Below, one piece after another: positions 1 through 64,000 of a stretch of DNA of 64,000 nucleotides; position 1 is the first letter of the stretch; the number at the start of each line of letters is the position of its first letter. The stretch is from the NCBI GenBank assembly GCA_027322285.1, contig DAHVRV010000001.1, positions 42,367 through 106,366 on the forward strand. The letters are read 5' to 3'. The notes beneath the pieces were generated by a model. The model was not told where the DNA came from. It did not search any database and was given only the letters and a program-made list of their open reading frames with translations. The position numbers and the translations under genes are program-made. The stretch comes from Actinomycetota bacterium (GTDB lineage: Bacteria > Actinomycetota > Acidimicrobiia > Acidimicrobiales > Acidimicrobiaceae).

Positions 1-1610
1 CCTTTGCACTGCTCCTCGAAACGAGCTGTAGTTTCAGCGGCTAATGACTCATTGGCTGGATCAGAGAGGTCAATTCCGCGAGAGGCTAGGTCCGACAGGG
101 CCAACCCTTCAGGATTCCCACCCAGGAGTATGTCGACGCCGCGGCCAGCCATGTTCGTGGCGACCGTCACCGCGCCCAAGCGCCCGGCCTGCGCAACAAT
201 CTCCGCCTCTCTGAAGTGCTGCTTGGCGTTCAAGACGTTGTGAGGAATGCCCTTTTGTGCCAGGAGCTTCGACAGGACCTCAGACTTGGCTACGGATGCG
301 GTGCCCACGAGGACCGGCTGGCCTAGCCCATATCTCTCCTCTATGTCGTCTACAACTGCCTTGAACTTGGCGAGTTCCGACTTGTAAATGACGTCAGAAT
401 AGTTCTTCCTGATCATTTCCCTGTTTGTGGGAATCGGCACGACGGGAAGATTGTAGGTGCTTGCAAACTCGGATGCTTCGGTTTCGGCAGTACCTGTCAT
501 ACCGGCCAGCTTCGTATACATTCTGAAGTAATTCTGCAGTGTCACGGTGGCCCAGGTATGATTTTCTTCTTTGATCCGTACCCGCTCTTTGGCTTCAACT
601 GCCTGGTGGAGACCTTCTGACCAGCGACGACCTTCAAGGATTCGACCGGTAAACTCGTCGACAATCTTTACTTCGCCCTTGTCGACTATGTAATCCTTGT
701 CCCTCCGATACAGCTCCTTGGCTCTCAACGCCTGATTCAGCTGATGGAGCAGGCTGATTGAACCAAGGTCGTACAAGTTTTCCAATCCAAGTTGTTTCTC
801 AACCCTTTCGATTCCCTCTTCAGTAGGAATCACGGTCTTCTTTTCCTCATCGACCTCGTAGTCCTCTTCGGCGCTAAGAGTCCTCACAATTGATGCAAAC
901 TGATAATAAAGCTGGGCGGACTCCTCGGAAGGACCCGAAATGATAAGCGGAGTCCTCGCCTCGTCAATCAATATCGAGTCAACCTCGTCGACAATGGCGA
1001 AATTATGCCCTCTCTGGACCATTTCACTTATCGACCTGGCCATGTTGTCACGCAGGTAATCGAAGCCGAATTCAGTATTGGTGCCGTAGGTGACATCAGC
1101 GTTGTATGCCTCCTGGCGGGTCCACCACGCCTCTACCGTTTGAACTACAAGTCCAGTGGTCAAGCCAAGGAAGCCATAAATCTTGCCCATATTCGTGGCG
1201 TCACGGTGAGCGAGGTAATCATTCACAGTGACCACGTGCACTCCCTTGCCCTCGAGGGCATTCAAATACACGGGAAGGGTCGAAACAAGGGTTTTGCCTT
1301 CGCCGGTCTTCATCTCGGCAATCCAGCCGAAATGCAGGGCCATACCGCCCATCAACTGGACGTCGAAATGCCGCTGGCCGATCACGCGCACCGCAGCCTC
1401 CCGGACTACGGCAAACGCCTCAACCAACAGGTCATCCAGCGTCTCGCCGTCGGCAAGTCTGGCCCTGAACTCGTCAGTCTTGGCGCGCAGCTCCTCATCA
1501 CTTAGAGCCTGCATCTCGGGCTCTAAGTCATTTATCATGGGAACTATTTCAGAAAGGCGACGAACCTTTTTACCCTCACCGGCTTTCAAGAGCCTCGTAA
1601 ATACACTCAT
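1..1610 (-). CDS. secA: Preprotein translocase ATPase SecA, N-terminal part (3' end runs off the window)
   Basis: Absent from the ORF track because it is truncated by the window edge. My reverse translation from the ATG (rc of 1608-1610) reads [45 protein letters not shown]...[50 protein letters not shown], the SecA motor domain with Walker [10 protein letters not shown] did not check the frame base by base down to position 1. Confidence 0.88.
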
Positions 1611-1685
1611 GGCCCTTCCATCGTATCTAGAAAAGCTCCATCACGTGCCGAGGCGAACCAAAGCTGGCAATTACTGCCATATGAA

Positions 1686-2234
1686 TCAGACCGACACCTC
1701 GGAATCAATTAGCCCTATCGTTCCGTCTGAGCGCTCATAGACTACAGCAGGACTGCCGGTGTCTTCATTCGTAAAAAAATAAAAGCTGTGTGACAAAAGC
1801 TCCATGTGCAAAACTGCTTCCGAGGGGGTCATTGACTCGATCCTGAAAGTCTTAGTCTTGACTGGACCCCTGTGGCCATTGCCATCACCATTGGCAGCCG
1901 CTTTCGCCACATCCGCCCTGTGATGCGGCTGGGTGCGACCTAACAGCTTCCCCTTGAGCTTTTCGAGCCTGTGCTCCAGCTTCTCCACTACCCTGTCAAA
2001 AGCCTCCATGACCTCGAAGCCGGCGCCCTTGGCTCTAACGACATGGCCATGGCCATACATCGCCACTTCGCAAACTTCTCTCTCGGCTATTCTCGGATTT
2101 TTCTCCTCATACAAACAAATTTCCGCCTTCTCAATGCCGCCCAAGAACTTGGCTAGGTGACTGAGTCGCTCTTCCATCCTTTCGCGCTGTCCAGATCCGA
2201 TGTTGACATTACGTGAACGAAAAGCTATCTGCAC
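1686..2234 (-). CDS. hpf: Ribosome hibernation promoting factor, long form (RaiA/HPF family)
   Basis: 182 aa. The N-terminal RaiA-like domain (FRSRNVNIG..., EKLEHRLEKLKGK) plus the C-terminal domain (FYFFTNEDTGSPAVVYERSDGTIGLI) are typical of long HPF. GTG start preceded by AAGGGGG. Lies directly upstream of secA, a common arrangement. Confidence 0.85.
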   Translation of the reverse strand: MQIAFRSRNVNIGSGQRERMEERLSHLAKFLGGIEKAEICLYEEKNPRIAEREVCEVAMYGHGHVVRAKGAGFEVMEAFDRVVEKLEHRLEKLKGKLLGRTQPHHRADVAKAAANGDGNGHRGPVKTKTFRIESMTPSEAVLHMELLSHSFYFFTNEDTGSPAVVYERSDGTIGLIDSEVSV

Positions 2235-2361
2235 GTTGCCCCCTTTATGTTGAGTTAGGAATTAAGCCACAATCTCATTCTGCAACTTACAACTGAGATG
2301 CGCCAGAGATAAGGCAGATAAAAATCTGAAAATCCAAATATGCGCACTAGCTGCGATAATA

Positions 2362-2396
2362 GAAAAGGGGACGAACCAGAGTCCGTCCCCTTTTTT
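2362..2396. terminator. Rho-independent terminator hairpin, usable in both directions
   Basis: GGGGACGAAC-CAGA-GTCCGTCCCC stem (one mismatch), flanked by AAAA on the left and TTTTTT on the right. On the minus strand it lies downstream of ahcY. Confidence 0.6.
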
Positions 2397-2683
2397 CTGC
2401 CAGTCTCTGTTGCAGCTGACCTGATCTTTTACCCCACACTCGCCTGCTGAGCTATTTACAAGTAGTTTGAGGCGCATACCCACCGATCCCAAACCTTGAT
2501 CCTGTTTTATCGCCTCTCCACTATGCAGCGCCATTCGCCACAAAAGCGGGCAGGACTTACTTCTAAGCCGCACCATGATCACCAACCAGAAGTTGGCTTA
2601 CGTGGATCGTTTCGCCTGCGACTGGCCTCGACTTTCAATCACAGACCTGCAACAGATATTGCATGAAAGCCTACATCCGAAAA

Positions 2684-3976
<1,293 letters not shown>

Positions 3977-3997
3977 TTAATATTGTTGCTCTACCAG

Positions 3998-5035
3998 CTA
4001 TCGGCCAGACAGCCTGCTCTTCATCTCGTTCAAAACGGTTATCGGGCCGGGGTCGATTCCACAGTCCTTGGCAACCTGGAGAGATACGAAATCTCCTGTC
4101 AATACGAGATCCAGCAGCTGCGAAAGCTCTCCCTCGCCAACCCCTTTCACCGTTATGATGTCCTTCACCTTAGATCCCATCAGATCCTTAGCGATATCAA
4201 ATCTCCTCACAACCTGAGGATGCTCACTTGGGTGGCGAAGATTCACTACTGTCATCCTCGATTTTGTTAAGTCATTCAAATACTCCCAGCCAGCCAACTC
4301 ATTATGGCAGTTCTCCGAGTAAACGTTGAAGAAGGCAGGTCTCTTTGCGTTTTCATTTATTTGCGTCTTCCACCGCTGCGCGCTGGCCCGGCCAATGGCT
4401 CCAGAGGAGTGAATCAAGGGGATGGAGTCCCCAATGCGTTCTGCTATCGCCTCGATCTCGGAACGAGGCTGAACCAGTGCATCCCGTCTCCTCTGCAGCT
4501 GCGCGACTGCCAGATCAATCCAGTGAGTGGCGCCAGGAAACAATCCAATTTCTTCAAGCACAACAAGCGGGGGTATTGACATTGCACCGATTGCTGCTCG
4601 AGGCTGTGGAATATCACTCGGGACGGTAATCAACGGCTCACCTGCATCACGCGCCATCTGGGCCAGCTCGCCTCCCGATGTCACGAATACAACTCTGGCG
4701 CCGTGACGCAAAGCCTCTGCCGACGCGTCGATCGTTTCCTCGGTGTTGCCGGAAAACGAGATAGCAAACACCAAAGAACCATGTCCAACAAATGCAGGGA
4801 TCGTGTAGGCCTTGACGACGGCTACCGGAACTGACATAAAAGGAGCTGCAACCGCCAGCAAAACGTCACCGGCAATGCCTGAACCACCCATGCCTAGCAC
4901 CACGACATTTTCAATATCATGTTTATAGGGAAGACCTGGAGTGGCTGTAGCGTTAGTGGCTGCCAGTGCTACCTGTTCCGGGAGACCGGCAGTATACTCC
5001 CACATACGGGATGAATCCAAAACCTGTTCGAACAT
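3998..5035 (-). CDS. Bifunctional phosphoglucose/phosphomannose isomerase family protein (SIS domain)
   Basis: 345 aa. SIS-type motifs (VVVLGMGGSGIAGD, AISFSGNTEET) and a C-terminal PGI/PMI-like region. Sits next to manB as in other actinobacterial mannose loci. Confidence 0.7.
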   Translation of the reverse strand: MFEQVLDSSRMWEYTAGLPEQVALAATNATATPGLPYKHDIENVVVLGMGGSGIAGDVLLAVAAPFMSVPVAVVKAYTIPAFVGHGSLVFAISFSGNTEETIDASAEALRHGARVVFVTSGGELAQMARDAGEPLITVPSDIPQPRAAIGAMSIPPLVVLEEIGLFPGATHWIDLAVAQLQRRRDALVQPRSEIEAIAERIGDSIPLIHSSGAIGRASAQRWKTQINENAKRPAFFNVYSENCHNELAGWEYLNDLTKSRMTVVNLRHPSEHPQVVRRFDIAKDLMGSKVKDIITVKGVGEGELSQLLDLVLTGDFVSLQVAKDCGIDPGPITVLNEMKSRLSGR

Positions 5036-5085
5036 GTAAATACCTCAAACCTGCATTTCTTAGATGTGACTAGAACCGTGTAATG

Positions 5086-5298
5086 CTATGAACTCTTTGC
5101 CAAAGCCATCAGCCGTTCATGCTCACCTTCATCTACCACTTGCGATTCATCTACAAGCATGATGGGAATATTCTGCCTTACGGAGTATCGGCGCTTCAGC
5201 CTGGGATTGTATAACGTGTCCTCCCCTGGAATATAAATCAGCTCTCCCTTGTCAATTGGGCAAACCAGAATCTCCAGAAGTTTGGGATCCAATGTCAC
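5086..5298 (-). CDS. Trm112 family small zinc-ribbon-like protein
   Basis: 70 aa. LLEILVCPIDKGEL...IPIMLVDES is the typical Trm112/UPF0434 signature. Confidence 0.75.
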   Translation of the reverse strand: MTLDPKLLEILVCPIDKGELIYIPGEDTLYNPRLKRRYSVRQNIPIMLVDESQVVDEGEHERLMALAKSS

Positions 5299-5299
5299 A

Positions 5300-6661
5300 C
5301 TACTTCCTTTCAGAATCAGCTTTGGAAATAACGGCTAGGACCTCTTGGACCTTTGACGCTACCTCCAAATCAGATTTAGCTTCGAGATTGAGCCTTAGAA
5401 GAGGCTCGGTATTAGAAGGACGCACATTGAACCACCAGTCGCCCATATCCACTGTAAGCCCGTCCATATGGTCCATTTTGCCTCTTCCCTGATAGGCATT
5501 CTCAAGGAAGGCTAAAACGTCGCTTACGTCTTGAACCTTCGTATTTACTTCGCCTGATGCGCTATAGCGCTCAAGGTCGATTCTCAGCTGGGAAAGTGGC
5601 TTGTCCGACAGAGAAAGCACCTCAAGAACTACAAGAGCCGCGATCAAACCGGAATCCGCACGGAAGTTATCCCTGAAGTAGTAGTGTCCGGAGTGTTCGC
5701 CTGCGAAGAGGGCATCTGTCTCGCCCATAATAGTTTTGATAAAACTATGTCCTACCCTGGTCTTAATCGGAATCGCCCCGCTTTCAGCGATTATTTCCGG
5801 AACTGCTTTGGAGCAGATCAGGTTGTAAAGGATTTTCGATCCTGGATACTTTGCCGCGAGGGTCTTCGCGACAAGAGAAGTCGTAGTTGACCCGGAAATC
5901 GTCTGCCCCTGGTCATCGACAAGAAAAACCCTATCGGCGTCGCCATCGAATGCCAATCCTATATCGGCGCCAGTTGAAATTACCCGCTGTTTGAGATCAA
6001 CGAGGTTCTCCGGCTGGATGGGATCTGCAGGATGGTTCGGGAACATGCCGTCCAACTCGGGAAACAGTATTTCGAGTTGGAAAGGAAGTGCTGAGAATAC
6101 CGCTGGGACCACCAGCCCTCCCATTCCATTCGCCGTGTCTGCTATCACCTTCAACGGCTTTAGGCAACCGGCGTCGACAAACGAGCGGACATGATCCGCA
6201 AACCTGGTCAACATCTCTTTTTGTTCATACGATCCGGCTTTAGCGGCGGTTGGAATGCCATCATCTATAAAGCTTTGGGCGAGCTCGGCAATATCCTGCA
6301 GTCCGTTGTCTGAGCTGATTGGCCGTGCCGCTGATAGGCACATCTTTATTCCGTTATAGATCGCCGGGTTGTGAGATGCCGTGAACATGGCTCCGGGCAC
6401 ATCGAGCTCTCCCGATGCAAAATAGAGCATGTCCGTAGATCCAAGGCCTAAATCGATAATGCCCGCCCCAACTCTGCGGACCCCATCCATGAATGCTGAA
6501 CTGAGCTGCTCGCCTGAGACACGCATGTCGCGGGCCACGGCAATCTTGGAGCTGTGGGAATACACTGCGAATGCAGCACCAATTGCACGCGCGATATCAT
6601 CATTAAACTGGTCGGGAACCGTACCCCTGACATCATAAGCTTTGAAGATTTCGGAAATCAT
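5300..6661 (-). CDS. manB: Phosphomannomutase/phosphoglucomutase
   Basis: 453 aa. N-terminal FKAYDVRG, active-site loop TASHNP, metal loop FDGDADR, sugar loop GEHSGH. Confidence 0.85.
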   Translation of the reverse strand: MISEIFKAYDVRGTVPDQFNDDIARAIGAAFAVYSHSSKIAVARDMRVSGEQLSSAFMDGVRRVGAGIIDLGLGSTDMLYFASGELDVPGAMFTASHNPAIYNGIKMCLSAARPISSDNGLQDIAELAQSFIDDGIPTAAKAGSYEQKEMLTRFADHVRSFVDAGCLKPLKVIADTANGMGGLVVPAVFSALPFQLEILFPELDGMFPNHPADPIQPENLVDLKQRVISTGADIGLAFDGDADRVFLVDDQGQTISGSTTTSLVAKTLAAKYPGSKILYNLICSKAVPEIIAESGAIPIKTRVGHSFIKTIMGETDALFAGEHSGHYYFRDNFRADSGLIAALVVLEVLSLSDKPLSQLRIDLERYSASGEVNTKVQDVSDVLAFLENAYQGRGKMDHMDGLTVDMGDWWFNVRPSNTEPLLRLNLEAKSDLEVASKVQEVLAVISKADSERK

Positions 6662-6725
6662 ATGTCTCAGAACCCTTGCCTTGTTTCAATTTCCTCTAGA
6701 CGGACTAAAAGCACGGAGACTAACT

Positions 6726-9191
6726 CTAGTCGATAGACTCCGGTAACTTCTTGGATCGCGTGCCCTTCACAATAAAAGCAACAGCAGCTGCAAGCGAAAC
6801 AATAGTCAAGCCGTACCCAATGTAGTCGATTGGAGTCATTCCGTAATAAACGACCACATGTCGTGACGTAGGAATAACAACCATCAGGTTCGGCGCCACT
6901 CTGTAGGGACCACTTCCTCCCTTGACCTGCCAATTTGGGAAATAAGACTCTTTGACCAACACCGGCGCTCCCACGTTGGAAACATCGAACGACACCGACG
7001 AGCTGTTTTGGCTGATATGGCTAACAGTGGTAGGGTCCACCGGATTCGAAGGAAGGTTGGTTGAACCTGCCGCGACCCTGGTCCAATTTGGGGGACCTGA
7101 CTGGGCCGGTAATACAGACCATAGTTTCGGGTCATCGTACCACGGCATGACATCCTTAACCCAAGACGCCTGGCTTGGATTTACGCCACGTAAAACCACG
7201 GGCCAGCTGCTTAAAGGCTCTACCCTTGCCGAATGCTTGACAAGATAAATACTCCATGTCCATCCCAGCGGTGAGTTCAAACCGGCTGACGGTTCCAAAG
7301 CTGGCACAGTCTCAATTTTCTGCAACTGCGGATCTTTGTCGGCCTGCGCAACGACATTTGGGGAGTACGCCATATAGTACCGAACGCCCAGGAGCTGCAG
7401 ATGCTGAACTCCTAACGCTACATTTAGTCCGTTGTAAGGCAGACCAGACATAGCCTCCGATGGAGATGCCGACAGCTCTGATTGGTTCATGAAATGAAAC
7501 GGAGTGGTTGCCGACGATTCGAAAAACAAACCCTCCATTGAGCCGATGCATCGGTTGGTCCAATACGGCAAGAGCATAAGGGCCATAGGGGTCCCATAGG
7601 CATTTTGCTGAGAGTTGTACTCCCACATTGCCGGACCGCAACCATAATTTCTGCCGACGGTCTGCATGGTCGCCATGAGTTCGCGATAGGCAGGGTATGC
7701 GGGCTTTCCTTCGTAGCCTGTGTAGTTCCACCTAAGCCAGGAAGGTACGAAACTTTGCGTTGTATGGAAGGGCAACCATGGTATGGGGCCGAACAGCCCT
7801 AATCCAGATATTGCAAACACCACCAGTGACACCAGGGTAGCGAGAACAACGTGGCCGCGGGAACCGAGGGACTCATTTTCCGGGCCGGGCCATCGCGGCT
7901 TTTTGACTGTCTCGGCCGCAGGCTGAGCGAGAACAGTTGCTACTTCCTCAGCGCCGAGTTCAAGCCCAATCAAGGAACTTGGCAAAGAATAGCCAACCTC
8001 ATCTTCCTCTAATGCTTCTACGTCCGGCTCAGACGAAGGAACTTTTTGGTTGTCGATCCAGGATTTTGCGTTTTTGAATACGGCACCAATCAGGATACCC
8101 AGGTTGCCGAGAAACAATCCTGACAAAGCGTAGAGCGAAAGGACCCAGAACGGCAGTGCTCGAGCGTTATACACTGCGCTATTGGGCAGAAATATGAATG
8201 CCGCAACCGAAAAAACACCCAGCAAAGCCAAGAGCACCCCTAGCATCTGCTTTCTCCAGATCGCAAAAACCGTGCCGAGAAGAGCCATAATCAGCCAGGG
8301 GCGTAAGGAGTGAGGGAACAAAGTGCTGTCATAGGTTGTCACCTTTGACCAGCCCATTGACGTTGAATATGCTATGCGAAACGCAAACGGAAGCGCCCAG
8401 AACGATGCGATCAGTGCGGCTAGAACCACCATTCCAACCGTATATCGCAAGTCGGCCCAGCTTTTGTAATAGATACGCTTCATAAGAACGAGCAATACCA
8501 GCGCTAAACCAACCCAGAATGATGGGAGTATGTGGGCCAAAGTTGCAAGTGCGAAGATCAGTGCGCCAATCGCCGCCTCTGTCCTGGTCAATCCCCGTTT
8601 TGATGCGATTGCAACTACTATGATTCCAAGTGCCAGCGAAAGAGAAAACGAATATTCACCCGCGAGCGTTGATGCCAGATTTCCGCCATCGATTGTGTAG
8701 CTAGTGTTAAACAGGTAGCCGACGCCCACTAGCCCCAAACAAAGCGGAATTGGCCGGGGAAGCTCAAACTTCTTACCCAAGTAATAGAGACTCGGGATGA
8801 AGATGAGCGAACCTAGAACGGTAATCAACTTGAATGCGACGTTGTAGGTGATGAAAATGTTAAGGAACGCGACCAGGATAGAGGGCAACGGGAAATAAAA
8901 GCCCAGCAAAGGAAACCCGTCATACCAGGCATTGCTCCAGCCGGTCAGACGAAAATGATTGAAAACCTGATGCTCTGCGAGCCATGGAACAATAAAGTGG
9001 GCGCCGGTATCCCCTCCCGTCGTGGTGGTATTGGAAAGAATGAGCGACGGATGCAGCTGCCATATGACAAAGGCCAGTGCCAGCAGGATAAAAAATCTAT
9101 CGATGATATTTGCTTTTTGATCGCTGGCCAAATTACTGATGCGGCGTATCAAGGATGGCACCCATCCATCATGCCCGATATTGTCAGACAA
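6726..9191 (-). CDS. Large polytopic membrane protein, putative GT-C-type glycosyltransferase (function uncertain)
   Basis: 821 aa. The N-terminal half has many hydrophobic segments, followed by an acidic linker (SSEPDVEALEEDEVG), one more hydrophobic segment and a C-terminal soluble domain of about 330 aa. No catalytic motif recognised. The function is inferred from this architecture and from the adjacent mannose-activation genes. Confidence 0.5.
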   Translation of the reverse strand: MSDNIGHDGWVPSLIRRISNLASDQKANIIDRFFILLALAFVIWQLHPSLILSNTTTTGGDTGAHFIVPWLAEHQVFNHFRLTGWSNAWYDGFPLLGFYFPLPSILVAFLNIFITYNVAFKLITVLGSLIFIPSLYYLGKKFELPRPIPLCLGLVGVGYLFNTSYTIDGGNLASTLAGEYSFSLSLALGIIVVAIASKRGLTRTEAAIGALIFALATLAHILPSFWVGLALVLLVLMKRIYYKSWADLRYTVGMVVLAALIASFWALPFAFRIAYSTSMGWSKVTTYDSTLFPHSLRPWLIMALLGTVFAIWRKQMLGVLLALLGVFSVAAFIFLPNSAVYNARALPFWVLSLYALSGLFLGNLGILIGAVFKNAKSWIDNQKVPSSEPDVEALEEDEVGYSLPSSLIGLELGAEEVATVLAQPAAETVKKPRWPGPENESLGSRGHVVLATLVSLVVFAISGLGLFGPIPWLPFHTTQSFVPSWLRWNYTGYEGKPAYPAYRELMATMQTVGRNYGCGPAMWEYNSQQNAYGTPMALMLLPYWTNRCIGSMEGLFFESSATTPFHFMNQSELSASPSEAMSGLPYNGLNVALGVQHLQLLGVRYYMAYSPNVVAQADKDPQLQKIETVPALEPSAGLNSPLGWTWSIYLVKHSARVEPLSSWPVVLRGVNPSQASWVKDVMPWYDDPKLWSVLPAQSGPPNWTRVAAGSTNLPSNPVDPTTVSHISQNSSSVSFDVSNVGAPVLVKESYFPNWQVKGGSGPYRVAPNLMVVIPTSRHVVVYYGMTPIDYIGYGLTIVSLAAAVAFIVKGTRSKKLPESID

Positions 9192-9233
9192 CGATATGCG
9201 CCTTTCAAATATTGTCTTGTGACTGGATTGTAT

Positions 9234-10013
9234 CTAGTGGATCCGGAGCAAAGCTATAAGCGTAACCGCGTTGAAGGCACCGTGCGCAAACATGCCGGGC
9301 CCTAAACGGCCGAATTTTAGCCTCAGAGCAGCCAATATAAGCCCGAAGAAGGCTAAGCCCAGAAGCTGAAGCGGTTCTCCGTGTGCCAAGCCAAAAAGAA
9401 CAGACGAAATTATCGCTGCGAGAAATGATGAGGCTGACTCGGGAAGCCGAGAAAACCTTTCTTTTAGCGAGCCCAATAGAAGGCCTCGAAAATAGAGCTC
9501 CTCAACAATTGGAGCGCCTACCGCGAGAAAAAGCGCCAAAACTACAAATCCGCCTCCGTGACCCAAACCTGTTAAGGTCTGAGCAGGTTGGCTAAGTTTT
9601 TGAGAGAGATTTGGAATCGCGCGCTGAAAGGGATAGTAAAGCAAGGGAATGACCACCAATTGGCCAAGTACTCCAACCGGAATCCCAATTACCATATCCT
9701 GAAGAATGATATTTTTGAGGCCAAAATCGGCACTAAGCGAGCCCGTCCCTCGCTTTTTCGAAGCGTAAACGACAGCTGCTAAAAGTCCGGTCCAAAGGCC
9801 CAAAAGATTTGCGATCAGCGCTCCAAATGAGTTCGTGGGCGACGCATTTGGCGGGGCATTTGTGATCGTCAGCTCAATCAACACATACACCGTAGCGAAG
9901 AAATACCCGACTATGAACCCGACAACGGCAACGGAAAGGGCATTAATTCCTTTCACGCCTCCCTGGCGCGGAGATGGTTCCCACTGATTCACTCTCACGA
10001 GAATAGTGCGCAA
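9234..10013 (-). CDS. CPBP family intramembrane glutamic endopeptidase (CAAX protease-like)
   Basis: 259 aa membrane protein with EELYFRG, FGLAHG and HGAFNA motifs. TTG start; exact start uncertain. Confidence 0.8.
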   Translation of the reverse strand: MRTILVRVNQWEPSPRQGGVKGINALSVAVVGFIVGYFFATVYVLIELTITNAPPNASPTNSFGALIANLLGLWTGLLAAVVYASKKRGTGSLSADFGLKNIILQDMVIGIPVGVLGQLVVIPLLYYPFQRAIPNLSQKLSQPAQTLTGLGHGGGFVVLALFLAVGAPIVEELYFRGLLLGSLKERFSRLPESASSFLAAIISSVLFGLAHGEPLQLLGLAFFGLILAALRLKFGRLGPGMFAHGAFNAVTLIALLRIH

Positions 10014-10118
10014 AGCGACAGATCAAGACGCTGGCAATCCTCCAACCGACATGCAAAAAGAGACTGCTTCATCAATCTTTTAATCAATTACTTCCATTGC
10101 GCGCCTAACATGTGAAAT

Positions 10119-12125
10119 ATGAGTCGTCAAATGCCCGAAAAGCGTCAACGCGGAAATGGAAATGATAAAGGAAATAAACTCCTGCCGAACGGCCCAGATC
10201 AGAGCTGGCGTTGGATAGTCCTCGTACTCGTAACACTTCTTGCTGCAGCCTTTGTATATGCCTCGGTCTTCACTCCGCAAACGACGAAACAACTTAGCTA
10301 CGATACGTTTCTGCACGATGCCCAGGCAAAGCAGGTGGTATCAGCACAGATTGATAATAGCAACGGAAAGATTAGCGGAAAATTATCCGACGGATCAAGC
10401 TACTCCGTCAATGGGCCCTTGCCGTTCATTACTACAGATATAACGCAACTAAGAACGGAAGGCGTAAACACCTCTTTCTACACTCCCAACACCAATTTCC
10501 TGTCACAAATGCTTTACTACCTGATTCCGCTTCTCTTTCTGGTTGGCTTATTTGCATATATGAACAGACGAGCTCAGGGTCAGATGTCGGGGATCATGTC
10601 CATCGGCAAATCTAAACCTAAGGTCTACTCTACCGAGAGGCCCAGGACTACTTTCGATGATGTGGCAGGATACAGCGCAGTCAAACTCGAGATTTCCGAG
10701 GTAGTTGATTTTCTCAAGAATGCACAGCGCTTCAAAGAAATCGGTGCCAGGGTGCCCAAGGGGATTCTGCTAGTAGGTCCGCCGGGTACCGGCAAGACTC
10801 TGCTCGCCCGTGCTGTAGCTGGAGAAGCCGGAGTGCCGTTCCTAAGCGTGACAGGTTCTGATTTCATGGAGATGTTCGTAGGTGTCGGAGCATCACGAGT
10901 AAGAGATTTATTTCAAACCGCCCGCAAGCAAGCGCCAGCAATCATATTTGTCGACGAAATCGACTCCATTGGAAGAAAACGCGGTGCGGGACTTGGCGGA
11001 GGGCACGATGAAAGAGAACAGACTCTGAACCAGATGCTCTCAGAAATGGACGGCTTCGACACCGCCGAGGGCGTCGTGATCATGGCAGCTACCAACCGGC
11101 CAGACATCCTGGATCCTGCTCTCCTGAGGCCGGGAAGGTTTGATCGCCAGATAGTTGTCCCCCTGCCGGACCTAGAGGAAAGACTTCCAATTCTCAAAGT
11201 CCACTGCAAAGGAAAGAAAATTTCTTCAGACGTGGACTTGAGCGTAGTCGCCCGTGGAACCCCGGGAATGAGTGGTGCAGATCTTGCCAACCTCGTAAAT
11301 GAGGCCGCCCTCTATGCCGTAAGAAGATCCTCCCCTGAGATTCATATGGAAGACTTTGAAGCTGCTAGGGACCGAGTTCTCATGGGCCAAAGGCGCGATT
11401 CCCTAGTTCTGTCCGACGAGGAAAAGGAGCGCGTCGCATATCACGAAGGTGGACATGCCGTACTAGCTTACGTATTGCCAAACGCCGATCCAGTCCACAA
11501 AGTCAGCATCCTCCCAACGGGATTAGCTCTCGGTGTCACACAGCAGCTGCCTCTCGAAGAACGTCATATCTACCCCAAGGAATACATCGATGATTCACTG
11601 GTGGTCCGGATGGGCGGTCGCGTAGCGGAAATGCTCATCTTCGGCGATTTATCCACCGGAGCAAACAACGACCTGGTTGGAAACACCGAAATGGCTAGAA
11701 AGATGGTCAGAGAATGGGGTATGAGCGACAGGATAGGCCCTAGGGCTTGGGGATCGCAAGGAATGGTGTTTCTAGGTGAGGATCTGATGCATAGCCGCGA
11801 CTACTCAGAAGATACCTCAAAAATCATTGACGAGGAGATCGACACTATCCTGAGAGAACAGGAGCTCAGGGCAACGGAGCTTCTAAAGATCCATCAGAAA
11901 GGTCTGGAGCTTGTGGCCAACGCTCTACTTGAAAAAGAGACCATTGATGGAAGTGAAGTTGCTGCGCTCATTGACGAGGGATACGGGGCTCCGGTATATG
12001 GTCCAAACGCCAAGAAGGCGCTTATTGCCAAACTTACTTCCGATCGACGTGATACTGATGCCGGCCAAGATTTCACTGGCACCGAGACGCTGGAAAACAA
12101 CTCGGGAAATATCGATAACATCTAG
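10119..12125 (+). CDS. ftsH: ATP-dependent zinc metalloprotease FtsH
   Basis: 668 aa. N-terminal TM segments, AAA+ Walker [23 protein letters not shown], Walker [12 protein letters not shown] region, zinc site HEGGHA. Confidence 0.95.
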
Positions 12126-12173
12126 TCTCACACGGGCTCAACCGGGCTAAATGTCACTACCACCGTTCATAAT

Positions 12174-12413
12174 ATGCATATGAGCGCACAGATGAGACTG
12201 ATTGAGATTGAAGAGAGAATTCCGACTTGGGCACTTGACCGTCGAACAAGAGAAGTTGGCCTAAAGGGAGTCGCTGCCGCCAGGGCAGTGCTCCAGAGAC
12301 CGTCCAGCAGCAAGGCCCGAAACTTTTCGCGTTCAAATCGAAACGTTGCTGACTTTCAGTTAAAGGTAACTAGTTCTCCTATTTTTGACTTCGTGGCGAA
12401 GTCCACAGAGTAA
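12174..12413 (+). CDS. Hypothetical small protein (coding status uncertain)
   Basis: 79-aa ORF with no recognisable domain and no clear SD. Reported only because it fills the ftsH to YdjC-like gap. Confidence 0.3.
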   Translation: MHMSAQMRLIEIEERIPTWALDRRTREVGLKGVAAARAVLQRPSSSKARNFSRSNRNVADFQLKVTSSPIFDFVAKSTE

Positions 12414-12451
12414 CCTTTTAGCATCCGAGCATTTCTAGCTGGAGAGTCCAA

Positions 12452-13327
12452 ATGGAGAACTATCCACTCTTAACAGAACGTCTAGGATTCCCTAAGGGAA
12501 CGAAAGCGCTCATTATTACCTGCGATTGTCTCGGTTTTTGCCATTCCTGCAATTTGGGCGTGTATGACGTGCTCAGAAACGGCATTGCAACGTCAGCGCG
12601 ACTGATAGTTCCAGCTCCATGGTCGAGGGATGCCGTATCCCGCTATCGCGGCGAAGATATCGGCGTTGAACTGACCTTGAATTCATCAAATCCGATCCTC
12701 CATTTCGGCCCGGTGACTCAGGCACCTTCCCTTCTTGACGGCCAAGGTGGATTTCCAATCACCCTGGAAGACCTGTGGGAACACGCAGACTTGGAAGAAG
12801 CCCGAAGGGAATGCAGAGCGCAAATTGAACGGGCGATTTATTGGGGATTCGACGTTTCTCATATTGCTTCAGAGCTGGGCGCCCTAGTAATGCGGCCTGA
12901 GTTCTTCGACATTCTTTTGGATATTGCACTTGAATTTGAGCTTCCAATTTCCCTCCCAGACAATCTGACCGAAGACAAAATCGGCTTCCCTGCCAAAACC
13001 TTGGCATTAGAGGAGGGTGCGATCTTTCCTGACCGGGTAATAGACCCTTTTTCGAGATTCCCCACATTCGATCCAAGTTCGCAGGATCTCATAGAGGAGG
13101 CCATCTTTTCGCTCGAAGAGGGCATTACGGAACTATGCATCAGGCCAGCCGAAGATACCCCCGAACTGCGGGCGATAGCACCCGAATGGGCGACCTATGT
13201 TTCTCAAAAAAGCTCGTCAGGCGACCGGCGTCATTTTGACCACCTTCTGTCACGAGCCAACATAACCCTCGTCAGCTATAGGGAGATAAGACATCGTGCC
13301 AGAACCATTAAAAACGCGGTGCACTAA
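12452..13327 (+). CDS. YdjC/ChbG-like carbohydrate deacetylase family protein (divergent)
   Basis: 291 aa. The N-terminal segment ALIITCDCLGFCHSCNLGV aligns by eye to the YdjC motif (xxADDFGxSxxxNxG). Good SD (GGAGAG) before the ATG. Confidence 0.55.
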   Translation: MENYPLLTERLGFPKGTKALIITCDCLGFCHSCNLGVYDVLRNGIATSARLIVPAPWSRDAVSRYRGEDIGVELTLNSSNPILHFGPVTQAPSLLDGQGGFPITLEDLWEHADLEEARRECRAQIERAIYWGFDVSHIASELGALVMRPEFFDILLDIALEFELPISLPDNLTEDKIGFPAKTLALEEGAIFPDRVIDPFSRFPTFDPSSQDLIEEAIFSLEEGITELCIRPAEDTPELRAIAPEWATYVSQKSSSGDRRHFDHLLSRANITLVSYREIRHRARTIKNAVH

Positions 13328-13398
13328 GTGTTACTCGATTACATCGAAACTCTATTTAGGCCTTATAATTTCTGACTAGGTAGGAAAGGTAAATTACC

Positions 13399-13581
13399 AT
13401 GCTCGCAGAAATACTTGGGCTTGACACACTGGTCGTCGTGGCGATAATCGTTGTGGTTATCGGAGCCAGCAGGCTGCCTAAAATCGCACGATCAGTTGGA
13501 CAAGCCAAGGGCGAATTCGAAAAGGGTCTAAAAGAAGGGGCGGTCACGACCGACACCGAGACCGAGAAAAAAGAACAGTAG
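13399..13581 (+). CDS. tatA: Twin-arginine translocase subunit TatA/E
   Basis: 60 aa. One TM helix followed by an amphipathic GASRLPKIARSVGQAKGEFEKGLKEG. SD AGGAAAGG upstream. Confidence 0.85.
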   Translation: MLAEILGLDTLVVVAIIVVVIGASRLPKIARSVGQAKGEFEKGLKEGAVTTDTETEKKEQ

Positions 13582-13626
13582 CTACAGTTCTTTATCGGAC
13601 GGAGATCGACGTGTTGTCACCAGTTC

Positions 13627-14019
13627 CTAAAACTGCGTAGTTGCGGCAATCGCAGTCTGCAAATCACGATACTCGTCAGAGGTTGTGATGGGCAAAAGTG
13701 CCATAAGTTTCCCCATATTCCCGGTAACTTTTATCTTCCCTTGCATGAAGGCTGCCGTCGCATCAAGTTCGCCCTTTTGAATCGCTTTCGCATCTTCCCA
13801 ATCCTGGGTCAGCACCACCTCTGGCTCGTCAAGCTCTCCAAGCTTGCACTCGAGTAACTTGCCATCCTCCACTGTCCAGTAGTAAAAAACATTCCCATCT
13901 GGACCGCCAACAATCTCATACTGAATTGTCGCCGTGGCACCCGGACGCGAAGGCTGTGATTCAGCCATCTTGGCATACTCATCCATCCATTCGGCACTTA
14001 GCCACTTTGCCATCGCCAC
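13627..14019 (-). CDS. SCP2 sterol-binding domain protein
   Basis: 130 aa. The C-terminal ...GELDATAAFMQGKIKVTGNMGKLMALLP is typical of the SCP-2 fold. Confidence 0.7.
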   Translation of the reverse strand: MAMAKWLSAEWMDEYAKMAESQPSRPGATATIQYEIVGGPDGNVFYYWTVEDGKLLECKLGELDEPEVVLTQDWEDAKAIQKGELDATAAFMQGKIKVTGNMGKLMALLPITTSDEYRDLQTAIAATTQF

Positions 14020-14088
14020 ACTCCCGCCTAGTACAACTTGATCAAATCAGATGTTACATCTTTACAGACCTCGAAATGGCGTTGCCGG

Positions 14089-14964
14089 CTATTTGCCATC
14101 CGTTAAACCCGCGAAGAGATCAGTTTCAAATTCATCTGAGACTTTACCCCCGCCTATGCTGGAACGGGCGAGAATATAGTCTTCATAAGGCCAAAGATCC
14201 TCAGACAAATCGTCCGGCAAACCAAACCAAAAGTTTGACAGTGGATCAATTTGCGTGGCATGCGCAAGCAGCGCATCCTTTCTGATCCTGTAATAGCCCC
14301 TCACGTCGACTCTGGTTGTGATTTCCTCATCATTTCCAGGCCGGCTTAACCGTTCTTCAGAAAACGGAGACTTGAGACCGAGCTCAAGGAACTTTTCGTG
14401 AAAAGCCTTGGCCCTACTGGAGGCCCACGCACTGTAGTAGAGTTTCGAGATCTGATGAGGTGGACCCAGTTGCAACTTGTAATTTGGATCACCGCACCGG
14501 TTGAATGCGTAGACAGACACATCATGAACCTTCAGGTGATCCGGATGCGGGTAGCCAGATTGGTCCTCATGGTATGTGATCATTACCTGAGGCTTCTCTC
14601 TACGAATAATTTCGATTAGCTTGTCTCCTGCTTCCTCCAATGGAGCCTGAGCGAATGACTCAGAATTTGCATTCGCTGCAGACCCGGGCATTCCGGAATC
14701 CTTGTAGCCCAGGAGGTAAAGCTTGCTGTAACCTATGATCGCTATAGCTTTGTCAAGCTCATCCCTGCGAATCTGAGCGAGATTTTCCTTGACCTCAGGC
14801 CTATCCATAGCTGGATTGTTAATATCACCCTCTTCACCACCAGTACAGGTAACCAAAATGCTGCGGATACCGCGATCGCGAAGCTTGGCGACAGTTGCGG
14901 GACCTTTTGATGATTCGTCGTCTGGATGCGCGTGAACGCTTAGAAGCGTAAGACCTTTTCCCAT
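14089..14964 (-). CDS. mca: Mycothiol S-conjugate amidase-like PIG-L/LmbE family deacetylase
   Basis: 291 aa. HAHPDDESSKG, TGGEEG, GYPHPDH and HATQIDP are colinear with my recollection of M. tuberculosis Mca along the whole length. An MshB paralogue cannot be excluded. Confidence 0.75.
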   Translation of the reverse strand: MGKGLTLLSVHAHPDDESSKGPATVAKLRDRGIRSILVTCTGGEEGDINNPAMDRPEVKENLAQIRRDELDKAIAIIGYSKLYLLGYKDSGMPGSAANANSESFAQAPLEEAGDKLIEIIRREKPQVMITYHEDQSGYPHPDHLKVHDVSVYAFNRCGDPNYKLQLGPPHQISKLYYSAWASSRAKAFHEKFLELGLKSPFSEERLSRPGNDEEITTRVDVRGYYRIRKDALLAHATQIDPLSNFWFGLPDDLSEDLWPYEDYILARSSIGGGKVSDEFETDLFAGLTDGK

Positions 14965-15102
14965 TACTTTATTGTAGTTTGTTTCTAGTTTTGCCTATGG
15001 TCCTATAACCGCGATGATCGTGCCTAAACCAAAACATCAGCGGCTTTCAGACCCTTTAGGAGCGCTCATCTGTTATGAGAGCAAGAAATCTTTGTGGTTG
15101 AC

Positions 15103-15131
15103 TTGACGCGCTAATGCAATCATGCCATACT
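15103..15131 (+). promoter_or_regulatory. Candidate sigma70-type promoter of the amine island (TTGACG-17 nt-CATACT)
   Basis: TTGACG at 15103-15108, a 17-nt spacer, CATACT at 15126-15131, about 60 nt upstream of the permease ATG. Sequence match only. Confidence 0.3.
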
Positions 15132-15192
15132 CGCCTTTGCAGGTTTGTATTCAGTATTCAACTGTGCACATTTTTTGAGGGGGGTCTCAGGC

Positions 15193-16704
15193 ATGGCAGA
15201 TAACCACGGTATTAACGTACCCGCGGCTAAGGAAGAGCTAGGTGAAAAGCATCTCAGAGTTGTAGATGCTGTTTCGCAGTCTGTAGGATTTATGGGTCCG
15301 GTGTTTTCGTCAGCGCTGCTGATCCCACTTGTGGTTGGCGCTGGCGCATCGAGCAAAGGTGCAGGTGTGGCGACTCCGATTGCTATAATCCTCGCAGGCA
15401 TCGGCATTGGTGCGATCGGATGGATTATTTCTGCGTATGCTCGACGCATCCACGCCGCAGGAGCCCTTTACGATTACGTTACCGATGGTTTCGGAAAACG
15501 AGTTGGTTTTGTCGCGGGTTGGGTCTACTACGGATGCACTACCCTACTTGCAAGCGGAATTGTTGTGGTTGTCGGTGGGATAACTTCGGACTTTTTGCAT
15601 TCTGCATATGGAATTGGTGTTCCCTATTGGATATTAGATCTGGTCTATGCGCTGCTCCTTTTTAGTTTCCTCTACTTTGGTGTACGAATTTCTACCAGGG
15701 TGCAGCTGGCGCTAGTGTTCAGCTCTGTGTTGATAATGCTGGGATTCTTTATTTCCATTATCATAAGAGGTGGACATGGCGGCAACACGCTCACGCCATT
15801 CAATCCCTCAGCGTCTGCTGATGGTTGGTCTGGGATTTTCTTCGGGATTATATATGGCATCCTGTTATTCGTAGGTTTTGAATCCGCCGCAAATCTCGGG
15901 GAGGAGACCGCACATCCTAAGCGTTCGGTTCCTATCGCCATCATTGGCTCAGTGCTGGTAGTCGGGTTGATCTTTGTGATCGGTGCGTACGCACAAGATA
16001 TTGGCTTCGGTTTGAACGCAACGAAATGGGCCGCCAGCCCAGCCCCGCTCTTCACTCTCGGCGCACATGGAGCCTTCGGTAACTCGATACTGCTGGATTT
16101 GCTAAACATTGTCGTCATCCTCGACATCATGGCTGTTGGAATCGGTGCATCGGTATCTACTACACGTGGCATGTTTGCTATGGCCAGAGATCGACGTATT
16201 CCGAAATCTTTTGCCAAAGTGGATCGAAAATACGGGACACCTATTAACGCGATTATCTTTCAAGTTCTCGTTGGTGTGGTATTCGTCTTGTGGGTTAGGG
16301 TAGACCACGGCGTATTTGCACTCGGAGGTTCACCTGAGTACTTCCCACTGTTTGCTTGGATAGTTGGTCTCGGAGGTCTTGGGCTCGTAGTGGTCTATGC
16401 AACAATTGCGTTGGGTGCCATTCCGGGACTATGGAATCACGAGCATCGCGTTGGTTTGCTGGTAGCTGTGGTGTTGGGATTTGCGGTATCCGCTGGCGGA
16501 ATTTTTGGAAGCATCTACAAGGTTCCTTCACCTGATGACCAGTGGATATGGTACTTGATCGCATGGGTAGCCGCCGGTTCTGCCTTGACAGCATGGAATC
16601 TCGGTCATGAAAATCACAGTTTGACCGTCTCAAAAGAACTTGTTAGCGCAGATGTGGTTATCCAGGAACCTCTGGGGACACGGGAGGGGGCAGAACTAGC
16701 GTGA
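15193..16704 (+). CDS. APC superfamily amino acid/amine permease
   Basis: The ORF track gives 15145-16704. I prefer the ATG at 15193 (MADNHGINV), which is preceded by GAGGGGGG. About 12 hydrophobic segments and a GFESAANLGEE motif typical of APC transporters. Confidence 0.85.
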   Translation: MADNHGINVPAAKEELGEKHLRVVDAVSQSVGFMGPVFSSALLIPLVVGAGASSKGAGVATPIAIILAGIGIGAIGWIISAYARRIHAAGALYDYVTDGFGKRVGFVAGWVYYGCTTLLASGIVVVVGGITSDFLHSAYGIGVPYWILDLVYALLLFSFLYFGVRISTRVQLALVFSSVLIMLGFFISIIIRGGHGGNTLTPFNPSASADGWSGIFFGIIYGILLFVGFESAANLGEETAHPKRSVPIAIIGSVLVVGLIFVIGAYAQDIGFGLNATKWAASPAPLFTLGAHGAFGNSILLDLLNIVVILDIMAVGIGASVSTTRGMFAMARDRRIPKSFAKVDRKYGTPINAIIFQVLVGVVFVLWVRVDHGVFALGGSPEYFPLFAWIVGLGGLGLVVVYATIALGAIPGLWNHEHRVGLLVAVVLGFAVSAGGIFGSIYKVPSPDDQWIWYLIAWVAAGSALTAWNLGHENHSLTVSKELVSADVVIQEPLGTREGAELA

Positions 16705-16880
16705 GAGGCAGACCGACTTGCACGGTTGACGTGATTGAGCGAGTGCCGTCACAAAGACCTGTGAAGGATTTTTCTTTCCACAGCCATGAGCATCGACGTC
16801 AAATTGGCTTGACAAACAGAGTCCACTCAGAAAAACTCGGTAGGAGATTGAATGCAGAATCCTACTTTAGAGGAGAAGAG

Positions 16881-17567
16881 ATGGCACGGCCTGTTGAACG
16901 ATCCGATACGCGCTTGATTAACGAGGTTCACGAGCGGTTGCGAGAAATGATTGCGACTGGAGAACTTTTGCCAGACACGAGGCTCTTCCAAGAGCGTCTT
17001 GCCGAAAGTCTTGGAGTAAGCAGGACACCACTTCGAGAGGCACTGCTCCGACTTGAGCGAGAGGGTTTCGTGTACTCGGTTCCAGGCAGGGGAATGTTTG
17101 TTCGGGGGCTTACTATTGGGCAGGTTGCTGAACTTTACCAACTCCGCGAGATCATCGAGCCATTTGCTGCACGCTTAGCTTGTGAGTCGGCGACAGTTGA
17201 TCAGGTCGAACGAATCAAAGAAATTCAGTCTATACAGGAACGCGAGTACCCGAAAGACGTGCTGACGGCCTTCGAGGGAAATTTCGATTTGCACATCTTA
17301 CTCACTGAATCATGTCCCAATAGGCGTATGTATGATCTGCTGCGCGAGCTATGGGATCATAACTCTGTCTTACTGATGTTTGGATACTACACCCATAATG
17401 TCAGAGAAGTGAGCACGATGGTTTCTGAACACAGAGAGATTGTAAACGCCTTTATTGAAGGTGACTCCCTTGCGGTAGAGCGACTCTTGAGACGACATAT
17501 CAAAGAGGCTGAGCGATCATTACTAAGTAGTCTTCACGACGTCAAGAATACAGGAAGCGAGCTTTAA
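16881..17567 (+). CDS. GntR family transcriptional regulator, FadR/FCD subfamily
   Basis: The ORF is open from 16701, but ATG 16881 (MARPVERSD) follows GGAGAAGAG. wHTH segment RLFQERLAESLGVSRTPLREALLRLEREGFV, then a helical FCD-like C-domain. Confidence 0.8.
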   Translation: MARPVERSDTRLINEVHERLREMIATGELLPDTRLFQERLAESLGVSRTPLREALLRLEREGFVYSVPGRGMFVRGLTIGQVAELYQLREIIEPFAARLACESATVDQVERIKEIQSIQEREYPKDVLTAFEGNFDLHILLTESCPNRRMYDLLRELWDHNSVLLMFGYYTHNVREVSTMVSEHREIVNAFIEGDSLAVERLLRRHIKEAERSLLSSLHDVKNTGSEL

Positions 17568-17569
17568 GA

Positions 17570-18529
17570 ATGTGTGGTCAGTGTGGTTTTATATGTGAAG
17601 GCATTGGTCCAATCGGGCATCTGTTGTCAGTGGCCGAAGGAGCAATGGTGCACAGAGGGCCGGATTCAACCGGGTTTGCTTTGTACGGCGAGCAGAGAAA
17701 TGACGACTCAATAATTGTGCGAGCGAGAGTCGATAAAGAGGTGGATGCCTATCAGGCAGTCGTAGCAATATCCAACCAGGTAGCTGGGGTTGGCGGGAAA
17801 TTATCGCGAGAACCTGAGGTAAATGAGGGCGTCAAAGGCAGTGGAAATTTTCTAAGAGCGCTTGTCAATTTTTCAGGGCCACCAGCATTGCTGTTAGAGG
17901 CGATTGAGTCTGTTGAAGGCACTTATGTGCATTCAATGGGGAGACGCCTCGAGATCATCAAAGACGTGGGTACCGCAGATCAAGTGGCAGCTCAGCACAG
18001 GATCGATGATTTTGTCGGAACTCACGGGTTAGCCCACTCTCGATTGGCCACAGAGTCGACGGTGGATGTTGAACTTTCTCACCCGTTTTGGGCTCGTCCA
18101 TTTTTAGATGTTGCAATAGTCCACAACGGTCAGCTAACCAATTATTACAAAATGCGGCGCCTGATGTCTCAGAGAGGGTTCAAATTTCTGACAGGAAATG
18201 ATTCCGAGTTGATCGCGGTATATATTGCAGAACAACTTTCGCAGGGTAAGTCCCTGGAAGATGCACTTTCGAAATCTATCGACGATGTGGACGGAGTTTT
18301 CACTTACCTGCTTGCGACTGAAACCGCAATTGGATGTGCTGCCGATCGCTTGGCTATTAAACCTCTTGTGGTGACCACGGTTGAGGGAACATTAGCTTTT
18401 GCGACTGAGGAACAGGCGTTAAGGAGGGTATTCGATGTCGAACTCGTTACAGATTATGTACGAGAGGGCAGCGCGGTCGTATGGGAATCCGAGCTCGTGG
18501 GAGAAAGTGTAGATACAGTCAATGTCTAG
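17570..18529 (+). CDS. Class II (Ntn) glutamine amidotransferase domain protein, GlxB/MgsA-like
   Basis: 319 aa starting MCG (N-terminal nucleophile Cys), with HSRLATES and HNGQLTNY motifs. First of three genes that together mimic a split glutamate synthase large subunit. Confidence 0.8.
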   Translation: MCGQCGFICEGIGPIGHLLSVAEGAMVHRGPDSTGFALYGEQRNDDSIIVRARVDKEVDAYQAVVAISNQVAGVGGKLSREPEVNEGVKGSGNFLRALVNFSGPPALLLEAIESVEGTYVHSMGRRLEIIKDVGTADQVAAQHRIDDFVGTHGLAHSRLATESTVDVELSHPFWARPFLDVAIVHNGQLTNYYKMRRLMSQRGFKFLTGNDSELIAVYIAEQLSQGKSLEDALSKSIDDVDGVFTYLLATETAIGCAADRLAIKPLVVTTVEGTLAFATEEQALRRVFDVELVTDYVREGSAVVWESELVGESVDTVNV

Positions 18530-19262
18530 CAAGAATTCAGCGACAAATGTTATGTCTGAAATACCGTCGGATGTAGTAAATATCGATGCCGATGGTCTGG
18601 ATGGCCGTGAGCTTAATCGGCAACTACGACAGCTATCTCAGACCCATCGATATATAGCCGTAGAGAACCCACGTGCACGTCACAACCTGGGGATTGGACT
18701 GGAAGCCACGTCCTGCGAGATTCACTTTTTGGGAAGTGTTGGTTATTACTGCGGAGGATTCAACGCTGGTGCCAGCATTGTTATCCACGGCAATGCCGGA
18801 TGGGGCCTTGGTGAGGCGATGGCAACTGGCCGAATTACCGTCAAAGGATCAACCGCCTGGGCTGCTGGTGCAGGTATGCGTGGCGGCGTCATCGTAATAG
18901 AAGGTGATGGTGGTCCTCGCACGGGGATAGCTATGAAAGGTGGCGACATCTTTGTAACTGGCGCGGTGGGATTCATGTCTGGTTTTATGGCCCATCGTGG
19001 AAAGATTGTCGTTCTAGGTGGAGCTGGTGAATCCCTTGGTGCGTCCATGTACGAGGGGCGAATATTTGTTGCAGGATCAGTTTTAAGCCTTGGTGCGGAT
19101 GCCATCGAGCGTGAGCTCGAACAGCGAGACATCGACGAGGTCAGCAAAGATATTGAAGGGCTTGGTTTGACATGGCCCAAGGAACCTCTTCGAAAAGTCG
19201 AGGCAGAGGGGCGTTTGTGGTATTTCGATAAACACGACGGCCGAATTTGGAGGAACATATGA
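18522..19262 (+). CDS. GXGXG-motif protein (glutamate synthase C-terminal domain), GlxC/MgsB-like
   Basis: 246 aa with a repetitive beta-helix glycine pattern (GSVGYYCGG...GNAGWGLGEAM...GGVIVIEGDGG...GGDIFVTG). Overlaps the upstream gene by 8 nt. Confidence 0.8.
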   Translation: MSSKNSATNVMSEIPSDVVNIDADGLDGRELNRQLRQLSQTHRYIAVENPRARHNLGIGLEATSCEIHFLGSVGYYCGGFNAGASIVIHGNAGWGLGEAMATGRITVKGSTAWAAGAGMRGGVIVIEGDGGPRTGIAMKGGDIFVTGAVGFMSGFMAHRGKIVVLGGAGESLGASMYEGRIFVAGSVLSLGADAIERELEQRDIDEVSKDIEGLGLTWPKEPLRKVEAEGRLWYFDKHDGRIWRNI

Positions 19263-20620
19263 GCGATGCAACCATGCCAGAGAGCAATTTTCAAGGGAAA
19301 GATGGAGGTGCGATGCGAGAGAGCCCAATCTGGGATCGCCATGTCATTGAGGACATTCAGGCCAAGGCGGACCTAGGGCGCTACAGGATCAGCGGGTTCT
19401 CTTTGCATCGTCAGATACCACGTCTAGATGACCTGGTTTTCTTACCTGCGGCAATGACGCGCATGCCCCTTGAGGGCTACAGGGAAAATTGTGAGACAAA
19501 AACTGTTCTCGGAGCACGTAATGGGTGCGCCCACCCCCTTGAACTATCAGTTCCTGTCTATATTACCTCGATGTCTTTTGGGGCACTCTCATGGAATGCT
19601 AAGGCTGCTCTAGGACGTGCCGCGTCAGCAGTGGGTACTTGTACGTGCACCGGTGAAGGCGGCATGCTCGCTGAAGAGCGCGAAGAGTCGTCACTGCTTG
19701 TATATCAGATGACGCCTTCAAGGTACATGCTAGATCTAGAGCATTTGCGTATGGCCGATGCGATTGAAGTAGCAATGGGGCAGGGAGCAAAACCTGGAAC
19801 TGGAGGGTTGCTTCCAGGTGCAAAAGTCGCAGATCGCGTTGCGGACATGCGCACGCTTCCTAAAGGAATAGATCAACGATCAGCAGTTCGCCATCCAGAC
19901 TTCTTGGGCGCAGACGATATGGAAGTGAAGCTTGAGGAACTTCGGATTGCTACGGACAATCAAGTGCCTATTTTTGTCAAAATGCCTGCGTGTAGGGTAC
20001 ATGAAGATGTGAAGATCGCAGCTAAAGCCGGTGCAGATGTAATAGTCATTGATGGCATGGAGGGAGCCACGGGAGCCTCTCCGGAGCTGCTGCTCGATCA
20101 TACGGGAGTGCCAACCATTGCCGCAATTTCTCAGGCCCGTGAAGCACTGGAAGAGATGGGGCTGTACGGAAAGGTAAATCTAGTTATATCAGGTGGAATA
20201 AGGAATGGTGCGGATGCCGCAAAGGCACTGGCTTTAGGTGCCGATGCTGTAGCTATTGGTACAGCATCCCTGATCGCTCTCAATTGTAATGCTCCTATCT
20301 ACTTTTCTGATTATGAGCGGCTGGGAACTGCACCCGGTTATTGCCATCACTGTCATACGGGACTCTGCCCTGTTGGCGTTGCCACACAAGAACCTGAGTT
20401 AGTTGAGCGCCTTGAAGTTCAAGCTGCTGCAGAGCGAGTTGAAAACTTTATCAACGCCACGGTGATGGAGATGACTCTTCTGGCTAAAGCGTGCGGCAAG
20501 AGCAATGTTCACAACTTGGAGAGTGAAGATCTTCGTGCTTTGACTATTGAAGCGGCGGCTATGGCTGGGATACCACTGGCTGGAACCGATTGGATACCTG
20601 GTCGAAACAATCGCATGTAA
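19259..20620 (+). CDS. FMN-dependent glutamate synthase domain protein, GlxD/MgsC-like
   Basis: The track ORF starts at TTG 19247. ATG 19259 follows GGAGG and forms an ATGA overlap with the upstream stop. Motifs GQGAKPGTGG, VIDGMEGATGASP and ISGGIRNGADAAKALALGADAV are typical of the GltB FMN domain. Confidence 0.8.
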   Translation: MSDATMPESNFQGKDGGAMRESPIWDRHVIEDIQAKADLGRYRISGFSLHRQIPRLDDLVFLPAAMTRMPLEGYRENCETKTVLGARNGCAHPLELSVPVYITSMSFGALSWNAKAALGRAASAVGTCTCTGEGGMLAEEREESSLLVYQMTPSRYMLDLEHLRMADAIEVAMGQGAKPGTGGLLPGAKVADRVADMRTLPKGIDQRSAVRHPDFLGADDMEVKLEELRIATDNQVPIFVKMPACRVHEDVKIAAKAGADVIVIDGMEGATGASPELLLDHTGVPTIAAISQAREALEEMGLYGKVNLVISGGIRNGADAAKALALGADAVAIGTASLIALNCNAPIYFSDYERLGTAPGYCHHCHTGLCPVGVATQEPELVERLEVQAAAERVENFINATVMEMTLLAKACGKSNVHNLESEDLRALTIEAAAMAGIPLAGTDWIPGRNNRM

Positions 20621-20658
20621 ATAAAGCTGGTGATAAATGATGTCATCAGGGGGGGACA

Positions 20659-21972
20659 ATGGATATCAAAGAAATTGAAGAACTTTGCAAAGAGCGAGAA
20701 ATTAGGACAATCGAGTGCTATTTCCCAGATGCCCAGGGAGTCGCACGTGGCAAGCGAATACCGACTCCGCATTTTCTGAGCACAGCTTATCGAGGATTTG
20801 AACTAGCTAACGCAGCACTTGTTTGGGGGCGTCAATGCGATGTGGTTCAGGAGATCGAATACACGAGTTTTGGCACAGGCTATCCAGATATGATTGCTGT
20901 CCCAGATCTCTCGACCTTCCGAGAGGTGCCATGGCGCAAAAACGCGGCGTCGGTAATTTGTGATTGCCGAGAGCGAAATGGGCAAGATGTGTCCGTAAGC
21001 ACTCGTCGCATCTTGAAAGATGTTATTACGGAGTTTCATCAGCTCGGATATGAACCGATGATTGGTCCGGAACTTGAGTTCTACCTACTCGATCAAGACG
21101 GGAAGCCAATTTATGAAGTTCTCGACTGCTACAGCATGGAGAGAGGAGCAGCTCTGGAGCCGGTACTCGGGAAAATCCGTGATTGTCTCGAAGATATGGG
21201 TGTTGGCATAGAGGCCTGCAACACTGAATATGGGCCGGGCCAGGTCGAAGTTAATATTCATTATCGTGGGGCATTGGAAGCCGCTGACAACGCCTTGCGA
21301 TTTAAGATGGCGGTCAGAGAGATTGCCGCTGAAATGGGTTATAAGGCTACCTTCATGGCAAAGCCATTTGCTGCCTATTCGGGTTCGGGTTTTCATGTCC
21401 ACCAGTCTTTAAATGATATCGGTGGTTCTAATGTCTTTGCTGAATCCAACTGCGAAGAGCTTGAGAATGACTTGATGGGACATTATCTGGCAGGTCTTCT
21501 CGAGCATGCCCCAGCCGTTAGTGCACTCGGGGCATCGACTGTGAATTCCTACAAAAGGGTTGACGACCACAGTTTCGCACCGACTGGAGTTTGTTGGGGC
21601 CTGGACAATCGCACTGTTGCTGTCCGCGCTATTGTCGGCCAAGGAAACGCCAGCAGGCTGGAATGGAGGGGTGGAGCCGCCGATGCTAACCCCTACCTCG
21701 TTATCGCAGCATGCTTAGGTGCAGGGTTGGATGGCATCAAGCAAAACTTAAAACCATCCAACAAGATTGATGGTGATGCTTACGAACACGGAGAGGTTCG
21801 CGTGTTACCCCACAATTTAGAGGATGCTATCGAGACGCTAAAAGGCGACGAGTGCGTAGGCAGCCTGTTGGGTGAGTTTTTGGAGATTTATTTGGCACTC
21901 TGCGCAAACGAGTTATCGCATTGGAAGTCGGTAGTGACCGACTGGGAGCGATCAAGATACATCGATGGCTGA
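20659..21972 (+). CDS. Glutamine synthetase family protein, gamma-glutamyl-amine ligase candidate (GmaS/PuuA/GlnA4-like)
   Basis: 437 aa. GS catalytic-domain pattern (PELEFYLLD, NTEYGPGQVEVN, GSGFHVHQSL, NSYKR, ENRTVAVR-like DNRTVAVR). The substrate cannot be read from the sequence. Confidence 0.8.
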   Translation: MDIKEIEELCKEREIRTIECYFPDAQGVARGKRIPTPHFLSTAYRGFELANAALVWGRQCDVVQEIEYTSFGTGYPDMIAVPDLSTFREVPWRKNAASVICDCRERNGQDVSVSTRRILKDVITEFHQLGYEPMIGPELEFYLLDQDGKPIYEVLDCYSMERGAALEPVLGKIRDCLEDMGVGIEACNTEYGPGQVEVNIHYRGALEAADNALRFKMAVREIAAEMGYKATFMAKPFAAYSGSGFHVHQSLNDIGGSNVFAESNCEELENDLMGHYLAGLLEHAPAVSALGASTVNSYKRVDDHSFAPTGVCWGLDNRTVAVRAIVGQGNASRLEWRGGAADANPYLVIAACLGAGLDGIKQNLKPSNKIDGDAYEHGEVRVLPHNLEDAIETLKGDECVGSLLGEFLEIYLALCANELSHWKSVVTDWERSRYIDG

Positions 21973-23281
21973 GTTGACCAGCGTCCTGGGACGTATCGAA
22001 GGTAAATCGTTGCCTACAAAGCCCGATGTAGTTGTAATCGGGGGTGGTATCATCGGGCTCTCGATCGCTCTCGAAATTGTTGAGATGGGCATGAGCGTGA
22101 GCATTCTCGAGCGTTCAAAGGTCGGATCAGCTCAGTCCACTAGGAATTGGGGATTTGTTCGTCAACAGGGGCGCTCCATCGAGGAGCTTCCGCTGATGAT
22201 CGAGGCAAACCAAATGTGGCGTGACCTGGAAGCAAGGTTGGATTATGACCTCGAGTGGGCGGAAGGGGGAAACCTTCGTCTAACTGACGACTCAGCTCGT
22301 GCAGAAAATTACCTTAATTGGATCGATACAGCTAAGTCATTTGGGCTCGATAGCAGAACGGCATCACCTGAGGAGGTCAGCAGAATAATCCCTGGCTTCA
22401 CTGGACGATACTTGATGGCCATTCTGACGCCCAGTGACGGCCAAGCCAATCCCACGAAGGTTGTTGGAGCGTACTTGCGTCAACTTCTATCTAGAGGCGT
22501 AGAGATATATGAAGACTGTTTTGTTAGCGAAATCGTTACTGAAGCGGGAAGGGTGGTGGGTGTACGGACAGCCGACACTCTCATAGCTACTTCAAATGTA
22601 GTTGTGGCCGCGGGCGTCGGGTCAGCTTCGCTACTTCGAAAGCTGGGGCTTGCGGTGCCAGTCCAATATGTATCTCAAACAGTGGCTCTGACAGGTGCCG
22701 TGCCGCCAATAACCCAGGCATGCGTGTGGACGGGACAAGTTGGATTTCGTCAGGCTCGTTCGGGGAGCATTGTACTGTCTACAGGAGGGCACGGAGAGAT
22801 AACCATTGATTCAGGTACCATCAAGAACCTTGTTTCTCCGTCCTACCTAAAACAAGCAGTTCCAATGTATTGGAAAAATAGGGAATACCTCAAGGTGCGT
22901 CCCCGTGAATCTCTCAGAAGTCTTTTGAGGGGCAACCAACACCTGAAGAACAACCACGGTGCTGTTTCTTACACCGATGTGGTTAGTTCACTGAAGACCA
23001 TGGAAGGTTACTTTCCAAAACTCAACTGGGACATACTTCTCGCATGGTCTGGAGTGATAGATGCTACACCTGACGCTCTCCCGATCATAGATGCAAATTT
23101 ACAACCAAGCGGATTGATAATAGCCACCGGCATGAGCGGGCATGGTTTTGGAATTGCACCAGCAATAGGAAAAGCGGTTGCTGAATTAGTGACAAATGGA
23201 AGTTCTAAGCACGATCTTTCCGCATTCTGCCTTGGAAGATTTCGTGACGGCACAGCAAAAACACCGCATCATTTACTTTGA
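21965..23281 (+). CDS. FAD-dependent oxidoreductase (DAO family; PuuB/SoxB-like)
   Basis: 438 aa. N-terminal dinucleotide fold VVVIGGGIIGLSIALEI..SILER. Overlaps the GS-like gene by 8 nt. Confidence 0.8.
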   Translation: MAELTSVLGRIEGKSLPTKPDVVVIGGGIIGLSIALEIVEMGMSVSILERSKVGSAQSTRNWGFVRQQGRSIEELPLMIEANQMWRDLEARLDYDLEWAEGGNLRLTDDSARAENYLNWIDTAKSFGLDSRTASPEEVSRIIPGFTGRYLMAILTPSDGQANPTKVVGAYLRQLLSRGVEIYEDCFVSEIVTEAGRVVGVRTADTLIATSNVVVAAGVGSASLLRKLGLAVPVQYVSQTVALTGAVPPITQACVWTGQVGFRQARSGSIVLSTGGHGEITIDSGTIKNLVSPSYLKQAVPMYWKNREYLKVRPRESLRSLLRGNQHLKNNHGAVSYTDVVSSLKTMEGYFPKLNWDILLAWSGVIDATPDALPIIDANLQPSGLIIATGMSGHGFGIAPAIGKAVAELVTNGSSKHDLSAFCLGRFRDGTAKTPHHLL

Positions 23282-23523
23282 TATTGAAAGGGGATTCTCT
23301 CATACGTGTTGGCTGATAGCACCACCGACAAAGTAGCTCAGCCTGCTGTTATTATTGAAGTCGACTAAAATACAACATCTGCGTGACAATGTTAAATAGT
23401 ACCTTACTGAATCTTATGAGCGTATCTATTTGATTCCGCCGTTAATTCATATTTAAGCAATGTTAAACAGAGTGTTTGTGCCTTGCCGACTTCTCCATCA
23501 TATTATTTAGGAGGATAGTTTTC

Positions 23524-24969
23524 ATGCCAGTTAAAATGTTAATAGATGGAGAATGGACCGAATCATCGAACGGTCGTTCATTTGAATCTATTGATCCCGC
23601 TACAGGGGAAGTACTTGAAATAGTTCCCGAAGCAACAGCTGAGGACGTTGATGCAGCCGTCGAGGCCGCATCAAGAGCTTTCCATTCACCGTCATGGGCT
23701 GGCATGCTTCCTTCGGTCAGGGCGCGGCTGCTTTGGAGAATCGCCGATGTTATTGAAGATCATCTTGATGAACTAGCTAAATTAGAGACGCGAGATCAGG
23801 GGCAACCATTCGGGATAAGCAGTGCCATATCCATTCCTAATGCCGTAGAGCACTTTCGCTATTATGCTGGATGGGCAACGAAATTGCATGGTACGACGGT
23901 GCCGCTGTCTATGCCGGGGGTCGATTATCGTAACCGACGTGAGCCGCTTGGTGTTTGCGGGCTGATTACGCCATGGAACTTTCCCTTTATGATCGCTTCG
24001 TGGAAACTTGCACCAGCACTCGTCACCGGGAATACTGTAGTTCTCAAACCACCAGAACAAGCATCTTTATCTACCATCCGTCTTGCGGAGCTCTGTGTCG
24101 AAGCTGGCGTTCCAAATGGGGTTATCAATGTCGTCACTGGTGGACCGGCAGTAGGCCAGGCGATCACTCGACATCCTAAGGTTGCAAAGATTTCTTTTAC
24201 CGGTTCGACTGAAGTGGGTCGTGAAATCGGTGCGGAAGCAGGGCGCAGGCTTGCGCGGGTATCACTTGAACTCGGAGGCAAGGCACCCAGCATTGTAACT
24301 CCGGATGTTGATATCGATGCAATAATTGAAGGCAATATCATGGGTGGATTATTAAATTGCGGGCAGGTATGTGCTGCATATACTCGTTTTTATGTTGATC
24401 GCAAGCGAGCCGATGAATTCGCTGAAAAAATGGCAGCGGTAGCCAGTCAAATGCAGCTCGGAAATGGATTAGATCCAGAAACTGTACTTGGACCGCTTGT
24501 CTCCCAAGAACACCTCGATCGGGTCAATAATTATGTGAACATTGGAAAATCAGAGGGTGCGTCCGTGCTTACCGGTGGGGTGCGTGCCGACGGAGATGGC
24601 CTCGCGGACGGCTTTTTTTACAAGCCAACCGTCTTTGCAAACGTCAGTGATGAAATGACCATAGCCAAAGAAGAGATATTTGGACCCGTGCTAAGTGTGA
24701 TACCTTACGATGATCCCGATGAATTGGTTAAGCTCGCCAATAATACTGACTATGGTTTAGCCGCTGTGATTTGGTCTCATGACATTTCAGTTGCCAACCG
24801 TCTCGCAAACGCGATTAGGGCAGGGACTATTTGGATTAATCTCCCGCCATTCTTGGATGCTGCGGCACCTTGGGGCGGAATGAAAGCATCTGGAATTGGC
24901 CGCGAGATGGGTTGGGAAGCAATTGCGTCATATACGGACATCAAGGGGATATGGACTAATTTGACATGA
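23524..24969 (+). CDS. NAD(P)-dependent aldehyde dehydrogenase
   Basis: The track ORF starts at 23476. ATG 23524 (MPVKMLIDGEW) follows AGGAGG. ALDH motifs FTGSTEVG, ELGGKAP and the catalytic-Cys region LNCGQVCAA. Confidence 0.9.
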   Translation: MPVKMLIDGEWTESSNGRSFESIDPATGEVLEIVPEATAEDVDAAVEAASRAFHSPSWAGMLPSVRARLLWRIADVIEDHLDELAKLETRDQGQPFGISSAISIPNAVEHFRYYAGWATKLHGTTVPLSMPGVDYRNRREPLGVCGLITPWNFPFMIASWKLAPALVTGNTVVLKPPEQASLSTIRLAELCVEAGVPNGVINVVTGGPAVGQAITRHPKVAKISFTGSTEVGREIGAEAGRRLARVSLELGGKAPSIVTPDVDIDAIIEGNIMGGLLNCGQVCAAYTRFYVDRKRADEFAEKMAAVASQMQLGNGLDPETVLGPLVSQEHLDRVNNYVNIGKSEGASVLTGGVRADGDGLADGFFYKPTVFANVSDEMTIAKEEIFGPVLSVIPYDDPDELVKLANNTDYGLAAVIWSHDISVANRLANAIRAGTIWINLPPFLDAAAPWGGMKASGIGREMGWEAIASYTDIKGIWTNLT

Positions 24970-25117
24970 TCTAAAGCCCACGATCTGGAGAGAGGTTCTC
25001 TGAACTACCAGGGGCTACGACATGTCATAGGCATTAGCTCCTGGTAGGAATGGTCAGCGAGGGGGTTTGCTCGTGTAGTCAAGTCCGGAGTCGGTTGGTT
25101 GAGATTGCTTCGGTAGC

Positions 25118-25169
25118 TGACCGGCTCCCAAAAAAGTGATCAAGTGGAGCAAGTTTTGGGAGCCGGTCA
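25118..25169. repeat. 16-bp perfect inverted repeat between convergent genes (candidate bidirectional terminator or protein site)
   Basis: TGACCGGCTCCCAAAA (25118-25133) and TTTTGGGAGCCGGTCA (25154-25169), separated by 20 nt. Lies between the ALDH stop and the LivM-like stop. Confidence 0.5.
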
Positions 25170-25387
25170 ATGTGATCCGTACTTATACGCGTAGGGCCAC
25201 ATTAGGTGATACAACAAGAGCCCTAAGCGCTGCTCAGTGTTGACAAATCAGTGGAAATCTCACACGTCACTTCGGCCTAGATGTGACCACTGGATTGGTC
25301 CCCATCCCGCGTTAGTCCACTACTTCACAAACCCGATGGAGCTGATCACTTGTTCCGCTGTTGAGCCACTCAAAATGAGCTGGCACA

Positions 25388-26464
25388 TCACACCTCATCT
25401 ACAAGGGTAACCTCGTTCGGCTCCTCCTTGCCCACTGCAGACACAACCGCTACGTTTTCGTCACCCGCGAAATCTGACACAGGTGAAGAAGCTGCCTGGG
25501 CTTTCTTCCATAACCTACTAAAAGCTCCTACAAGCCCCGACGGTAGAAGGCGGAGAATAACTATTAAAATAACCGCATAAACCCCTAGGGACAACACAGT
25601 GGGAAGTTGAGGAGGCAATGACGGGCTCGTTCCCAAAGATGTCAGCAGCTGCGATACCACAGTTATTAAGGCCGCACCGACAAAAGCCCCCGATACGGTT
25701 CCGATGCCGCCGACCACAACCATGATCACGAATTCGATAGAGAGAACGACTGGAAAGGCATCAGGCGATACGTAACCGATAAAGAAAACGTAGATTCCAC
25801 CAGCTATACCTGCAAATGCAGCGGATAGCGTGAAATCCTTCAATTTGTAGCGTTCCACCTCAACTCCGGTGGCAGAAGCCCCAGAAACACTGGCCGCCAT
25901 CGCCCGGAGTCCCCTGCCAGGCCGAGAGCGGGTTATATTTCTGGCGATGACCAGAGTGACCACGACGACAATCCATACCAAATATGCGTAATCTCGTCCC
26001 GAACTCATCGCCAAAGGTCCAATTCGAAGACTCGGAATAGCGCTCAGGCCAATGGAACCTCCGGTCAAAGAAGCGGTCTCTGGAATAACCGCGAGAAAGA
26101 TCAGCTGGACCGCAAGCGTGCCAAAAGCAAGCGCGTGACCTTTTAATCTAAGAAGTGGCAGACCAACGAGAAACGCCAAAAAAGCAGTGGCGATCGGCGC
26201 CACGATCAATGCCGCCAACGGAGACCAACCATGCAAGGCCAAAATTGCCGCAGTGTAGGATCCGACTCCATAAAAAGCGGCTTGCCCCAATGAGACTTGG
26301 CCGGCGAACCCCATCAGAAGCGACAATCCGGCTACCACGATGGTGTACAACCCTATTGTGACATAGATTTCAGTATTGGTAGAAGAAAGAAAAAGCGGGA
26401 GCGCGAGGGTAATCACACCTGCCGCCACAATCGCATAAATAGGGATTTTTCGACTCGCACGCAT
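25388..26464 (-). CDS. Branched-chain amino acid (HAAT family) ABC transporter permease, LivM-like
   Basis: The track ORF runs to 26506. ATG 26464 (MRASRKIPIY) lies 2 nt after the LivH-like stop. Polytopic, with the typical GQVSLGQAAFYGVGSY motif. Confidence 0.85.
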   Translation of the reverse strand: MRASRKIPIYAIVAAGVITLALPLFLSSTNTEIYVTIGLYTIVVAGLSLLMGFAGQVSLGQAAFYGVGSYTAAILALHGWSPLAALIVAPIATAFLAFLVGLPLLRLKGHALAFGTLAVQLIFLAVIPETASLTGGSIGLSAIPSLRIGPLAMSSGRDYAYLVWIVVVVTLVIARNITRSRPGRGLRAMAASVSGASATGVEVERYKLKDFTLSAAFAGIAGGIYVFFIGYVSPDAFPVVLSIEFVIMVVVGGIGTVSGAFVGAALITVVSQLLTSLGTSPSLPPQLPTVLSLGVYAVILIVILRLLPSGLVGAFSRLWKKAQAASSPVSDFAGDENVAVVSAVGKEEPNEVTLVDEV

Positions 26465-26466
26465 AC

Positions 26467-27321
26467 TCACTCCAAGCTTCCAACGGGCGCCCGCTTCGCT
26501 TGCCAAAGCAGAAGTACGATAAGTAGGGCCAGCGCTACGGCTGTCTCATTCGACGGTGACCAGTAACCGGCTACAAACTGCTCGGCAATACCAAATACAA
26601 GTCCTCCAACTACAGCCAACCCAGGACTGGTTAGTCCCCCTACGATTGCCGCTGCAAAACCCGTGATAGACAGCGAAACGTCTCCACTATAAGTAATTGG
26701 CGATAGAGGCGTCACCAGCACCCCACCGAGCCCGCCGAGCGCGCCACCAAGCGTGAATGCAATCAGACCCATTTTTTTCACGTTGATGCCAGATAGCCGG
26801 GCAGCGTAGGGATTGGATGCGCATGCACTCATGGCTTTCCCAAAATAGGTACGCCCAAATCCATAGAGCAGAGCAACAAAGACCACAAGGGAAACAATGA
26901 GGACTATAAGATACTGGCGCTGGATGAAGGCGCCAAAAATCACAAAATCGTGACCAGCGAGTCCCGAAAATGTTATGGGTATGGTGCCCCAAACCAGCAT
27001 GGCGATAGCTTCGCTAAGGATCGAAAGTCCGATGGTGATGACAAGTGACGCAAGCAACGGGACATCTCCGCCGATAGCAATAATCCCGAATACCAATCCG
27101 ATGAGAGCGGCGGCAAGAATCGCCAGTACTTCTGACACCCCGTGAGGCACTCCGGCGTTAAGGAGTGAGTACGCGATCAGTCCGCCGAATATTGCAAAGG
27201 CTCCCTGTGCGAAGTTGACCACTCGAGTGACCCGGTAGATTAGGACAAAACCCATAGCCAGCAGGGCAAAAACTAGCCCTCTCGCAACTCCGGTAAGCAA
27301 ATACTCTACAAATGCAGTCAT
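26467..27321 (-). CDS. HAAT family ABC transporter permease, LivH-like
   Basis: 284 aa. The LivH-type N-terminus (YLLTGVARGLVFALLAMGFVLIYRVTRVVNFAQG) is characteristic. Confidence 0.85.
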   Translation of the reverse strand: MTAFVEYLLTGVARGLVFALLAMGFVLIYRVTRVVNFAQGAFAIFGGLIAYSLLNAGVPHGVSEVLAILAAALIGLVFGIIAIGGDVPLLASLVITIGLSILSEAIAMLVWGTIPITFSGLAGHDFVIFGAFIQRQYLIVLIVSLVVFVALLYGFGRTYFGKAMSACASNPYAARLSGINVKKMGLIAFTLGGALGGLGGVLVTPLSPITYSGDVSLSITGFAAAIVGGLTSPGLAVVGGLVFGIAEQFVAGYWSPSNETAVALALLIVLLLWQAKRAPVGSLE

Positions 27322-27324
27322 CTG

Positions 27325-28038
27325 TTACCTTATGCCCCCAAGATAGGCAGCACGAACAGCTGGATTCCTAAGTAGATCAGATGAACGTCCTTCCAACCCG
27401 ATGTACCCATTTTCGATGACATAGGCTCTGGAAGTAATGTTCAGAGCCAACTGGGCATTCTGCTCAACCAACAGCACGGCTGTTCCATTCTGCTTGTTCA
27501 ACTCGACTAAATGTCTGGCAATATCCGAAACCACCAGTGGTGCCAGGCCTTGAGATAGTTCGTCAACAGCAATGACATCTGGATTTGCCATCAACGCCCG
27601 GCAGATTGCAACCATTTGCTGCTCCCCGCCCGATAAACTACCGGCACGACGCTTTCGCAACCTCTGAAGCTGTGGGAACAACTCGTACATTGGGGCGGTA
27701 TCTCTCGATCCTCCCCTGTAAGCACCGAGGCAAATGTTGTCATCTACTGTCAAATCGGGGAAGACCTGCCGTCCTTCTGGTACATGGGCCAGCTTTCCAT
27801 TACGCAATATCCGTCCGGAAGCAGGGCGGTTTATTCCTGACAGGGTATTGAGCAAAGTGGATTTGCCGGCACCGTTGGGACCAATAAGCGCCACCATTTC
27901 GCCCTTGGCGACATGGATACTCACTCCATGCAGCGCGACGACGGCACCATAGCGCACAACCAAGTCGACCGTAGCCAAAACACTGTCGCTGACAGCCAAC
28001 AAATCAGTGGACGGCGCGGTACTGTCAGTTGACTTCAT
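27325..28038 (-). CDS. HAAT family ABC transporter ATP-binding protein, LivF-like
   Basis: Walker A GPNGAGKST, signature LSGGEQQM, Walker B VIAVDELSQGLAP, C-terminal AYLG. Confidence 0.85.
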   Translation of the reverse strand: MKSTDSTAPSTDLLAVSDSVLATVDLVVRYGAVVALHGVSIHVAKGEMVALIGPNGAGKSTLLNTLSGINRPASGRILRNGKLAHVPEGRQVFPDLTVDDNICLGAYRGGSRDTAPMYELFPQLQRLRKRRAGSLSGGEQQMVAICRALMANPDVIAVDELSQGLAPLVVSDIARHLVELNKQNGTAVLLVEQNAQLALNITSRAYVIENGYIGLEGRSSDLLRNPAVRAAYLGGIR

Positions 28039-28825
28039 GGCTTATCGCAGTACCTAGGTAAGCGGATATGACCGCCGGATTCTCGCGGATCTCATCTGGG
28101 GTACCATCTGCTATCACTTGCCCCTGATCCAAAACACTGATCCTGGGTGCCACCTTGGTGACAAAATCTACGTCGTGTTCGATCAAAATCATCGTCAACG
28201 CATTTTCATGCAGCTTCTCTAACAGGGAAAGCAGCTCCCGTCGTTCATCTCCCCTGAGTCCCGAAGCAGGCTCATCCAACAGTAACAGCTTTGGCATGGA
28301 GCAAAGAGCGCGCGCGATCTGGAGCGCTCTTTGCCTACCCAACGGCAATGATTCCGCCAATTGATTCGCGTACCGTTCTAGGCCTACCATCGTTAAAGCC
28401 CATATTGCCTTGTCTCTAATGCCTCTCTCTTCATTCCGGCAACGCGGCAGACGTAAAGACGCCTCTAGCCATTCGTGCTTCGTCCAGGAATGACCTCCAA
28501 CCATGACATTCTCTAATACAGTCATGCCGCTAAATAGGTGTACCGCCTGAAATGTTATAGATATCCCCAACTTCGCTCGGGCGGCGGGGGACTTGTTCTC
28601 TATGCGATTGCCCTCAAAGACCAGACTGCCTCTATCGGGATAGAAATGACCACTGATCAGGTGAAATAGCGTGGATTTTCCAGCGCCATTGGGGCCGATC
28701 AGCCCGCGCAGTTCTCCTTCGGCAATACTAAAAGAAACGGAATTGACTGCTTGAACTCCTCCGAAGCTGAGGGTCAAATCTCGAGCTACTAAAAATTCGC
28801 CGGCCTCAGCCACCCCGCGCACCAC
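28025..28825 (-). CDS. HAAT family ABC transporter ATP-binding protein, LivG-like
   Basis: Walker A GPNGAGKST, Walker B LLLLDEPASGL, C-terminal ISAYLG. The signature position reads LPLGRQRAL. GTG start. Confidence 0.85.
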   Translation of the reverse strand: MVRGVAEAGEFLVARDLTLSFGGVQAVNSVSFSIAEGELRGLIGPNGAGKSTLFHLISGHFYPDRGSLVFEGNRIENKSPAARAKLGISITFQAVHLFSGMTVLENVMVGGHSWTKHEWLEASLRLPRCRNEERGIRDKAIWALTMVGLERYANQLAESLPLGRQRALQIARALCSMPKLLLLDEPASGLRGDERRELLSLLEKLHENALTMILIEHDVDFVTKVAPRISVLDQGQVIADGTPDEIRENPAVISAYLGTAISHEVN

Positions 28826-29600
28826 CTGAGGGCTTATTTTGACCGCATAAAACTCTTAAGACTTCCAAGCTTTATTCCCCTCCGACCTTTTCAAGATTAA
28901 ACTCTTTCTTCAGGTTCTAAAGTTCCATTGCCCAGACTTAGCCTCAAATCCTATGAAAACCGCAATAACCGGCTATTTTAGGATTTCGCTGAGTCTGAGA
29001 ACTCGACTCCCGAACCGGAAGCGCACTGTTTGCATATTGATCACTATCAAAGACTGGCCAGCCCTCACTATACACTTATTTGGCCTTCGATAGCCATGGC
29101 TTTGCACACCCAACTTTTGGGACTGCCCATTTGTCCAGCCAGCTCTCTGCCTCAATGAGACTAAGCCCCAAATCCGGTAAACTGACCCGTCAAACAGTAC
29201 AGCTCGACATCGCTGTAGGAGTTGTTGGCTCCGCATTAACTCACCGCCTCAGTGGAACGCTTCATTTTTGAAACATCCCACCTGCCATTCCTTTCACAAA
29301 TTTGGCTGGTACTCCATAACCACAGACCTCGCTGGTTACCGCCAGCCAAATACGGCGCAAACTAAACCTGGCCAGTGGCAGCGCGCGGATCCCGGATTTC
29401 CGGGTCTCGCCCTTCAGCTTCTATGATGCCAGCCGAATATTTACGACCGACATCATAGAAGCCACCTTCAACAACTCATCAAACTCCTAATTTGACGGGT
29501 ATACCTGGCCTTCGTTTACACCTGACTTAATTCCGCTCTTGTCGGAGGCATGTCATTTGCAACCGAAACACTAAACCACTTCAGGCAACCCATGCATAAA

Positions 29601-30902
29601 TCAGGGTGTCTTGGCAATCATGGCCTTGGTGAACGCTGTCGGAACCAAGGTCCCATTTACATCCCTTGCAATTGCAACCTGGTCGACACTCAACCCTGAG
29701 TGATCGGTAGGAGTGAAATTGTAGGTGCCATCGCCTGTCGTGATTGTCATATGATTCAGCGCGGTGTCCACACCTTGTGCCGTGGCACCATTGGAACCAA
29801 TTGCTTTGGCAATCATCGCTATTGCCCCGCCGGCATCAAAGCCGAATTCCGGAGGATAATACCCATTGTTCTTCTGGAAAGTATTCGCGAAGCCCGTGAT
29901 CACCGACCTACCCGGATAATTGGCAGGCAGATATGGTCCGATTCCTCCGATTGAACTTGCAATTATTACCCCGTTGCCGGCTGCACCAGCTGGCTTCGTG
30001 TAGAGAGTGGACGCTTCCGCATGACTAAATAGCAAAGGAATGGTAAGCCCGAGCGACTTAAACTGACTAGTCAACGCGACTTCGGCAGGACCAGCACCCC
30101 AAACCATTAGGCCTTGAGCGCCCGACGACTTTACGCCCGTGAGGACAGAGGTAAACGTAGTTGAGGTAGCAGAAAACGTTCCACTGTAGACGAAATTGAT
30201 GCCATAGTCGGAAGCCAATAATTTCATTTCGTTCCAACCAGCCTCACCAAAAGCGGTCGTGTCGTAGGCTACTGCCATTTTAGTTAGACCCTTGTACTTC
30301 ATGTATGCCAGCAACTGCTGACCAACTATCGAAGTCGTGGGCGGTGTCATAAAGACGTACGGCCTCACGGGAGTAACCTGAGAATCATCCGCACAAGTAT
30401 CGATCGCTGGTATCTTGGCTGCTTCGACATCGGAGATTATTGCCATGCACGCCGATGAAAAAACTGGTCCTACCATCGCTACGACGCCATCCGATTGTAG
30501 AGTCTTGAAGTCCACTACCGCCTGGGTCGGGTTGGTGGCATCATCCTCCACGATGAGATCTATCTTTCTCCCGCCAATTCCTCCGGCAGAATTAATGGCA
30601 TTCACCTCTTGCTCCGCACCAAGTTTGTCATTGGTGCCCAGCGGAGTGTATGGCCCGGTTAACGAAGTAATCATTCCAATCTTGATTGGTCCCTTGGCAG
30701 CAGCACTCTGCGCCGTAGTGCCAGCGCTTGAATTAGAGCTGGCGGTCGAACTCGCATTGGAGCTGGATCCGCAGGCAGCCAAAAGCAACGACGCCGAAGC
30801 AACTGCTATAGCCACAACGGCCGATTTCTGAGACCTCCTTCGCTTTGCACGAAAAAAACTTTCAAATAAGCCTCTATTTCCCCCGGAATGTTCACTCATC
30901 AT
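29601..30902 (-). CDS. ABC transporter substrate-binding lipoprotein, LivK/type-I periplasmic binding fold
   Basis: 433 aa. Signal peptide with lipobox LLLAAC, a Ser/Thr-rich linker, then IKIGMITSLTGPY...GAEQEVNAINSAGGIGGRKI, typical of Leu/Ile/Val-binding family proteins. Confidence 0.85.
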   Translation of the reverse strand: MMSEHSGGNRGLFESFFRAKRRRSQKSAVVAIAVASASLLLAACGSSSNASSTASSNSSAGTTAQSAAAKGPIKIGMITSLTGPYTPLGTNDKLGAEQEVNAINSAGGIGGRKIDLIVEDDATNPTQAVVDFKTLQSDGVVAMVGPVFSSACMAIISDVEAAKIPAIDTCADDSQVTPVRPYVFMTPPTTSIVGQQLLAYMKYKGLTKMAVAYDTTAFGEAGWNEMKLLASDYGINFVYSGTFSATSTTFTSVLTGVKSSGAQGLMVWGAGPAEVALTSQFKSLGLTIPLLFSHAEASTLYTKPAGAAGNGVIIASSIGGIGPYLPANYPGRSVITGFANTFQKNNGYYPPEFGFDAGGAIAMIAKAIGSNGATAQGVDTALNHMTITTGDGTYNFTPTDHSGLSVDQVAIARDVNGTLVPTAFTKAMIAKTP

Positions 30903-31191
30903 TTACCCCCTAAATGTGTCGTACATTTGTTGCTGCGATCTGCAGCAGTTATGTGCTCCCTCGGCTGCCAGAACAGCCTTGAGATAGGAAATCGTGATAC
31001 CCCTATATGACGAATAACATGAACCATTGCTCTCGTCGCAGCGGAGGTATTGCCATGTTCAGCCGCAACTTCAACCCACCTGCAATATCTTTCGCCGCCA
31101 TTGACGAGAACTAGAAACATCCCGCGCACATCTCGATTACGCATCCCCCCAGTCTGAAAATTAACTTCTCAGAACGGCCCGCCAGTTAAAC

Positions 31192-32541
31192 TCAACTCAC
31201 AAGGACCTTTCTTGTGTCCACCACGCGCTGAGACTTTCCACCCTCTGAGCGTGGCAACCTGTCCGGCTCAAGCAAAATCACCCGAGCTGAAATCCCGATA
31301 TTGTCGCGAATGGACCGCTGAGCTTCATCTCTAATGCTGCGTAGCAAATGATCTGCCTCAACTGCCTCGTCAGAGAGAAATTCGGTGGCTACGTCCTCAA
31401 AAGCTTCTTTTGACAACTCCGCCTCAACATCCAGCTGATCCAAAGTTCCTGAGCGGTCCACCAAAAGCCTGTAATACGGGGACAATCCCCTTACGCCGCC
31501 GATTGCCGCCTCGATCTGACTTGGGTAAACGTTTATCCCCTTGACAATCAGCATGTCATCGGTTCTTCCCTTGACCATTGCCATTTTCGCCAATGTGCGT
31601 CCGCAACTGCATTTGCCACGTTCAATGCTCGTGACATCTCCCGTCCAGTATCGAATGAGAGGAAGCGCCTCCTTGGTGAGAGTAGTAATCACCAGCACTC
31701 CCTCTTCTCCGTCAGGCAGCGGCATACCCGAATCAGGATCGACAATCTCAGCCAAGAAATGATCTTCGTTGATGTGAGACCCGTGACGTTCCTCGGTGCA
31801 TTCGAAAGACACACCTGGGCCAATGATTTCTGAAAGCCCGTAAATGTTGATGCTCCTCACTCCGAGACGAGAATCGATCTCAGCGCGCATCGTCTCAGTC
31901 CAAGGTTCTGCTCCCACAAGCGCAAACTTAAGAGGAATGTCTTTGGAATCAATCCCTTGCCTGGCAAACTCCCGGGCAATTGTAAGTGCATAACTGGGCG
32001 TGCAGCACAGTACCTCGGTGCCAAAGTCCATAATCAACCTGACCTGGCGTTCAGTCATCCCAGTCGAAGCTGGAACCACTACCATTCCCAGAGTTTCCCC
32101 TCCCTGATGGATGCCAAGTCCACCAGTAAACAGTCCGTACCCGTAGGCGTTGTGCAACAGCATTCCAGGCTCAGAACCGCCACCAGCAAGTGCTCTGGCG
32201 CACACCTTTCCGAATATGTCCAAATCGGCGGCCGTATAGCCCACTACCGTCGGTTTTCCCGTAGTTCCCGAAGACGCATGGATTCTCAACAGCTTGCTCT
32301 TGTCCGTTGTAAACAGACCAAAAGGGTAGGTATCTCGCAAGTCGGATTTTCGAGTAAATGGCAATCTCCACAAATCCGCGATCCCACTGATATCGCTGGG
32401 TTTGATCCCAACTCCCTGGAGCCGCTCCCTTATGTAGGGAACGCTTTCGTAAACTCTTGACACCATTTCGCGCAATCGAGCAGACTGTAATTCCTCCAGC
32501 GCACCGCGCTCCATCATTTCTATTTCAGGTTCAAATATCAC
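31192..32541 (-). CDS. Phenylacetate-CoA ligase family protein (PaaK-like aryl/acyl-CoA ligase)
   Basis: 449 aa. LPFTRKSDLRDTYPFGLF and HASSGTTGKPTVVGYT are the hallmark PaaK N-domain motifs. Confidence 0.85.
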   Translation of the reverse strand: MIFEPEIEMMERGALEELQSARLREMVSRVYESVPYIRERLQGVGIKPSDISGIADLWRLPFTRKSDLRDTYPFGLFTTDKSKLLRIHASSGTTGKPTVVGYTAADLDIFGKVCARALAGGGSEPGMLLHNAYGYGLFTGGLGIHQGGETLGMVVVPASTGMTERQVRLIMDFGTEVLCCTPSYALTIAREFARQGIDSKDIPLKFALVGAEPWTETMRAEIDSRLGVRSINIYGLSEIIGPGVSFECTEERHGSHINEDHFLAEIVDPDSGMPLPDGEEGVLVITTLTKEALPLIRYWTGDVTSIERGKCSCGRTLAKMAMVKGRTDDMLIVKGINVYPSQIEAAIGGVRGLSPYYRLLVDRSGTLDQLDVEAELSKEAFEDVATEFLSDEAVEADHLLRSIRDEAQRSIRDNIGISARVILLEPDRLPRSEGGKSQRVVDTRKVLVS

Positions 32542-33733
32542 CCTCGTACCCCCTATTCAATACTTGCGAAGCTCTAAGAAACGCTTTGCCTTCCATCAAT
32601 TTCCGTGCGGTCCTTGTATATGCCGCTTTTTCGACAACGGGATTTCCCGTCTCGTCGATGGATACCTTCGCCGCGACCACGTTGCAACCGGTTGGATGGC
32701 CGATACGAACCTCATCTGAAGTGGACGGACTCATCTGATATGCGATAGTTCCTGGAAGTCGAGCCGCCACTGCTACCGTCACGCCGGCCGTACCTGGAAA
32801 GGCTTTGTGCAAAACTAGAGGCTGCCCGCCAATAACTTCAGCAACAAAGTCGATATCATCGCTTTCTACACCTTGGTCACCGACGACGGTCTGATAGTTG
32901 TGGGCGTGGTCCAGCAACACAGGAATCGGCACTAACCCTCCTTCTGGAATGCCAAGCATTCTTGCTACTGCACGCTGCAGCGCATCTGATTTGGCTATTT
33001 GAACTTCGGAGGGAAAACAAGGAATTTCCCCCGGGTTAAATCCAGCATCAGACGCTCTGACTAATACGCATAAGTTAGCAATATCTACGATCGATACTGA
33101 AATCGTACCAATGAGAGGTACCTCAATTACGTCTATAACTGAACCGGTTGGCAATAACTTACCGGTAACAGATCCTACGGTTTCCCGATAATCGAGAACT
33201 ATCTCGGCCCCGGTGCCGGGAACTCCATCAACTCGGCAACTCCCTTCCACGGTTGGCCTTCCAAACGAAACCGGAACCGTGGCTGTAAAAATCTTGCGAG
33301 TATTTGTGTTATGGACTCTCACGGTGGTCAAAGGAGAGACCGGTTCAACATATCCATGCTCGATTGCGTATATACCGACGGCAGACGAGATATTGCCGCA
33401 GTTCATATCCATATTTACCTTTGCCTTAGCCACGCTTACCTGGGCAAAGGTATAGTCAAGATCCGCTCCTTCGACGCTTGGAGGTCCGATCATGGCAACT
33501 TTGCTGGTAAGCAAATCAGCACCGCCAAGCCCGTCTATCTGGCGCGGATCGGGGCTACCCATCGCAGCGAGCAAAAATGCCTCAAGCTCGGCCTGATCCT
33601 CCGGCAGTGCGGCTCTAGGAAGAAACACTCCCTTGGAAGTTCCTCCCCTGATGATCGAGCAGTCGACAGATATGAGTTCGCCCTCTTGAGAAATTAGTTC
33701 CGAGCTAACCCCAGTGGCAGACGTCATTTTCAT
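32531..33733 (-). CDS. PrpF/methylitaconate isomerase/4-oxalomesaconate tautomerase family protein
   Basis: The track ORF runs to 33757. ATG 33733 forms an ATGA overlap with the thiolase stop. IRGGTSKGVFL near the N-terminus and the length (about 400 aa) fit the PrpF family. Confidence 0.8.
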   Translation of the reverse strand: MKMTSATGVSSELISQEGELISVDCSIIRGGTSKGVFLPRAALPEDQAELEAFLLAAMGSPDPRQIDGLGGADLLTSKVAMIGPPSVEGADLDYTFAQVSVAKAKVNMDMNCGNISSAVGIYAIEHGYVEPVSPLTTVRVHNTNTRKIFTATVPVSFGRPTVEGSCRVDGVPGTGAEIVLDYRETVGSVTGKLLPTGSVIDVIEVPLIGTISVSIVDIANLCVLVRASDAGFNPGEIPCFPSEVQIAKSDALQRAVARMLGIPEGGLVPIPVLLDHAHNYQTVVGDQGVESDDIDFVAEVIGGQPLVLHKAFPGTAGVTVAVAARLPGTIAYQMSPSTSDEVRIGHPTGCNVVAAKVSIDETGNPVVEKAAYTRTARKLMEGKAFLRASQVLNRGYEGDI

Positions 33734-34872
33734 GCAACCAGGATGTTTACGGTACATGCAGTACCTTCTACGCCTTGGGCCTTGCCGCCTCTGCAGTGGG
33801 CAACGCCGATCTTGGCATTTTCGATCTGCCGGTCGCCGGCATCACCTCTGAGCTGTTTTACCAGCTCAACAACCTGGGCTACGCCAGTGGCACCCAAAGG
33901 ATGGCCTTTGCCGAGAAGCCCTCCGGATCCATTGACCGGCAAGATGCCGTTTAGGTCCATCTCCCCTTTTCCGACCCTGGCGACATACTCTCCATGCGGA
34001 ACCAGGCCCATACCCTCGACGCGCAAAGCCTCGGCGATGGAGAAGCAATCGTGCACCTCCGCGAAGTCAATCTCACCTGGTCCAACTCCTGCCTGCTGGT
34101 AAGCTGCCTCGGCGGTACGCCAGGTGAGGTCTTCGACTGTCATGTCGACAAGTCCCACCTCAGTGCGCCCGCTTTTCAGCGCACTGGCTGCAAGCTTTAT
34201 CGCCCTCGAGCCGCCGAGTTGCTTGAGCTTGGCTTTAGTCACCATGACAACAGCTGCCGCGCCATCGCTTATGGGAGCGCATTCATGCATGCGCAAGGGA
34301 TCAGCGATCAGACGTCCCTGCATCACTTCCTCCAAGGTGACCGCCTTTTTGAAATGCGACAGCGGATTCATGGCTGCGTTTCTCTTGTTCTTCACCGCTA
34401 TCCGAGCGATATCTTGTGGTTCGACTCCATATTGCAGCATGTATCGCTGAGCTCTCATGGCATAAATCCCCGGCATTGTCAGCCCCAGCTGGGCCTCTAT
34501 GTCGCTTGGATCAGGAGCTAGCGCTCCTCTGAACGCCGTGGTCATGTGCTCGACGCCCAATGCCAAGACGATATCATATGCGCCAGCCCTAAGGGCCAGC
34601 GCGGCATCCCAAATTGCAGTAGATCCAGATGAACATGCATTTTCAACGTTATCGATAGGAATTCCAGAAATACCTGCCGCATACAGAGCACGCTGGCCCA
34701 TCGCCATTCCTTGGAATACGTGTCCAACCCATGCAGCGCCTATGTCTCCGCGACCCACTCCCGCATCGGATAGAGCTAAATTTACTGCCTGCGCACCAAG
34801 ATCGGCGGGTGACTTGTCCGGATGCTTGCCAAAAGGCGTCATCCCAATACCTAATACATATACGTCTTCCAT
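33730..34872 (-). CDS. Thiolase family protein, SCP-x/non-specific lipid-transfer type
   Basis: ATG 34872 (MEDVYVLGIGMTPFGKH) follows GAGAGGA. Catalytic-Cys region NACSSGSTA and C-terminal GHPLGATG / NGSGGLL motifs. Confidence 0.85.
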   Translation of the reverse strand: MEDVYVLGIGMTPFGKHPDKSPADLGAQAVNLALSDAGVGRGDIGAAWVGHVFQGMAMGQRALYAAGISGIPIDNVENACSSGSTAIWDAALALRAGAYDIVLALGVEHMTTAFRGALAPDPSDIEAQLGLTMPGIYAMRAQRYMLQYGVEPQDIARIAVKNKRNAAMNPLSHFKKAVTLEEVMQGRLIADPLRMHECAPISDGAAAVVMVTKAKLKQLGGSRAIKLAASALKSGRTEVGLVDMTVEDLTWRTAEAAYQQAGVGPGEIDFAEVHDCFSIAEALRVEGMGLVPHGEYVARVGKGEMDLNGILPVNGSGGLLGKGHPLGATGVAQVVELVKQLRGDAGDRQIENAKIGVAHCRGGKAQGVEGTACTVNILVA

Positions 34873-34971
34873 TGAAGATCCTCTCTTCCCCAACTCTCAC
34901 TGCTACCTAACACAGCCTCGACGGTACTAATTGGTCCACACTCCATTTCATGAACTTACCGCTGAAATGGT

Positions 34972-35412
34972 TTAAAGACCCAACTTTGCGTGAGGCATTG
35001 AAATAAGTTCGTCATTTTCTTGTCTGGGGCCATTTGCCATCACGATTTCCACTTTGGCTCCTATCGACGGTGGCTCGGAGCCATCGAAAGGCAGAAGAAC
35101 TCGAACATTTTCTGGAAAATCGACATAGACCAGAACATATGGAGTCCTGAACTCAGGAGTTGACTGTCTGGCAACGGTAAATGTGTAGACAGTTCCCGCG
35201 CTGGAAAGTAACGCGTCTTCCATAGAACTCGTCCCATCTCCAGGGCAGATGCTTCGAGGTGGGTAAAACACCGCGCCGCATGACCCGCATTTACTCGCTC
35301 GCAAACGGACTTTGCCATTTTCGACAACGAAGTTTTCAGCCTTTAGTGAAACCTCTGCTTCATCCAGATTTACCACAAATCTCTCCTTATCAACTGTGGG
35401 CGACCATTGCAT
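34972..35412 (-). CDS. DUF35 OB-fold/zinc-ribbon protein (thiolase partner, BbsA-like)
   Basis: The track ORF runs to 35487 and would overlap the SDR gene. ATG 35412 (MQWSPTVDKERF) avoids that overlap. Zn-ribbon CGSCGAVFYPPRSICPG followed by an OB-fold segment. Confidence 0.8.
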   Translation of the reverse strand: MQWSPTVDKERFVVNLDEAEVSLKAENFVVENGKVRLRASKCGSCGAVFYPPRSICPGDGTSSMEDALLSSAGTVYTFTVARQSTPEFRTPYVLVYVDFPENVRVLLPFDGSEPPSIGAKVEIVMANGPRQENDELISMPHAKLGL

Positions 35413-35426
35413 CTCCGCAAGAGCGC

Positions 35427-36173
35427 CTAGTATGCTCCAACACTTCGGCCCCCACACACATAGAGCACCTGACCCGTTATGTACCATGAGTCATCATCGG
35501 CAAAGAAGGCCACAGCGTGGCCGATATCATCTGGGCCGCCAATGCGTCCAACTGGAACCGTCTTGGTGAGTCTGTCCTGGTTCTCCTGGCTAAGACTGCG
35601 GAACAAGGGGCTGTCCACGAGCCCCGGCGCTACGGCATTGGCCGTAATCTGATATTTTGCGAACTCAAGGGCGAGAGTGCGGGTAAAGCTCACCACGCCC
35701 CCTTTGGATGCGGCGTAGTTTGCCTGTCCCGCCCCGCCAAGCCAAGCGCGCGATCCAATGTTTACTATCCGGCCAAAATTGGCGTCCATCATTGGCTTGA
35801 CTGCAGCCTGGGTGCAAAGGAACTGGGACTTGAGGTTGATCCTCATCACCTCATCCCAATCCTCTTCGGTCATCTTTACCAGCCACTTATCTCGGGCTAT
35901 GCCGGCATTGTTGACCAAGATGTCCAACCTGCCGTAACTGTCCCTTGCGTAGTCGACCAACCCAGTAGCCCCATCTTTTGTCGATATATCGCCGACGAAA
36001 TAACCCGTGTCTAATCCGGATGCCTTCATCTCATCGGAAAGCGCTGCGACCCGCTGCTCGTCTATATCGTTCAATACCACTGAAGCGCCAGCAGACGCCA
36101 GGTAACGGGCAATTCCCTCGCCAATTCCTTGACCCGAGCCGGTGACTATAGCAACGCGATCTTTAATTCCCAT
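35427..36173 (-). CDS. Short-chain dehydrogenase/reductase (FabG-like 3-oxoacyl/3-hydroxyacyl reductase)
   Basis: 248 aa. TGSGQGIG cofactor motif, NNAG, catalytic YAASKGG. Confidence 0.85.
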   Translation of the reverse strand: MGIKDRVAIVTGSGQGIGEGIARYLASAGASVVLNDIDEQRVAALSDEMKASGLDTGYFVGDISTKDGATGLVDYARDSYGRLDILVNNAGIARDKWLVKMTEEDWDEVMRINLKSQFLCTQAAVKPMMDANFGRIVNIGSRAWLGGAGQANYAASKGGVVSFTRTLALEFAKYQITANAVAPGLVDSPLFRSLSQENQDRLTKTVPVGRIGGPDDIGHAVAFFADDDSWYITGQVLYVCGGRSVGAY

Positions 36174-36182
36174 ATTTCATCA

Positions 36183-36965
36183 TCACCTTCCCGTGAACTT
36201 CGCAGGCCGCTTCTCTACGAAAGCACGCATCCCTTCTTCGCGATCCTCAGTTCCACGCAAAAATGCATGGCTGATCTGCTCGAACTCAAGACCGGTTGCC
36301 AGATCGGAGCTTAGAGCCACATATATGCTTCGCTTGATGCGGTCGATAGACAAGGGGGCCTTGGCGGCAACCTTCTTCCCGAAATCTACTGCGGCCAAAA
36401 CGGCCTCATTTTCTGGCACGACTTTATTCACTAATCCGAGCCTGTATGCCTCATCTGCGCTGATGCGCTCACCGCCAAACATAAGCTCCATAGCGACAGC
36501 CGGACCAACCAGTCTGGTCAGGCGCTGGGTTCCACCGGCGCCGGGCATGCTGCCTACGTTTGCCTCTGGAAATCCCAGCTTTGCAGTCGAATCCGCGATA
36601 CGCATATCACACGCCAGCGCCAATTCCAGCCCGCCTCCCAGGACATATCCTGCCAGAGCAGCTATGACCGGCTTTGAGATCTTCTCCATCGAAGAAAAGA
36701 GATCCCTGACGACCTCTCCAAGAAAGTCCCGTGCTCCGCCGGAGTCATATTCGGCCACCCTGCCCTTTAGATCTGCGCCCACCGAAAAGGCCCGTGGTTG
36801 TCCTGCGAGTACTATCGCGCGGCACTGCACATTCCTGTCGAGCTCTTGGAACAACTCCATAAGCTCAGTGAGCATTTCGGGAGTAAGCGCATTTAACGCA
36901 TCCGGCCTGTTCAAAGTCACGGTTGCTACGCCCTCAGCAACGGACGACTGAATTAACTCGCTCAA
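36183..36965 (-). CDS. Enoyl-CoA hydratase/isomerase (crotonase) family protein
   Basis: 260 aa. [15 protein letters not shown], oxyanion-hole region AGADLKG / [11 protein letters not shown]. Confidence 0.85.
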
Positions 36966-37067
36966 ATGTCATCAACCTCCATCCTCTTTTCAACACCTTT
37001 CTCTTCAATTTCCTCGCTTTGGCATGGCCGAAATGTGGCCAACCCCTTCTCATGTACACTTTTTGTG

Positions 37068-38279
37068 TTATCCATCTGCGTGCTCAAGCTGCTCGACAAC
37101 TCCGTCTAAAAGCCACCGCTCGACCAAATCAATGGGAATCCCGGCCAATTCAGTCAATATTTCGATAGTGTTCTCACCAGGCAGCGGTGCTGCTCTTCGG
37201 GGACGCGCTGGCGTGGATGACAATTTGGCGGGCATCCCCACTCCAGGCATCTTTCCCAATATGGGGTGATAAAGCGACGGAAAACGATCCTCGGTGTTAA
37301 GGTGATCCTCACTGGCCAAAGACTCGTAGTCGTATATCTTCGCACAGACCACGTCCGCGTCTTCGAGCCGTTTAATCCACTCTTCGGTGGAAGCTTGCTG
37401 GAAAATTTGGGAAAGCTCATGATGGAGCTCTTGGCGGTTCGCCACCCTGAGGTCGATGCTTGAAAAACGACTATCGTCGGCCAGTTCAGGACGGCCTAGT
37501 ACTTCGGTGAGCTTCCTCCAGCGGTCCGGCCAATAGGCCGCGACCATGATATGGCCGTCCATTGTGGGAAACGCCTCATTTGGGGCAGCATAGGGGGCAG
37601 CGCTGCCTTGTCGGCCGGGAGAACTACCGCTAGCTTGGAACATCGAAATTGGTACTGTCTGAAACATGAACATCGAATCCAATAGAGAAGCATCAACTCT
37701 TTGGCCCACTCCAGTAGCCTGCCGGACCAGCAAAGCCAAAAGGATTCCTTGGACTGCGACCAGACCGCCAACGGTGTCGGCAGCGGGTACCCCAACTTTA
37801 ACCGGGGCACCATCAGGCTCCCCGGTCACACTCATTATTCCCGATACGGCCTGGACGATCCCGTCGACACCCGGCTTGTCCCGCCAAGGCCCATCCTGGC
37901 CGAACGCAGAAATGGAGCACCAGATCATCTCAGGCCTCTGTGCAGCCAAAGCTTGGTAAGAGAGCCCTAAACGGTCAAGCACTCCAGGCCTGAAGCTTTC
38001 GATGACAACGTCACAGACCCCTGCCAAGCTGGCCAGTACGTCTCGGCCTGCCGTGCGCTTGAGATCGACGATTATCGATCGCTTATTCCTGTTCATGCCC
38101 AAATAAGCAGCCGCCTGGTCTTGAATGAAAGGAGGGCCAAGTTTACGTCCCCATTCTCCACCAGGTGGATCAACTTTTATGACATCAGCGCCATAGTCGC
38201 CAAGCACCATGGCCGCAATCGGACCCGCCGCTCCTTGCGAAAGATCTAGCACCCTGATACCTTCAAGCGGTGAGCGCAC
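37068..38279 (-). CDS. Family III CoA-transferase (CaiB/BaiF/BbsEF type)
   Basis: The track ORF starts at TTG 38327, inside the upstream gene. GTG 38279 (VRSPLEGIRVLDLS) is preceded by GAGG. LEGIRVLDLSQGAAGP and GADVIKV are the family III hallmarks. Start uncertain. Confidence 0.85.
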   Translation of the reverse strand: MRSPLEGIRVLDLSQGAAGPIAAMVLGDYGADVIKVDPPGGEWGRKLGPPFIQDQAAAYLGMNRNKRSIIVDLKRTAGRDVLASLAGVCDVVIESFRPGVLDRLGLSYQALAAQRPEMIWCSISAFGQDGPWRDKPGVDGIVQAVSGIMSVTGEPDGAPVKVGVPAADTVGGLVAVQGILLALLVRQATGVGQRVDASLLDSMFMFQTVPISMFQASGSSPGRQGSAAPYAAPNEAFPTMDGHIMVAAYWPDRWRKLTEVLGRPELADDSRFSSIDLRVANRQELHHELSQIFQQASTEEWIKRLEDADVVCAKIYDYESLASEDHLNTEDRFPSLYHPILGKMPGVGMPAKLSSTPARPRRAAPLPGENTIEILTELAGIPIDLVERWLLDGVVEQLEHADG

Positions 38280-38946
38280 TGCCACCCGCCTCAAAGGTGT
38301 TAGCACCCCGGTCACCACTGACCCCAATGGCTAATTTGCCTATCTCGCGACCTGGAACCCGCCATGGAAGAGTATGGGTTTCTAGGTACTCATCCATCAT
38401 CTGCCATCCAAGTCTGACGGCGGCGAGGTTCTTCTCCCTAAAAGCTAGAGGCGATCTCCGTTCCGCCGCCTCCGAAAGGCTGTCCAAAGAGATTGCCTCC
38501 AACAATCGGGCGAGCGCAGCGGCACAGATCATATTGGTTACTAGCTTCGAACCGATGCGGCCCTTTGCGGCTTCTTCAAACGACATCGCAACAATCCCGC
38601 CGGCCTGATTTTCGGCGGTTGAAGACAGAGTGACTCTCTCCCTGTCCGTCACGAGGCCTACATCATCGCGGCCAACTAGATTTTTTGCAAAGCGATCCCA
38701 TGCTTTGTCTGAAAGAACCAGACACAGATCCGGCAGCTGAAACTGAGGATTTGGAATTGGGGACCAGGAAACCGAAAGATCTGCTCGGGTAGCTCCACCT
38801 CGAGCCTCAGGCCCGTGCTCTTGGATCAGCGTAGCGTGGAGACCGTTACTAAGCGCCGATTCAGCAAGAACAGTTGCTGCCAGCGCAATTCCCTGTCCCC
38901 CTGAACCGGTAAGTCTTATTTTGACACTGGAAAAATCGGCGGTCAT
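38263..38946 (-). CDS. 2-oxoacid:ferredoxin oxidoreductase, gamma subunit
   Basis: 227 aa. IRLTGSGGQGIALAATVLAE is typical of the POR/KOR/VOR gamma domain. Confidence 0.8.
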   Translation of the reverse strand: MTADFSSVKIRLTGSGGQGIALAATVLAESALSNGLHATLIQEHGPEARGGATRADLSVSWSPIPNPQFQLPDLCLVLSDKAWDRFAKNLVGRDDVGLVTDRERVTLSSTAENQAGGIVAMSFEEAAKGRIGSKLVTNMICAAALARLLEAISLDSLSEAAERRSPLAFREKNLAAVRLGWQMMDEYLETHTLPWRVPGREIGKLAIGVSGDRGANTFEAGGSALTA

Positions 38947-39869
38947 CAGCTGCCCCTCCTTGGATCACCATTTAAGACCTCTATTTCATTGGCGCTGGAG
39001 CACCTGCCGCCACTAACGCTCAAGGTCTCCTCCAAGGTGAGACGACTTGACCTGTGCAAAATACCCTTGGGAAGAACTGGCCTGACCGCCCGTGGATTCG
39101 TCAGCTCCTCCACTGTAGCTCTGCTAGCCAGATCCGCATCAATTGAGGGATCGTAGCGAGACTGGCTCATGAGCATGTCTGCCCCGTCGCCAAAACGGTT
39201 AGTCCGTCCAAAATACTCTGTGCAATCAGTCATAACTTCGAGGAACGAGAACCCCACGTGATCCAGTGCCTGACCAAATATATCACCAACGACTTGCGGC
39301 CTATAACTCGACGCTCTGGCCACAAAAGTGGCTCCAGCGGCCTTCACAAGCTCTGATACATCGAATGGATGCTGAGTGTTACCTTGCGGAGTGGTCGAAG
39401 TGTAAGCACCTGGAACAGTAGTTGGAGCCGCCTGGCCTCCGGTCATGCCATAGATTTCATTGTTCAGAAGAACGCAGGTGATATCTATATTCCTGCGCGC
39501 AGCATGAATGAGGTGATTACCCCCAATCGACACTCCGTCTCCGTCACCGGTCACAACTATCACGTTGAGATCAGGGCGCGCAAGTTTCAGCCCGGTCGCA
39601 AACGATAGGGGCCGCCCGTGGGTAGTGTGCAGCGTACACGCGTCTATATATCCGACGATCCTGGAGGAACAGCCGATGCCAGCGACAAAAGCGACGTTAT
39701 CCAGATTCTCATAGCGCGCCGAGAGCACTGTCAGCATTGCATCAAGAACAATTCCATGGCCACACCCCGGACAGAGCATGTGGGGCATCATGGCATGACG
39801 GAGAAGCCTCTTCTCCGCGCCCACCATCGGGGCTCTTGTAGGTGCTTTTACCTTCACTTCCGCATTCAT
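38946..39869 (-). CDS. 2-oxoacid:ferredoxin oxidoreductase, beta (TPP-binding) subunit
   Basis: 307 aa. CPGCGHG, the TPP motif GDGDGVSIGGNH...NNEIYGMTGGQ. Confidence 0.85.
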   Translation of the reverse strand: MNAEVKVKAPTRAPMVGAEKRLLRHAMMPHMLCPGCGHGIVLDAMLTVLSARYENLDNVAFVAGIGCSSRIVGYIDACTLHTTHGRPLSFATGLKLARPDLNVIVVTGDGDGVSIGGNHLIHAARRNIDITCVLLNNEIYGMTGGQAAPTTVPGAYTSTTPQGNTQHPFDVSELVKAAGATFVARASSYRPQVVGDIFGQALDHVGFSFLEVMTDCTEYFGRTNRFGDGADMLMSQSRYDPSIDADLASRATVEELTNPRAVRPVLPKGILHRSSRLTLEETLSVSGGRCSSANEIEVLNGDPRRGS

Positions 39870-39931
39870 GAGCTTCTTACCCTTCTTCTACAAACCTGGC
39901 AGCTGTTGTCAACTGACGCCACAATGTCCCT

Positions 39932-41110
39932 TTATCCGATGCGCAAATCTTGCCTAGAACTCCTGGCTCCGTCGGCCGCAGAAGAGCGGTCCGATGCAGA
40001 AAGAGCATGGCTAACAACTTCATCCGTCGTAATCATCGATCCGCCAGCCTTGAGCAATGGGTAAATCCAAGTGTCCCCTGCTACAATCCTCTCAACTTCT
40101 CTGACCCACTGGCCTCTGTTCATTTCTGCGACCACAACAACTTCGGCATTCGCGAGTGCAGATTTGAGCATCTCATCTTGAACAGGCCAAAGCAAACGAG
40201 GCCTTAAAAGGCCAGCTTTTTTGCCTTTGCTCCTCAACACGTCTACCGCGGCTTTTGCGGTACGCCCAGTTATTCCGTAGGCGACAATTGCAATTTCGGC
40301 ATCATCCATGAGATAGCTCTCGGGTGCAATCAGATCCTTAGCAAGATGAACCTTTTTCTCGAGCCTTTCCAACAGCGCAGCTGCAACATCGGTGTTGCTG
40401 GTCGGAAAGCCGCGCTCGTCATGCATCAGTCCGGTCACATGGAACCTGTAGCCAACTCCAAAGTTCGGGACATGGGGCACAAGGTCATCCCCGGTTCTGT
40501 AAGGCTCGAATGAAACGCCCGGCGGCTCAGTTGGAGCGGGCCGAGTTCTTATAGAGGCCGGGTCCGGCAAAGTAAGGTCAACACCCTCCCTCATATGCGC
40601 CACAACCTCGTCCATAAGCACGATCACTGGAGTACGCAAAGATTCCGATAACGAAAATGCCTCGATCATAAGGTCGTAAACTTCCTGCACCGACGAAGGA
40701 GCTAACGCAATTGCGACCCTATCGCCATGTGTACCCCACTGCGCCTGCATAACATCACCCTGGGATGGCGCCGTCGGCAATCCCGTGCTGGGTCCACCTC
40801 TCATGACGTCGACTATAACGCAAGGTATCTCCGCGAGATATCCATAACCTATATGTTCCTGCATAAGGGAAAATCCAGGGCCCGATGTTGCGGTCATAGC
40901 CTTCGAGCCGCCCAAAGCAGCCCCAATTACCGCTCCCAGCGAGGCCATTTCATCCTCGGCCTGCAGAAAAACGCCACCATTTTTAGGAAGGAGTCTTGCC
41001 ATTTCCTCGGCAACTTCTGACGACGGGGAGATCGGATAACCTCCAAAGAACCGGCAACCGGCAGCAATGGCCCCAGCCGCGCAAGCCTCATTTCCCTGCA
41101 TCAGTTTCAT
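39932..41110 (-). CDS. 2-oxoacid:ferredoxin oxidoreductase, alpha subunit
   Basis: 392 aa. MQGNEACAAGAIAAGCRFFGGYPISPSSE is the canonical alpha N-terminus. ATGA-type overlap with the upstream gene. Confidence 0.85.
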   Translation of the reverse strand: MKLMQGNEACAAGAIAAGCRFFGGYPISPSSEVAEEMARLLPKNGGVFLQAEDEMASLGAVIGAALGGSKAMTATSGPGFSLMQEHIGYGYLAEIPCVIVDVMRGGPSTGLPTAPSQGDVMQAQWGTHGDRVAIALAPSSVQEVYDLMIEAFSLSESLRTPVIVLMDEVVAHMREGVDLTLPDPASIRTRPAPTEPPGVSFEPYRTGDDLVPHVPNFGVGYRFHVTGLMHDERGFPTSNTDVAAALLERLEKKVHLAKDLIAPESYLMDDAEIAIVAYGITGRTAKAAVDVLRSKGKKAGLLRPRLLWPVQDEMLKSALANAEVVVVAEMNRGQWVREVERIVAGDTWIYPLLKAGGSMITTDEVVSHALSASDRSSAADGARSSRQDLRIG

Positions 41111-42156
41111 CTGTTATCTCCTCGCTTTTTAGCCAGACTCTGTACGAGCTCGTCATTTACGGCTGCATCCAGCAATATGTCTATCGCTAGATCCGGGCAT
41201 AAGCGTGCGCAAAGCCCGCAGCCAGTACACCGATCCGGCTCGGACACCACTGCAATTTCCTGGGAATCAATCGACAGGACTCGCTCCGGACACACCGACA
41301 CACAAATGTTGCATCCTTTGCACCACGCTCTTGTAATCTCGACCCGCGGTGTCCCACCCATCCAAGAAGATATCGACATTGCGGCTTCGGAAGAGTTGCC
41401 CAGCTTTTTTATTCCGGAAGAAGCCGTTTTATTCCCATTGGTTGATCTATTTGGAAAGTCTTCGGAACGCGAGGAGGCACCCTGCCGGGCGGCAATGCTG
41501 CCCTTCCTCTCCTCATACCAGTTTCGTCCGTTTTCGAAGCTGAGCAGGTTAGCTTTGACTGTTTTTGGCGGAACAGTTGCCTCGATCGCCCTGTGCCAAA
41601 TCTCCACGGGCAATCCCATTTCCACAGAAAGCGCTCCAAGGAGAACAGTCTGGGCGCTGGGTGTCCGCTCGGAGGCTGTCTTGCCGACGATTCGATAGGT
41701 ATCCACAGGAACCACTCCGACGGGAGCTTCAGAATCCAGCGGATAGTTAATCTTTCCTCCGCGGCGGTCAACCTGCGCCGATGGCGGTATGCGGCGTTCA
41801 GTACTCACAAAAGCCACGCCCCCCGGCTTTAGATATTCGAGATACCGAAGCCCCTCCTCCCACTCAAATCCAAGAATCCACTCCGCTTGTCCCGGTTCGA
41901 CAATTACTGAGTGGACCTCTGGGCCAAACCTAAGATGGCTCACTACCGCTCCACCTCGCTGGGACATCCCGTGCACTTCAGACTTTTTTACATTCAGACC
42001 GGCCTCGATACACACATATGAAATCGTGTTGCTTGCGGTGATGATCCCCTGACCTCCGACACCGCCTAAAACCAAATTCCCCGAGCGGACAGACGCCACG
42101 TTCTCGCCACCATTTCCGTTAGTCATAACTTTTCCTGCAGGCTGATTAGAAGCCAA
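41107..42156 (-). CDS. iorB: Indolepyruvate:ferredoxin oxidoreductase beta subunit fused to a 2x[4Fe-4S] ferredoxin (delta-type) domain
   Basis: 349 aa. N-terminal IorB-like domain (LVLGGVGGQGIITASN...HGMSQRGGAVVSHLRFG), a low-complexity linker, then CKGCNICVSVCP...CTGCGLCARLCP. No stop codon between the two parts. Confidence 0.8.
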   Translation of the reverse strand: MASNQPAGKVMTNGNGGENVASVRSGNLVLGGVGGQGIITASNTISYVCIEAGLNVKKSEVHGMSQRGGAVVSHLRFGPEVHSVIVEPGQAEWILGFEWEEGLRYLEYLKPGGVAFVSTERRIPPSAQVDRRGGKINYPLDSEAPVGVVPVDTYRIVGKTASERTPSAQTVLLGALSVEMGLPVEIWHRAIEATVPPKTVKANLLSFENGRNWYEERKGSIAARQGASSRSEDFPNRSTNGNKTASSGIKKLGNSSEAAMSISSWMGGTPRVEITRAWCKGCNICVSVCPERVLSIDSQEIAVVSEPDRCTGCGLCARLCPDLAIDILLDAAVNDELVQSLAKKRGDNR

Positions 42157-42162
42157 GACAAC

Positions 42163-44163
42163 CTACCCCCTTTGACCAGAATCATTGAGCGATGCCAAGC
42201 TTTCTGGAGCCTTGTGATTGCCGTTAGTCTCTGAGTCGGCGGACAGTATTGCGCCTTGCGGGCATATCTGAGCGCAAACCGTACATCCAGAGCACAGCGC
42301 AGCATCTATCGTTATGCGCTTCGGCATGACGTCAAGGCTAAAGTCCCAGCCAAGAGCAGGACAGCCAAGGTTCATGCATAACTGGCACCCATCGCATTGG
42401 TTTGTATCGATATGGTAGACCCGACCTCTGCTCTTTACCGGAGATTCGACACATGATCGGGCAGTAATCACTACCGATACCCCGTCTCTGGCTATCGCAT
42501 TCTGCAAGGCCATACTCGTAGCACCAACGTCATATGGATCAACCACAACAACCTGGCTCACTCCGACTGCGCTGCAGATGGCCGGTATGTCCACTTTGGG
42601 GGCTGACTGGCCTCGAATGCCGGATGACGTTGCAGGATGAGGTTGGCCACCCGTCATTGCCGTAGTCCCATTGTCGAGCACCACGACAGTGATGTTCGCT
42701 TCGCGGTGTACCGCGTCGATAAGGGGAGGGATTCCAGCATGCAGAAAGGTCGAATCTCCCAGCACCGCAACTACCGGTCGTCCTCCCGTTCTTCCAGCCT
42801 TGGCAAGCCCGATCGCAATGCCGATGCTGGATCCCATAGAAAGACATGTATCCATCGAAGCGAGCGGCTCAGTGGCTCCAAGGGTGTAGCACCCTATGTC
42901 ACCGGCTACCACAGCGTCGAACTTTCTTAGAAGAAAAAACGGCGTCGCGTGGGAGCATCCCGAACACAGCAGAGGAAATCGGGGACCTACCTCTGGGACC
43001 GAGTGGGTCCCGGCTGAAAGTGCCGGTTCCTCAGGAGTTTCGAGCACACCCGCCTTCTGAAAACCTTCACGAATCAGGCGAGGCGATAGCTCGCCATTGC
43101 GTGGAAATAATTCGGCACCCTCAGCGACCAAACCGAAGATGGCCATCTCGTCCTTGAGGTAGGGTTCGAGTTCCTCAACTACAAAAAGTCTGTCCACCTT
43201 GCTTGCAAAGCTTCTTAGTTTCTCCTTTGGAACCGGAAATGTGAGGCCGAGCTTCAAAACGCTAGCTTCAGGCAACACATCTCTAACGTACTGATAAGAA
43301 ATTCCCGACGTGACAACTCCGACCCGCGAAGAGCGCATCTCCTCTGAATTGAAGGAGACCTCCTCAGCCCACTGTTCCATCTTGGAGAGGCGGTTTAAAT
43401 GTGATACATGCCGCGCTCTGGCGTTTCCGGGAAGCATGACGTATTTGCGCTGATCACGATGAAACTCCCCTTTTCTGGGGCTTTGCATTGGCTTGGGGAT
43501 GACATTTGAGCGCGAGTGGGAAATCCGGGTCGTCATGCGCAGCATTACCGGCGTATCCCACTTTTCGCTAAGTTCAAACGCGGCCCTGGTAAACTCGTAG
43601 GCTTCCTGGCTGTCCGAGGGCTCCAGCATCGGAATGCCGGCAAAACGAGCAAGATAACGGTTATCTTGTTCGTTTTGCGAGCTATGCATACCAGGGTCGT
43701 CTGCGTCAAGGATCACCACCCCTCCATTGACACCGATAAAGGGACTCGTCATAAAAGAGTCCATAGCCACGTTCAAGCCGACGTGCTTGGTGGTCACCAA
43801 CACTCTGTCACCAGCCAGCGAAGCACCCATAGCCACGTCCATGGCTACTTTCTCGTTGGTTGACCACTCGACGTAGATATCGGAAGCCGACGTAATTTTG
43901 GCTAAATACTCCAGCGTCTCCGTGCTAGGGGTACCAGGGTATCCGACGGCCATGCCAGCCCCCGAGTGCCAGGTAGCCAACGCAATAGCCTCATTGCCAG
44001 AAAGCAGGCCCTCATAAAAACTTACATTTTTAGTGGATTCATGCTTTGCCGATTTTCCCGACAACTCAGCACCGCCCGAGTGTTGCTTTTCGACATCTTC
44101 GTGGCCATTTTTGGCCACCATGCCCGACTTCACTTCGATCGTGGCCACGACCTCTTTTTTCAT
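42163..44163 (-). CDS. iorA: Indolepyruvate:ferredoxin oxidoreductase alpha subunit
   Basis: 666 aa. POR-N-like domain (GYPGTPSTE), TPP domain (GDSTFLHAG...NGTTAMTGGQ) and its own C-terminal two-cluster ferredoxin module (CDGCQLCMNLGCP, CSGCTVCAQICP). Confidence 0.85.
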   Translation of the reverse strand: MKKEVVATIEVKSGMVAKNGHEDVEKQHSGGAELSGKSAKHESTKNVSFYEGLLSGNEAIALATWHSGAGMAVGYPGTPSTETLEYLAKITSASDIYVEWSTNEKVAMDVAMGASLAGDRVLVTTKHVGLNVAMDSFMTSPFIGVNGGVVILDADDPGMHSSQNEQDNRYLARFAGIPMLEPSDSQEAYEFTRAAFELSEKWDTPVMLRMTTRISHSRSNVIPKPMQSPRKGEFHRDQRKYVMLPGNARARHVSHLNRLSKMEQWAEEVSFNSEEMRSSRVGVVTSGISYQYVRDVLPEASVLKLGLTFPVPKEKLRSFASKVDRLFVVEELEPYLKDEMAIFGLVAEGAELFPRNGELSPRLIREGFQKAGVLETPEEPALSAGTHSVPEVGPRFPLLCSGCSHATPFFLLRKFDAVVAGDIGCYTLGATEPLASMDTCLSMGSSIGIAIGLAKAGRTGGRPVVAVLGDSTFLHAGIPPLIDAVHREANITVVVLDNGTTAMTGGQPHPATSSGIRGQSAPKVDIPAICSAVGVSQVVVVDPYDVGATSMALQNAIARDGVSVVITARSCVESPVKSRGRVYHIDTNQCDGCQLCMNLGCPALGWDFSLDVMPKRITIDAALCSGCTVCAQICPQGAILSADSETNGNHKAPESLASLNDSGQRG

Positions 44164-45482
44164 ACCAGTGTCTCCTCATGCTGGTTGGAGCTAACGTTCC
44201 CTGTTATAGAACTCAATGCGACATTTATTTCCTCGTCAGTCAAAACATGCATAGATTGCTTTGCCGCATTCAACATTGCAGTCACAAGATCTGGAGACTC
44301 TCCATAACCATGTTGGCGGAGCCAGAACAACGCATTCCATTTCCCGCTCATCGGACCAACCAAAATTCGTTGCTCCCTTCCTACAAGCCCGGCAGGAATA
44401 GACGAATAGATGCGATCAGCAAGCCAGGCTTCACCTTTTTCATACGCTTTGGCTACCGCCGCAGCATGAACCCCCGTACTTGTGGCAAAAGCGTCATCTC
44501 CCACAACGGGGTAGTTCCTCACGATTGGGAAACCAGTCATTTCGCTTGCCAAACTGCAATAGGCCGGCAACATTGTCAGATCAGCATCCATCCAGCCTTT
44601 GAGGACTAAGTTGACTACCAAAGTATCCATCGACGTATTGCCAACCCGCTCGCCAACTCCCAGCGCACAGCCATGCACTCTTGTAGCGCCCGCGGAAAGT
44701 GCAGCAATGTTGTTGATGAGATCGAGTCCGCGATCACGGTGACCGTGAAAATCGATCTCAATCGCCGGAAAACCGATGTCATCCAATTCTTTGCGAATAA
44801 ATCGGATTAGATGTTGTACGCCAACCGGAGTAGCCGAGCCAACCGTGTCTGAAATGCACACGCGACTCGCTCCAGCTTCTGCGGCGGCGCGATAGAGTTG
44901 CGCAAGATCCTCCGGGCGTGCCCTAGTGGTATCTTCGGTTACAAACATGACTTCAAGACCATGGTTTACGGCGTAGCTGACCGCTTTAGCGGCAGTCTTG
45001 ACCATATCTTTCATGTCCCATCCCTCGACAAGCTGTCTAATCGGGCTGGACCCAAGAAACATCGTTGACTCAATTAGCAGTCCCGAACGCTGGCTCGCTT
45101 CTATCACTGGATCTATATCGGCGATGTGTGTGCGTCCCGCACAATTGGGGGCTATTGACAGATTCTCGGACCGAATTGTCTCTGCCAGCGATATCACATC
45201 CTCGAGCACGGCCGCGCTTGCGCCTGCATATCCGATGTTTGCAGAATGAATTCCCAGGGAAGGCATGAGACGCAGGAAGTCTCGTTTTTGGGCCAGTGTC
45301 GGCTGCAGACAAGATGGGGATTGCAGTCCATCTCGAAGGGTTTCATCATTTAGAATTATCTTTTCCGGCTGTTCAAACGAGCAAATTGGAGCGCCGATCA
45401 GATCCCAATCGAAAATAAGTCCCGAATAACTTGGATTCCCCCCCTTGGGAGGCCGAGATACTGACTTCTTGTTTTCTTGCAT
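44160..45482 (-). CDS. LeuA/homocitrate synthase/HMG-CoA-lyase-like (DRE-TIM metallolyase) family protein
   Basis: The track ORF is open from GTG 45653. ATG 45482 (MQENKK) follows the strong SD AAAGGAGGAG. NDETLRDGLQSP, the HGHRDRG metal site and the length (about 440 aa) fit the family. ATGA overlap with iorA. Substrates unknown. Confidence 0.75.
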   Translation of the reverse strand: MQENKKSVSRPPKGGNPSYSGLIFDWDLIGAPICSFEQPEKIILNDETLRDGLQSPSCLQPTLAQKRDFLRLMPSLGIHSANIGYAGASAAVLEDVISLAETIRSENLSIAPNCAGRTHIADIDPVIEASQRSGLLIESTMFLGSSPIRQLVEGWDMKDMVKTAAKAVSYAVNHGLEVMFVTEDTTRARPEDLAQLYRAAAEAGASRVCISDTVGSATPVGVQHLIRFIRKELDDIGFPAIEIDFHGHRDRGLDLINNIAALSAGATRVHGCALGVGERVGNTSMDTLVVNLVLKGWMDADLTMLPAYCSLASEMTGFPIVRNYPVVGDDAFATSTGVHAAAVAKAYEKGEAWLADRIYSSIPAGLVGREQRILVGPMSGKWNALFWLRQHGYGESPDLVTAMLNAAKQSMHVLTDEEINVALSSITGNVSSNQHEETLV

Positions 45483-45729
45483 TTGGCCTACTCCTCCTTT
45501 TGCCATGCGGGAAAATTGCATTTCACTGCCCCACAAATCAGGCTCTTGTCCACTTTTCCCCAACCAGCAATTCGCAGTCCTGAGAATCTGATACCCCAAA
45601 CACTTACGACAAAAGATCCAACTTTGCTTAATTCTGGCTTTTTGATTCCCCACTTAAATCGAACTTGCTAGATAACAGCCCGGCAATACTTGGACTTTAT
45701 CGCTATACGTTTACCCCTCTGATATAGAT

Positions 45730-45759
45730 ATTATATCCATAGACTGACCAGTCAGTCAA
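45730..45759 (-). promoter_or_regulatory. Sigma70-like promoter (TTGACT-18 nt-TATAAT) overlapped by a perfect 16-bp palindrome GACTGAC-TG-GTCAGTC; candidate TetR operator
   Basis: The minus strand reads TTGACTGACTGGTCAGTCTATGGATATAAT. The palindrome covers 45742-45757. The same geometry recurs at 48529-48558. Confidence 0.55.
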
Positions 45760-46342
45760 TTTAAGATCGAGATTTTTTTGGTCAAGCCTTGCCGCGCCAG
45801 GTCCACCCTTTAAATGACTGGCAGGCTAACCCTTCGGCTAATCACCAGCAAGAACCGCCGCAGTCCAATACAACAATGCGTTATTCGCCGCACATTGACA
45901 CGAATATCAAGTCCGCAGTTCATTTAGACCAATTTTCCGCTTACCAAAAAACGATATGGCCCTCCCTGAATGGCTCTAAGGAGACGCTAAAGCTGACGTT
46001 GCCGGCAAATATCCCGTTGCCTCTAGGGATCAAGCTAGGCTCGTCACGGTCTGGGTAATTTCCGAAAAGGCATCTTTGGCCCGTGTCTTCGGCTCCCAAG
46101 AAATACTCATAGTCAAAGAAAATGGCTGGAGCGCTAATGGGATGAGGTGCTCATGTTGCCTTGATCATGGCGCCATGCGCGGCGAATAGTCGGACGGGCA
46201 TGAGCCGATCCCGGCTCTGCGGATATATTTACTGCTGGCAGCGCTACGTTGGATTGCCCTCAGACAGTTAGGCCCTGCTGGCTTCAGCTGGGATATTCGA
46301 AACTCAGGACAGCAGGTGCATTGCACCGGCCGCCCTGATGGG

Positions 46343-46870
46343 TTAGTCGTCTTGTGCCTGCTCTGCACCTATCAAGGAAAGCATGGGCTCAATGCCGCCA
46401 TGTCGGAGCACGTCAATCATCGGTTCTGGAATGCTGTCGGCATCCAAAGTTGTGTTGCGCGCCGAAATGCTGACACGACCAGATATCACATCCACATCGA
46501 TGATATCGCCATCTTCAACCACTTCGGATAAAGTTGGACATGCGATAGCCACCAGCCCAATCGCAATAGCATTTCTCGCGAATATCCTTGCCAAGGAGTC
46601 GGCAACCACCGCTGCCACGCCGAGATCTTTCAAATGCTGCGGCGCTGACTCTCGAGATGAACCGCATCCAAAGTTAGGTCCAGCCACGACAATATCTCCA
46701 GGGCGCACCTGACTCGCAAACTCCGGGCGAGCTGACTCCAGCACATGCTTTAGGCGCTCCTCCATTGGATGATGGACGTACTGCCCTGGCGAGAGCATGT
46801 CGGTCGAGATATCAGACCCAAACAACCACGCCCTACCCTGAATTTTAGCCAAATCGTTATTCATCGCCAT
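46343..46870 (-). CDS. Aconitase-superfamily dehydratase small subunit, LeuD type 2-like
   Basis: 175 aa. GPNFGCGSSRESAP motif and short archaeal-type LeuD/HacB length. Confidence 0.85.
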   Translation of the reverse strand: MAMNNDLAKIQGRAWLFGSDISTDMLSPGQYVHHPMEERLKHVLESARPEFASQVRPGDIVVAGPNFGCGSSRESAPQHLKDLGVAAVVADSLARIFARNAIAIGLVAIACPTLSEVVEDGDIIDVDVISGRVSISARNTTLDADSIPEPMIDVLRHGGIEPMLSLIGAEQAQDD

Positions 46871-46873
46871 CTC

Positions 46874-48256
46874 TTATCTCCCGGAACTGCTTATCGAGGC
46901 GCCAGCAGGCGCGTTGCTCGACCCGTCCATGATCTCGCGGGGATCCGCTATTACACCTGCCAATGCCGAGGCAGCTGCCGTCAGAGGAGAGCCGAGATAG
47001 ATCTCGGCCTCTCCCGAACCCATCCTGCCCTGAAAGTTGCGGTTATGGGTGCCCAAACATCGTTCGCCCGGAGCTAAAAGACCCATATGACCACCAAAAC
47101 AAGGACCGCATCCAGGACCGCCAACGTAGGCGCCCGCAGCGACGAGATCCTCGATGATTCCTTCTTCAGCTGCTGCCGCCATGACAGTGGCGGACGCTGG
47201 AGTCACAATCAATCTCACACCTTTGGCAATGTGCTTGCCCCTTAGAACATCTGCTGCAAGTCGAAGATCTCCCAATCTGCCGTTGGTGCAGGATCCTATG
47301 AATACCTGGTCCAAAGGCACTCCGACTACGTCACCAACGTCGACGACATTTTCCACGTGATGAGGAACAGCAACCTGTGGCACCAACTTATCCAGTGAAA
47401 CATTGTGGCTTGCAAAATACCTTGCATCCTGCCTTAGCGTGGTTATGGGCCCTTCCGGAAAGATGGTGAACTTTGCTCCCATCTCCACTCCCATATTTGC
47501 AACCGTCATACGATCAGCCAAATCCAGTTTGCCGACGCTTGGGCCGCCAAACTCCACCGAACGGTACTGTGCCTCTGACGAGCCCACGACTTTCATCAAG
47601 TTCAAAATCAAGTCCTTGGCCGTCACTCCAAGTTGGAATTCTCCATCCAAGACAATCGCTATGCTCTCTGGAACCCTGAACCAGAGCTTGCCTGTTGCCA
47701 GAGAGTAGGCCATTTCTGTGCTGCCAATGCCGGACGATGCTACGCCCAAAGCACCATACGTGGTCGTATGCGAGTCGGTGCCAATGACAAGTTGTCCAGG
47801 CGCCACTCTATTTTCCTCGACCATAACCTGATGACAAATGCCTCGTCCGATTTCAAAAAAGGCATCTATCCCGTAATACTTGACAAGTTCCCGGGCTTTG
47901 GCTTGATGCGCGGAAGACGAGACCGATGGCGACGGCACCATATGGTCAAATACAACTGTCACTTTCGATGGATCGTTCAATCGCCGGATTCCAGCTCTTT
48001 GCAACATAGATAAGACGTCAGCAGCGAAGATGTCATGCATCATCATCGCGTCAACCTCAGCTATCACATATTCTCCCGGATTCACCCGATCCCTGCCACT
48101 AGCCCGAGCTAAAATCTCCTCAGCTACTGTTTGTTGACCAGACTGAGGCACACTACTCTTCGCTGCATTATTGATATCAGTAAAGCTCACCGCGTCCTCC
48201 ACTTTGTAACCAGCTTTGCCACCGATCTGCGCTTCTTTCCTGTGCGACTTTTTCAT
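46874..48256 (-). CDS. Aconitase-superfamily dehydratase large subunit, LeuC/HacA-like
   Basis: 460 aa. DSHTTT, GSCTNGR and the CGPCFG cluster-ligand regions. The family normally starts near TVAEEILARASG, so a GTG at 48151 is an alternative start. Confidence 0.85.
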   Translation of the reverse strand: MKKSHRKEAQIGGKAGYKVEDAVSFTDINNAAKSSVPQSGQQTVAEEILARASGRDRVNPGEYVIAEVDAMMMHDIFAADVLSMLQRAGIRRLNDPSKVTVVFDHMVPSPSVSSSAHQAKARELVKYYGIDAFFEIGRGICHQVMVEENRVAPGQLVIGTDSHTTTYGALGVASSGIGSTEMAYSLATGKLWFRVPESIAIVLDGEFQLGVTAKDLILNLMKVVGSSEAQYRSVEFGGPSVGKLDLADRMTVANMGVEMGAKFTIFPEGPITTLRQDARYFASHNVSLDKLVPQVAVPHHVENVVDVGDVVGVPLDQVFIGSCTNGRLGDLRLAADVLRGKHIAKGVRLIVTPASATVMAAAAEEGIIEDLVAAGAYVGGPGCGPCFGGHMGLLAPGERCLGTHNRNFQGRMGSGEAEIYLGSPLTAAASALAGVIADPREIMDGSSNAPAGASISSSGR

Positions 48257-48528
48257 TCATTTATGTCAGTCAGATTGCCTTCCAACCGGCAAAACACCTA
48301 TACCGGCCGACATCGCATATCGCACACTGTCTAAAGCGGCAAATTCCATCGATGCCTAAGAAATAGCTCCAACCAGCCTGCAATTTTTGCCGTCTCCCCC
48401 TCCTTGCACAAAACTCTTCTCTGCAGCTGGTATTGACCTTCGGCAATCGCGTGGAGTCCTGCTATCCAACAGAAAGCAGAACGCATCCAATCGACAACTG
48501 CACAGCAATACAGAAAAGCGATTGGGCT

Positions 48529-48558
48529 ATTCTAGGTACTGTCTGACCGGTTAGTCAA
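48529..48558 (-). promoter_or_regulatory. Sigma70-like promoter (TTGACT-18 nt-TAGAAT) overlapped by the operator-like 16-mer GACTAAC-CG-GTCAGAC
   Basis: The minus strand reads TTGACTAACCGGTCAGACAGTACCTAGAAT. The 16-mer (48541-48556) matches the 45742-45757 palindrome at 13 of 16 positions and sits in the same register relative to -35 and -10. Confidence 0.5.
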
Positions 48559-48972
48559 ACCTTCACAAAAGATTGCCCGCTAGCAATAGGAACTCTTGAA
48601 ATTGTCGAGAGCCAGGATTGTCCTTGAGCTCCATCCAGGCTTCAGCGAGTCTCGATTTTTTACAAATTTCGAGCTTTGGCTGAAAATTCAAGCGCGGCCA
48701 AGCTTTCCATTAAGACTGCGGGACTTTATACCATTCCAGCAAAATACCTAGCCATCCTTATTCTCCCGGCCGGGTGAGAACCTTGAACGCATCTCGCCCC
48801 ACTTTCCTTGGGCGCTCTGCGTGGCATCCATTCGTTGAGCATTTCCCCGATCTGGTCGCTGACCGGAAGCAGGCTCGAATCAGTCGGCAGCGTCCGTTCC
48901 CGCAATGCGAACCTCGTCGGTATGGCAGCACGTCAGCCGCCACAAGGCAACAAGCACTTCGCAGGCAAAGAA

Positions 48973-49695
48973 TTATCCAGTCTCGTGAATGACCGCTCTG
49001 CCAGATTCAGCACTTGTCTCAGTTGTTGCCGAACCTGAGCGTTGAAGTCCTCCGCCTTCGACCTCGCCCGTTAGGTAGGTCAAGACTGCCGCCAAACAAG
49101 CCTCTTTGTACCATGCATGAAGACGCTTCCAATCTTCCTCTTGAAGCCACTGGATGTAAAGCCCCTCAATAATGGCTCGGATGACTGTAGCAGCCTCGGC
49201 TATGTCTCTTACCTTGAACGTCTTTCTTTCATAACCGTCTTTGATGACCTCTGCATAAATCGCATTCACGGTTGATCTGAATGTCGCGCTCAAATGGCCA
49301 AATGAGTCAGAACTTGCAGCATGGCCTATCAACCCAATATAAGTCAGGTAGAAACGTCTATTTTGCAATGGATCGCTAAAGATCGTGTCGATCATTAGCC
49401 GGATTCTATTCTCGGGCTCATTGACGCGGGAAACTGAGGCTCGGATCCTTTCAGCAATCTGATTTAGAACCCAGCGCATAACCGTAAGAACAAGGTTTTC
49501 TTTGCTCTTGAAGTAGTAGAGCAGTACGCTTTTGCTTACTTCCGCCGCATCGGCAATATCTTGCAGCGGAACACGATAAACGCCTTTTTCGCCCATAACC
49601 CGATAGGCACTTCTAATTATGTGTATTTCCGGAGCGGAGTGATCTTCATGCAGCAGATTCTTGCGTTCCTGTGGAGGTTGAACGGATTCGATCAT
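48973..49695 (-). CDS. TetR/AcrR family transcriptional regulator
   Basis: 240 aa. HTH segment VPLQDIADAAEVSKSVLLYYFKSKENLV followed by a helical ligand domain. Confidence 0.85.
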   Translation of the reverse strand: MIESVQPPQERKNLLHEDHSAPEIHIIRSAYRVMGEKGVYRVPLQDIADAAEVSKSVLLYYFKSKENLVLTVMRWVLNQIAERIRASVSRVNEPENRIRLMIDTIFSDPLQNRRFYLTYIGLIGHAASSDSFGHLSATFRSTVNAIYAEVIKDGYERKTFKVRDIAEAATVIRAIIEGLYIQWLQEEDWKRLHAWYKEACLAAVLTYLTGEVEGGGLQRSGSATTETSAESGRAVIHETG

Positions 49696-50474
49696 TGGAA
49701 ATCAAGAACGGGCTAGTTCTGTCAACAGCCCGGATCCTGGCCCTCCTTTCGATCGGCAGATGCAGCTTTCTGGCTTACAACCAACAGATGATCTTCTCCT
49801 CATCATTAACCCCCTCAAAGAATCTCGAACTCTGAGCATATAACCATATTCGACGACGTAAAAACCAAAGCCAATGCCCTGGGGTTTGTTGAACATCAAG
49901 TTTATTTAAAGTCAGCCAATTCCCGCTTCTAACTTGAGCGTAGTGGTTGGATTCAAATGCTGCGGGCGCTTTTGTCCTATGCTGCTCGAATTTAGAGCTA
50001 TCGTGGCAACATCACCAACATGAACCTGGATGGACGGGCATGCTCTAGCTGCGGAAACCGATCCTGTCCAACACAACACTCAAACTCGAAAATAGCGCAC
50101 GAGAGCCGGCGGATTCTAACGGAATGACCCTGCCTGTTTGTGACTCGCGGCCTTGCCGCGATTATCCTTGGCTCAACAAATGACATCGGGATCTCATAGT
50201 TTGACCTTGATCGTGGATATTTGGCACTCGATTTTTTCCTGGTCTGCCTAGTTGATAAGCTGCTTTTGAACAGCCGCGCTCAAAAGAATCTTGAAACCGT
50301 ACGTCGCAGTTGTCTCGCAACAATGTTTTACAAGTATCACCAGGTGGGTTGAATCAATGTTTTAGCATGCTTGGCCCGTTTGGTTACAGTTTGCGTCATC
50401 TTTTGGCCAATTATTTTGGAGGTATCAACAATGAGATCTTCTGGATTGCGAGCGCAAATCAGTGCGAGGTGCCA

Positions 50475-50885
50475 ATGACTACTTCACACAGAATTGTGAA
50501 TCCCGAATCACTGCCCAAGCCAATCGGCTTTTCTCATGCAATAGTGGCTGCGCCCGGCCGCACGGTTTACCTGGGCGGACAAGCGGCCCTCGAAGCTGAC
50601 GGGTTCACGGTCATGCCTGGAGGTTTAGCCGAGCAGTTCGATCGGTCGCTTTACTTTATCGTCCAGGCGCTTGAAGCCGCCGGGGGCAAGCCGGAAGATC
50701 TTGTAGCTATGCAGGTCTTTGTTACCGATGTAGCTGATTATCGAGCCAACCGGCGAAATATTGGCAAGATTTGGCAGGAACGTATTGGGCATCACTATCC
50801 GGCAATGACTCTTTTGCAGGTGACAGGCCTTCTCTATCCTGAACTTCTCGTAGAGCTGCTCGCTACGGCTGTCATTCCTGAATAA
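50475..50885 (+). CDS. RidA/YjgF/L-PSP family protein
   Basis: The track ORF starts at 50310. Homology-like sequence begins at ATG 50475 (MTTSHRIVNPESLPKPIGFSHAIVA...GRTVYLGGQ) and the length of 136 aa fits the family. Confidence 0.8.
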   Translation: MTTSHRIVNPESLPKPIGFSHAIVAAPGRTVYLGGQAALEADGFTVMPGGLAEQFDRSLYFIVQALEAAGGKPEDLVAMQVFVTDVADYRANRRNIGKIWQERIGHHYPAMTLLQVTGLLYPELLVELLATAVIPE

Positions 50886-50903
50886 TCCGGCAGACACCAA
50901 TGA

Positions 50904-50935
50904 TCTTACGCAGCGATTACCATCGCTGCGTAAGA
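50904..50935 (+). terminator. Strong stem-loop downstream of the RidA gene (14-bp stem, tetraloop; no U-tract)
   Basis: TCTTACGCAGCGAT-TACC-ATCGCTGCGTAAGA, 19 nt after the stop codon. Confidence 0.5.
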
Positions 50936-51723
50936 CTACCTGGCTTGTCAACAGGGCTTATACGCCTGTCCGAAATGATTCGTGGCTGCGCAAAATAAGT
51001 TGTTATGCTCTCCGGTCTTAGATACGCCGGTTAGACAGGCCTAGAAATTCTGATTGTGCGCCAGACATGCTTTCTATAAGCCGGAAGCAACTTCGTGCAC
51101 ACCTCACGCCCCGCTAGCGCAGGACCTGTGTGCCACCCAGTCATAATTAGCCTTAGGCAAAGCTGCATGCGTGCCCTCTTGCTGTCTCAGAAACCATTGT
51201 CTGATGCAGCCGGATCATATATCTCACCCAAAGCCAAACCGGGCATTTTTTGCGCTCACATTTTGGTGCGGAATGAATAATGGCCCGCATACAGTTCCTA
51301 AGAGACAGGCGTAAATGGCTTTTAGAACCAATGGGGATAGTTAACTTTTCTCCACATTTTTCTAGTTTTGTGTCTTTCGCACTTGCATTGCAAATGTGGT
51401 GTTTCCATGCTCCATAGTTCATTCTTCAACTCTGTAACATGCCCGTTTGTAAGCTGTGGGTCTGGATTCTTGGGCACCCATGGGTACCTCGCCTATGATT
51501 AGGTTCTGAGTTCAGTGCCAAAATACCGCTCAGCAGTGCAACAGGCTCGTCGTTCAGTTGAATCAAATGATAATTGGTTTGGATACCTCAATTCCATTAG
51601 TCGGGACCTGGGCAGACTTGCATTTGCACTTGCACTAAATGAAAGACGGAACAACCGTTGAAATGACCTTGCCCCGTGTCTGCCAATGGTGAATTGCCAA
51701 ATTGAAGCTGGGATGCAGGACTT

Positions 51724-54700
51724 TCAGTGGAAGTCTCTTGAATCAGATCGGATTCTCACCGGGAGCTTTTCGATCTTTTCAGCAACCACGTTGATGACCC
51801 CGCTGACTTTTTCGACTCTCCCACTCACGATAAGAGCCTGGGAAAGCACGGCAATTGAGCGATATCTGATCCATAATCCTCTCGAGCAGACAACGTTAAT
51901 TAGCCCAGTCTCATCTTCCAAGTTAATGAAGGTCATTCCATTTGCCGTAGCCGGTCGCTGTCTGTGCGTAACCACACCCGCCACTTTGACGCGGGCGCTA
52001 TTTTCAAAATTAACCAGATCAATAGCTAAAACCACTCCCTTATCTGCCAGTTCATCTCTCTCGAACATAAGGGGGTGCCCTGCCGGAGATATTCCATAGG
52101 ACCACAATTGGAGATACGCCCTCTCACGGTCGCTGATGGGACTAAGAACAGGGGCCTTGGAGCCAATGGCCATAGAAGGAAGTATCCCTTCGGAGTAGCG
52201 CGAACCAGGCTCAGCAGCCCAAAGTGCACTCCTCGTATCCAAGGCATCCAAAGAAAGATCATCAGCAAGAAGACCATCCAGTGCACCCCCAGTTGCCAAA
52301 GCTTCCAATTGGTTGGCACCCAGCGAAACAGTCCTAGCCAAATGCTCTATAGATCCATAAGGGCCACAATCAGAAATCTTCTCCGCCAATGTTTTGCCTA
52401 TACCTCGTATTGAAGAAATTCCTATTCGAAGAGCGACTTCTCCGCTATCTGTTTTCTCCAAGTCAGCTCTGTAGTCGGAGTGGTTTACATGAGGGGTTAG
52501 CACCATGACGCCATGTCTTTTGGCGTCCCCAACCAATGTCTGAGGAGACCAAAACCCCATGGGCTGTGCCCTAATAAGTCCTGCATAAAAAGCGGCAGGA
52601 TAATGATATTTGAACCAGGCGCTCGCATATACAAGATATGCAAAGGCAGCAGAATGGCTCTCCGGAAACCCAAAAGACGCAAAGGCGGAAAGCTTGCTGA
52701 AGATTTCCTCTGCGACTGGTTCCGATATGCCTCTTTGGAACATGCCCTCAAAGAGTCGCTCCCTCAGACGATTCATCTTTTCACTGGAGCGCTTTGATCC
52801 CATAGCACTTCGAAGCTGGTCAGCCTCTCCTGGAGTAAAACCGGCCACATCTATGGCCATCTGCATCAACTGCTCTTGAAAAAGCGGAACTCCCAAAGTC
52901 TTTGATAAAGAATTCTCCAGTAGCGGATGAAGGTAGGTAACTTCTTCGAGACCATTTCTCCTCCGGATATACGGATGTACTGATCCTCCTTGTATCGGTC
53001 CAGGACGTATAAGAGCCACCTCAACTACCAAGTCATAAAAGCAGCGGGGTTTCAGCCTTGGCAAGGTAGCCATCTGGGCCCTGCTTTCAACCTGGAAAAC
53101 CCCTATGGTGTCGGCGTTGGAAAGCATTTCATAAATGCAGTCTTCCTGGGGTATGAGAGCCAGATCTATTTCATGGCCATGGAACTCCGCGACAAGATCA
53201 ACCATCTCATGCAATGCCGACAGCATCCCAAGACCTAAAAGATCGAATTTCACCAAACCAACCTGAGCACAATCATCCTTATCCCATTGCATCACGGTCC
53301 GGTTCTCCATTCTCGCCCATTCAATGGGACAAACCTCGGATATTTCCCTATCGCATATGACCATTCCGCCCGCATGTATACCGGTATGCCGGGGATTATT
53401 CTCAATTTGCATAGCGATATCCATGACTTCCTTTGGAGTAGTGACCACCTTGTAGCCACCAGAGTCTTTGAGTTCAAGACTCCGGACCAGGCCAGAATGC
53501 CTTTCGACTTGGGAAACCCAAGAATCCACCACGCCCCGGGAATAGCCGAATGCCTTGGCGACATCACGTACTGCAGACTTTGATCTATAGGTGACAACCG
53601 TGGAAACCTGACTCGCCCTTAAGCGGGAGTGGCGCCGGTATATATATTGGATCACCTCTTCGCGTCGATCGCTCTCTATGTCCACGTCGATATCAGGAGG
53701 ACCATCCCTATGGGGAGAGAGAAACCGTTCGAACAAAAGCTTGAGGGAGACGGGATCAACATTGGTTATACCGATGGCGTAACAGACAGCAGAATTGGCA
53801 GCAGATCCCCGGCCCTGGCAAAAAATCCTATTTGCTTTGCAAAACTCCACTATGTCCCAAACAACCAGAAAATATCCCGCAAATCCAAGCTTGGAGATAA
53901 TGTCGAGTTCATAGTCGAGCTGCTCATAAGCGCCGTCTATCCGGGGATTACTCCTTGGCCCATACCTGGTAGGAGCCATTCGATAAGTCAATTCTCTCAA
54001 AAAGCTCATTTCGTCATGGCCTTGAGGAACTAGAAAATCAGGAAGTTTTGGAGCTATAAGGTCCAAGTCGAAAGCACACTCAAGACCAAGGTCATTGGCA
54101 TTTTGAACCAAAGTGGGAAACTTGGCGAAGCGTCTTAGCTGCTCCTTGGGGGAACGCAGATTTGCCATGGGATACGAAGGAAGCCAGCCATCTATTTCAT
54201 CAATAGGCGTGTTAGACCTTATAGCCACCTGGATCTGATGCAACTTGGCTGAATCCCTCGTGGCATAGTGGACATTGTTTGCTGCAACCAGCTCGACGCC
54301 CAAAGATGTGGCAATTTGGACCAGTTCCATATTGCGCGGCTCATCCAATGGATCAGCGTGATCCCAACATTCAACAAAGACTTTCTCGCGACCAAACAGA
54401 TCGCACAGGTATGCGAGTTTCTTCTTAGCCGCCCCTGGACCATATTCAACAAGGGTCTTCGGAATCAAACCCTTCCGGCACCCGGTCAAAATAGCCCAAT
54501 CACCCTCATTGGCAGAAGCCAGACCTTCGTATGAAAGCTCGAAACTTCCCTTTTCTCTATTAGCCATATGGCCAGAAGAAATAACCTTGGACAGTGAGCT
54601 GTATCCCTTTGGTCCCTTGGCCAGAACAACTAAGTGGTCGCCAGGCGGATCGATAACCTCATATCGGGAAACACCGCTTCCCAAGGTAAGTTCAGCTCCA

Positions 54701-54891
54701 TAGATAGCCGGCAATCCGCATAGCTTTGCCGCGCTCGCAAAGCGAGGAACTGCATAAAGTCCATTATGGTCAGTGATTGCAAGTGCGGACAATCCCAGCA
54801 ACGACGCCATCTTCACTAGTTCCTCCGGGTCGCTGACCCCATCTAAGAAACTAAAATTCGAGTGGCAATGAAGCTCGGCGTAACTTTCCAT
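51724..54891 (-). CDS. dnaE2: Error-prone DNA polymerase III alpha-like subunit DnaE2 (ImuC)
   Basis: 1055 aa. PHP domain YAELHCHSNFSFLDG, Pol III alpha core, C-terminal OB. The length and the LexA box directly upstream fit DnaE2 rather than DnaE1. Confidence 0.9.
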   Translation of the reverse strand: MESYAELHCHSNFSFLDGVSDPEELVKMASLLGLSALAITDHNGLYAVPRFASAAKLCGLPAIYGAELTLGSGVSRYEVIDPPGDHLVVLAKGPKGYSSLSKVISSGHMANREKGSFELSYEGLASANEGDWAILTGCRKGLIPKTLVEYGPGAAKKKLAYLCDLFGREKVFVECWDHADPLDEPRNMELVQIATSLGVELVAANNVHYATRDSAKLHQIQVAIRSNTPIDEIDGWLPSYPMANLRSPKEQLRRFAKFPTLVQNANDLGLECAFDLDLIAPKLPDFLVPQGHDEMSFLRELTYRMAPTRYGPRSNPRIDGAYEQLDYELDIISKLGFAGYFLVVWDIVEFCKANRIFCQGRGSAANSAVCYAIGITNVDPVSLKLLFERFLSPHRDGPPDIDVDIESDRREEVIQYIYRRHSRLRASQVSTVVTYRSKSAVRDVAKAFGYSRGVVDSWVSQVERHSGLVRSLELKDSGGYKVVTTPKEVMDIAMQIENNPRHTGIHAGGMVICDREISEVCPIEWARMENRTVMQWDKDDCAQVGLVKFDLLGLGMLSALHEMVDLVAEFHGHEIDLALIPQEDCIYEMLSNADTIGVFQVESRAQMATLPRLKPRCFYDLVVEVALIRPGPIQGGSVHPYIRRRNGLEEVTYLHPLLENSLSKTLGVPLFQEQLMQMAIDVAGFTPGEADQLRSAMGSKRSSEKMNRLRERLFEGMFQRGISEPVAEEIFSKLSAFASFGFPESHSAAFAYLVYASAWFKYHYPAAFYAGLIRAQPMGFWSPQTLVGDAKRHGVMVLTPHVNHSDYRADLEKTDSGEVALRIGISSIRGIGKTLAEKISDCGPYGSIEHLARTVSLGANQLEALATGGALDGLLADDLSLDALDTRSALWAAEPGSRYSEGILPSMAIGSKAPVLSPISDRERAYLQLWSYGISPAGHPLMFERDELADKGVVLAIDLVNFENSARVKVAGVVTHRQRPATANGMTFINLEDETGLINVVCSRGLWIRYRSIAVLSQALIVSGRVEKVSGVINVVAEKIEKLPVRIRSDSRDFH

Positions 54892-54903
54892 TTTGTAATA
54901 TTA

Positions 54904-54919
54904 TCGAACATATGTTCGA
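54904..54919. promoter_or_regulatory. LexA (SOS) box, perfect TCGAAC-ATAT-GTTCGA, upstream of dnaE2
   Basis: Exact match to the mycobacterial/actinobacterial SOS box TCGAAC-N4-GTTCGA. Only 12 nt (TAATATTACAAA on the minus strand, containing a -10-like TAATAT) separate it from the dnaE2 ATG. Confidence 0.8.
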
Positions 54920-55250
54920 TTCCTATCAAAATAATCGATACTTACCCGAAGTTACTTTTCTGACGGAGAGATTCGCCAGCTTCTTTTCAAACCACCGGAA
55001 CCATCAAAAAAACGAGTCCAGCCCACAGATGTCATAAGCATGGTTCACGTTGACAAGAGTTGCGTACCGTCTGGACCACTTGCCCGTTAGGAGAGCAAAT
55101 TGCCAGGGAGTTCCGGGTCCGGACGGGACTTTGCCCTACGAACCATCTTCTTCGTGCCAAATCCTCGAGGCAAGCGATGTCGTAGCAGCGGACTAGGGAT
55201 CTTGCTGGCTCTCCGTGAACTTCCGGCACAAGCAGCCGGGGAAACCACAT

Positions 55251-55859
55251 TCACTTCTCTGGGCTGGCCATGACTGGCACGGCACATAACATGCCGCCGA
55301 CGAAACCTGCAGCTCCGATGCCCATTGCAAAATTGAACCGGCCGGGCAGATTCTCCAATGACATCAAATGCGCCAGCTCTATCATCTGTAGCTCGTCGAA
55401 GTTTTCACGCAGCTTATTAAAGAGACCATCCGAGACTTCCACGAGCGTGCGAGACATCCGCCGTATAGTCAAGCATGAGCTTTTCAAGAGGAGTGAAAAG
55501 CGTGCTGCCCGATACGAGGACAAGGCAAGCAGCTCCTCATTGCTCACGCCCCACCGGCGAGCGATTTGCTAGCCCAAGTCGATGCAGTAATCGCAATGCC
55601 TCAGAGTTGCCGCCTTGAGTTCAGCCAGCGCACTGAAACGTTTGTCAACACTATGCAGCTTCGCCGATTCCTGTTCAAACTTAGCCACACCCCTCAACAC
55701 TCCCGGAATGCGACCATAGACCTTGATCGGCCCAATCATACTATTGGGCTTGCTGCCAGCAAGACGTGCAATTTGGCGGCGCGGAACTAAAACGCGATCC
55801 TCGCGCACGGTCCCGCTCCGCCATCCACAACTCCAGCTAGGCGTGACATGACATCCCAC
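55251..55859 (-). pseudogene. Carboxymuconolactone decarboxylase (AhpD-like) family gene, disrupted
   Basis: Two track ORFs (55569-55859 and 55251-55547) are in the same frame, separated by TAG (55569-55571). Read together they give ...LAELKAATLRHCDYCIDLG*QIARRWGVSNEELLALSSYR.... The expected family segment LFTPLEKLMLDYTADVS is encoded only in another frame between about 55455 and 55508, implying two compensating frameshifts. Confidence 0.6.
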
Positions 55860-55906
55860 TTTCCTCCGACTAATTGCGGCACGACTTTTCAGTCAGACAC
55901 ACGGTT

Positions 55907-56482
55907 TCATTGCAAATATCCGGCAATCGCCGGAGCAACGAGAGCGGCAATCTCATCGGTAGTTGCCTCTGCGAGAGCATGAAGTCCCACTACGTGACGC
56001 ATCATGGCAATACCCACTAGCTGCGATGCCACCACTGACGCTCTGAGCTGAGCATCCGCTGCATTGGTAATCCGACCCAGAAGCGTCAAAATTTCCCCGG
56101 TTACAAACTCTCGAAGCATTCTGGCAGCCTGCTCATTGGAAACAGCCGACCGCACCATCGCAATAATGGCATCTCGGACCTGCGGTTGATCCAGCATAGA
56201 CAGGTACCTTCGAACTATCATCTCGGCCATTTCCGCAATGTTGGAAGTCTCCAAACCGCCAAAGATGTCTGCCGGGTGAATTGGCCAATCAAGAGCAGCG
56301 GCAAACAGTTCCTGCTTCGAACCAAAATAATGAACCACTAGCGCCGGATCGACTCCCACGTCTTCTGCAATGCTTCGAAATGTTGCCGCTTCGTAGCCTC
56401 GCTCTCCAAATGCCCTCCGCGCAGCCAGCAGTATCGCTTTCCTTGTCTCTGGGGAGCCAGGACGTCTGCCAGTGCGGCTCAT
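55907..56482 (-). CDS. TetR/AcrR family transcriptional regulator
   Basis: 191 aa. N-terminal HTH ATFRSIAEDVGVDPALVVHYFGSKQELF. Overlaps the upstream ATPase gene by 4 nt. Confidence 0.85.
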   Translation of the reverse strand: MSRTGRRPGSPETRKAILLAARRAFGERGYEAATFRSIAEDVGVDPALVVHYFGSKQELFAAALDWPIHPADIFGGLETSNIAEMAEMIVRRYLSMLDQPQVRDAIIAMVRSAVSNEQAARMLREFVTGEILTLLGRITNAADAQLRASVVASQLVGIAMMRHVVGLHALAEATTDEIAALVAPAIAGYLQ

Positions 56483-57342
56483 GTAGCTGACCTCTCTGAG
56501 ACGATCATCACAAAAGCTTCTTCAAGATTGGCAGGCACCATGGTGATGGTCGCTTCGATGCCGCCGACGGCAAACGCCTCGTCTATCGCGTCCCTGGCTG
56601 CGGGAACCCGCAGAACATCACCATGAGCCTGGACAACCAACCCAGTGCTGTCCAGGAGTTCAAAGGCCCTTCGCCAGTCTTCGCTACGCACCTCAACCAC
56701 CAGGCGAGAACCAACCACGTCGGCCGGGGTCCCGCTAACCACCATTTGCCCGTCCACCATTATCGCGAGCCGATCACACTGTTCGGCCTCTTCCATGTTG
56801 TGGGTGGTAACCAAGACTCCTGCGCCGGCCTCGGCACTCGCATGAATATCGTTCCATAGCCTGGCTCTGCTCAATGGCGCGACTCCAGAGGTTGGCTCAT
56901 CCAGTACAAGAAGCTCGGGCTTATGGGACGCCGCGACAGCAAAGGCGACCTGGCGCTGGATTCCCAGGGGCAATTCGCCCACCAGGTCATCGCGAATCTC
57001 TCCAAGATCCTCCGGCAGGGATAGTCGCCGCAATCCGAATGCCCTGTTTGTAAAATCCCAGTTCTCCCTGACTGTCAAATCTTCGTACAATCCGAGCGTC
57101 TGCGGCACGTAGCCAACACGTTCACGACTCTTGACGGAGGGCGACGAGCCTAATAGCAGCACTTCACCCGAGGTTGGCGGAATAAGCCCCAGTAAAAGTC
57201 TGATCAGGGAAGTCTTACCGGCCCCGTTTGCTCCAAGAAGGCCTACCGTCTCACCCCTCTCCACAGCAATGCTCACGGAATCGACGGCCGTCAATTCGCC
57301 AAAACGGAGCGTTACGCGCCGGGTTTCAGCCAGCGCGTTCAC
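56479..57342 (-). CDS. ABC transporter ATP-binding protein with degenerate signature motif
   Basis: 287 aa. Walker A GANGAGKTS and Walker B LLVLDEPTSG. The signature position reads LPLGIQ (56956-56973) instead of LSGGQ, and the D-loop reads SGVA. Confidence 0.85.
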   Translation of the reverse strand: MNALAETRRVTLRFGELTAVDSVSIAVERGETVGLLGANGAGKTSLIRLLLGLIPPTSGEVLLLGSSPSVKSRERVGYVPQTLGLYEDLTVRENWDFTNRAFGLRRLSLPEDLGEIRDDLVGELPLGIQRQVAFAVAASHKPELLVLDEPTSGVAPLSRARLWNDIHASAEAGAGVLVTTHNMEEAEQCDRLAIMVDGQMVVSGTPADVVGSRLVVEVRSEDWRRAFELLDSTGLVVQAHGDVLRVPAARDAIDEAFAVGGIEATITMVPANLEEAFVMIVSERSAT

Positions 57343-58163
57343 CTGGTTATTCCAATCTCATGGGAAAGTTCAGCAATAATTACCGCATCATTGAAGTCGG
57401 GTTCAATCCGATCGGCCTCGCCAGGAGTACCTTTCGAGAGATCCCAGGTATGCCAAATGCCACCTCGTCGCCATGCCAAACCGGGAGGCTGCCTCTCGGA
57501 TTTGACCCTTCCCACCTTTCCCGGGACTCCGGCTATGATCTGGGAAGGCGACCCCGCCGCGATGGAACGCCCCTCGCTCAGGAGTATCACCAGTGACGCC
57601 CTTTGTGCCTCGTTGACATACGTAGTGCTTAGAACAACCGCGGCGCCTTGGGCGGCGGTATGCGAGATGACTCTCCAGAGTTCAGCCCGGCTGAGAGGAT
57701 CAAGCCCGGTAGTGGGCTCATCCAACACAAGAAGTTGCGGCTGGTGGAGCAACGCCAGCCCAACTGCCAGTTTCCTTTGCATTCCGCCAGATAGATGTCC
57801 GGCGAGGCGCTCCCGAACATCTCGCAACCCGATCAGTTCCAGTACTTTGGCACGTCTCTTTTCAAAGGCGGAACCCTTTATCCCGTAAGATCTCCCAGAA
57901 AAGGCTAGATTCTCATAAACGGTAAGGTCTGGATAGACTCCCCCTGTCGCTGGTACATAACCGATCTCTTTCTTCGAAGGCCGGCAGGCTGTCCCTCCGT
58001 TCAGGGGAATTAGACCGACGAGAGCCTTGAGGCATGTGGACTTTCCGGCACCATCGCCACCGATTACGACAGTGACACTTCCCCGCTCTGGCTGCAGAGT
58101 CAAACCGTCAAGAGCAACTTGCGATCCGTAACGCACGGTTGCTGACTCGATGCCCCAGTTCAT
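57339..58163 (-). CDS. ABC transporter ATP-binding protein (canonical motifs)
   Basis: 274 aa. Walker A GGDGAGKST, signature LSGGMQRKL, Walker B LLVLDEPTTGLD. Confidence 0.85.
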   Translation of the reverse strand: MNWGIESATVRYGSQVALDGLTLQPERGSVTVVIGGDGAGKSTCLKALVGLIPLNGGTACRPSKKEIGYVPATGGVYPDLTVYENLAFSGRSYGIKGSAFEKRRAKVLELIGLRDVRERLAGHLSGGMQRKLAVGLALLHQPQLLVLDEPTTGLDPLSRAELWRVISHTAAQGAAVVLSTTYVNEAQRASLVILLSEGRSIAAGSPSQIIAGVPGKVGRVKSERQPPGLAWRRGGIWHTWDLSKGTPGEADRIEPDFNDAVIIAELSHEIGITR

Positions 58164-59254
58164 GCCGTTACTCTTGTCTCAGCCATTGCGCTTTGATATC
58201 TGCGGCTGCTTGGGGCAAGATCACGTCTAAATCGAAGCATTGCCAGTGCCAGAACAACTATGGCAAGAATAGCCAACAGTACCATCGGCTCTAGTAGCGC
58301 GGCTATGGACATTCCTTTGAGCATGACCCCCCGACTTATATCAATGAAATATGTCAACGGCAGAATGTACGAAATCCAGCGCACGCCGACGGCCATCGAA
58401 CTGATCGGAAAGATGAGTCCGGAAAGGAGTATTTGCGGCAACATGACCATGAATGCCAGTTGAATCGCCTGGCCCTGGTTCTGGGAAATGGTTGATATCA
58501 GTACTCCCATCCCGAGGGTAACAAGCAGGAAGAAAACTGCCCCAAGTGCGAATACTGCGACATTGCCAACAAAGGGAACGCCAAACAACAAAATTCCGAC
58601 TGCAATTATCACGATGAGGTCCAGCGATGCCACTATGAAGTACGGGACGATCTTGCCCGCTATGACGTCCCATGGACGCAGTGGCATCACGGCGAGTTGT
58701 TCCAGAGTTCCACTCTGGCGTTCCCGCACTACGCCGAGGCTCGTGATCAGCGTGCCGATGAAGACGAGTATGAGACCGGCGAGACCGGGTACCAGCACCC
58801 ATGAAGTATTCAATCTGGGATTGTACAGAATGCTGAAGCTCAGCGGTGAAGCTGTCCCTGAGGCTCTGGCCGCTTGAGCCATTCTCCCTAAGGCGGCCTC
58901 TGCCGTTTCTGTCGAGAAAAGTTGAGTCCCATCCATTAGAACCTGTGTTGTTCCTGGTTCGGCGATGAATGCCGCCTCTGCTCTGCCGTTGAGCAGACGC
59001 GACTTGGCAGTGGATATTCCTAATTTGGGATCAGTTTCGACAACGCGAAAGGGTGCCTTAAGTTGTGCAGCAACCGTCATGGCTTGCGGGCCGACCACGA
59101 CTGTAGAAATCTTGGATACCGTGAAGTTGGCTGCATACCCGAATATGACCAGCATCAATACCGGCAGCACGATCATCATGGCGAATGTTCGATGATCCCG
59201 CCTGAGCTGCCGGAATTCCTTCACTGTCATTGCCCACATAGCCGTACTCCTCAA
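58160..59254 (-). CDS. ABC-2 type transporter permease
   Basis: 364 aa. One N-terminal TM, a large extracytoplasmic loop, then five or so C-terminal TM segments, as in the ABC-2/YhhJ family. 4-nt overlap with the ATPase gene. Confidence 0.8.
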   Translation of the reverse strand: MRSTAMWAMTVKEFRQLRRDHRTFAMMIVLPVLMLVIFGYAANFTVSKISTVVVGPQAMTVAAQLKAPFRVVETDPKLGISTAKSRLLNGRAEAAFIAEPGTTQVLMDGTQLFSTETAEAALGRMAQAARASGTASPLSFSILYNPRLNTSWVLVPGLAGLILVFIGTLITSLGVVRERQSGTLEQLAVMPLRPWDVIAGKIVPYFIVASLDLIVIIAVGILLFGVPFVGNVAVFALGAVFFLLVTLGMGVLISTISQNQGQAIQLAFMVMLPQILLSGLIFPISSMAVGVRWISYILPLTYFIDISRGVMLKGMSIAALLEPMVLLAILAIVVLALAMLRFRRDLAPSSRRYQSAMAETRVTA

Positions 59255-59364
59255 CTAGCCAATATTCGATTAATTCTACTGCTGTTGAATTATTGTCGTC
59301 AACCGTTGAATCTCCGGGAACGGCAAATAAATAGGCTTGCTATTTCACTGGGAATTTGCAAAGA

Positions 59365-61131
59365 TCAATCATATAAACCCTCGATAAACCATTTTCCATC
59401 TCTACTTTTAACCAATAAGGCGCCGATGTCATCGGTTACTATCTGGATCCTGACAACCTTGGTTGAATGTTCCGGGTCCCACCACTTCTCCATCATCGGC
59501 CACGGAGAAGACCACTCCAAAACTCTTGCTTTTTTCTCTGAAACCTTCACTTCCATCCAATAAGGCTCACCGCGCAAAATAACATCCGCCAAAACCATTA
59601 CCGATATCCCCTCTTTGGTCAAAATCGACACCTCTACTTCTGAATCAAAACAAATCGCTGGGGATGACCCCAATAATCTTCCTGGCCACGGTGGTTCTTC
59701 CTTTGCCTTTTTATTCCTTGACTCGTCAAGATCGAAAAGATGAAGTTGCCATGGCACCATCTCGACGCTTCCCTTTAGAGTCCTGGATCCCTTTATCTTT
59801 GCGACAGATGCCCTTTCCCCGACAATTGCGTCAACTCTTGAAAGGGCCTGAGACACCTTGGCAATAGAAGACCTTTCGCTGCCGTCAAGATCAAGTTGGC
59901 GCCTTAGGGCCGAAACGATTCTTTGGGGTTTCAGTTCAACGACCTCTATTCCAGCTGACGGAGCTAGCTTCGGGTCAAAAGACCATGATTCAAGCTGCCA
60001 TCTGATACGCTCCAAAAGAAGCTGGACGGAAAATCCATCTTTGACTCCCCAATCCCTGATCGACTCCTCTCCATTCTCGCTCATAAGCCGCACCCTCATG
60101 ATTTGGCAAAAATAACCCTTTTCCAGAAGATGCTCAAGCATCTCTTCGACCCTCGCCTTGCAGACGAAGACCACGGCAGAGGCAACTTCCAAAGATTCAG
60201 ATAGCTCGATTTTTTGACTGAAATCCTCTTTGATCTCACTGGTCTCAAGCGCAGAAGTGTCCAATCCTCCAGCCATTCGGTGTAAAAGTGCGCCTCTAGC
60301 TCCAAAACGTTCCATCACCCGATAAAAGTCAAGACTTGCGAACTCCCCTAAAGTTCTCACTCCCAAACGATCGAGGGTATCGGCTATATCCCCATCAGGA
60401 AGTTCACTGATGGGGAATGGAGCCAGAAAAGAACTGCTCTCCCCGGGGGGAACTAGTAAGGAGTCCCTGGCCGCAATCCGTGCAGTGAAAATCCCATCAG
60501 CCATAGAGACGCCAAAGGAGAACACCGAACCCCTGCCAAAAACATCGGCAGAGTTGTTTCTCAGTTCTCCAGCTACAGGAAAAACCTCTACAATCTGGTC
60601 TTTCATTGCTTGCGTGACTTTTGATACAAGTTCTTTCTCTCCCCCAAAATATCTGGACGGACCTCTGGCGTTGATGGCACAAGTCCCAAGATCGACAATC
60701 TCCAGGAAAGGAGAGAACTGCTCCAGCGCAATGGCAATCCTGGCAAATGAGCCGCTTGGATCAACTGCGTCGACAGGGATAACCTCGAGGCTCGGGGCTA
60801 CAGACAAAGACGCCCTTACCTTATCCCCAACTTTGATCCCGGTCATTAATGCCCTTGGTGAAACATGAACGACAATTCCCCGGTCTCCCACAACAGCCAA
60901 AGGATCAATACCCTCCAATTTGGCAGAGATAAAAGGCCAATAAAAGAATTCAACCAGGAGCACCCTGGGAGCGGTTTGCTGTTCGATTGGGTCGAAAAGC
61001 GAGTACAGAGGACGACGAAGCTTTGCTTTGGAAATCTTTTTAGACATTTGACCAGCCTGATCTAAATCGGGACCGTAATACTCTTTATCGTTCCTCCGAC
61101 CCTTCTGCTGCCCAAAGAAAGAGACAGACAC
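59365..61131 (-). CDS. imuB: ImuB, Y-family DNA polymerase-like mutasome subunit
   Basis: 588-aa ORF immediately after and overlapping imuA'. The N-terminal region (VLLVEFFYWP...VVHVSPRALMTGIKVGD) resembles the ImuB/UmuC fold without an obvious catalytic acidic triad. The true start is probably downstream of 61131 (for example ATG 61047). Confidence 0.8.
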   Translation of the reverse strand: MSVSFFGQQKGRRNDKEYYGPDLDQAGQMSKKISKAKLRRPLYSLFDPIEQQTAPRVLLVEFFYWPFISAKLEGIDPLAVVGDRGIVVHVSPRALMTGIKVGDKVRASLSVAPSLEVIPVDAVDPSGSFARIAIALEQFSPFLEIVDLGTCAINARGPSRYFGGEKELVSKVTQAMKDQIVEVFPVAGELRNNSADVFGRGSVFSFGVSMADGIFTARIAARDSLLVPPGESSSFLAPFPISELPDGDIADTLDRLGVRTLGEFASLDFYRVMERFGARGALLHRMAGGLDTSALETSEIKEDFSQKIELSESLEVASAVVFVCKARVEEMLEHLLEKGYFCQIMRVRLMSENGEESIRDWGVKDGFSVQLLLERIRWQLESWSFDPKLAPSAGIEVVELKPQRIVSALRRQLDLDGSERSSIAKVSQALSRVDAIVGERASVAKIKGSRTLKGSVEMVPWQLHLFDLDESRNKKAKEEPPWPGRLLGSSPAICFDSEVEVSILTKEGISVMVLADVILRGEPYWMEVKVSEKKARVLEWSSPWPMMEKWWDPEHSTKVVRIQIVTDDIGALLVKSRDGKWFIEGLYD

Positions 61132-61718
61132 CGTTCCTTTATGAAACCACTGCCCTTGCTCAGGCCGGAAAAACTAGATATGGAAGAGCTAATAACGTAA
61201 TCATGAGAACCGAGCCAAAGACCCTTACTTCGCGCAGTGTATATATTGAAACTTTGCTGTACCACTGCCATTATTGACTTGTTCGATCTCGCCCTGGAAA
61301 TGAGATTACGAGCCTGGGAAGAAGATATGGACCCGGGGTTGGCAATGGCAACAACCGAAAACGCTTCCATTAACACCGCGACGACCTGAGCTAAATCTCT
61401 ACCCGGATCAGGCACAGAGACGACTTTGGCCAAATCCACGCCCTTCTCAAAAGCAGCAAGAAAACCCAGATTCTCAAAACCTACCAGCGCACTCCACCTC
61501 TTTTGCATTCCGCCGGAGGACAGCAATTCAAATACAGCTGAAGTCACGCCAGAATTTGAAGCACCTCGGAACAAAACAACCGATCCCAGCTGAACTCTGC
61601 CAGCCGGGAATATCTTCGCCAGAGATCCGTCCAATTCCACATATCGTTCGCTGGCTAAAAGCTGAGGCGCCACAAATCCTGAGAGATTGCTTGTAGATCT
61701 TTCAACGGCAGCATTCAT
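61062..61718 (-). CDS. imuA': ImuA' (RecA-fold-like SOS mutasome accessory protein)
   Basis: 218 aa, first gene behind a LexA box and followed by imuB. GSVVLFRGASNSGVTSAVFELL...WSALVGFENLG resembles mycobacterial ImuA'. The call rests largely on context. Confidence 0.7.
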   Translation of the reverse strand: MNAAVERSTSNLSGFVAPQLLASERYVELDGSLAKIFPAGRVQLGSVVLFRGASNSGVTSAVFELLSSGGMQKRWSALVGFENLGFLAAFEKGVDLAKVVSVPDPGRDLAQVVAVLMEAFSVVAIANPGSISSSQARNLISRARSNKSIMAVVQQSFNIYTARSKGLWLGSHDYVISSSISSFSGLSKGSGFIKERCLSLSLGSRRVGGTIKSITVPI

Positions 61719-61730
61719 ACATATAATTTA

Positions 61731-61746
61731 TCGAACATATGTTCGG
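61731..61746. promoter_or_regulatory. LexA (SOS) box TCGAAC-ATAT-GTTCGG upstream of imuA'
   Basis: 15 of 16 positions match the palindromic consensus. Again exactly 12 nt (TAAATTATATGT on the minus strand) from the imuA' ATG. Confidence 0.75.
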
Positions 61747-61816
61747 ATAGCTAGCCATAAAGCACGGTATTCAAATAATCGATAAATGAGATCTCCTGGG
61801 ATAACCGTCAAAACAG

Positions 61817-62125
61817 GTGGCAGCATGGCTGGAACAGCTTGTTGTCGCAAATCATCTCCCGCAGAAGCTTCTGCTGATACACCAATTCGAGAGCTCGATG
61901 ATTCAAGACAAGCCTGCAGTCACAGCCCAGCCGAATCTGGCCATCGTCTTCAACATGGACGGATTTGGGAGCTGGAACGCAAAGGTAAAAAGCTACCATT
62001 TCCTGTCGGCCGATCCCAGATTCCCTCTGGGATTCAAACTCTTTTATCGGCAGGACAACCCGCTTGAGGATCCATCACATGTCCTGGCACTTCAACCCCA
62101 ACCTGTGGTAATCGAATACGAATAG
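61817..62125 (+). CDS. Short ORF, probable orphan C-terminal remnant of a larger protein (unknown family)
   Basis: 102 aa from a GTG start. The frame is closed by TAA at 61802-61804, so it cannot extend upstream. The sequence (KLLLIHQFESSMI...IVFNMDGFGSW...GFKLFYRQDNPL) looks protein-like, but there is no N-terminal domain and no SD. Confidence 0.35.
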   Translation: MAAWLEQLVVANHLPQKLLLIHQFESSMIQDKPAVTAQPNLAIVFNMDGFGSWNAKVKSYHFLSADPRFPLGFKLFYRQDNPLEDPSHVLALQPQPVVIEYE

Positions 62126-62138
62126 TTAACCAAAGCGC

Positions 62139-63980
62139 CTAAACCAAGCCGTATTCATCTTCAAGAGATCGCCACATAGCCAAGTAGGGGCCATTTCTGG
62201 CAAGAAGCTCGACATGCGAGCCCGACTCCACCACCACTCCATCTTCAATTACGACAATGCGGTCCGCTCTCGCGGCAGTTGGCAGCCGATGGGCCACAAT
62301 AACAGTGGTGCGCCCTCTTGCCAGCATCCGAAGCGCTGCATTCACTTTTGCTTCCGAAGCCAGATCAAGGTTTGCCGTAGCCTCGTCGAGAAGCAAAATC
62401 GATGGATTTGCCAAATGAGCCCTGGCCAGCGCAATTAGCTGGCGCTGGCCACCAGATAGAGCCTTTCCTCGCTCAGCGATAAAGAAGTCATAACCGCCAG
62501 GCAGTTCAGAAATAAATTCGTGGGCTCCAATCCCGCGCGCCGAGTTCTCGATCTCTTCAGGACTTGCACCAGCATTTGTGTAGGCAATATTTTCTGCGAT
62601 GGTCCCGGTGAAAAGGAACGGCTCCTGCGGAACGAATCCCAGCATGTGCCGGTATTCGCCCAGATCCAAGCTTCTCAGATCTATGCCGTCGATCGTAATT
62701 ATCCCCGACGTGGGATCATAAAATCTTTCTATCAACTTCACTACAGTCGACTTGCCGGCTCCAGTAGCACCTACCAGAGCTACCGTTTCACCGGCGTGAA
62801 TCACAAGGTTAAATCTTTTCAGCACCTCGTCAGAAGAGTTCGGATATCGAAAATGAACTGAGCTGAACTCGATGTCTCCTCGGATATTTTCCAAACGGAT
62901 TGGCGCCTTCACTTGGGGGGTCGAAACCTTGCGATCCATAAGTCTGGCAATTTGTTTCATTGACACCTGGGCCTGCTGCCACTGGTCGAACGTTTGGGAC
63001 AACTGCTGAAGTGGAGAAAAAAGCTGGTCGACGTAAAGAGAGAAGGCAACAAGGACTCCGACTTTGATGGCATGGGAATGGACCAACCCTGATCCCGCAC
63101 CAAGCACTATCGCGGACGCCAGATCAGATAGCAGCAATATAAACGGAAAGTAGATCGCGACCAGCTTTTGAGCATTGACTCTCGCGTTCCGGTAGTTGCT
63201 TGAGACCTCCGCAAAATCAGTGGAATTCTTTGCCTGCCTCCTAAAGGCCTGGCTTACCCTCACTCCCGACAACCCTTCCTGGAGATTGGCATTCACCTCG
63301 GCTATTCGCTCGCGGGCAACCGAATAGGCTGCGCTCGAAGCTCTCTGATACCAGAAAGTCGCCATGATCAGCAGAGGGACGACAGAAAGGGCATAAAGCG
63401 AAAGCCTCGGACTCATGATGACAAGTGCAATTGCAACTCCCAGAAAACTCAAGATGCTTACAAGGGCATTGATCAATCCAATCTGGAGCAAGTTTGATAA
63501 AGCATCAACGTCAGTAGTCATTCTGGTCATGATGCGTCCGCCCGACTCAGATTCGTAAAAATCCATTCCGAGGTGCTGAAGATGTGAAAATATGCGCACT
63601 CTTAGGGCAAGTAGCAGCCGCTCTGCAGTCCGGCCCGTCACATAGTTTTCCGTCCACATGACGAACATGTCCAAGACCGCAGATAGTAAAAATCCGCCGA
63701 ATGCCAAAAACAATACCGCTCTTGATCCAGCCAAGACGCCAGAGTCGAGGCCTGTCTTGGTGAAAATAGGTCCGAGAATCGTCAACCCTGTATCCAGCAC
63801 AACCAGCGCCAATCCAAAAAACAAGCTCATCCGGAACCGACTGAGTAGCTCGGAAAGCGAAAAATGGCCTCGAAACCGGGCCTGTTCTTCAAGATCTACG
63901 CCATGGTCATTTGTGGCTGGCGGAAGCTTATCCAAAGCTGCCAGGAGGTCAGGAGTTGGAGTTAAAGCAACCCCCATCAT
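62139..63980 (-). CDS. ABC exporter, fused transmembrane and ATP-binding domains (MsbA/MdlB-like)
   Basis: 613 aa. Six-helix TMD, then Walker A GATGAGKST, signature LSGGQRQ, Walker B ILLLDEATANLD. Confidence 0.9.
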   Translation of the reverse strand: MMGVALTPTPDLLAALDKLPPATNDHGVDLEEQARFRGHFSLSELLSRFRMSLFFGLALVVLDTGLTILGPIFTKTGLDSGVLAGSRAVLFLAFGGFLLSAVLDMFVMWTENYVTGRTAERLLLALRVRIFSHLQHLGMDFYESESGGRIMTRMTTDVDALSNLLQIGLINALVSILSFLGVAIALVIMSPRLSLYALSVVPLLIMATFWYQRASSAAYSVARERIAEVNANLQEGLSGVRVSQAFRRQAKNSTDFAEVSSNYRNARVNAQKLVAIYFPFILLLSDLASAIVLGAGSGLVHSHAIKVGVLVAFSLYVDQLFSPLQQLSQTFDQWQQAQVSMKQIARLMDRKVSTPQVKAPIRLENIRGDIEFSSVHFRYPNSSDEVLKRFNLVIHAGETVALVGATGAGKSTVVKLIERFYDPTSGIITIDGIDLRSLDLGEYRHMLGFVPQEPFLFTGTIAENIAYTNAGASPEEIENSARGIGAHEFISELPGGYDFFIAERGKALSGGQRQLIALARAHLANPSILLLDEATANLDLASEAKVNAALRMLARGRTTVIVAHRLPTAARADRIVVIEDGVVVESGSHVELLARNGPYLAMWRSLEDEYGLV

Positions 63981-64000
63981 TCCCCGTCCGGTTCCTTGGC
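63977..64000 (-). CDS. 3' end of an upstream CDS (probably the partner ABC exporter half), truncated by the window
   Basis: The minus strand reads ...AKEPDGE-TGA, with the stop overlapping the next gene's ATGATG start. Identity is inferred only from the usual paired arrangement. Confidence 0.3.
   Translation of the reverse strand, partial: AKEPDGE

Follow-up and report, generated by a model that had tools for sequence, protein, structure and literature searches.

A gene cluster conserved across several phyla may encode a 'benzylmalate' route from arylpyruvates to aroyl-CoA and succinate

Layout and candidate regulation of the locus

In the window, the whole 64-kb stretch of DNA that was analyzed, 20 co-directional minus-strand genes and a TetR-family regulator gene on the same strand occupy positions 25388-49695 and are given in gene order in Table 1. 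This arrangement had been predicted originally and was borne out by the ORF listing together with Pfam and NCBIfam profile scans, which also found every predicted family name to be correct. The expected short overlaps were verified at four junctions (ATGA or TGATG at HMGL/IorA, IorB/OFOR-alpha, OFOR-beta/gamma and thiolase/PrpF). The run is interrupted by gaps of 716, 860, 292 and 787 nt, and its intergenic gaps hold no ORF of at least 90 aa in the ORF listing. Given these gaps and the promoter-like sites upstream of the LeuC-like gene and of the LeuA-like (HMGL) gene, the run, as judged from its layout, is not a single operon.

Table 1. Features of the locus, in gene order, with window coordinates
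Feature	Position	Strand	Basis or best match
TetR-family regulator (TetR_N + TetR_C_6), candidate repressor of the cluster	48973..49695	-	Pfam
Promoter-like site upstream of LeuC-like gene, operator-like TTGACTAACCGGTCAG covering -35 hexamer and spacer	48529..48558	-	
LeuC-like aconitase-family dehydratase, large subunit	46874..48256	-	PF00330
LeuD/DmdB-family small subunit	46343..46870	-	TIGR02087, 161 bits, above cutoff
Promoter-like site (11/12 matches) upstream of LeuA-like gene, perfect palindrome GACTGACTGGTCAGTC	45730..45759	-	
LeuA/homocitrate-synthase-like Claisen condensing enzyme (HMGL-like)	44160..45482	-	PF00682 only
Indolepyruvate:ferredoxin oxidoreductase (IOR) alpha subunit (IorA)	42163..44163	-	TIGR03336, 667 bits vs cutoff 651
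IorB with C-terminal 2x[4Fe-4S] delta-type ferredoxin domain	41107..42126	-	POR + Fer4; IorB and PorD/KorD models
2-Oxoacid:ferredoxin oxidoreductase (OFOR) alpha subunit	39932..41110	-	PRK08659, 516 bits vs cutoff 411, above
OFOR beta subunit (TPP-binding)	38946..39869	-	Pfam/NCBIfam scans
OFOR gamma subunit	38263..38946	-	Pfam/NCBIfam scans
Family III CoA-transferase	37068..38279	-	PF02515, 407 bits
Crotonase (enoyl-CoA hydratase)	36183..36965	-	PF00378
SDR	35427..36173	-	BbsD 7pcs_B, 256 bits, end to end (best PDB match)
DUF35 (zinc ribbon + OB fold), BbsA-like thiolase partner	34972..35487	-	Pfam
SCP-x type thiolase	33730..34872	-	BbsB 7pxp_C, 269 bits (best PDB match)
PrpF-family Δ-isomerase	32531..33733	-	3-methylitaconate isomerase 3g7k (best PDB match)
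PaaK-like arylacetate-CoA ligase	31192..32541	-	TIGR02155, 550 bits vs cutoff 646, below
LivK-type (Peripla_BP_6) lipoprotein, substrate-binding protein	29601..30899	-	Pfam
LivG, LivF, LivH, LivM-like ABC transporter (two ATPases, two permeases)	25388..28813	-	

None of the 21 products matched the acyl-CoA dehydrogenase or isocitrate/isopropylmalate dehydrogenase families in the Pfam and NCBIfam scans, in agreement with the predicted absence of an acyl-CoA dehydrogenase and a LeuB-type dehydrogenase. Domain scans of the window found no aminotransferase, NRPS, LeuB/HphB or other natural-product genes, and the window holds no genes for 2-methyleneglutarate mutase, dimethylmalate lyase, methylcitrate synthase, a ring-cleavage dioxygenase or LigI/J/K. 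It is also free of Hcr, BCR, Had/Oah and ring-reduction genes.

The operator-like sites upstream of the LeuC-like and HMGL genes have 14 specified bases in common. The sequence TTGACTNACNGGTCAG lies upstream of both genes and, in an Armatimonadota locus (L096), the same operator-like motif and TTGACTNACNGGTCAG lie upstream of a BcrC-like gene; about 0.017 exact chance matches to TTGACTNACNGGTCAG are expected across all fetched loci. The palindrome motif of the LeuA-like promoter was also located upstream of HMGL in L007, L010 and L089, and a weaker operator-like site precedes LivG (29182-29197), with a similar site in L008. We hypothesize that these sites mark a candidate regulon joining the LeuCD-like and LeuA-like operons. 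A TetR protein 51% identical to that of the window adjoins the cluster and the BCR-like genes in L096.

Enzyme families and predicted activities

The LeuA-like protein lacks a LeuA_dimer domain in Pfam, falls below every NCBIfam cutoff (193 vs 517) and has HCS 6ktq and IPMS 3rmj as its best PDB matches (~120 bits). Its start is most likely at 45482, which gives the 440 aa called on identical public contigs, and not at 45653. The residues A/M/V/C/H occupy the five positions described as setting selectivity in HphA, HCS and IPMS (PMC12961565) and are conserved, and the Ala at the gatekeeper position is shared with the phenylpyruvate enzyme HphA. We propose that it is a 2-benzylmalate synthase acting on arylpyruvate and acetyl-CoA. 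Lone paralogs (~65% identical) that share these selectivity residues occur in two other contigs (L087 and L092), so the synthase subfamily is not exclusive to the cluster. The LeuC-like subunit scored above the cutoff of the archaeal-type IPMI/homoaconitase subfamily in NCBIfam (509 bits), with M. jannaschii IPMI as its best PDB match (392 bits), and is the putative 2-benzylmalate dehydratase. The best PDB match of the LeuD-like subunit is 3vba; its substrate loop reads YVHH, without Arg, and this loop varies between orthologs, which counts against the route proposed below.

The PrpF-family isomerase scored 279 bits against 3g7k (Mii), 197 against LigU and 170 against PrpF in the PDB. Its best NCBIfam model is GalD (283 bits, below the cutoff of 440), with PrpF at 190 vs 440, and the Lys of TSKVA and the Cys of NCGNIS are invariant across orthologs. 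We propose that it would convert benzylmaleate to phenylitaconate. The family III CoA-transferase, with succinate-glutarate and succinyl-CoA:mesaconate CoA-transferases as its best NCBIfam models, is a putative succinyl-CoA:phenylitaconate CoA-transferase; in the PDB, however, it is nearer to SUGCT (253 bits) than to BbsF (148 bits). Its affinity to succinyl-CoA-dependent dicarboxylate transferases favors the route proposed below, and its greater distance from BbsEF counts against that route. The crotonase had generic NCBIfam matches only, and a BbsH-like role is proposed for it. In the PDB search with the SDR, BbsD outscored over 200 other SDRs, mostly FabG-type reductases, and the SDR of the window is the candidate 2-(alpha-hydroxybenzyl)succinyl-CoA dehydrogenase. 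The sole NCBIfam match of the DUF35 protein is the BbsA model, and its PDB matches are 6esq_E (44 bits) and BbsA 7pxp_A (40 bits); its true start is probably an internal Met near 35412, giving ~146 aa. The thiolase, at 286 bits below the cutoff of the NCBIfam BbsB model, is the putative benzoylsuccinyl-CoA thiolase.

The score of IorA lies above the equivalog cutoff, and the fusion of IorB to ferredoxin is retained in all orthologous loci. The second oxidoreductase had been predicted to be of the four-subunit type; its alpha, beta and gamma subunits are encoded by three genes, and its delta-type ferredoxin forms the C-terminal part of IorB, whose gene lies immediately upstream. The best model of OFOR beta is the 2-oxoglutarate:ferredoxin oxidoreductase beta subunit (251 bits, below cutoff). 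The PaaK-like ligase matched PaaK 2y4o in the PDB (429 bits).

Conservation and neighboring genes in other genomes

The core of the cluster (LeuA-like synthase, LeuCD-like dehydratase, PrpF-family isomerase, family III CoA-transferase, crotonase, SDR and DUF35 with thiolase) is present in ~25 loci labeled Actinomycetota, Acidimicrobiia, Chloroflexota, Armatimonadota and Sulfobacillus-like Bacillota, several phyla that are mostly uncultured, and its gene orders are shuffled. Core genes accompany CoA-transferase orthologs of at least 55% identity in 9/9 species-level genomes, and were found in none of the 14 loci scanned by tblastn among 71 control loci from the same scan with weaker CoA-transferase homologs (at most 45%). 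More core-bearing loci, with other orders and flanks, are L013, L014, L015, L089, L091, L093-L098, L100, L106, L108, L111, L177 and L178. A close relative, L009, has the CoA-transferase-to-thiolase segment only. No acyl-CoA dehydrogenase or LeuB gene lies within any of the ~25 core-bearing clusters. In L091, an acyl-CoA dehydrogenase gene is located upstream, in a separate neighboring gene group. The original prediction had considered that the genes might be scattered in related genomes; instead, the families co-occur across phyla despite rearrangement, and one operator-like site precedes both the LeuCD-like and the LeuA-like operon. By sequence comparison, the genes form a genuine unit.

The IOR and OFOR block is missing from L015, L108 and L177 and has moved elsewhere in L178. 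PaaK is absent from the IOR-containing loci L010, L094, L096, L098 and L111, where IOR may run oxidatively or another ligase may take its place. A substrate-binding protein of the same family as that in the window follows the cluster in L008 and L014.

Genes for aromatic metabolism adjoin the cluster in several genomes. Hcr-like CAB (4-hydroxybenzoyl-CoA reductase-like) genes do so in eight loci, with the C subunit alone in L100 and L101, at contig ends; in L015 and L089, the two loci that were checked, a Cys-rich insertion in the beta subunit is covered without a break by the HcrB model, whereas XdhB models split around it. Had and Oah scored above their equivalog cutoffs in L015, and Oah-like and Zn-ADH genes occupy the corresponding place in L177. 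In L096, PrpF is followed by a bcrCBAD-like four-gene set, and in L014, L091 and L094 the cluster has benzoate-CoA ligase family genes beside it. None of the Hcr, BCR and BbsB matches reaches its NCBIfam equivalog cutoff. Hcr, BCR and Had/Oah genes are absent from the window itself; for this organism, the aromatic assignment depends on relatives.

A proposed route and its alternatives

Aromatic keto acids and arylacetates are breakdown products of phenylalanine and tyrosine. From the gene content, homologies, conserved synteny and shared operator-like sites that we observed, we infer a catabolic 'benzylmalate' route, with its substrates and all of its steps, that would convert arylpyruvates, and arylacetates via them, to aroyl-CoA and succinate; we consider this reading probable, with modest confidence. 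Several of the points above speak against it, among them the lone LeuA-like paralogs, the loci that have IOR but no PaaK, the single segment found in L009, the sub-cutoff Hcr, BCR and BbsB scores and the lack of ring-reduction genes in the window. Aromatic acids would be taken up by the ABC system and activated by PaaK to arylacetyl-CoA, which IOR, predicted to run in the direction of reductive carboxylation, would convert to arylpyruvate with electrons from the second oxidoreductase, likely via the ferredoxin domain fused to IorB. The LeuA-like enzyme would condense arylpyruvate with acetyl-CoA to 2-benzylmalate, the LeuCD-like enzyme would dehydrate this to 2-benzylmaleate, and the Mii-like PrpF-family enzyme would move the double bond, yielding (E)-phenylitaconate (benzylidenesuccinate). 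Phenylitaconyl-CoA would be formed by the family III CoA-transferase with succinyl-CoA as the donor, and the crotonase, BbsD-like SDR and BbsAB-like DUF35/thiolase would then yield benzoyl-CoA (or 4-hydroxybenzoyl-CoA) and succinyl-CoA. The original prediction that the dehydratase/isomerase pair may supply the double bond, for which BbsG would otherwise be needed, and feed a Bbs-like CoA module is supported by three results: 3-methylitaconate Δ-isomerase is the nearest match of the isomerase, BbsB and BbsD are those of the thiolase and SDR, and the genes have remained grouped in different phyla through rearrangement. A LeuA-type condensation coupled to thioester hydrolysis is, in effect, irreversible and does not run backward on free benzylmalate. 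The direction had been held to be undecidable from sequence; a catabolic direction can be argued from this condensation and from the (4-hydroxy)benzoyl-CoA-consuming neighbors in other genomes. Among the substrates first listed, the aromatic option is now favored and the alkyl option less so.

The same chemistry could act on aliphatic substrates, with a beta-methylene 2-oxoacid and acetyl-CoA giving a shorter acyl-CoA and succinyl-CoA; 2-oxoisocaproate (from leucine or isovalerate) and 2-oxobutyrate (from propionate) would be candidates, and both oxidoreductases would carboxylate acyl-CoAs. The LivK/LivGFHM-type transporter, the generic second oxidoreductase (best models of 2-oxoglutarate or 2-oxoisovalerate type), the hydrophobic LeuA-like pocket, which may or may not accommodate an aromatic ring, and the lack of aromatic-ring genes in the window are consistent with this. 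We nevertheless regard it as unlikely, given the IorA score and PaaK-like ligase, the recurrent Hcr-like, BCR-like, Had/Oah and benzoate-CoA ligase family neighbors, BbsB and BbsD as best structural-database matches, and the HphA-type gatekeeper Ala. It is quite unlikely that the genes are juxtaposed independent units, namely, an IOR/OFOR/PaaK set serving the interconversion of arylacetates and amino acids, a LeuA/LeuCD set that makes amino acids, a Bbs-like set for the beta-oxidation of another CoA ester and a branched-chain amino-acid importer. The large gaps and separate promoter-like sites, which indicate at least four units, the absence or relocation of the IOR and OFOR block in some loci and the stand-alone LeuA-like paralogs would fit such a juxtaposition, but the LeuA-, LeuCD-, PrpF- and Bbs-like genes remain together through rearrangements and amid unrelated flanks in several phyla, no LeuB is encoded and the score of the LeuA-like protein falls well short of all LeuA cutoffs, and one operator-like site is shared by the LeuCD and LeuA-like operons.

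A variant of the known PrpF-family pathways, namely, nicotinate fermentation (Mii + DmdAB), methylcitrate (AcnD + PrpF) or gallate/protocatechuate 4,5-cleavage (GalD/LigU), is suggested by the Mii and GalD matches of the isomerase and by PrpF-like and LeuCD-like pairs of 38-45% identity that are common in metagenome loci. This is very unlikely, given that the isomerase misses all equivalog cutoffs, the further pathway enzymes named above are not encoded in the window and a Bbs-like module has no role in any of them. Least of all do we expect a biosynthetic or reverse pathway from benzoyl-CoA and succinyl-CoA through phenylitaconate to benzylmalate-type or homophenylalanine-type products, which the irreversibility of the LeuA-type synthase on free benzylmalate, the lack of LeuB/HphB, aminotransferase, NRPS and other natural-product genes, the co-encoded uptake transporter and CoA ligase, and the ring-reduction neighbors in other genomes argue against. 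Such a pathway would resemble the engineered reverse Bbs route, and its possibility is raised by the reversibility of the Bbs steps (PMC10818641) and by the homophenylalanine made by HphA/HphCD-type enzymes (PMC12961565).

Our literature search found no paper describing a route such as the proposed benzylmalate route, which, if true, would be an undescribed way to benzoyl-CoA and succinate from aromatic keto acids and arylacetates. Its entry steps would install the double bond, so that neither a BbsG-type acyl-CoA dehydrogenase nor LeuB would be needed, and its final steps would proceed as the Bbs steps do in toluene catabolism.

Gene content and conservation of the cluster

The cluster consists of 21 ORFs on the minus strand, from position 49695 down to 25388, with families assigned from the ORF listing by Pfam and NCBIfam. 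This bears out the gene families named in the original prediction and its co-directional minus-strand run with a TetR gene, and the ATGA or short overlaps that it described are found (as ATGA or TGATG) at the HMGL/IorA, IorB/OFOR-alpha, OFOR-beta/gamma, and thiolase/PrpF junctions. The second 2-oxoacid:ferredoxin oxidoreductase (OFOR) had been called a four-subunit type; its identity as an OFOR stood, but the subunit number did not, given that there are three genes and the delta domain is fused to IorB. The start of the LeuA-like gene (HMGL) was corrected to 45482 as the most likely position, and the gene run is made up of several transcription units, which corrects the first description. Identical proteins are encoded on contigs of the MAGs GCA_021785315.1 and GCA_027412235.1 and in ENA assemblies, and the nearest named relatives are Actinomycetota MAGs.

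Genes of the cluster and operator-like sites (window positions; bit scores against model cutoffs)
Feature	Position	Strand	Assignment
TetR	48973-49695	-	TetR_N + TetR_C_6
Promoter-like site before LeuC-like gene	48558-48529	-	TTGACTNACNGGTCAG over -35 hexamer and spacer
LeuC-like large subunit	46874-48256	-	archaeal-type IPMI/homoaconitase subfamily model, 509 bits (cutoff 385)
LeuD/DmdB small subunit	46343-46870	-	subfamily model, 161 bits (cutoff 109)
Promoter-like site before LeuA-like gene	45759-45730	-	TTGACTNACNGGTCAG over -35 hexamer and spacer
HMGL/LeuA-like	44160-45482	-	PF00682 only; best NCBIfam model 193 bits (cutoff 517); no LeuA_dimer
IorA	42163-44163	-	TIGR03336, 667 bits (cutoff 651)
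IorB fused to 2x[4Fe-4S] delta-type domain	41107-42126	-	POR + Fer4 domains
OFOR alpha	39932-41110	-	516 bits (cutoff 411)
OFOR beta	38946-39869	-	Pfam/NCBIfam
OFOR gamma	38263-38946	-	Pfam/NCBIfam
Family III CoA-transferase	37068-38279	-	PF02515
Crotonase	36183-36965	-	PF00378
SDR	35427-36173	-	adh_short families
DUF35	34972-35487	-	zinc ribbon + OB fold
SCP-x thiolase	33730-34872	-	Thiolase_N + Thiolase_C_1
PrpF family	32531-33733	-	PF04303
PaaK-like ligase	31192-32541	-	TIGR02155, 550 bits (cutoff 646)
LivK-type lipoprotein	29601-30899	-	Peripla_BP_6
Weaker operator-like site upstream of LivG	29182-29197		
LivG, LivF, LivH, LivM	25388-28813	-	ABC_tran and BPD_transp_2

Both flanks are unrelated to the gene cluster, and a search of them for a clue to the substrate gave none. 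The left flank holds housekeeping genes and a plus-strand amine-utilisation cluster (15145-24969) encoding an amino-acid permease, a GntR/FCD regulator, a class-II GATase, a GXGXG protein, a glutamate-synthase-like FMN domain, a glutamine-synthetase-like protein, a DAO-family FAD oxidoreductase, and an aldehyde dehydrogenase; it resembles amine-utilisation clusters of the gamma-glutamyl-amine or N-methylglutamate type. On the right, a RidA/L-PSP family gene (50310-50885, plus strand), whose product could deaminate imino acids to 2-oxoacids, diverges from the TetR gene of the cluster and is followed by a minus-strand mutagenesis cassette (51724-61718) of DnaE2 (1055 aa), ImuB-like, and ImuA'-like genes, which is interrupted at 55907-59254 by a TetR gene and an ABC-2 exporter (two ATPases and a permease). 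No RNA element was matched when 25-51 kb was scanned with Rfam at E values up to 0.1, and a tRNA scan found no tRNA.

The cluster was compared with loci fetched from other genomes and metagenomes (L numbers). In a scan with the CoA-transferase that was limited to one genome per species, orthologs of at least 55% identity occurred in only nine genomes, and the other genes of the cluster are present in all nine. As a control, 71 further fetched loci had CoA-transferase homologs of at most 45% identity, and none of the 14 among them that were scanned by tblastn contained the other genes of the cluster. Further loci were reached through LeuA-like and PrpF-like homologs and a metagenome scan. The full core, consisting of the LeuA-like, LeuCD-like, CoA-transferase, crotonase, SDR, DUF35, thiolase, and PrpF-like genes, is kept in about 25 loci; the families thus co-occur in related genomes rather than lying scattered. 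By label, the carriers belong to Actinomycetota, Acidimicrobiia, Chloroflexota, Armatimonadota, and Sulfobacillus-like Bacillota. Gene order is colinear in the window, L010, and L012, the cluster is split into divergent arms in L013, L015, L106, L108, L111, L177, and L178, and an NMT1-type ABC transporter interrupts it in L095 and L096. Because gene order varies between lineages and the flanks are unrelated from locus to locus (for example, Lpt genes in L098), the comparison indicates selection for co-location of the cluster genes.

IorA, the IorB-ferredoxin fusion, and the alpha, beta, and gamma subunits of OFOR move together as one five-gene block. This block is absent from L015, L108, and L177, and in L178, from the closed Acidimicrobiia MAG genome CP129495.1, it is relocated beside a PaaK-like gene. 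OFOR always accompanies the indolepyruvate:ferredoxin oxidoreductase (IOR), and PaaK is not universal among the IOR-containing loci. As the original prediction had it for the window, neither an acyl-CoA dehydrogenase (ACAD) nor a LeuB-type dehydrogenase is encoded among the 21 products, and the same holds for the Pfam-annotated orthologous clusters; the one ACAD seen in L091 belongs to a separate neighbouring gene group outside the cluster.

Two further observations concern individual loci. L015 (CAXMOL010000087.1) is labelled a Kiloniellaceae MAG, yet the closest relatives of its PrpF-like protein, at 75-97% identity, come from Acidimicrobiia MAGs wherever they are named; the label is doubtful, with a binning error for Acidimicrobiia or a recent transfer likely. 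In the window, the 860 nt between the LeuD-like and LeuA-like genes (45483-46342) contain no ORF longer than 90 aa and no Rfam match. The corresponding interval measures 77 nt in L010 and holds hcrCAB with a ligase, a Pat-like protein, and a Usp gene in L089, and the gap in the window may be the scar of a lost insert.

The promoter-like sites before the LeuC-like and LeuA-like genes share TTGACTNACNGGTCAG, and the latter contains the perfect palindrome GACTGACTGGTCAGTC. About 0.017 exact matches to TTGACTNACNGGTCAG would be expected by chance in the 2.29 Mb of fetched loci. Exact matches were confined to three loci: L001 and L007, at the homologous position, and L096, where the match lies between the PrpF-like stop and the BcrC-like start, before the ring-reduction genes of another phylum; L096 also encodes a TetR 51% identical to that of the window. 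Similar but inexact sites precede HMGL in L010 and L089 and LivG in L008. Given that motif sites precede the LeuC-like gene, the LeuA-like gene, and LivG, the LeuCD-like unit, the LeuA-to-PaaK unit, and the transporter form one probable regulon.

Enzyme assignments

The LeuA-like protein retains the LRDGxQ (metal) and HxH (substrate) motifs, falls far below the LeuA family cutoff, and lacks the LeuA_dimer regulatory domain. Five substrate-selective positions have been listed for this family: A73, D157, A159, M186, and S242 in HphA, H/R/T/S/H in homocitrate synthase, and L/E/S/N/E in IPMS (PMC12961565). An HMMER alignment to the homocitrate synthase 6KTQ gave A/M/V/C/H for the cluster protein, and the mapping is valid because the 6KTQ columns give back the published H/R/T/S/H. 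At the gatekeeper position the cluster protein has Ala, as does the phenylpyruvate enzyme HphA, and the remaining pocket is hydrophobic. The cluster orthologs conserve all five residues, and so do stand-alone paralogs of about 65% identity. Such paralogs were seen in L087 and L092 (contigs of P0059 and P0048), with Ktedonobacteraceae MAGs as the closest named relatives; because they exist, the LeuA-like subfamily is wider than the cluster and does not mark it on its own.

The LeuC- and LeuD-like proteins both pass their subfamily cutoffs, as expected for a two-subunit LeuCD-type dehydratase. Their best PDB matches are to M. jannaschii IPMI (392 and 141 bits), followed by homoaconitase (336 and 108 bits). 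In homoaconitase, an Arg in the substrate loop recognises the distal carboxylate. The LeuD-like loop has no Arg, and it varies too much among orthologs to be diagnostic. For the PrpF-like protein, the best PDB match is 3-methylitaconate Δ-isomerase (Mii; 3g7k, 279 bits), ahead of LigU (197) and PrpF (170). Its Lys (TSKVA) and Cys (NCGNIS), which we take to be the catalytic residues of Mii-type isomerases, do not vary among 13 orthologs. PrpF-family genes of lower similarity (38-45% identity) very frequently adjoin LeuCD-like genes without the Bbs-like module (L115, L117, L120, L123, L126, L133, L147, L149, L154, L157, and L172), and the pairing of dehydratase and isomerase recurs as a unit in these further, uncharacterised contexts.

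Among the remaining core enzymes, the thiolase, the DUF35 protein, and the SDR resemble those of benzylsuccinate beta-oxidation (Bbs), with all Bbs matches, like the matches to 4-hydroxybenzoyl-CoA reductase (Hcr) and benzoyl-CoA reductase (BCR) in related loci, falling below equivalog cutoffs. The best PDB match of the thiolase is BbsB (7pxp_C, 269 bits; other SCP2 thiolases reach at most 231), and it scores 286 bits against the BbsB NCBIfam model (cutoff 750). The DUF35 protein matches PDB 6esq_E at 44 bits and BbsA at 40, and BbsA is its sole NCBIfam match (50 bits, cutoff 250). For the SDR, BbsD (7pcs_B) leads more than 200 other SDRs in the PDB search at 256 bits, aligning residues 1-246 to 1-246, a result that speaks of similarity only; the runner-up is the (3R)-hydroxyacyl-CoA dehydrogenase 2et6 (230 bits), and FabG-type enzymes reach at most 214. 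There is a single SDR gene in the window and two adjacent ones in L014. The CoA-transferase is a single family III gene, rather than a two-subunit BbsEF, and matches SUGCT (9br7, 253 bits) above BbsF (148) and BbsE (117). Its best NCBIfam models are succinate-glutarate and succinyl-CoA:mesaconate transferases, enzymes that depend on succinyl-CoA and act on (branched, unsaturated) dicarboxylates. The NCBIfam profile comparison for the crotonase was uninformative. BbsG would require an Acyl-CoA_dh domain, and none occurs in the 21 products or the orthologous clusters; likewise, no glycyl-radical benzylsuccinate synthase (BssABC) was found in the window or the Pfam-annotated neighbourhoods.

IorA scores above its NCBIfam cutoff, and IorB, with its extra ferredoxin domain, reaches 170 bits (cutoff 237). 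The PaaK-like ligase is closest in the PDB to PaaK1 and PaaK2 (2y4o, 429 bits; 2y27, 407 bits). A PDB search with the LivK-type binding protein did not separate amino-acid binders from binders of aromatic acids.

Several known pathways were weighed as alternatives for parts of this gene set. Leucine biosynthesis would draw on the LeuA- and LeuCD-like genes and was rejected, given that no LeuB/HphB beta-decarboxylating dehydrogenase is encoded in the window cluster or its orthologs, the synthase scores far below its cutoff, the pocket has different residues, and the synteny is that of a catabolic cluster. A role of the HMGL-like protein as an HMG-CoA or citramalyl-CoA lyase was rejected on 29 bits for the lyase model versus 193 for synthase models. 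The AcnD/PrpF methylcitrate variant was rejected as well, with 190 bits for TIGR02334 (cutoff 440), 64 for the AcnD model (cutoff 1420), and the partner genes missing; so were the GalD/LigU pathways, for which, too, cutoffs are missed and partners missing. Nicotinate fermentation would call for a 2-methyleneglutarate mutase and a dimethylmalate lyase, and the window has neither a B12 mutase nor an isocitrate-lyase family gene. Phenylglyoxylate oxidoreductase of the Pad type was discarded as well: the oxidoreductase subunits match Pad models weakly (28-81 bits, cutoffs 300-700), with PadG at 81 bits (cutoff 700), PadI at 43 (cutoff 700), and PadE at 45 (cutoff 300), and partner genes are missing.

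Aromatic-CoA neighbours and a candidate route

Ring-reduction genes are absent from the whole 64-kb window, and it is the related loci that carry them. Hcr-like genes, which encode a molybdenum enzyme of three subunits, adjoin the cluster in eight loci: the C, A, and B genes directly follow the PrpF-like gene in L015, L108, L111, L177, and L178, only the C subunit precedes the contig end in L100 and L101, and three genes follow LeuCD in L089. In L015, the alpha subunit scores 861 bits with the HcrA model (cutoff 995) and 515 with XdhA, and the beta subunit gives one continuous alignment to HcrB (283 bits, cutoff 405), whereas XdhB models split at residues 116-156. The insertion in the beta subunit carries C-x15-C-x7-C-x8-C in L015 and L089, and we take this Cys-rich loop to bind the extra [4Fe-4S] cluster peculiar to HcrB. 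From the lower benzoyl-CoA pathway, L015 also encodes Had (424 bits, cutoff 339), Oah (563, cutoff 464), and a Dch-like protein, and L177 has a Zn-ADH and Oah-like pair at the same position. In L096 (Armatimonadota), the PrpF-like gene is followed by four co-directional genes with BcrC, BcrB, BcrA/Q, and BcrD as best models, which is the Thauera gene order; the BCR-like scores are 329 and 220 bits versus 202 and 113 for hydroxyisocaproyl-CoA dehydratase. A partial BcrAD-family gene lies upstream in L091. Benzoate-CoA ligase family genes (TIGR02262, above cutoff) adjoin the cluster in L014, L091, and L094, and L089 has a 4-hydroxybenzoate-AMP-ligase-like gene. The genomic neighbours elsewhere point to aromatic CoA esters.

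Some further genes stand near the cluster in related loci. A 4HBT-family hotdog thioesterase gene adjoins the Hcr-like genes in L015 (1103-1456) and L178 (14959-15399), and an Amidohydro_2 gene lies near the cluster or BCR-like genes in L091 and L096. L094 has a Sulfobacillus benefaciens MAG as its nearest named relative. Just past its cluster, between an MFS transporter and a benzoate-CoA ligase family gene, it encodes a flavoprotein of 336 aa that resembles thioredoxin reductase (12656-13666) and may be an electron supplier of the ferredoxin-NADP reductase type.

We tentatively propose, with somewhat less than even confidence, that the cluster encodes a widespread and undescribed "benzylmalate pathway" that oxidises the side chain of an arylpyruvate or arylacetate to give aroyl-CoA, without oxygen, Mo-dependent alpha-oxidation, or a glycyl-radical enzyme, that recovers the side-chain carbons as succinate, and that, in its full form, includes a ferredoxin-wired pair of 2-oxoacid oxidoreductases. 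An imported arylacetate would be activated by PaaK and reductively carboxylated by IOR to the arylpyruvate, which the LeuA-like enzyme would condense with acetyl-CoA to 2-benzylmalate (the HphA reaction); this step would be irreversible and would therefore set the direction of the pathway. The LeuCD-like enzyme would dehydrate 2-benzylmalate to 2-benzylmaleate in a half-reaction like that of dimethylmalate dehydratase, and the Mii-like isomerase would bring the double bond into conjugation with the ring, giving (E)-phenylitaconate by a 1,3-proton shift as from dimethylmaleate to methylitaconate. With succinyl-CoA as the donor, the CoA-transferase would form phenylitaconyl-CoA, the BbsG product of toluene catabolism, and the crotonase, BbsD-like SDR, and BbsAB-like thiolase would yield aroyl-CoA and succinyl-CoA. 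The net reaction would be arylpyruvate + acetyl-CoA + NAD+ -> aroyl-CoA + succinate + NADH. At loci without IOR, OFOR, and PaaK, the entry would be arylpyruvate from transamination of Tyr or Phe, with Hcr dehydroxylating 4-hydroxybenzoyl-CoA.

The most speculative part of the proposal is the role of OFOR, which is tied to IOR by the fused ferredoxin domain and might supply low-potential electrons for the carboxylation. One oxidoreductase would oxidise a 2-oxoacid (pyruvate or 2-oxoglutarate) and the other would spend the electrons on carboxylating arylacetyl-CoA, so that together they would act as a redox-neutral carboxyl-exchange device; OFOR could also be a source of acetyl-CoA or succinyl-CoA. 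There is a precedent in Thauera, where a 2-oxoglutarate:ferredoxin oxidoreductase serves benzoyl-CoA reductase.

Comparison with known systems

Benzoyl-CoA is the hub of anaerobic aromatic metabolism, and, to our knowledge, the routes characterised so far that lead to it from phenylacetate, phenylalanine, and tyrosine depend on a molybdenum enzyme described from nitrate-reducing bacteria. A literature search on benzylmalate-, phenylitaconate-, and benzylidenesuccinate-type intermediates and on Hcr/Mii/BbsAB gene combinations turned up no account of a catabolic benzylmalate/phenylitaconate route. A paper from 2026 on the anaerobic degradation of benzene proposed that phenylpyruvate is converted to benzoyl-CoA via phenyllactyl-CoA and cinnamoyl-CoA with other genes (PMC13416013), and that route was rejected as a match for the cluster on account of its different genes. 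Known chemistry and enzyme families would here be assembled into an apparently undescribed pathway. If this is true, a Bbs-like module entered through LeuA/LeuCD/Mii-type steps would count as a new peripheral pathway and would give a function to a gene set conserved across the lineage labels listed above. It would also explain "orphan" bbs-like genes; bbsA genes in MAGs, for example of Acidimicrobiia, are now read as potential for toluene degradation (PMC12008989). The enzymes would be a source for benzylmalate, phenylitaconate, and benzylsuccinate chemistry, and all steps are directly testable with obtainable substrates.

Four known systems share parts of the proposed route. Like LeuA/LeuCD/LeuB and HphA/HphCD/HphB, the cluster combines a LeuA-family Claisen condensing enzyme with a two-subunit aconitase-type dehydratase, and with HphA it shares the gatekeeper Ala corresponding to A73 and 2-benzylmalate as the predicted first product. 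It differs in having neither LeuB/HphB nor LeuA_dimer, in a synthase far below the LeuA, CimA, and HCS cutoffs, and in its catabolic context, where an isomerase, rather than a rehydration step, would take up the dehydration product. The Mii/DmdAB system of nicotinate fermentation in Eubacterium barkeri likewise pairs a PrpF-family isomerase, which interconverts substituted maleate and itaconate by a 1,3-proton shift, with a LeuCD-like enzyme that performs only the hydration/dehydration half-reaction. However, the order is reversed, given that the cluster would dehydrate first and then isomerise; the substituent would be benzyl rather than methyl, there is no mutase or dimethylmalate lyase, and the isomerase product would enter CoA-dependent beta-oxidation. 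Phenylacetate alpha-oxidation in Thauera and Aromatoleum (phenylacetyl-CoA:acceptor oxidoreductase and PadEFGHI) also leads from arylacetyl-CoA to aroyl-CoA, losing on balance the reducing equivalents of one carbon; it begins with a PaaK-type ligase and gives (4-hydroxy)benzoyl-CoA with Hcr downstream, but the cluster lacks the molybdenum phenylacetyl-CoA dehydrogenase and would rebuild the side chain into succinate rather than oxidise it to CO2. With arylacetate assimilation by IOR and PaaK in anaerobes and methanogens, the cluster shares an IorAB-type enzyme, an arylacetate-CoA ligase, and the proposed reductive carboxylation to arylpyruvate; its IorB, in contrast, has a fused ferredoxin domain, and its IOR sits in a five-gene block with a second oxidoreductase inside a catabolic cluster.

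A fifth system is the Bbs module of anaerobic toluene degradation, with which the cluster shares a family III CoA-transferase, a crotonase, a BbsD-like SDR, and a DUF35 protein and thiolase that have BbsA and BbsB among their best matches, as well as predicted products (aroyl-CoA and succinyl-CoA, the latter recycled as the CoA donor). The cluster has no BbsG and no glycyl-radical benzylsuccinate synthase, and its phenylitaconate would come from the trio of synthase, dehydratase, and isomerase. Its CoA-transferase is one gene, nearer to the SUGCT and mesaconate transferases than to BbsEF, and there is usually one SDR in place of the BbsC/BbsD pair. Judged from gene content and sequence similarity, the system would function as Bbs beta-oxidation does, but from another front end.
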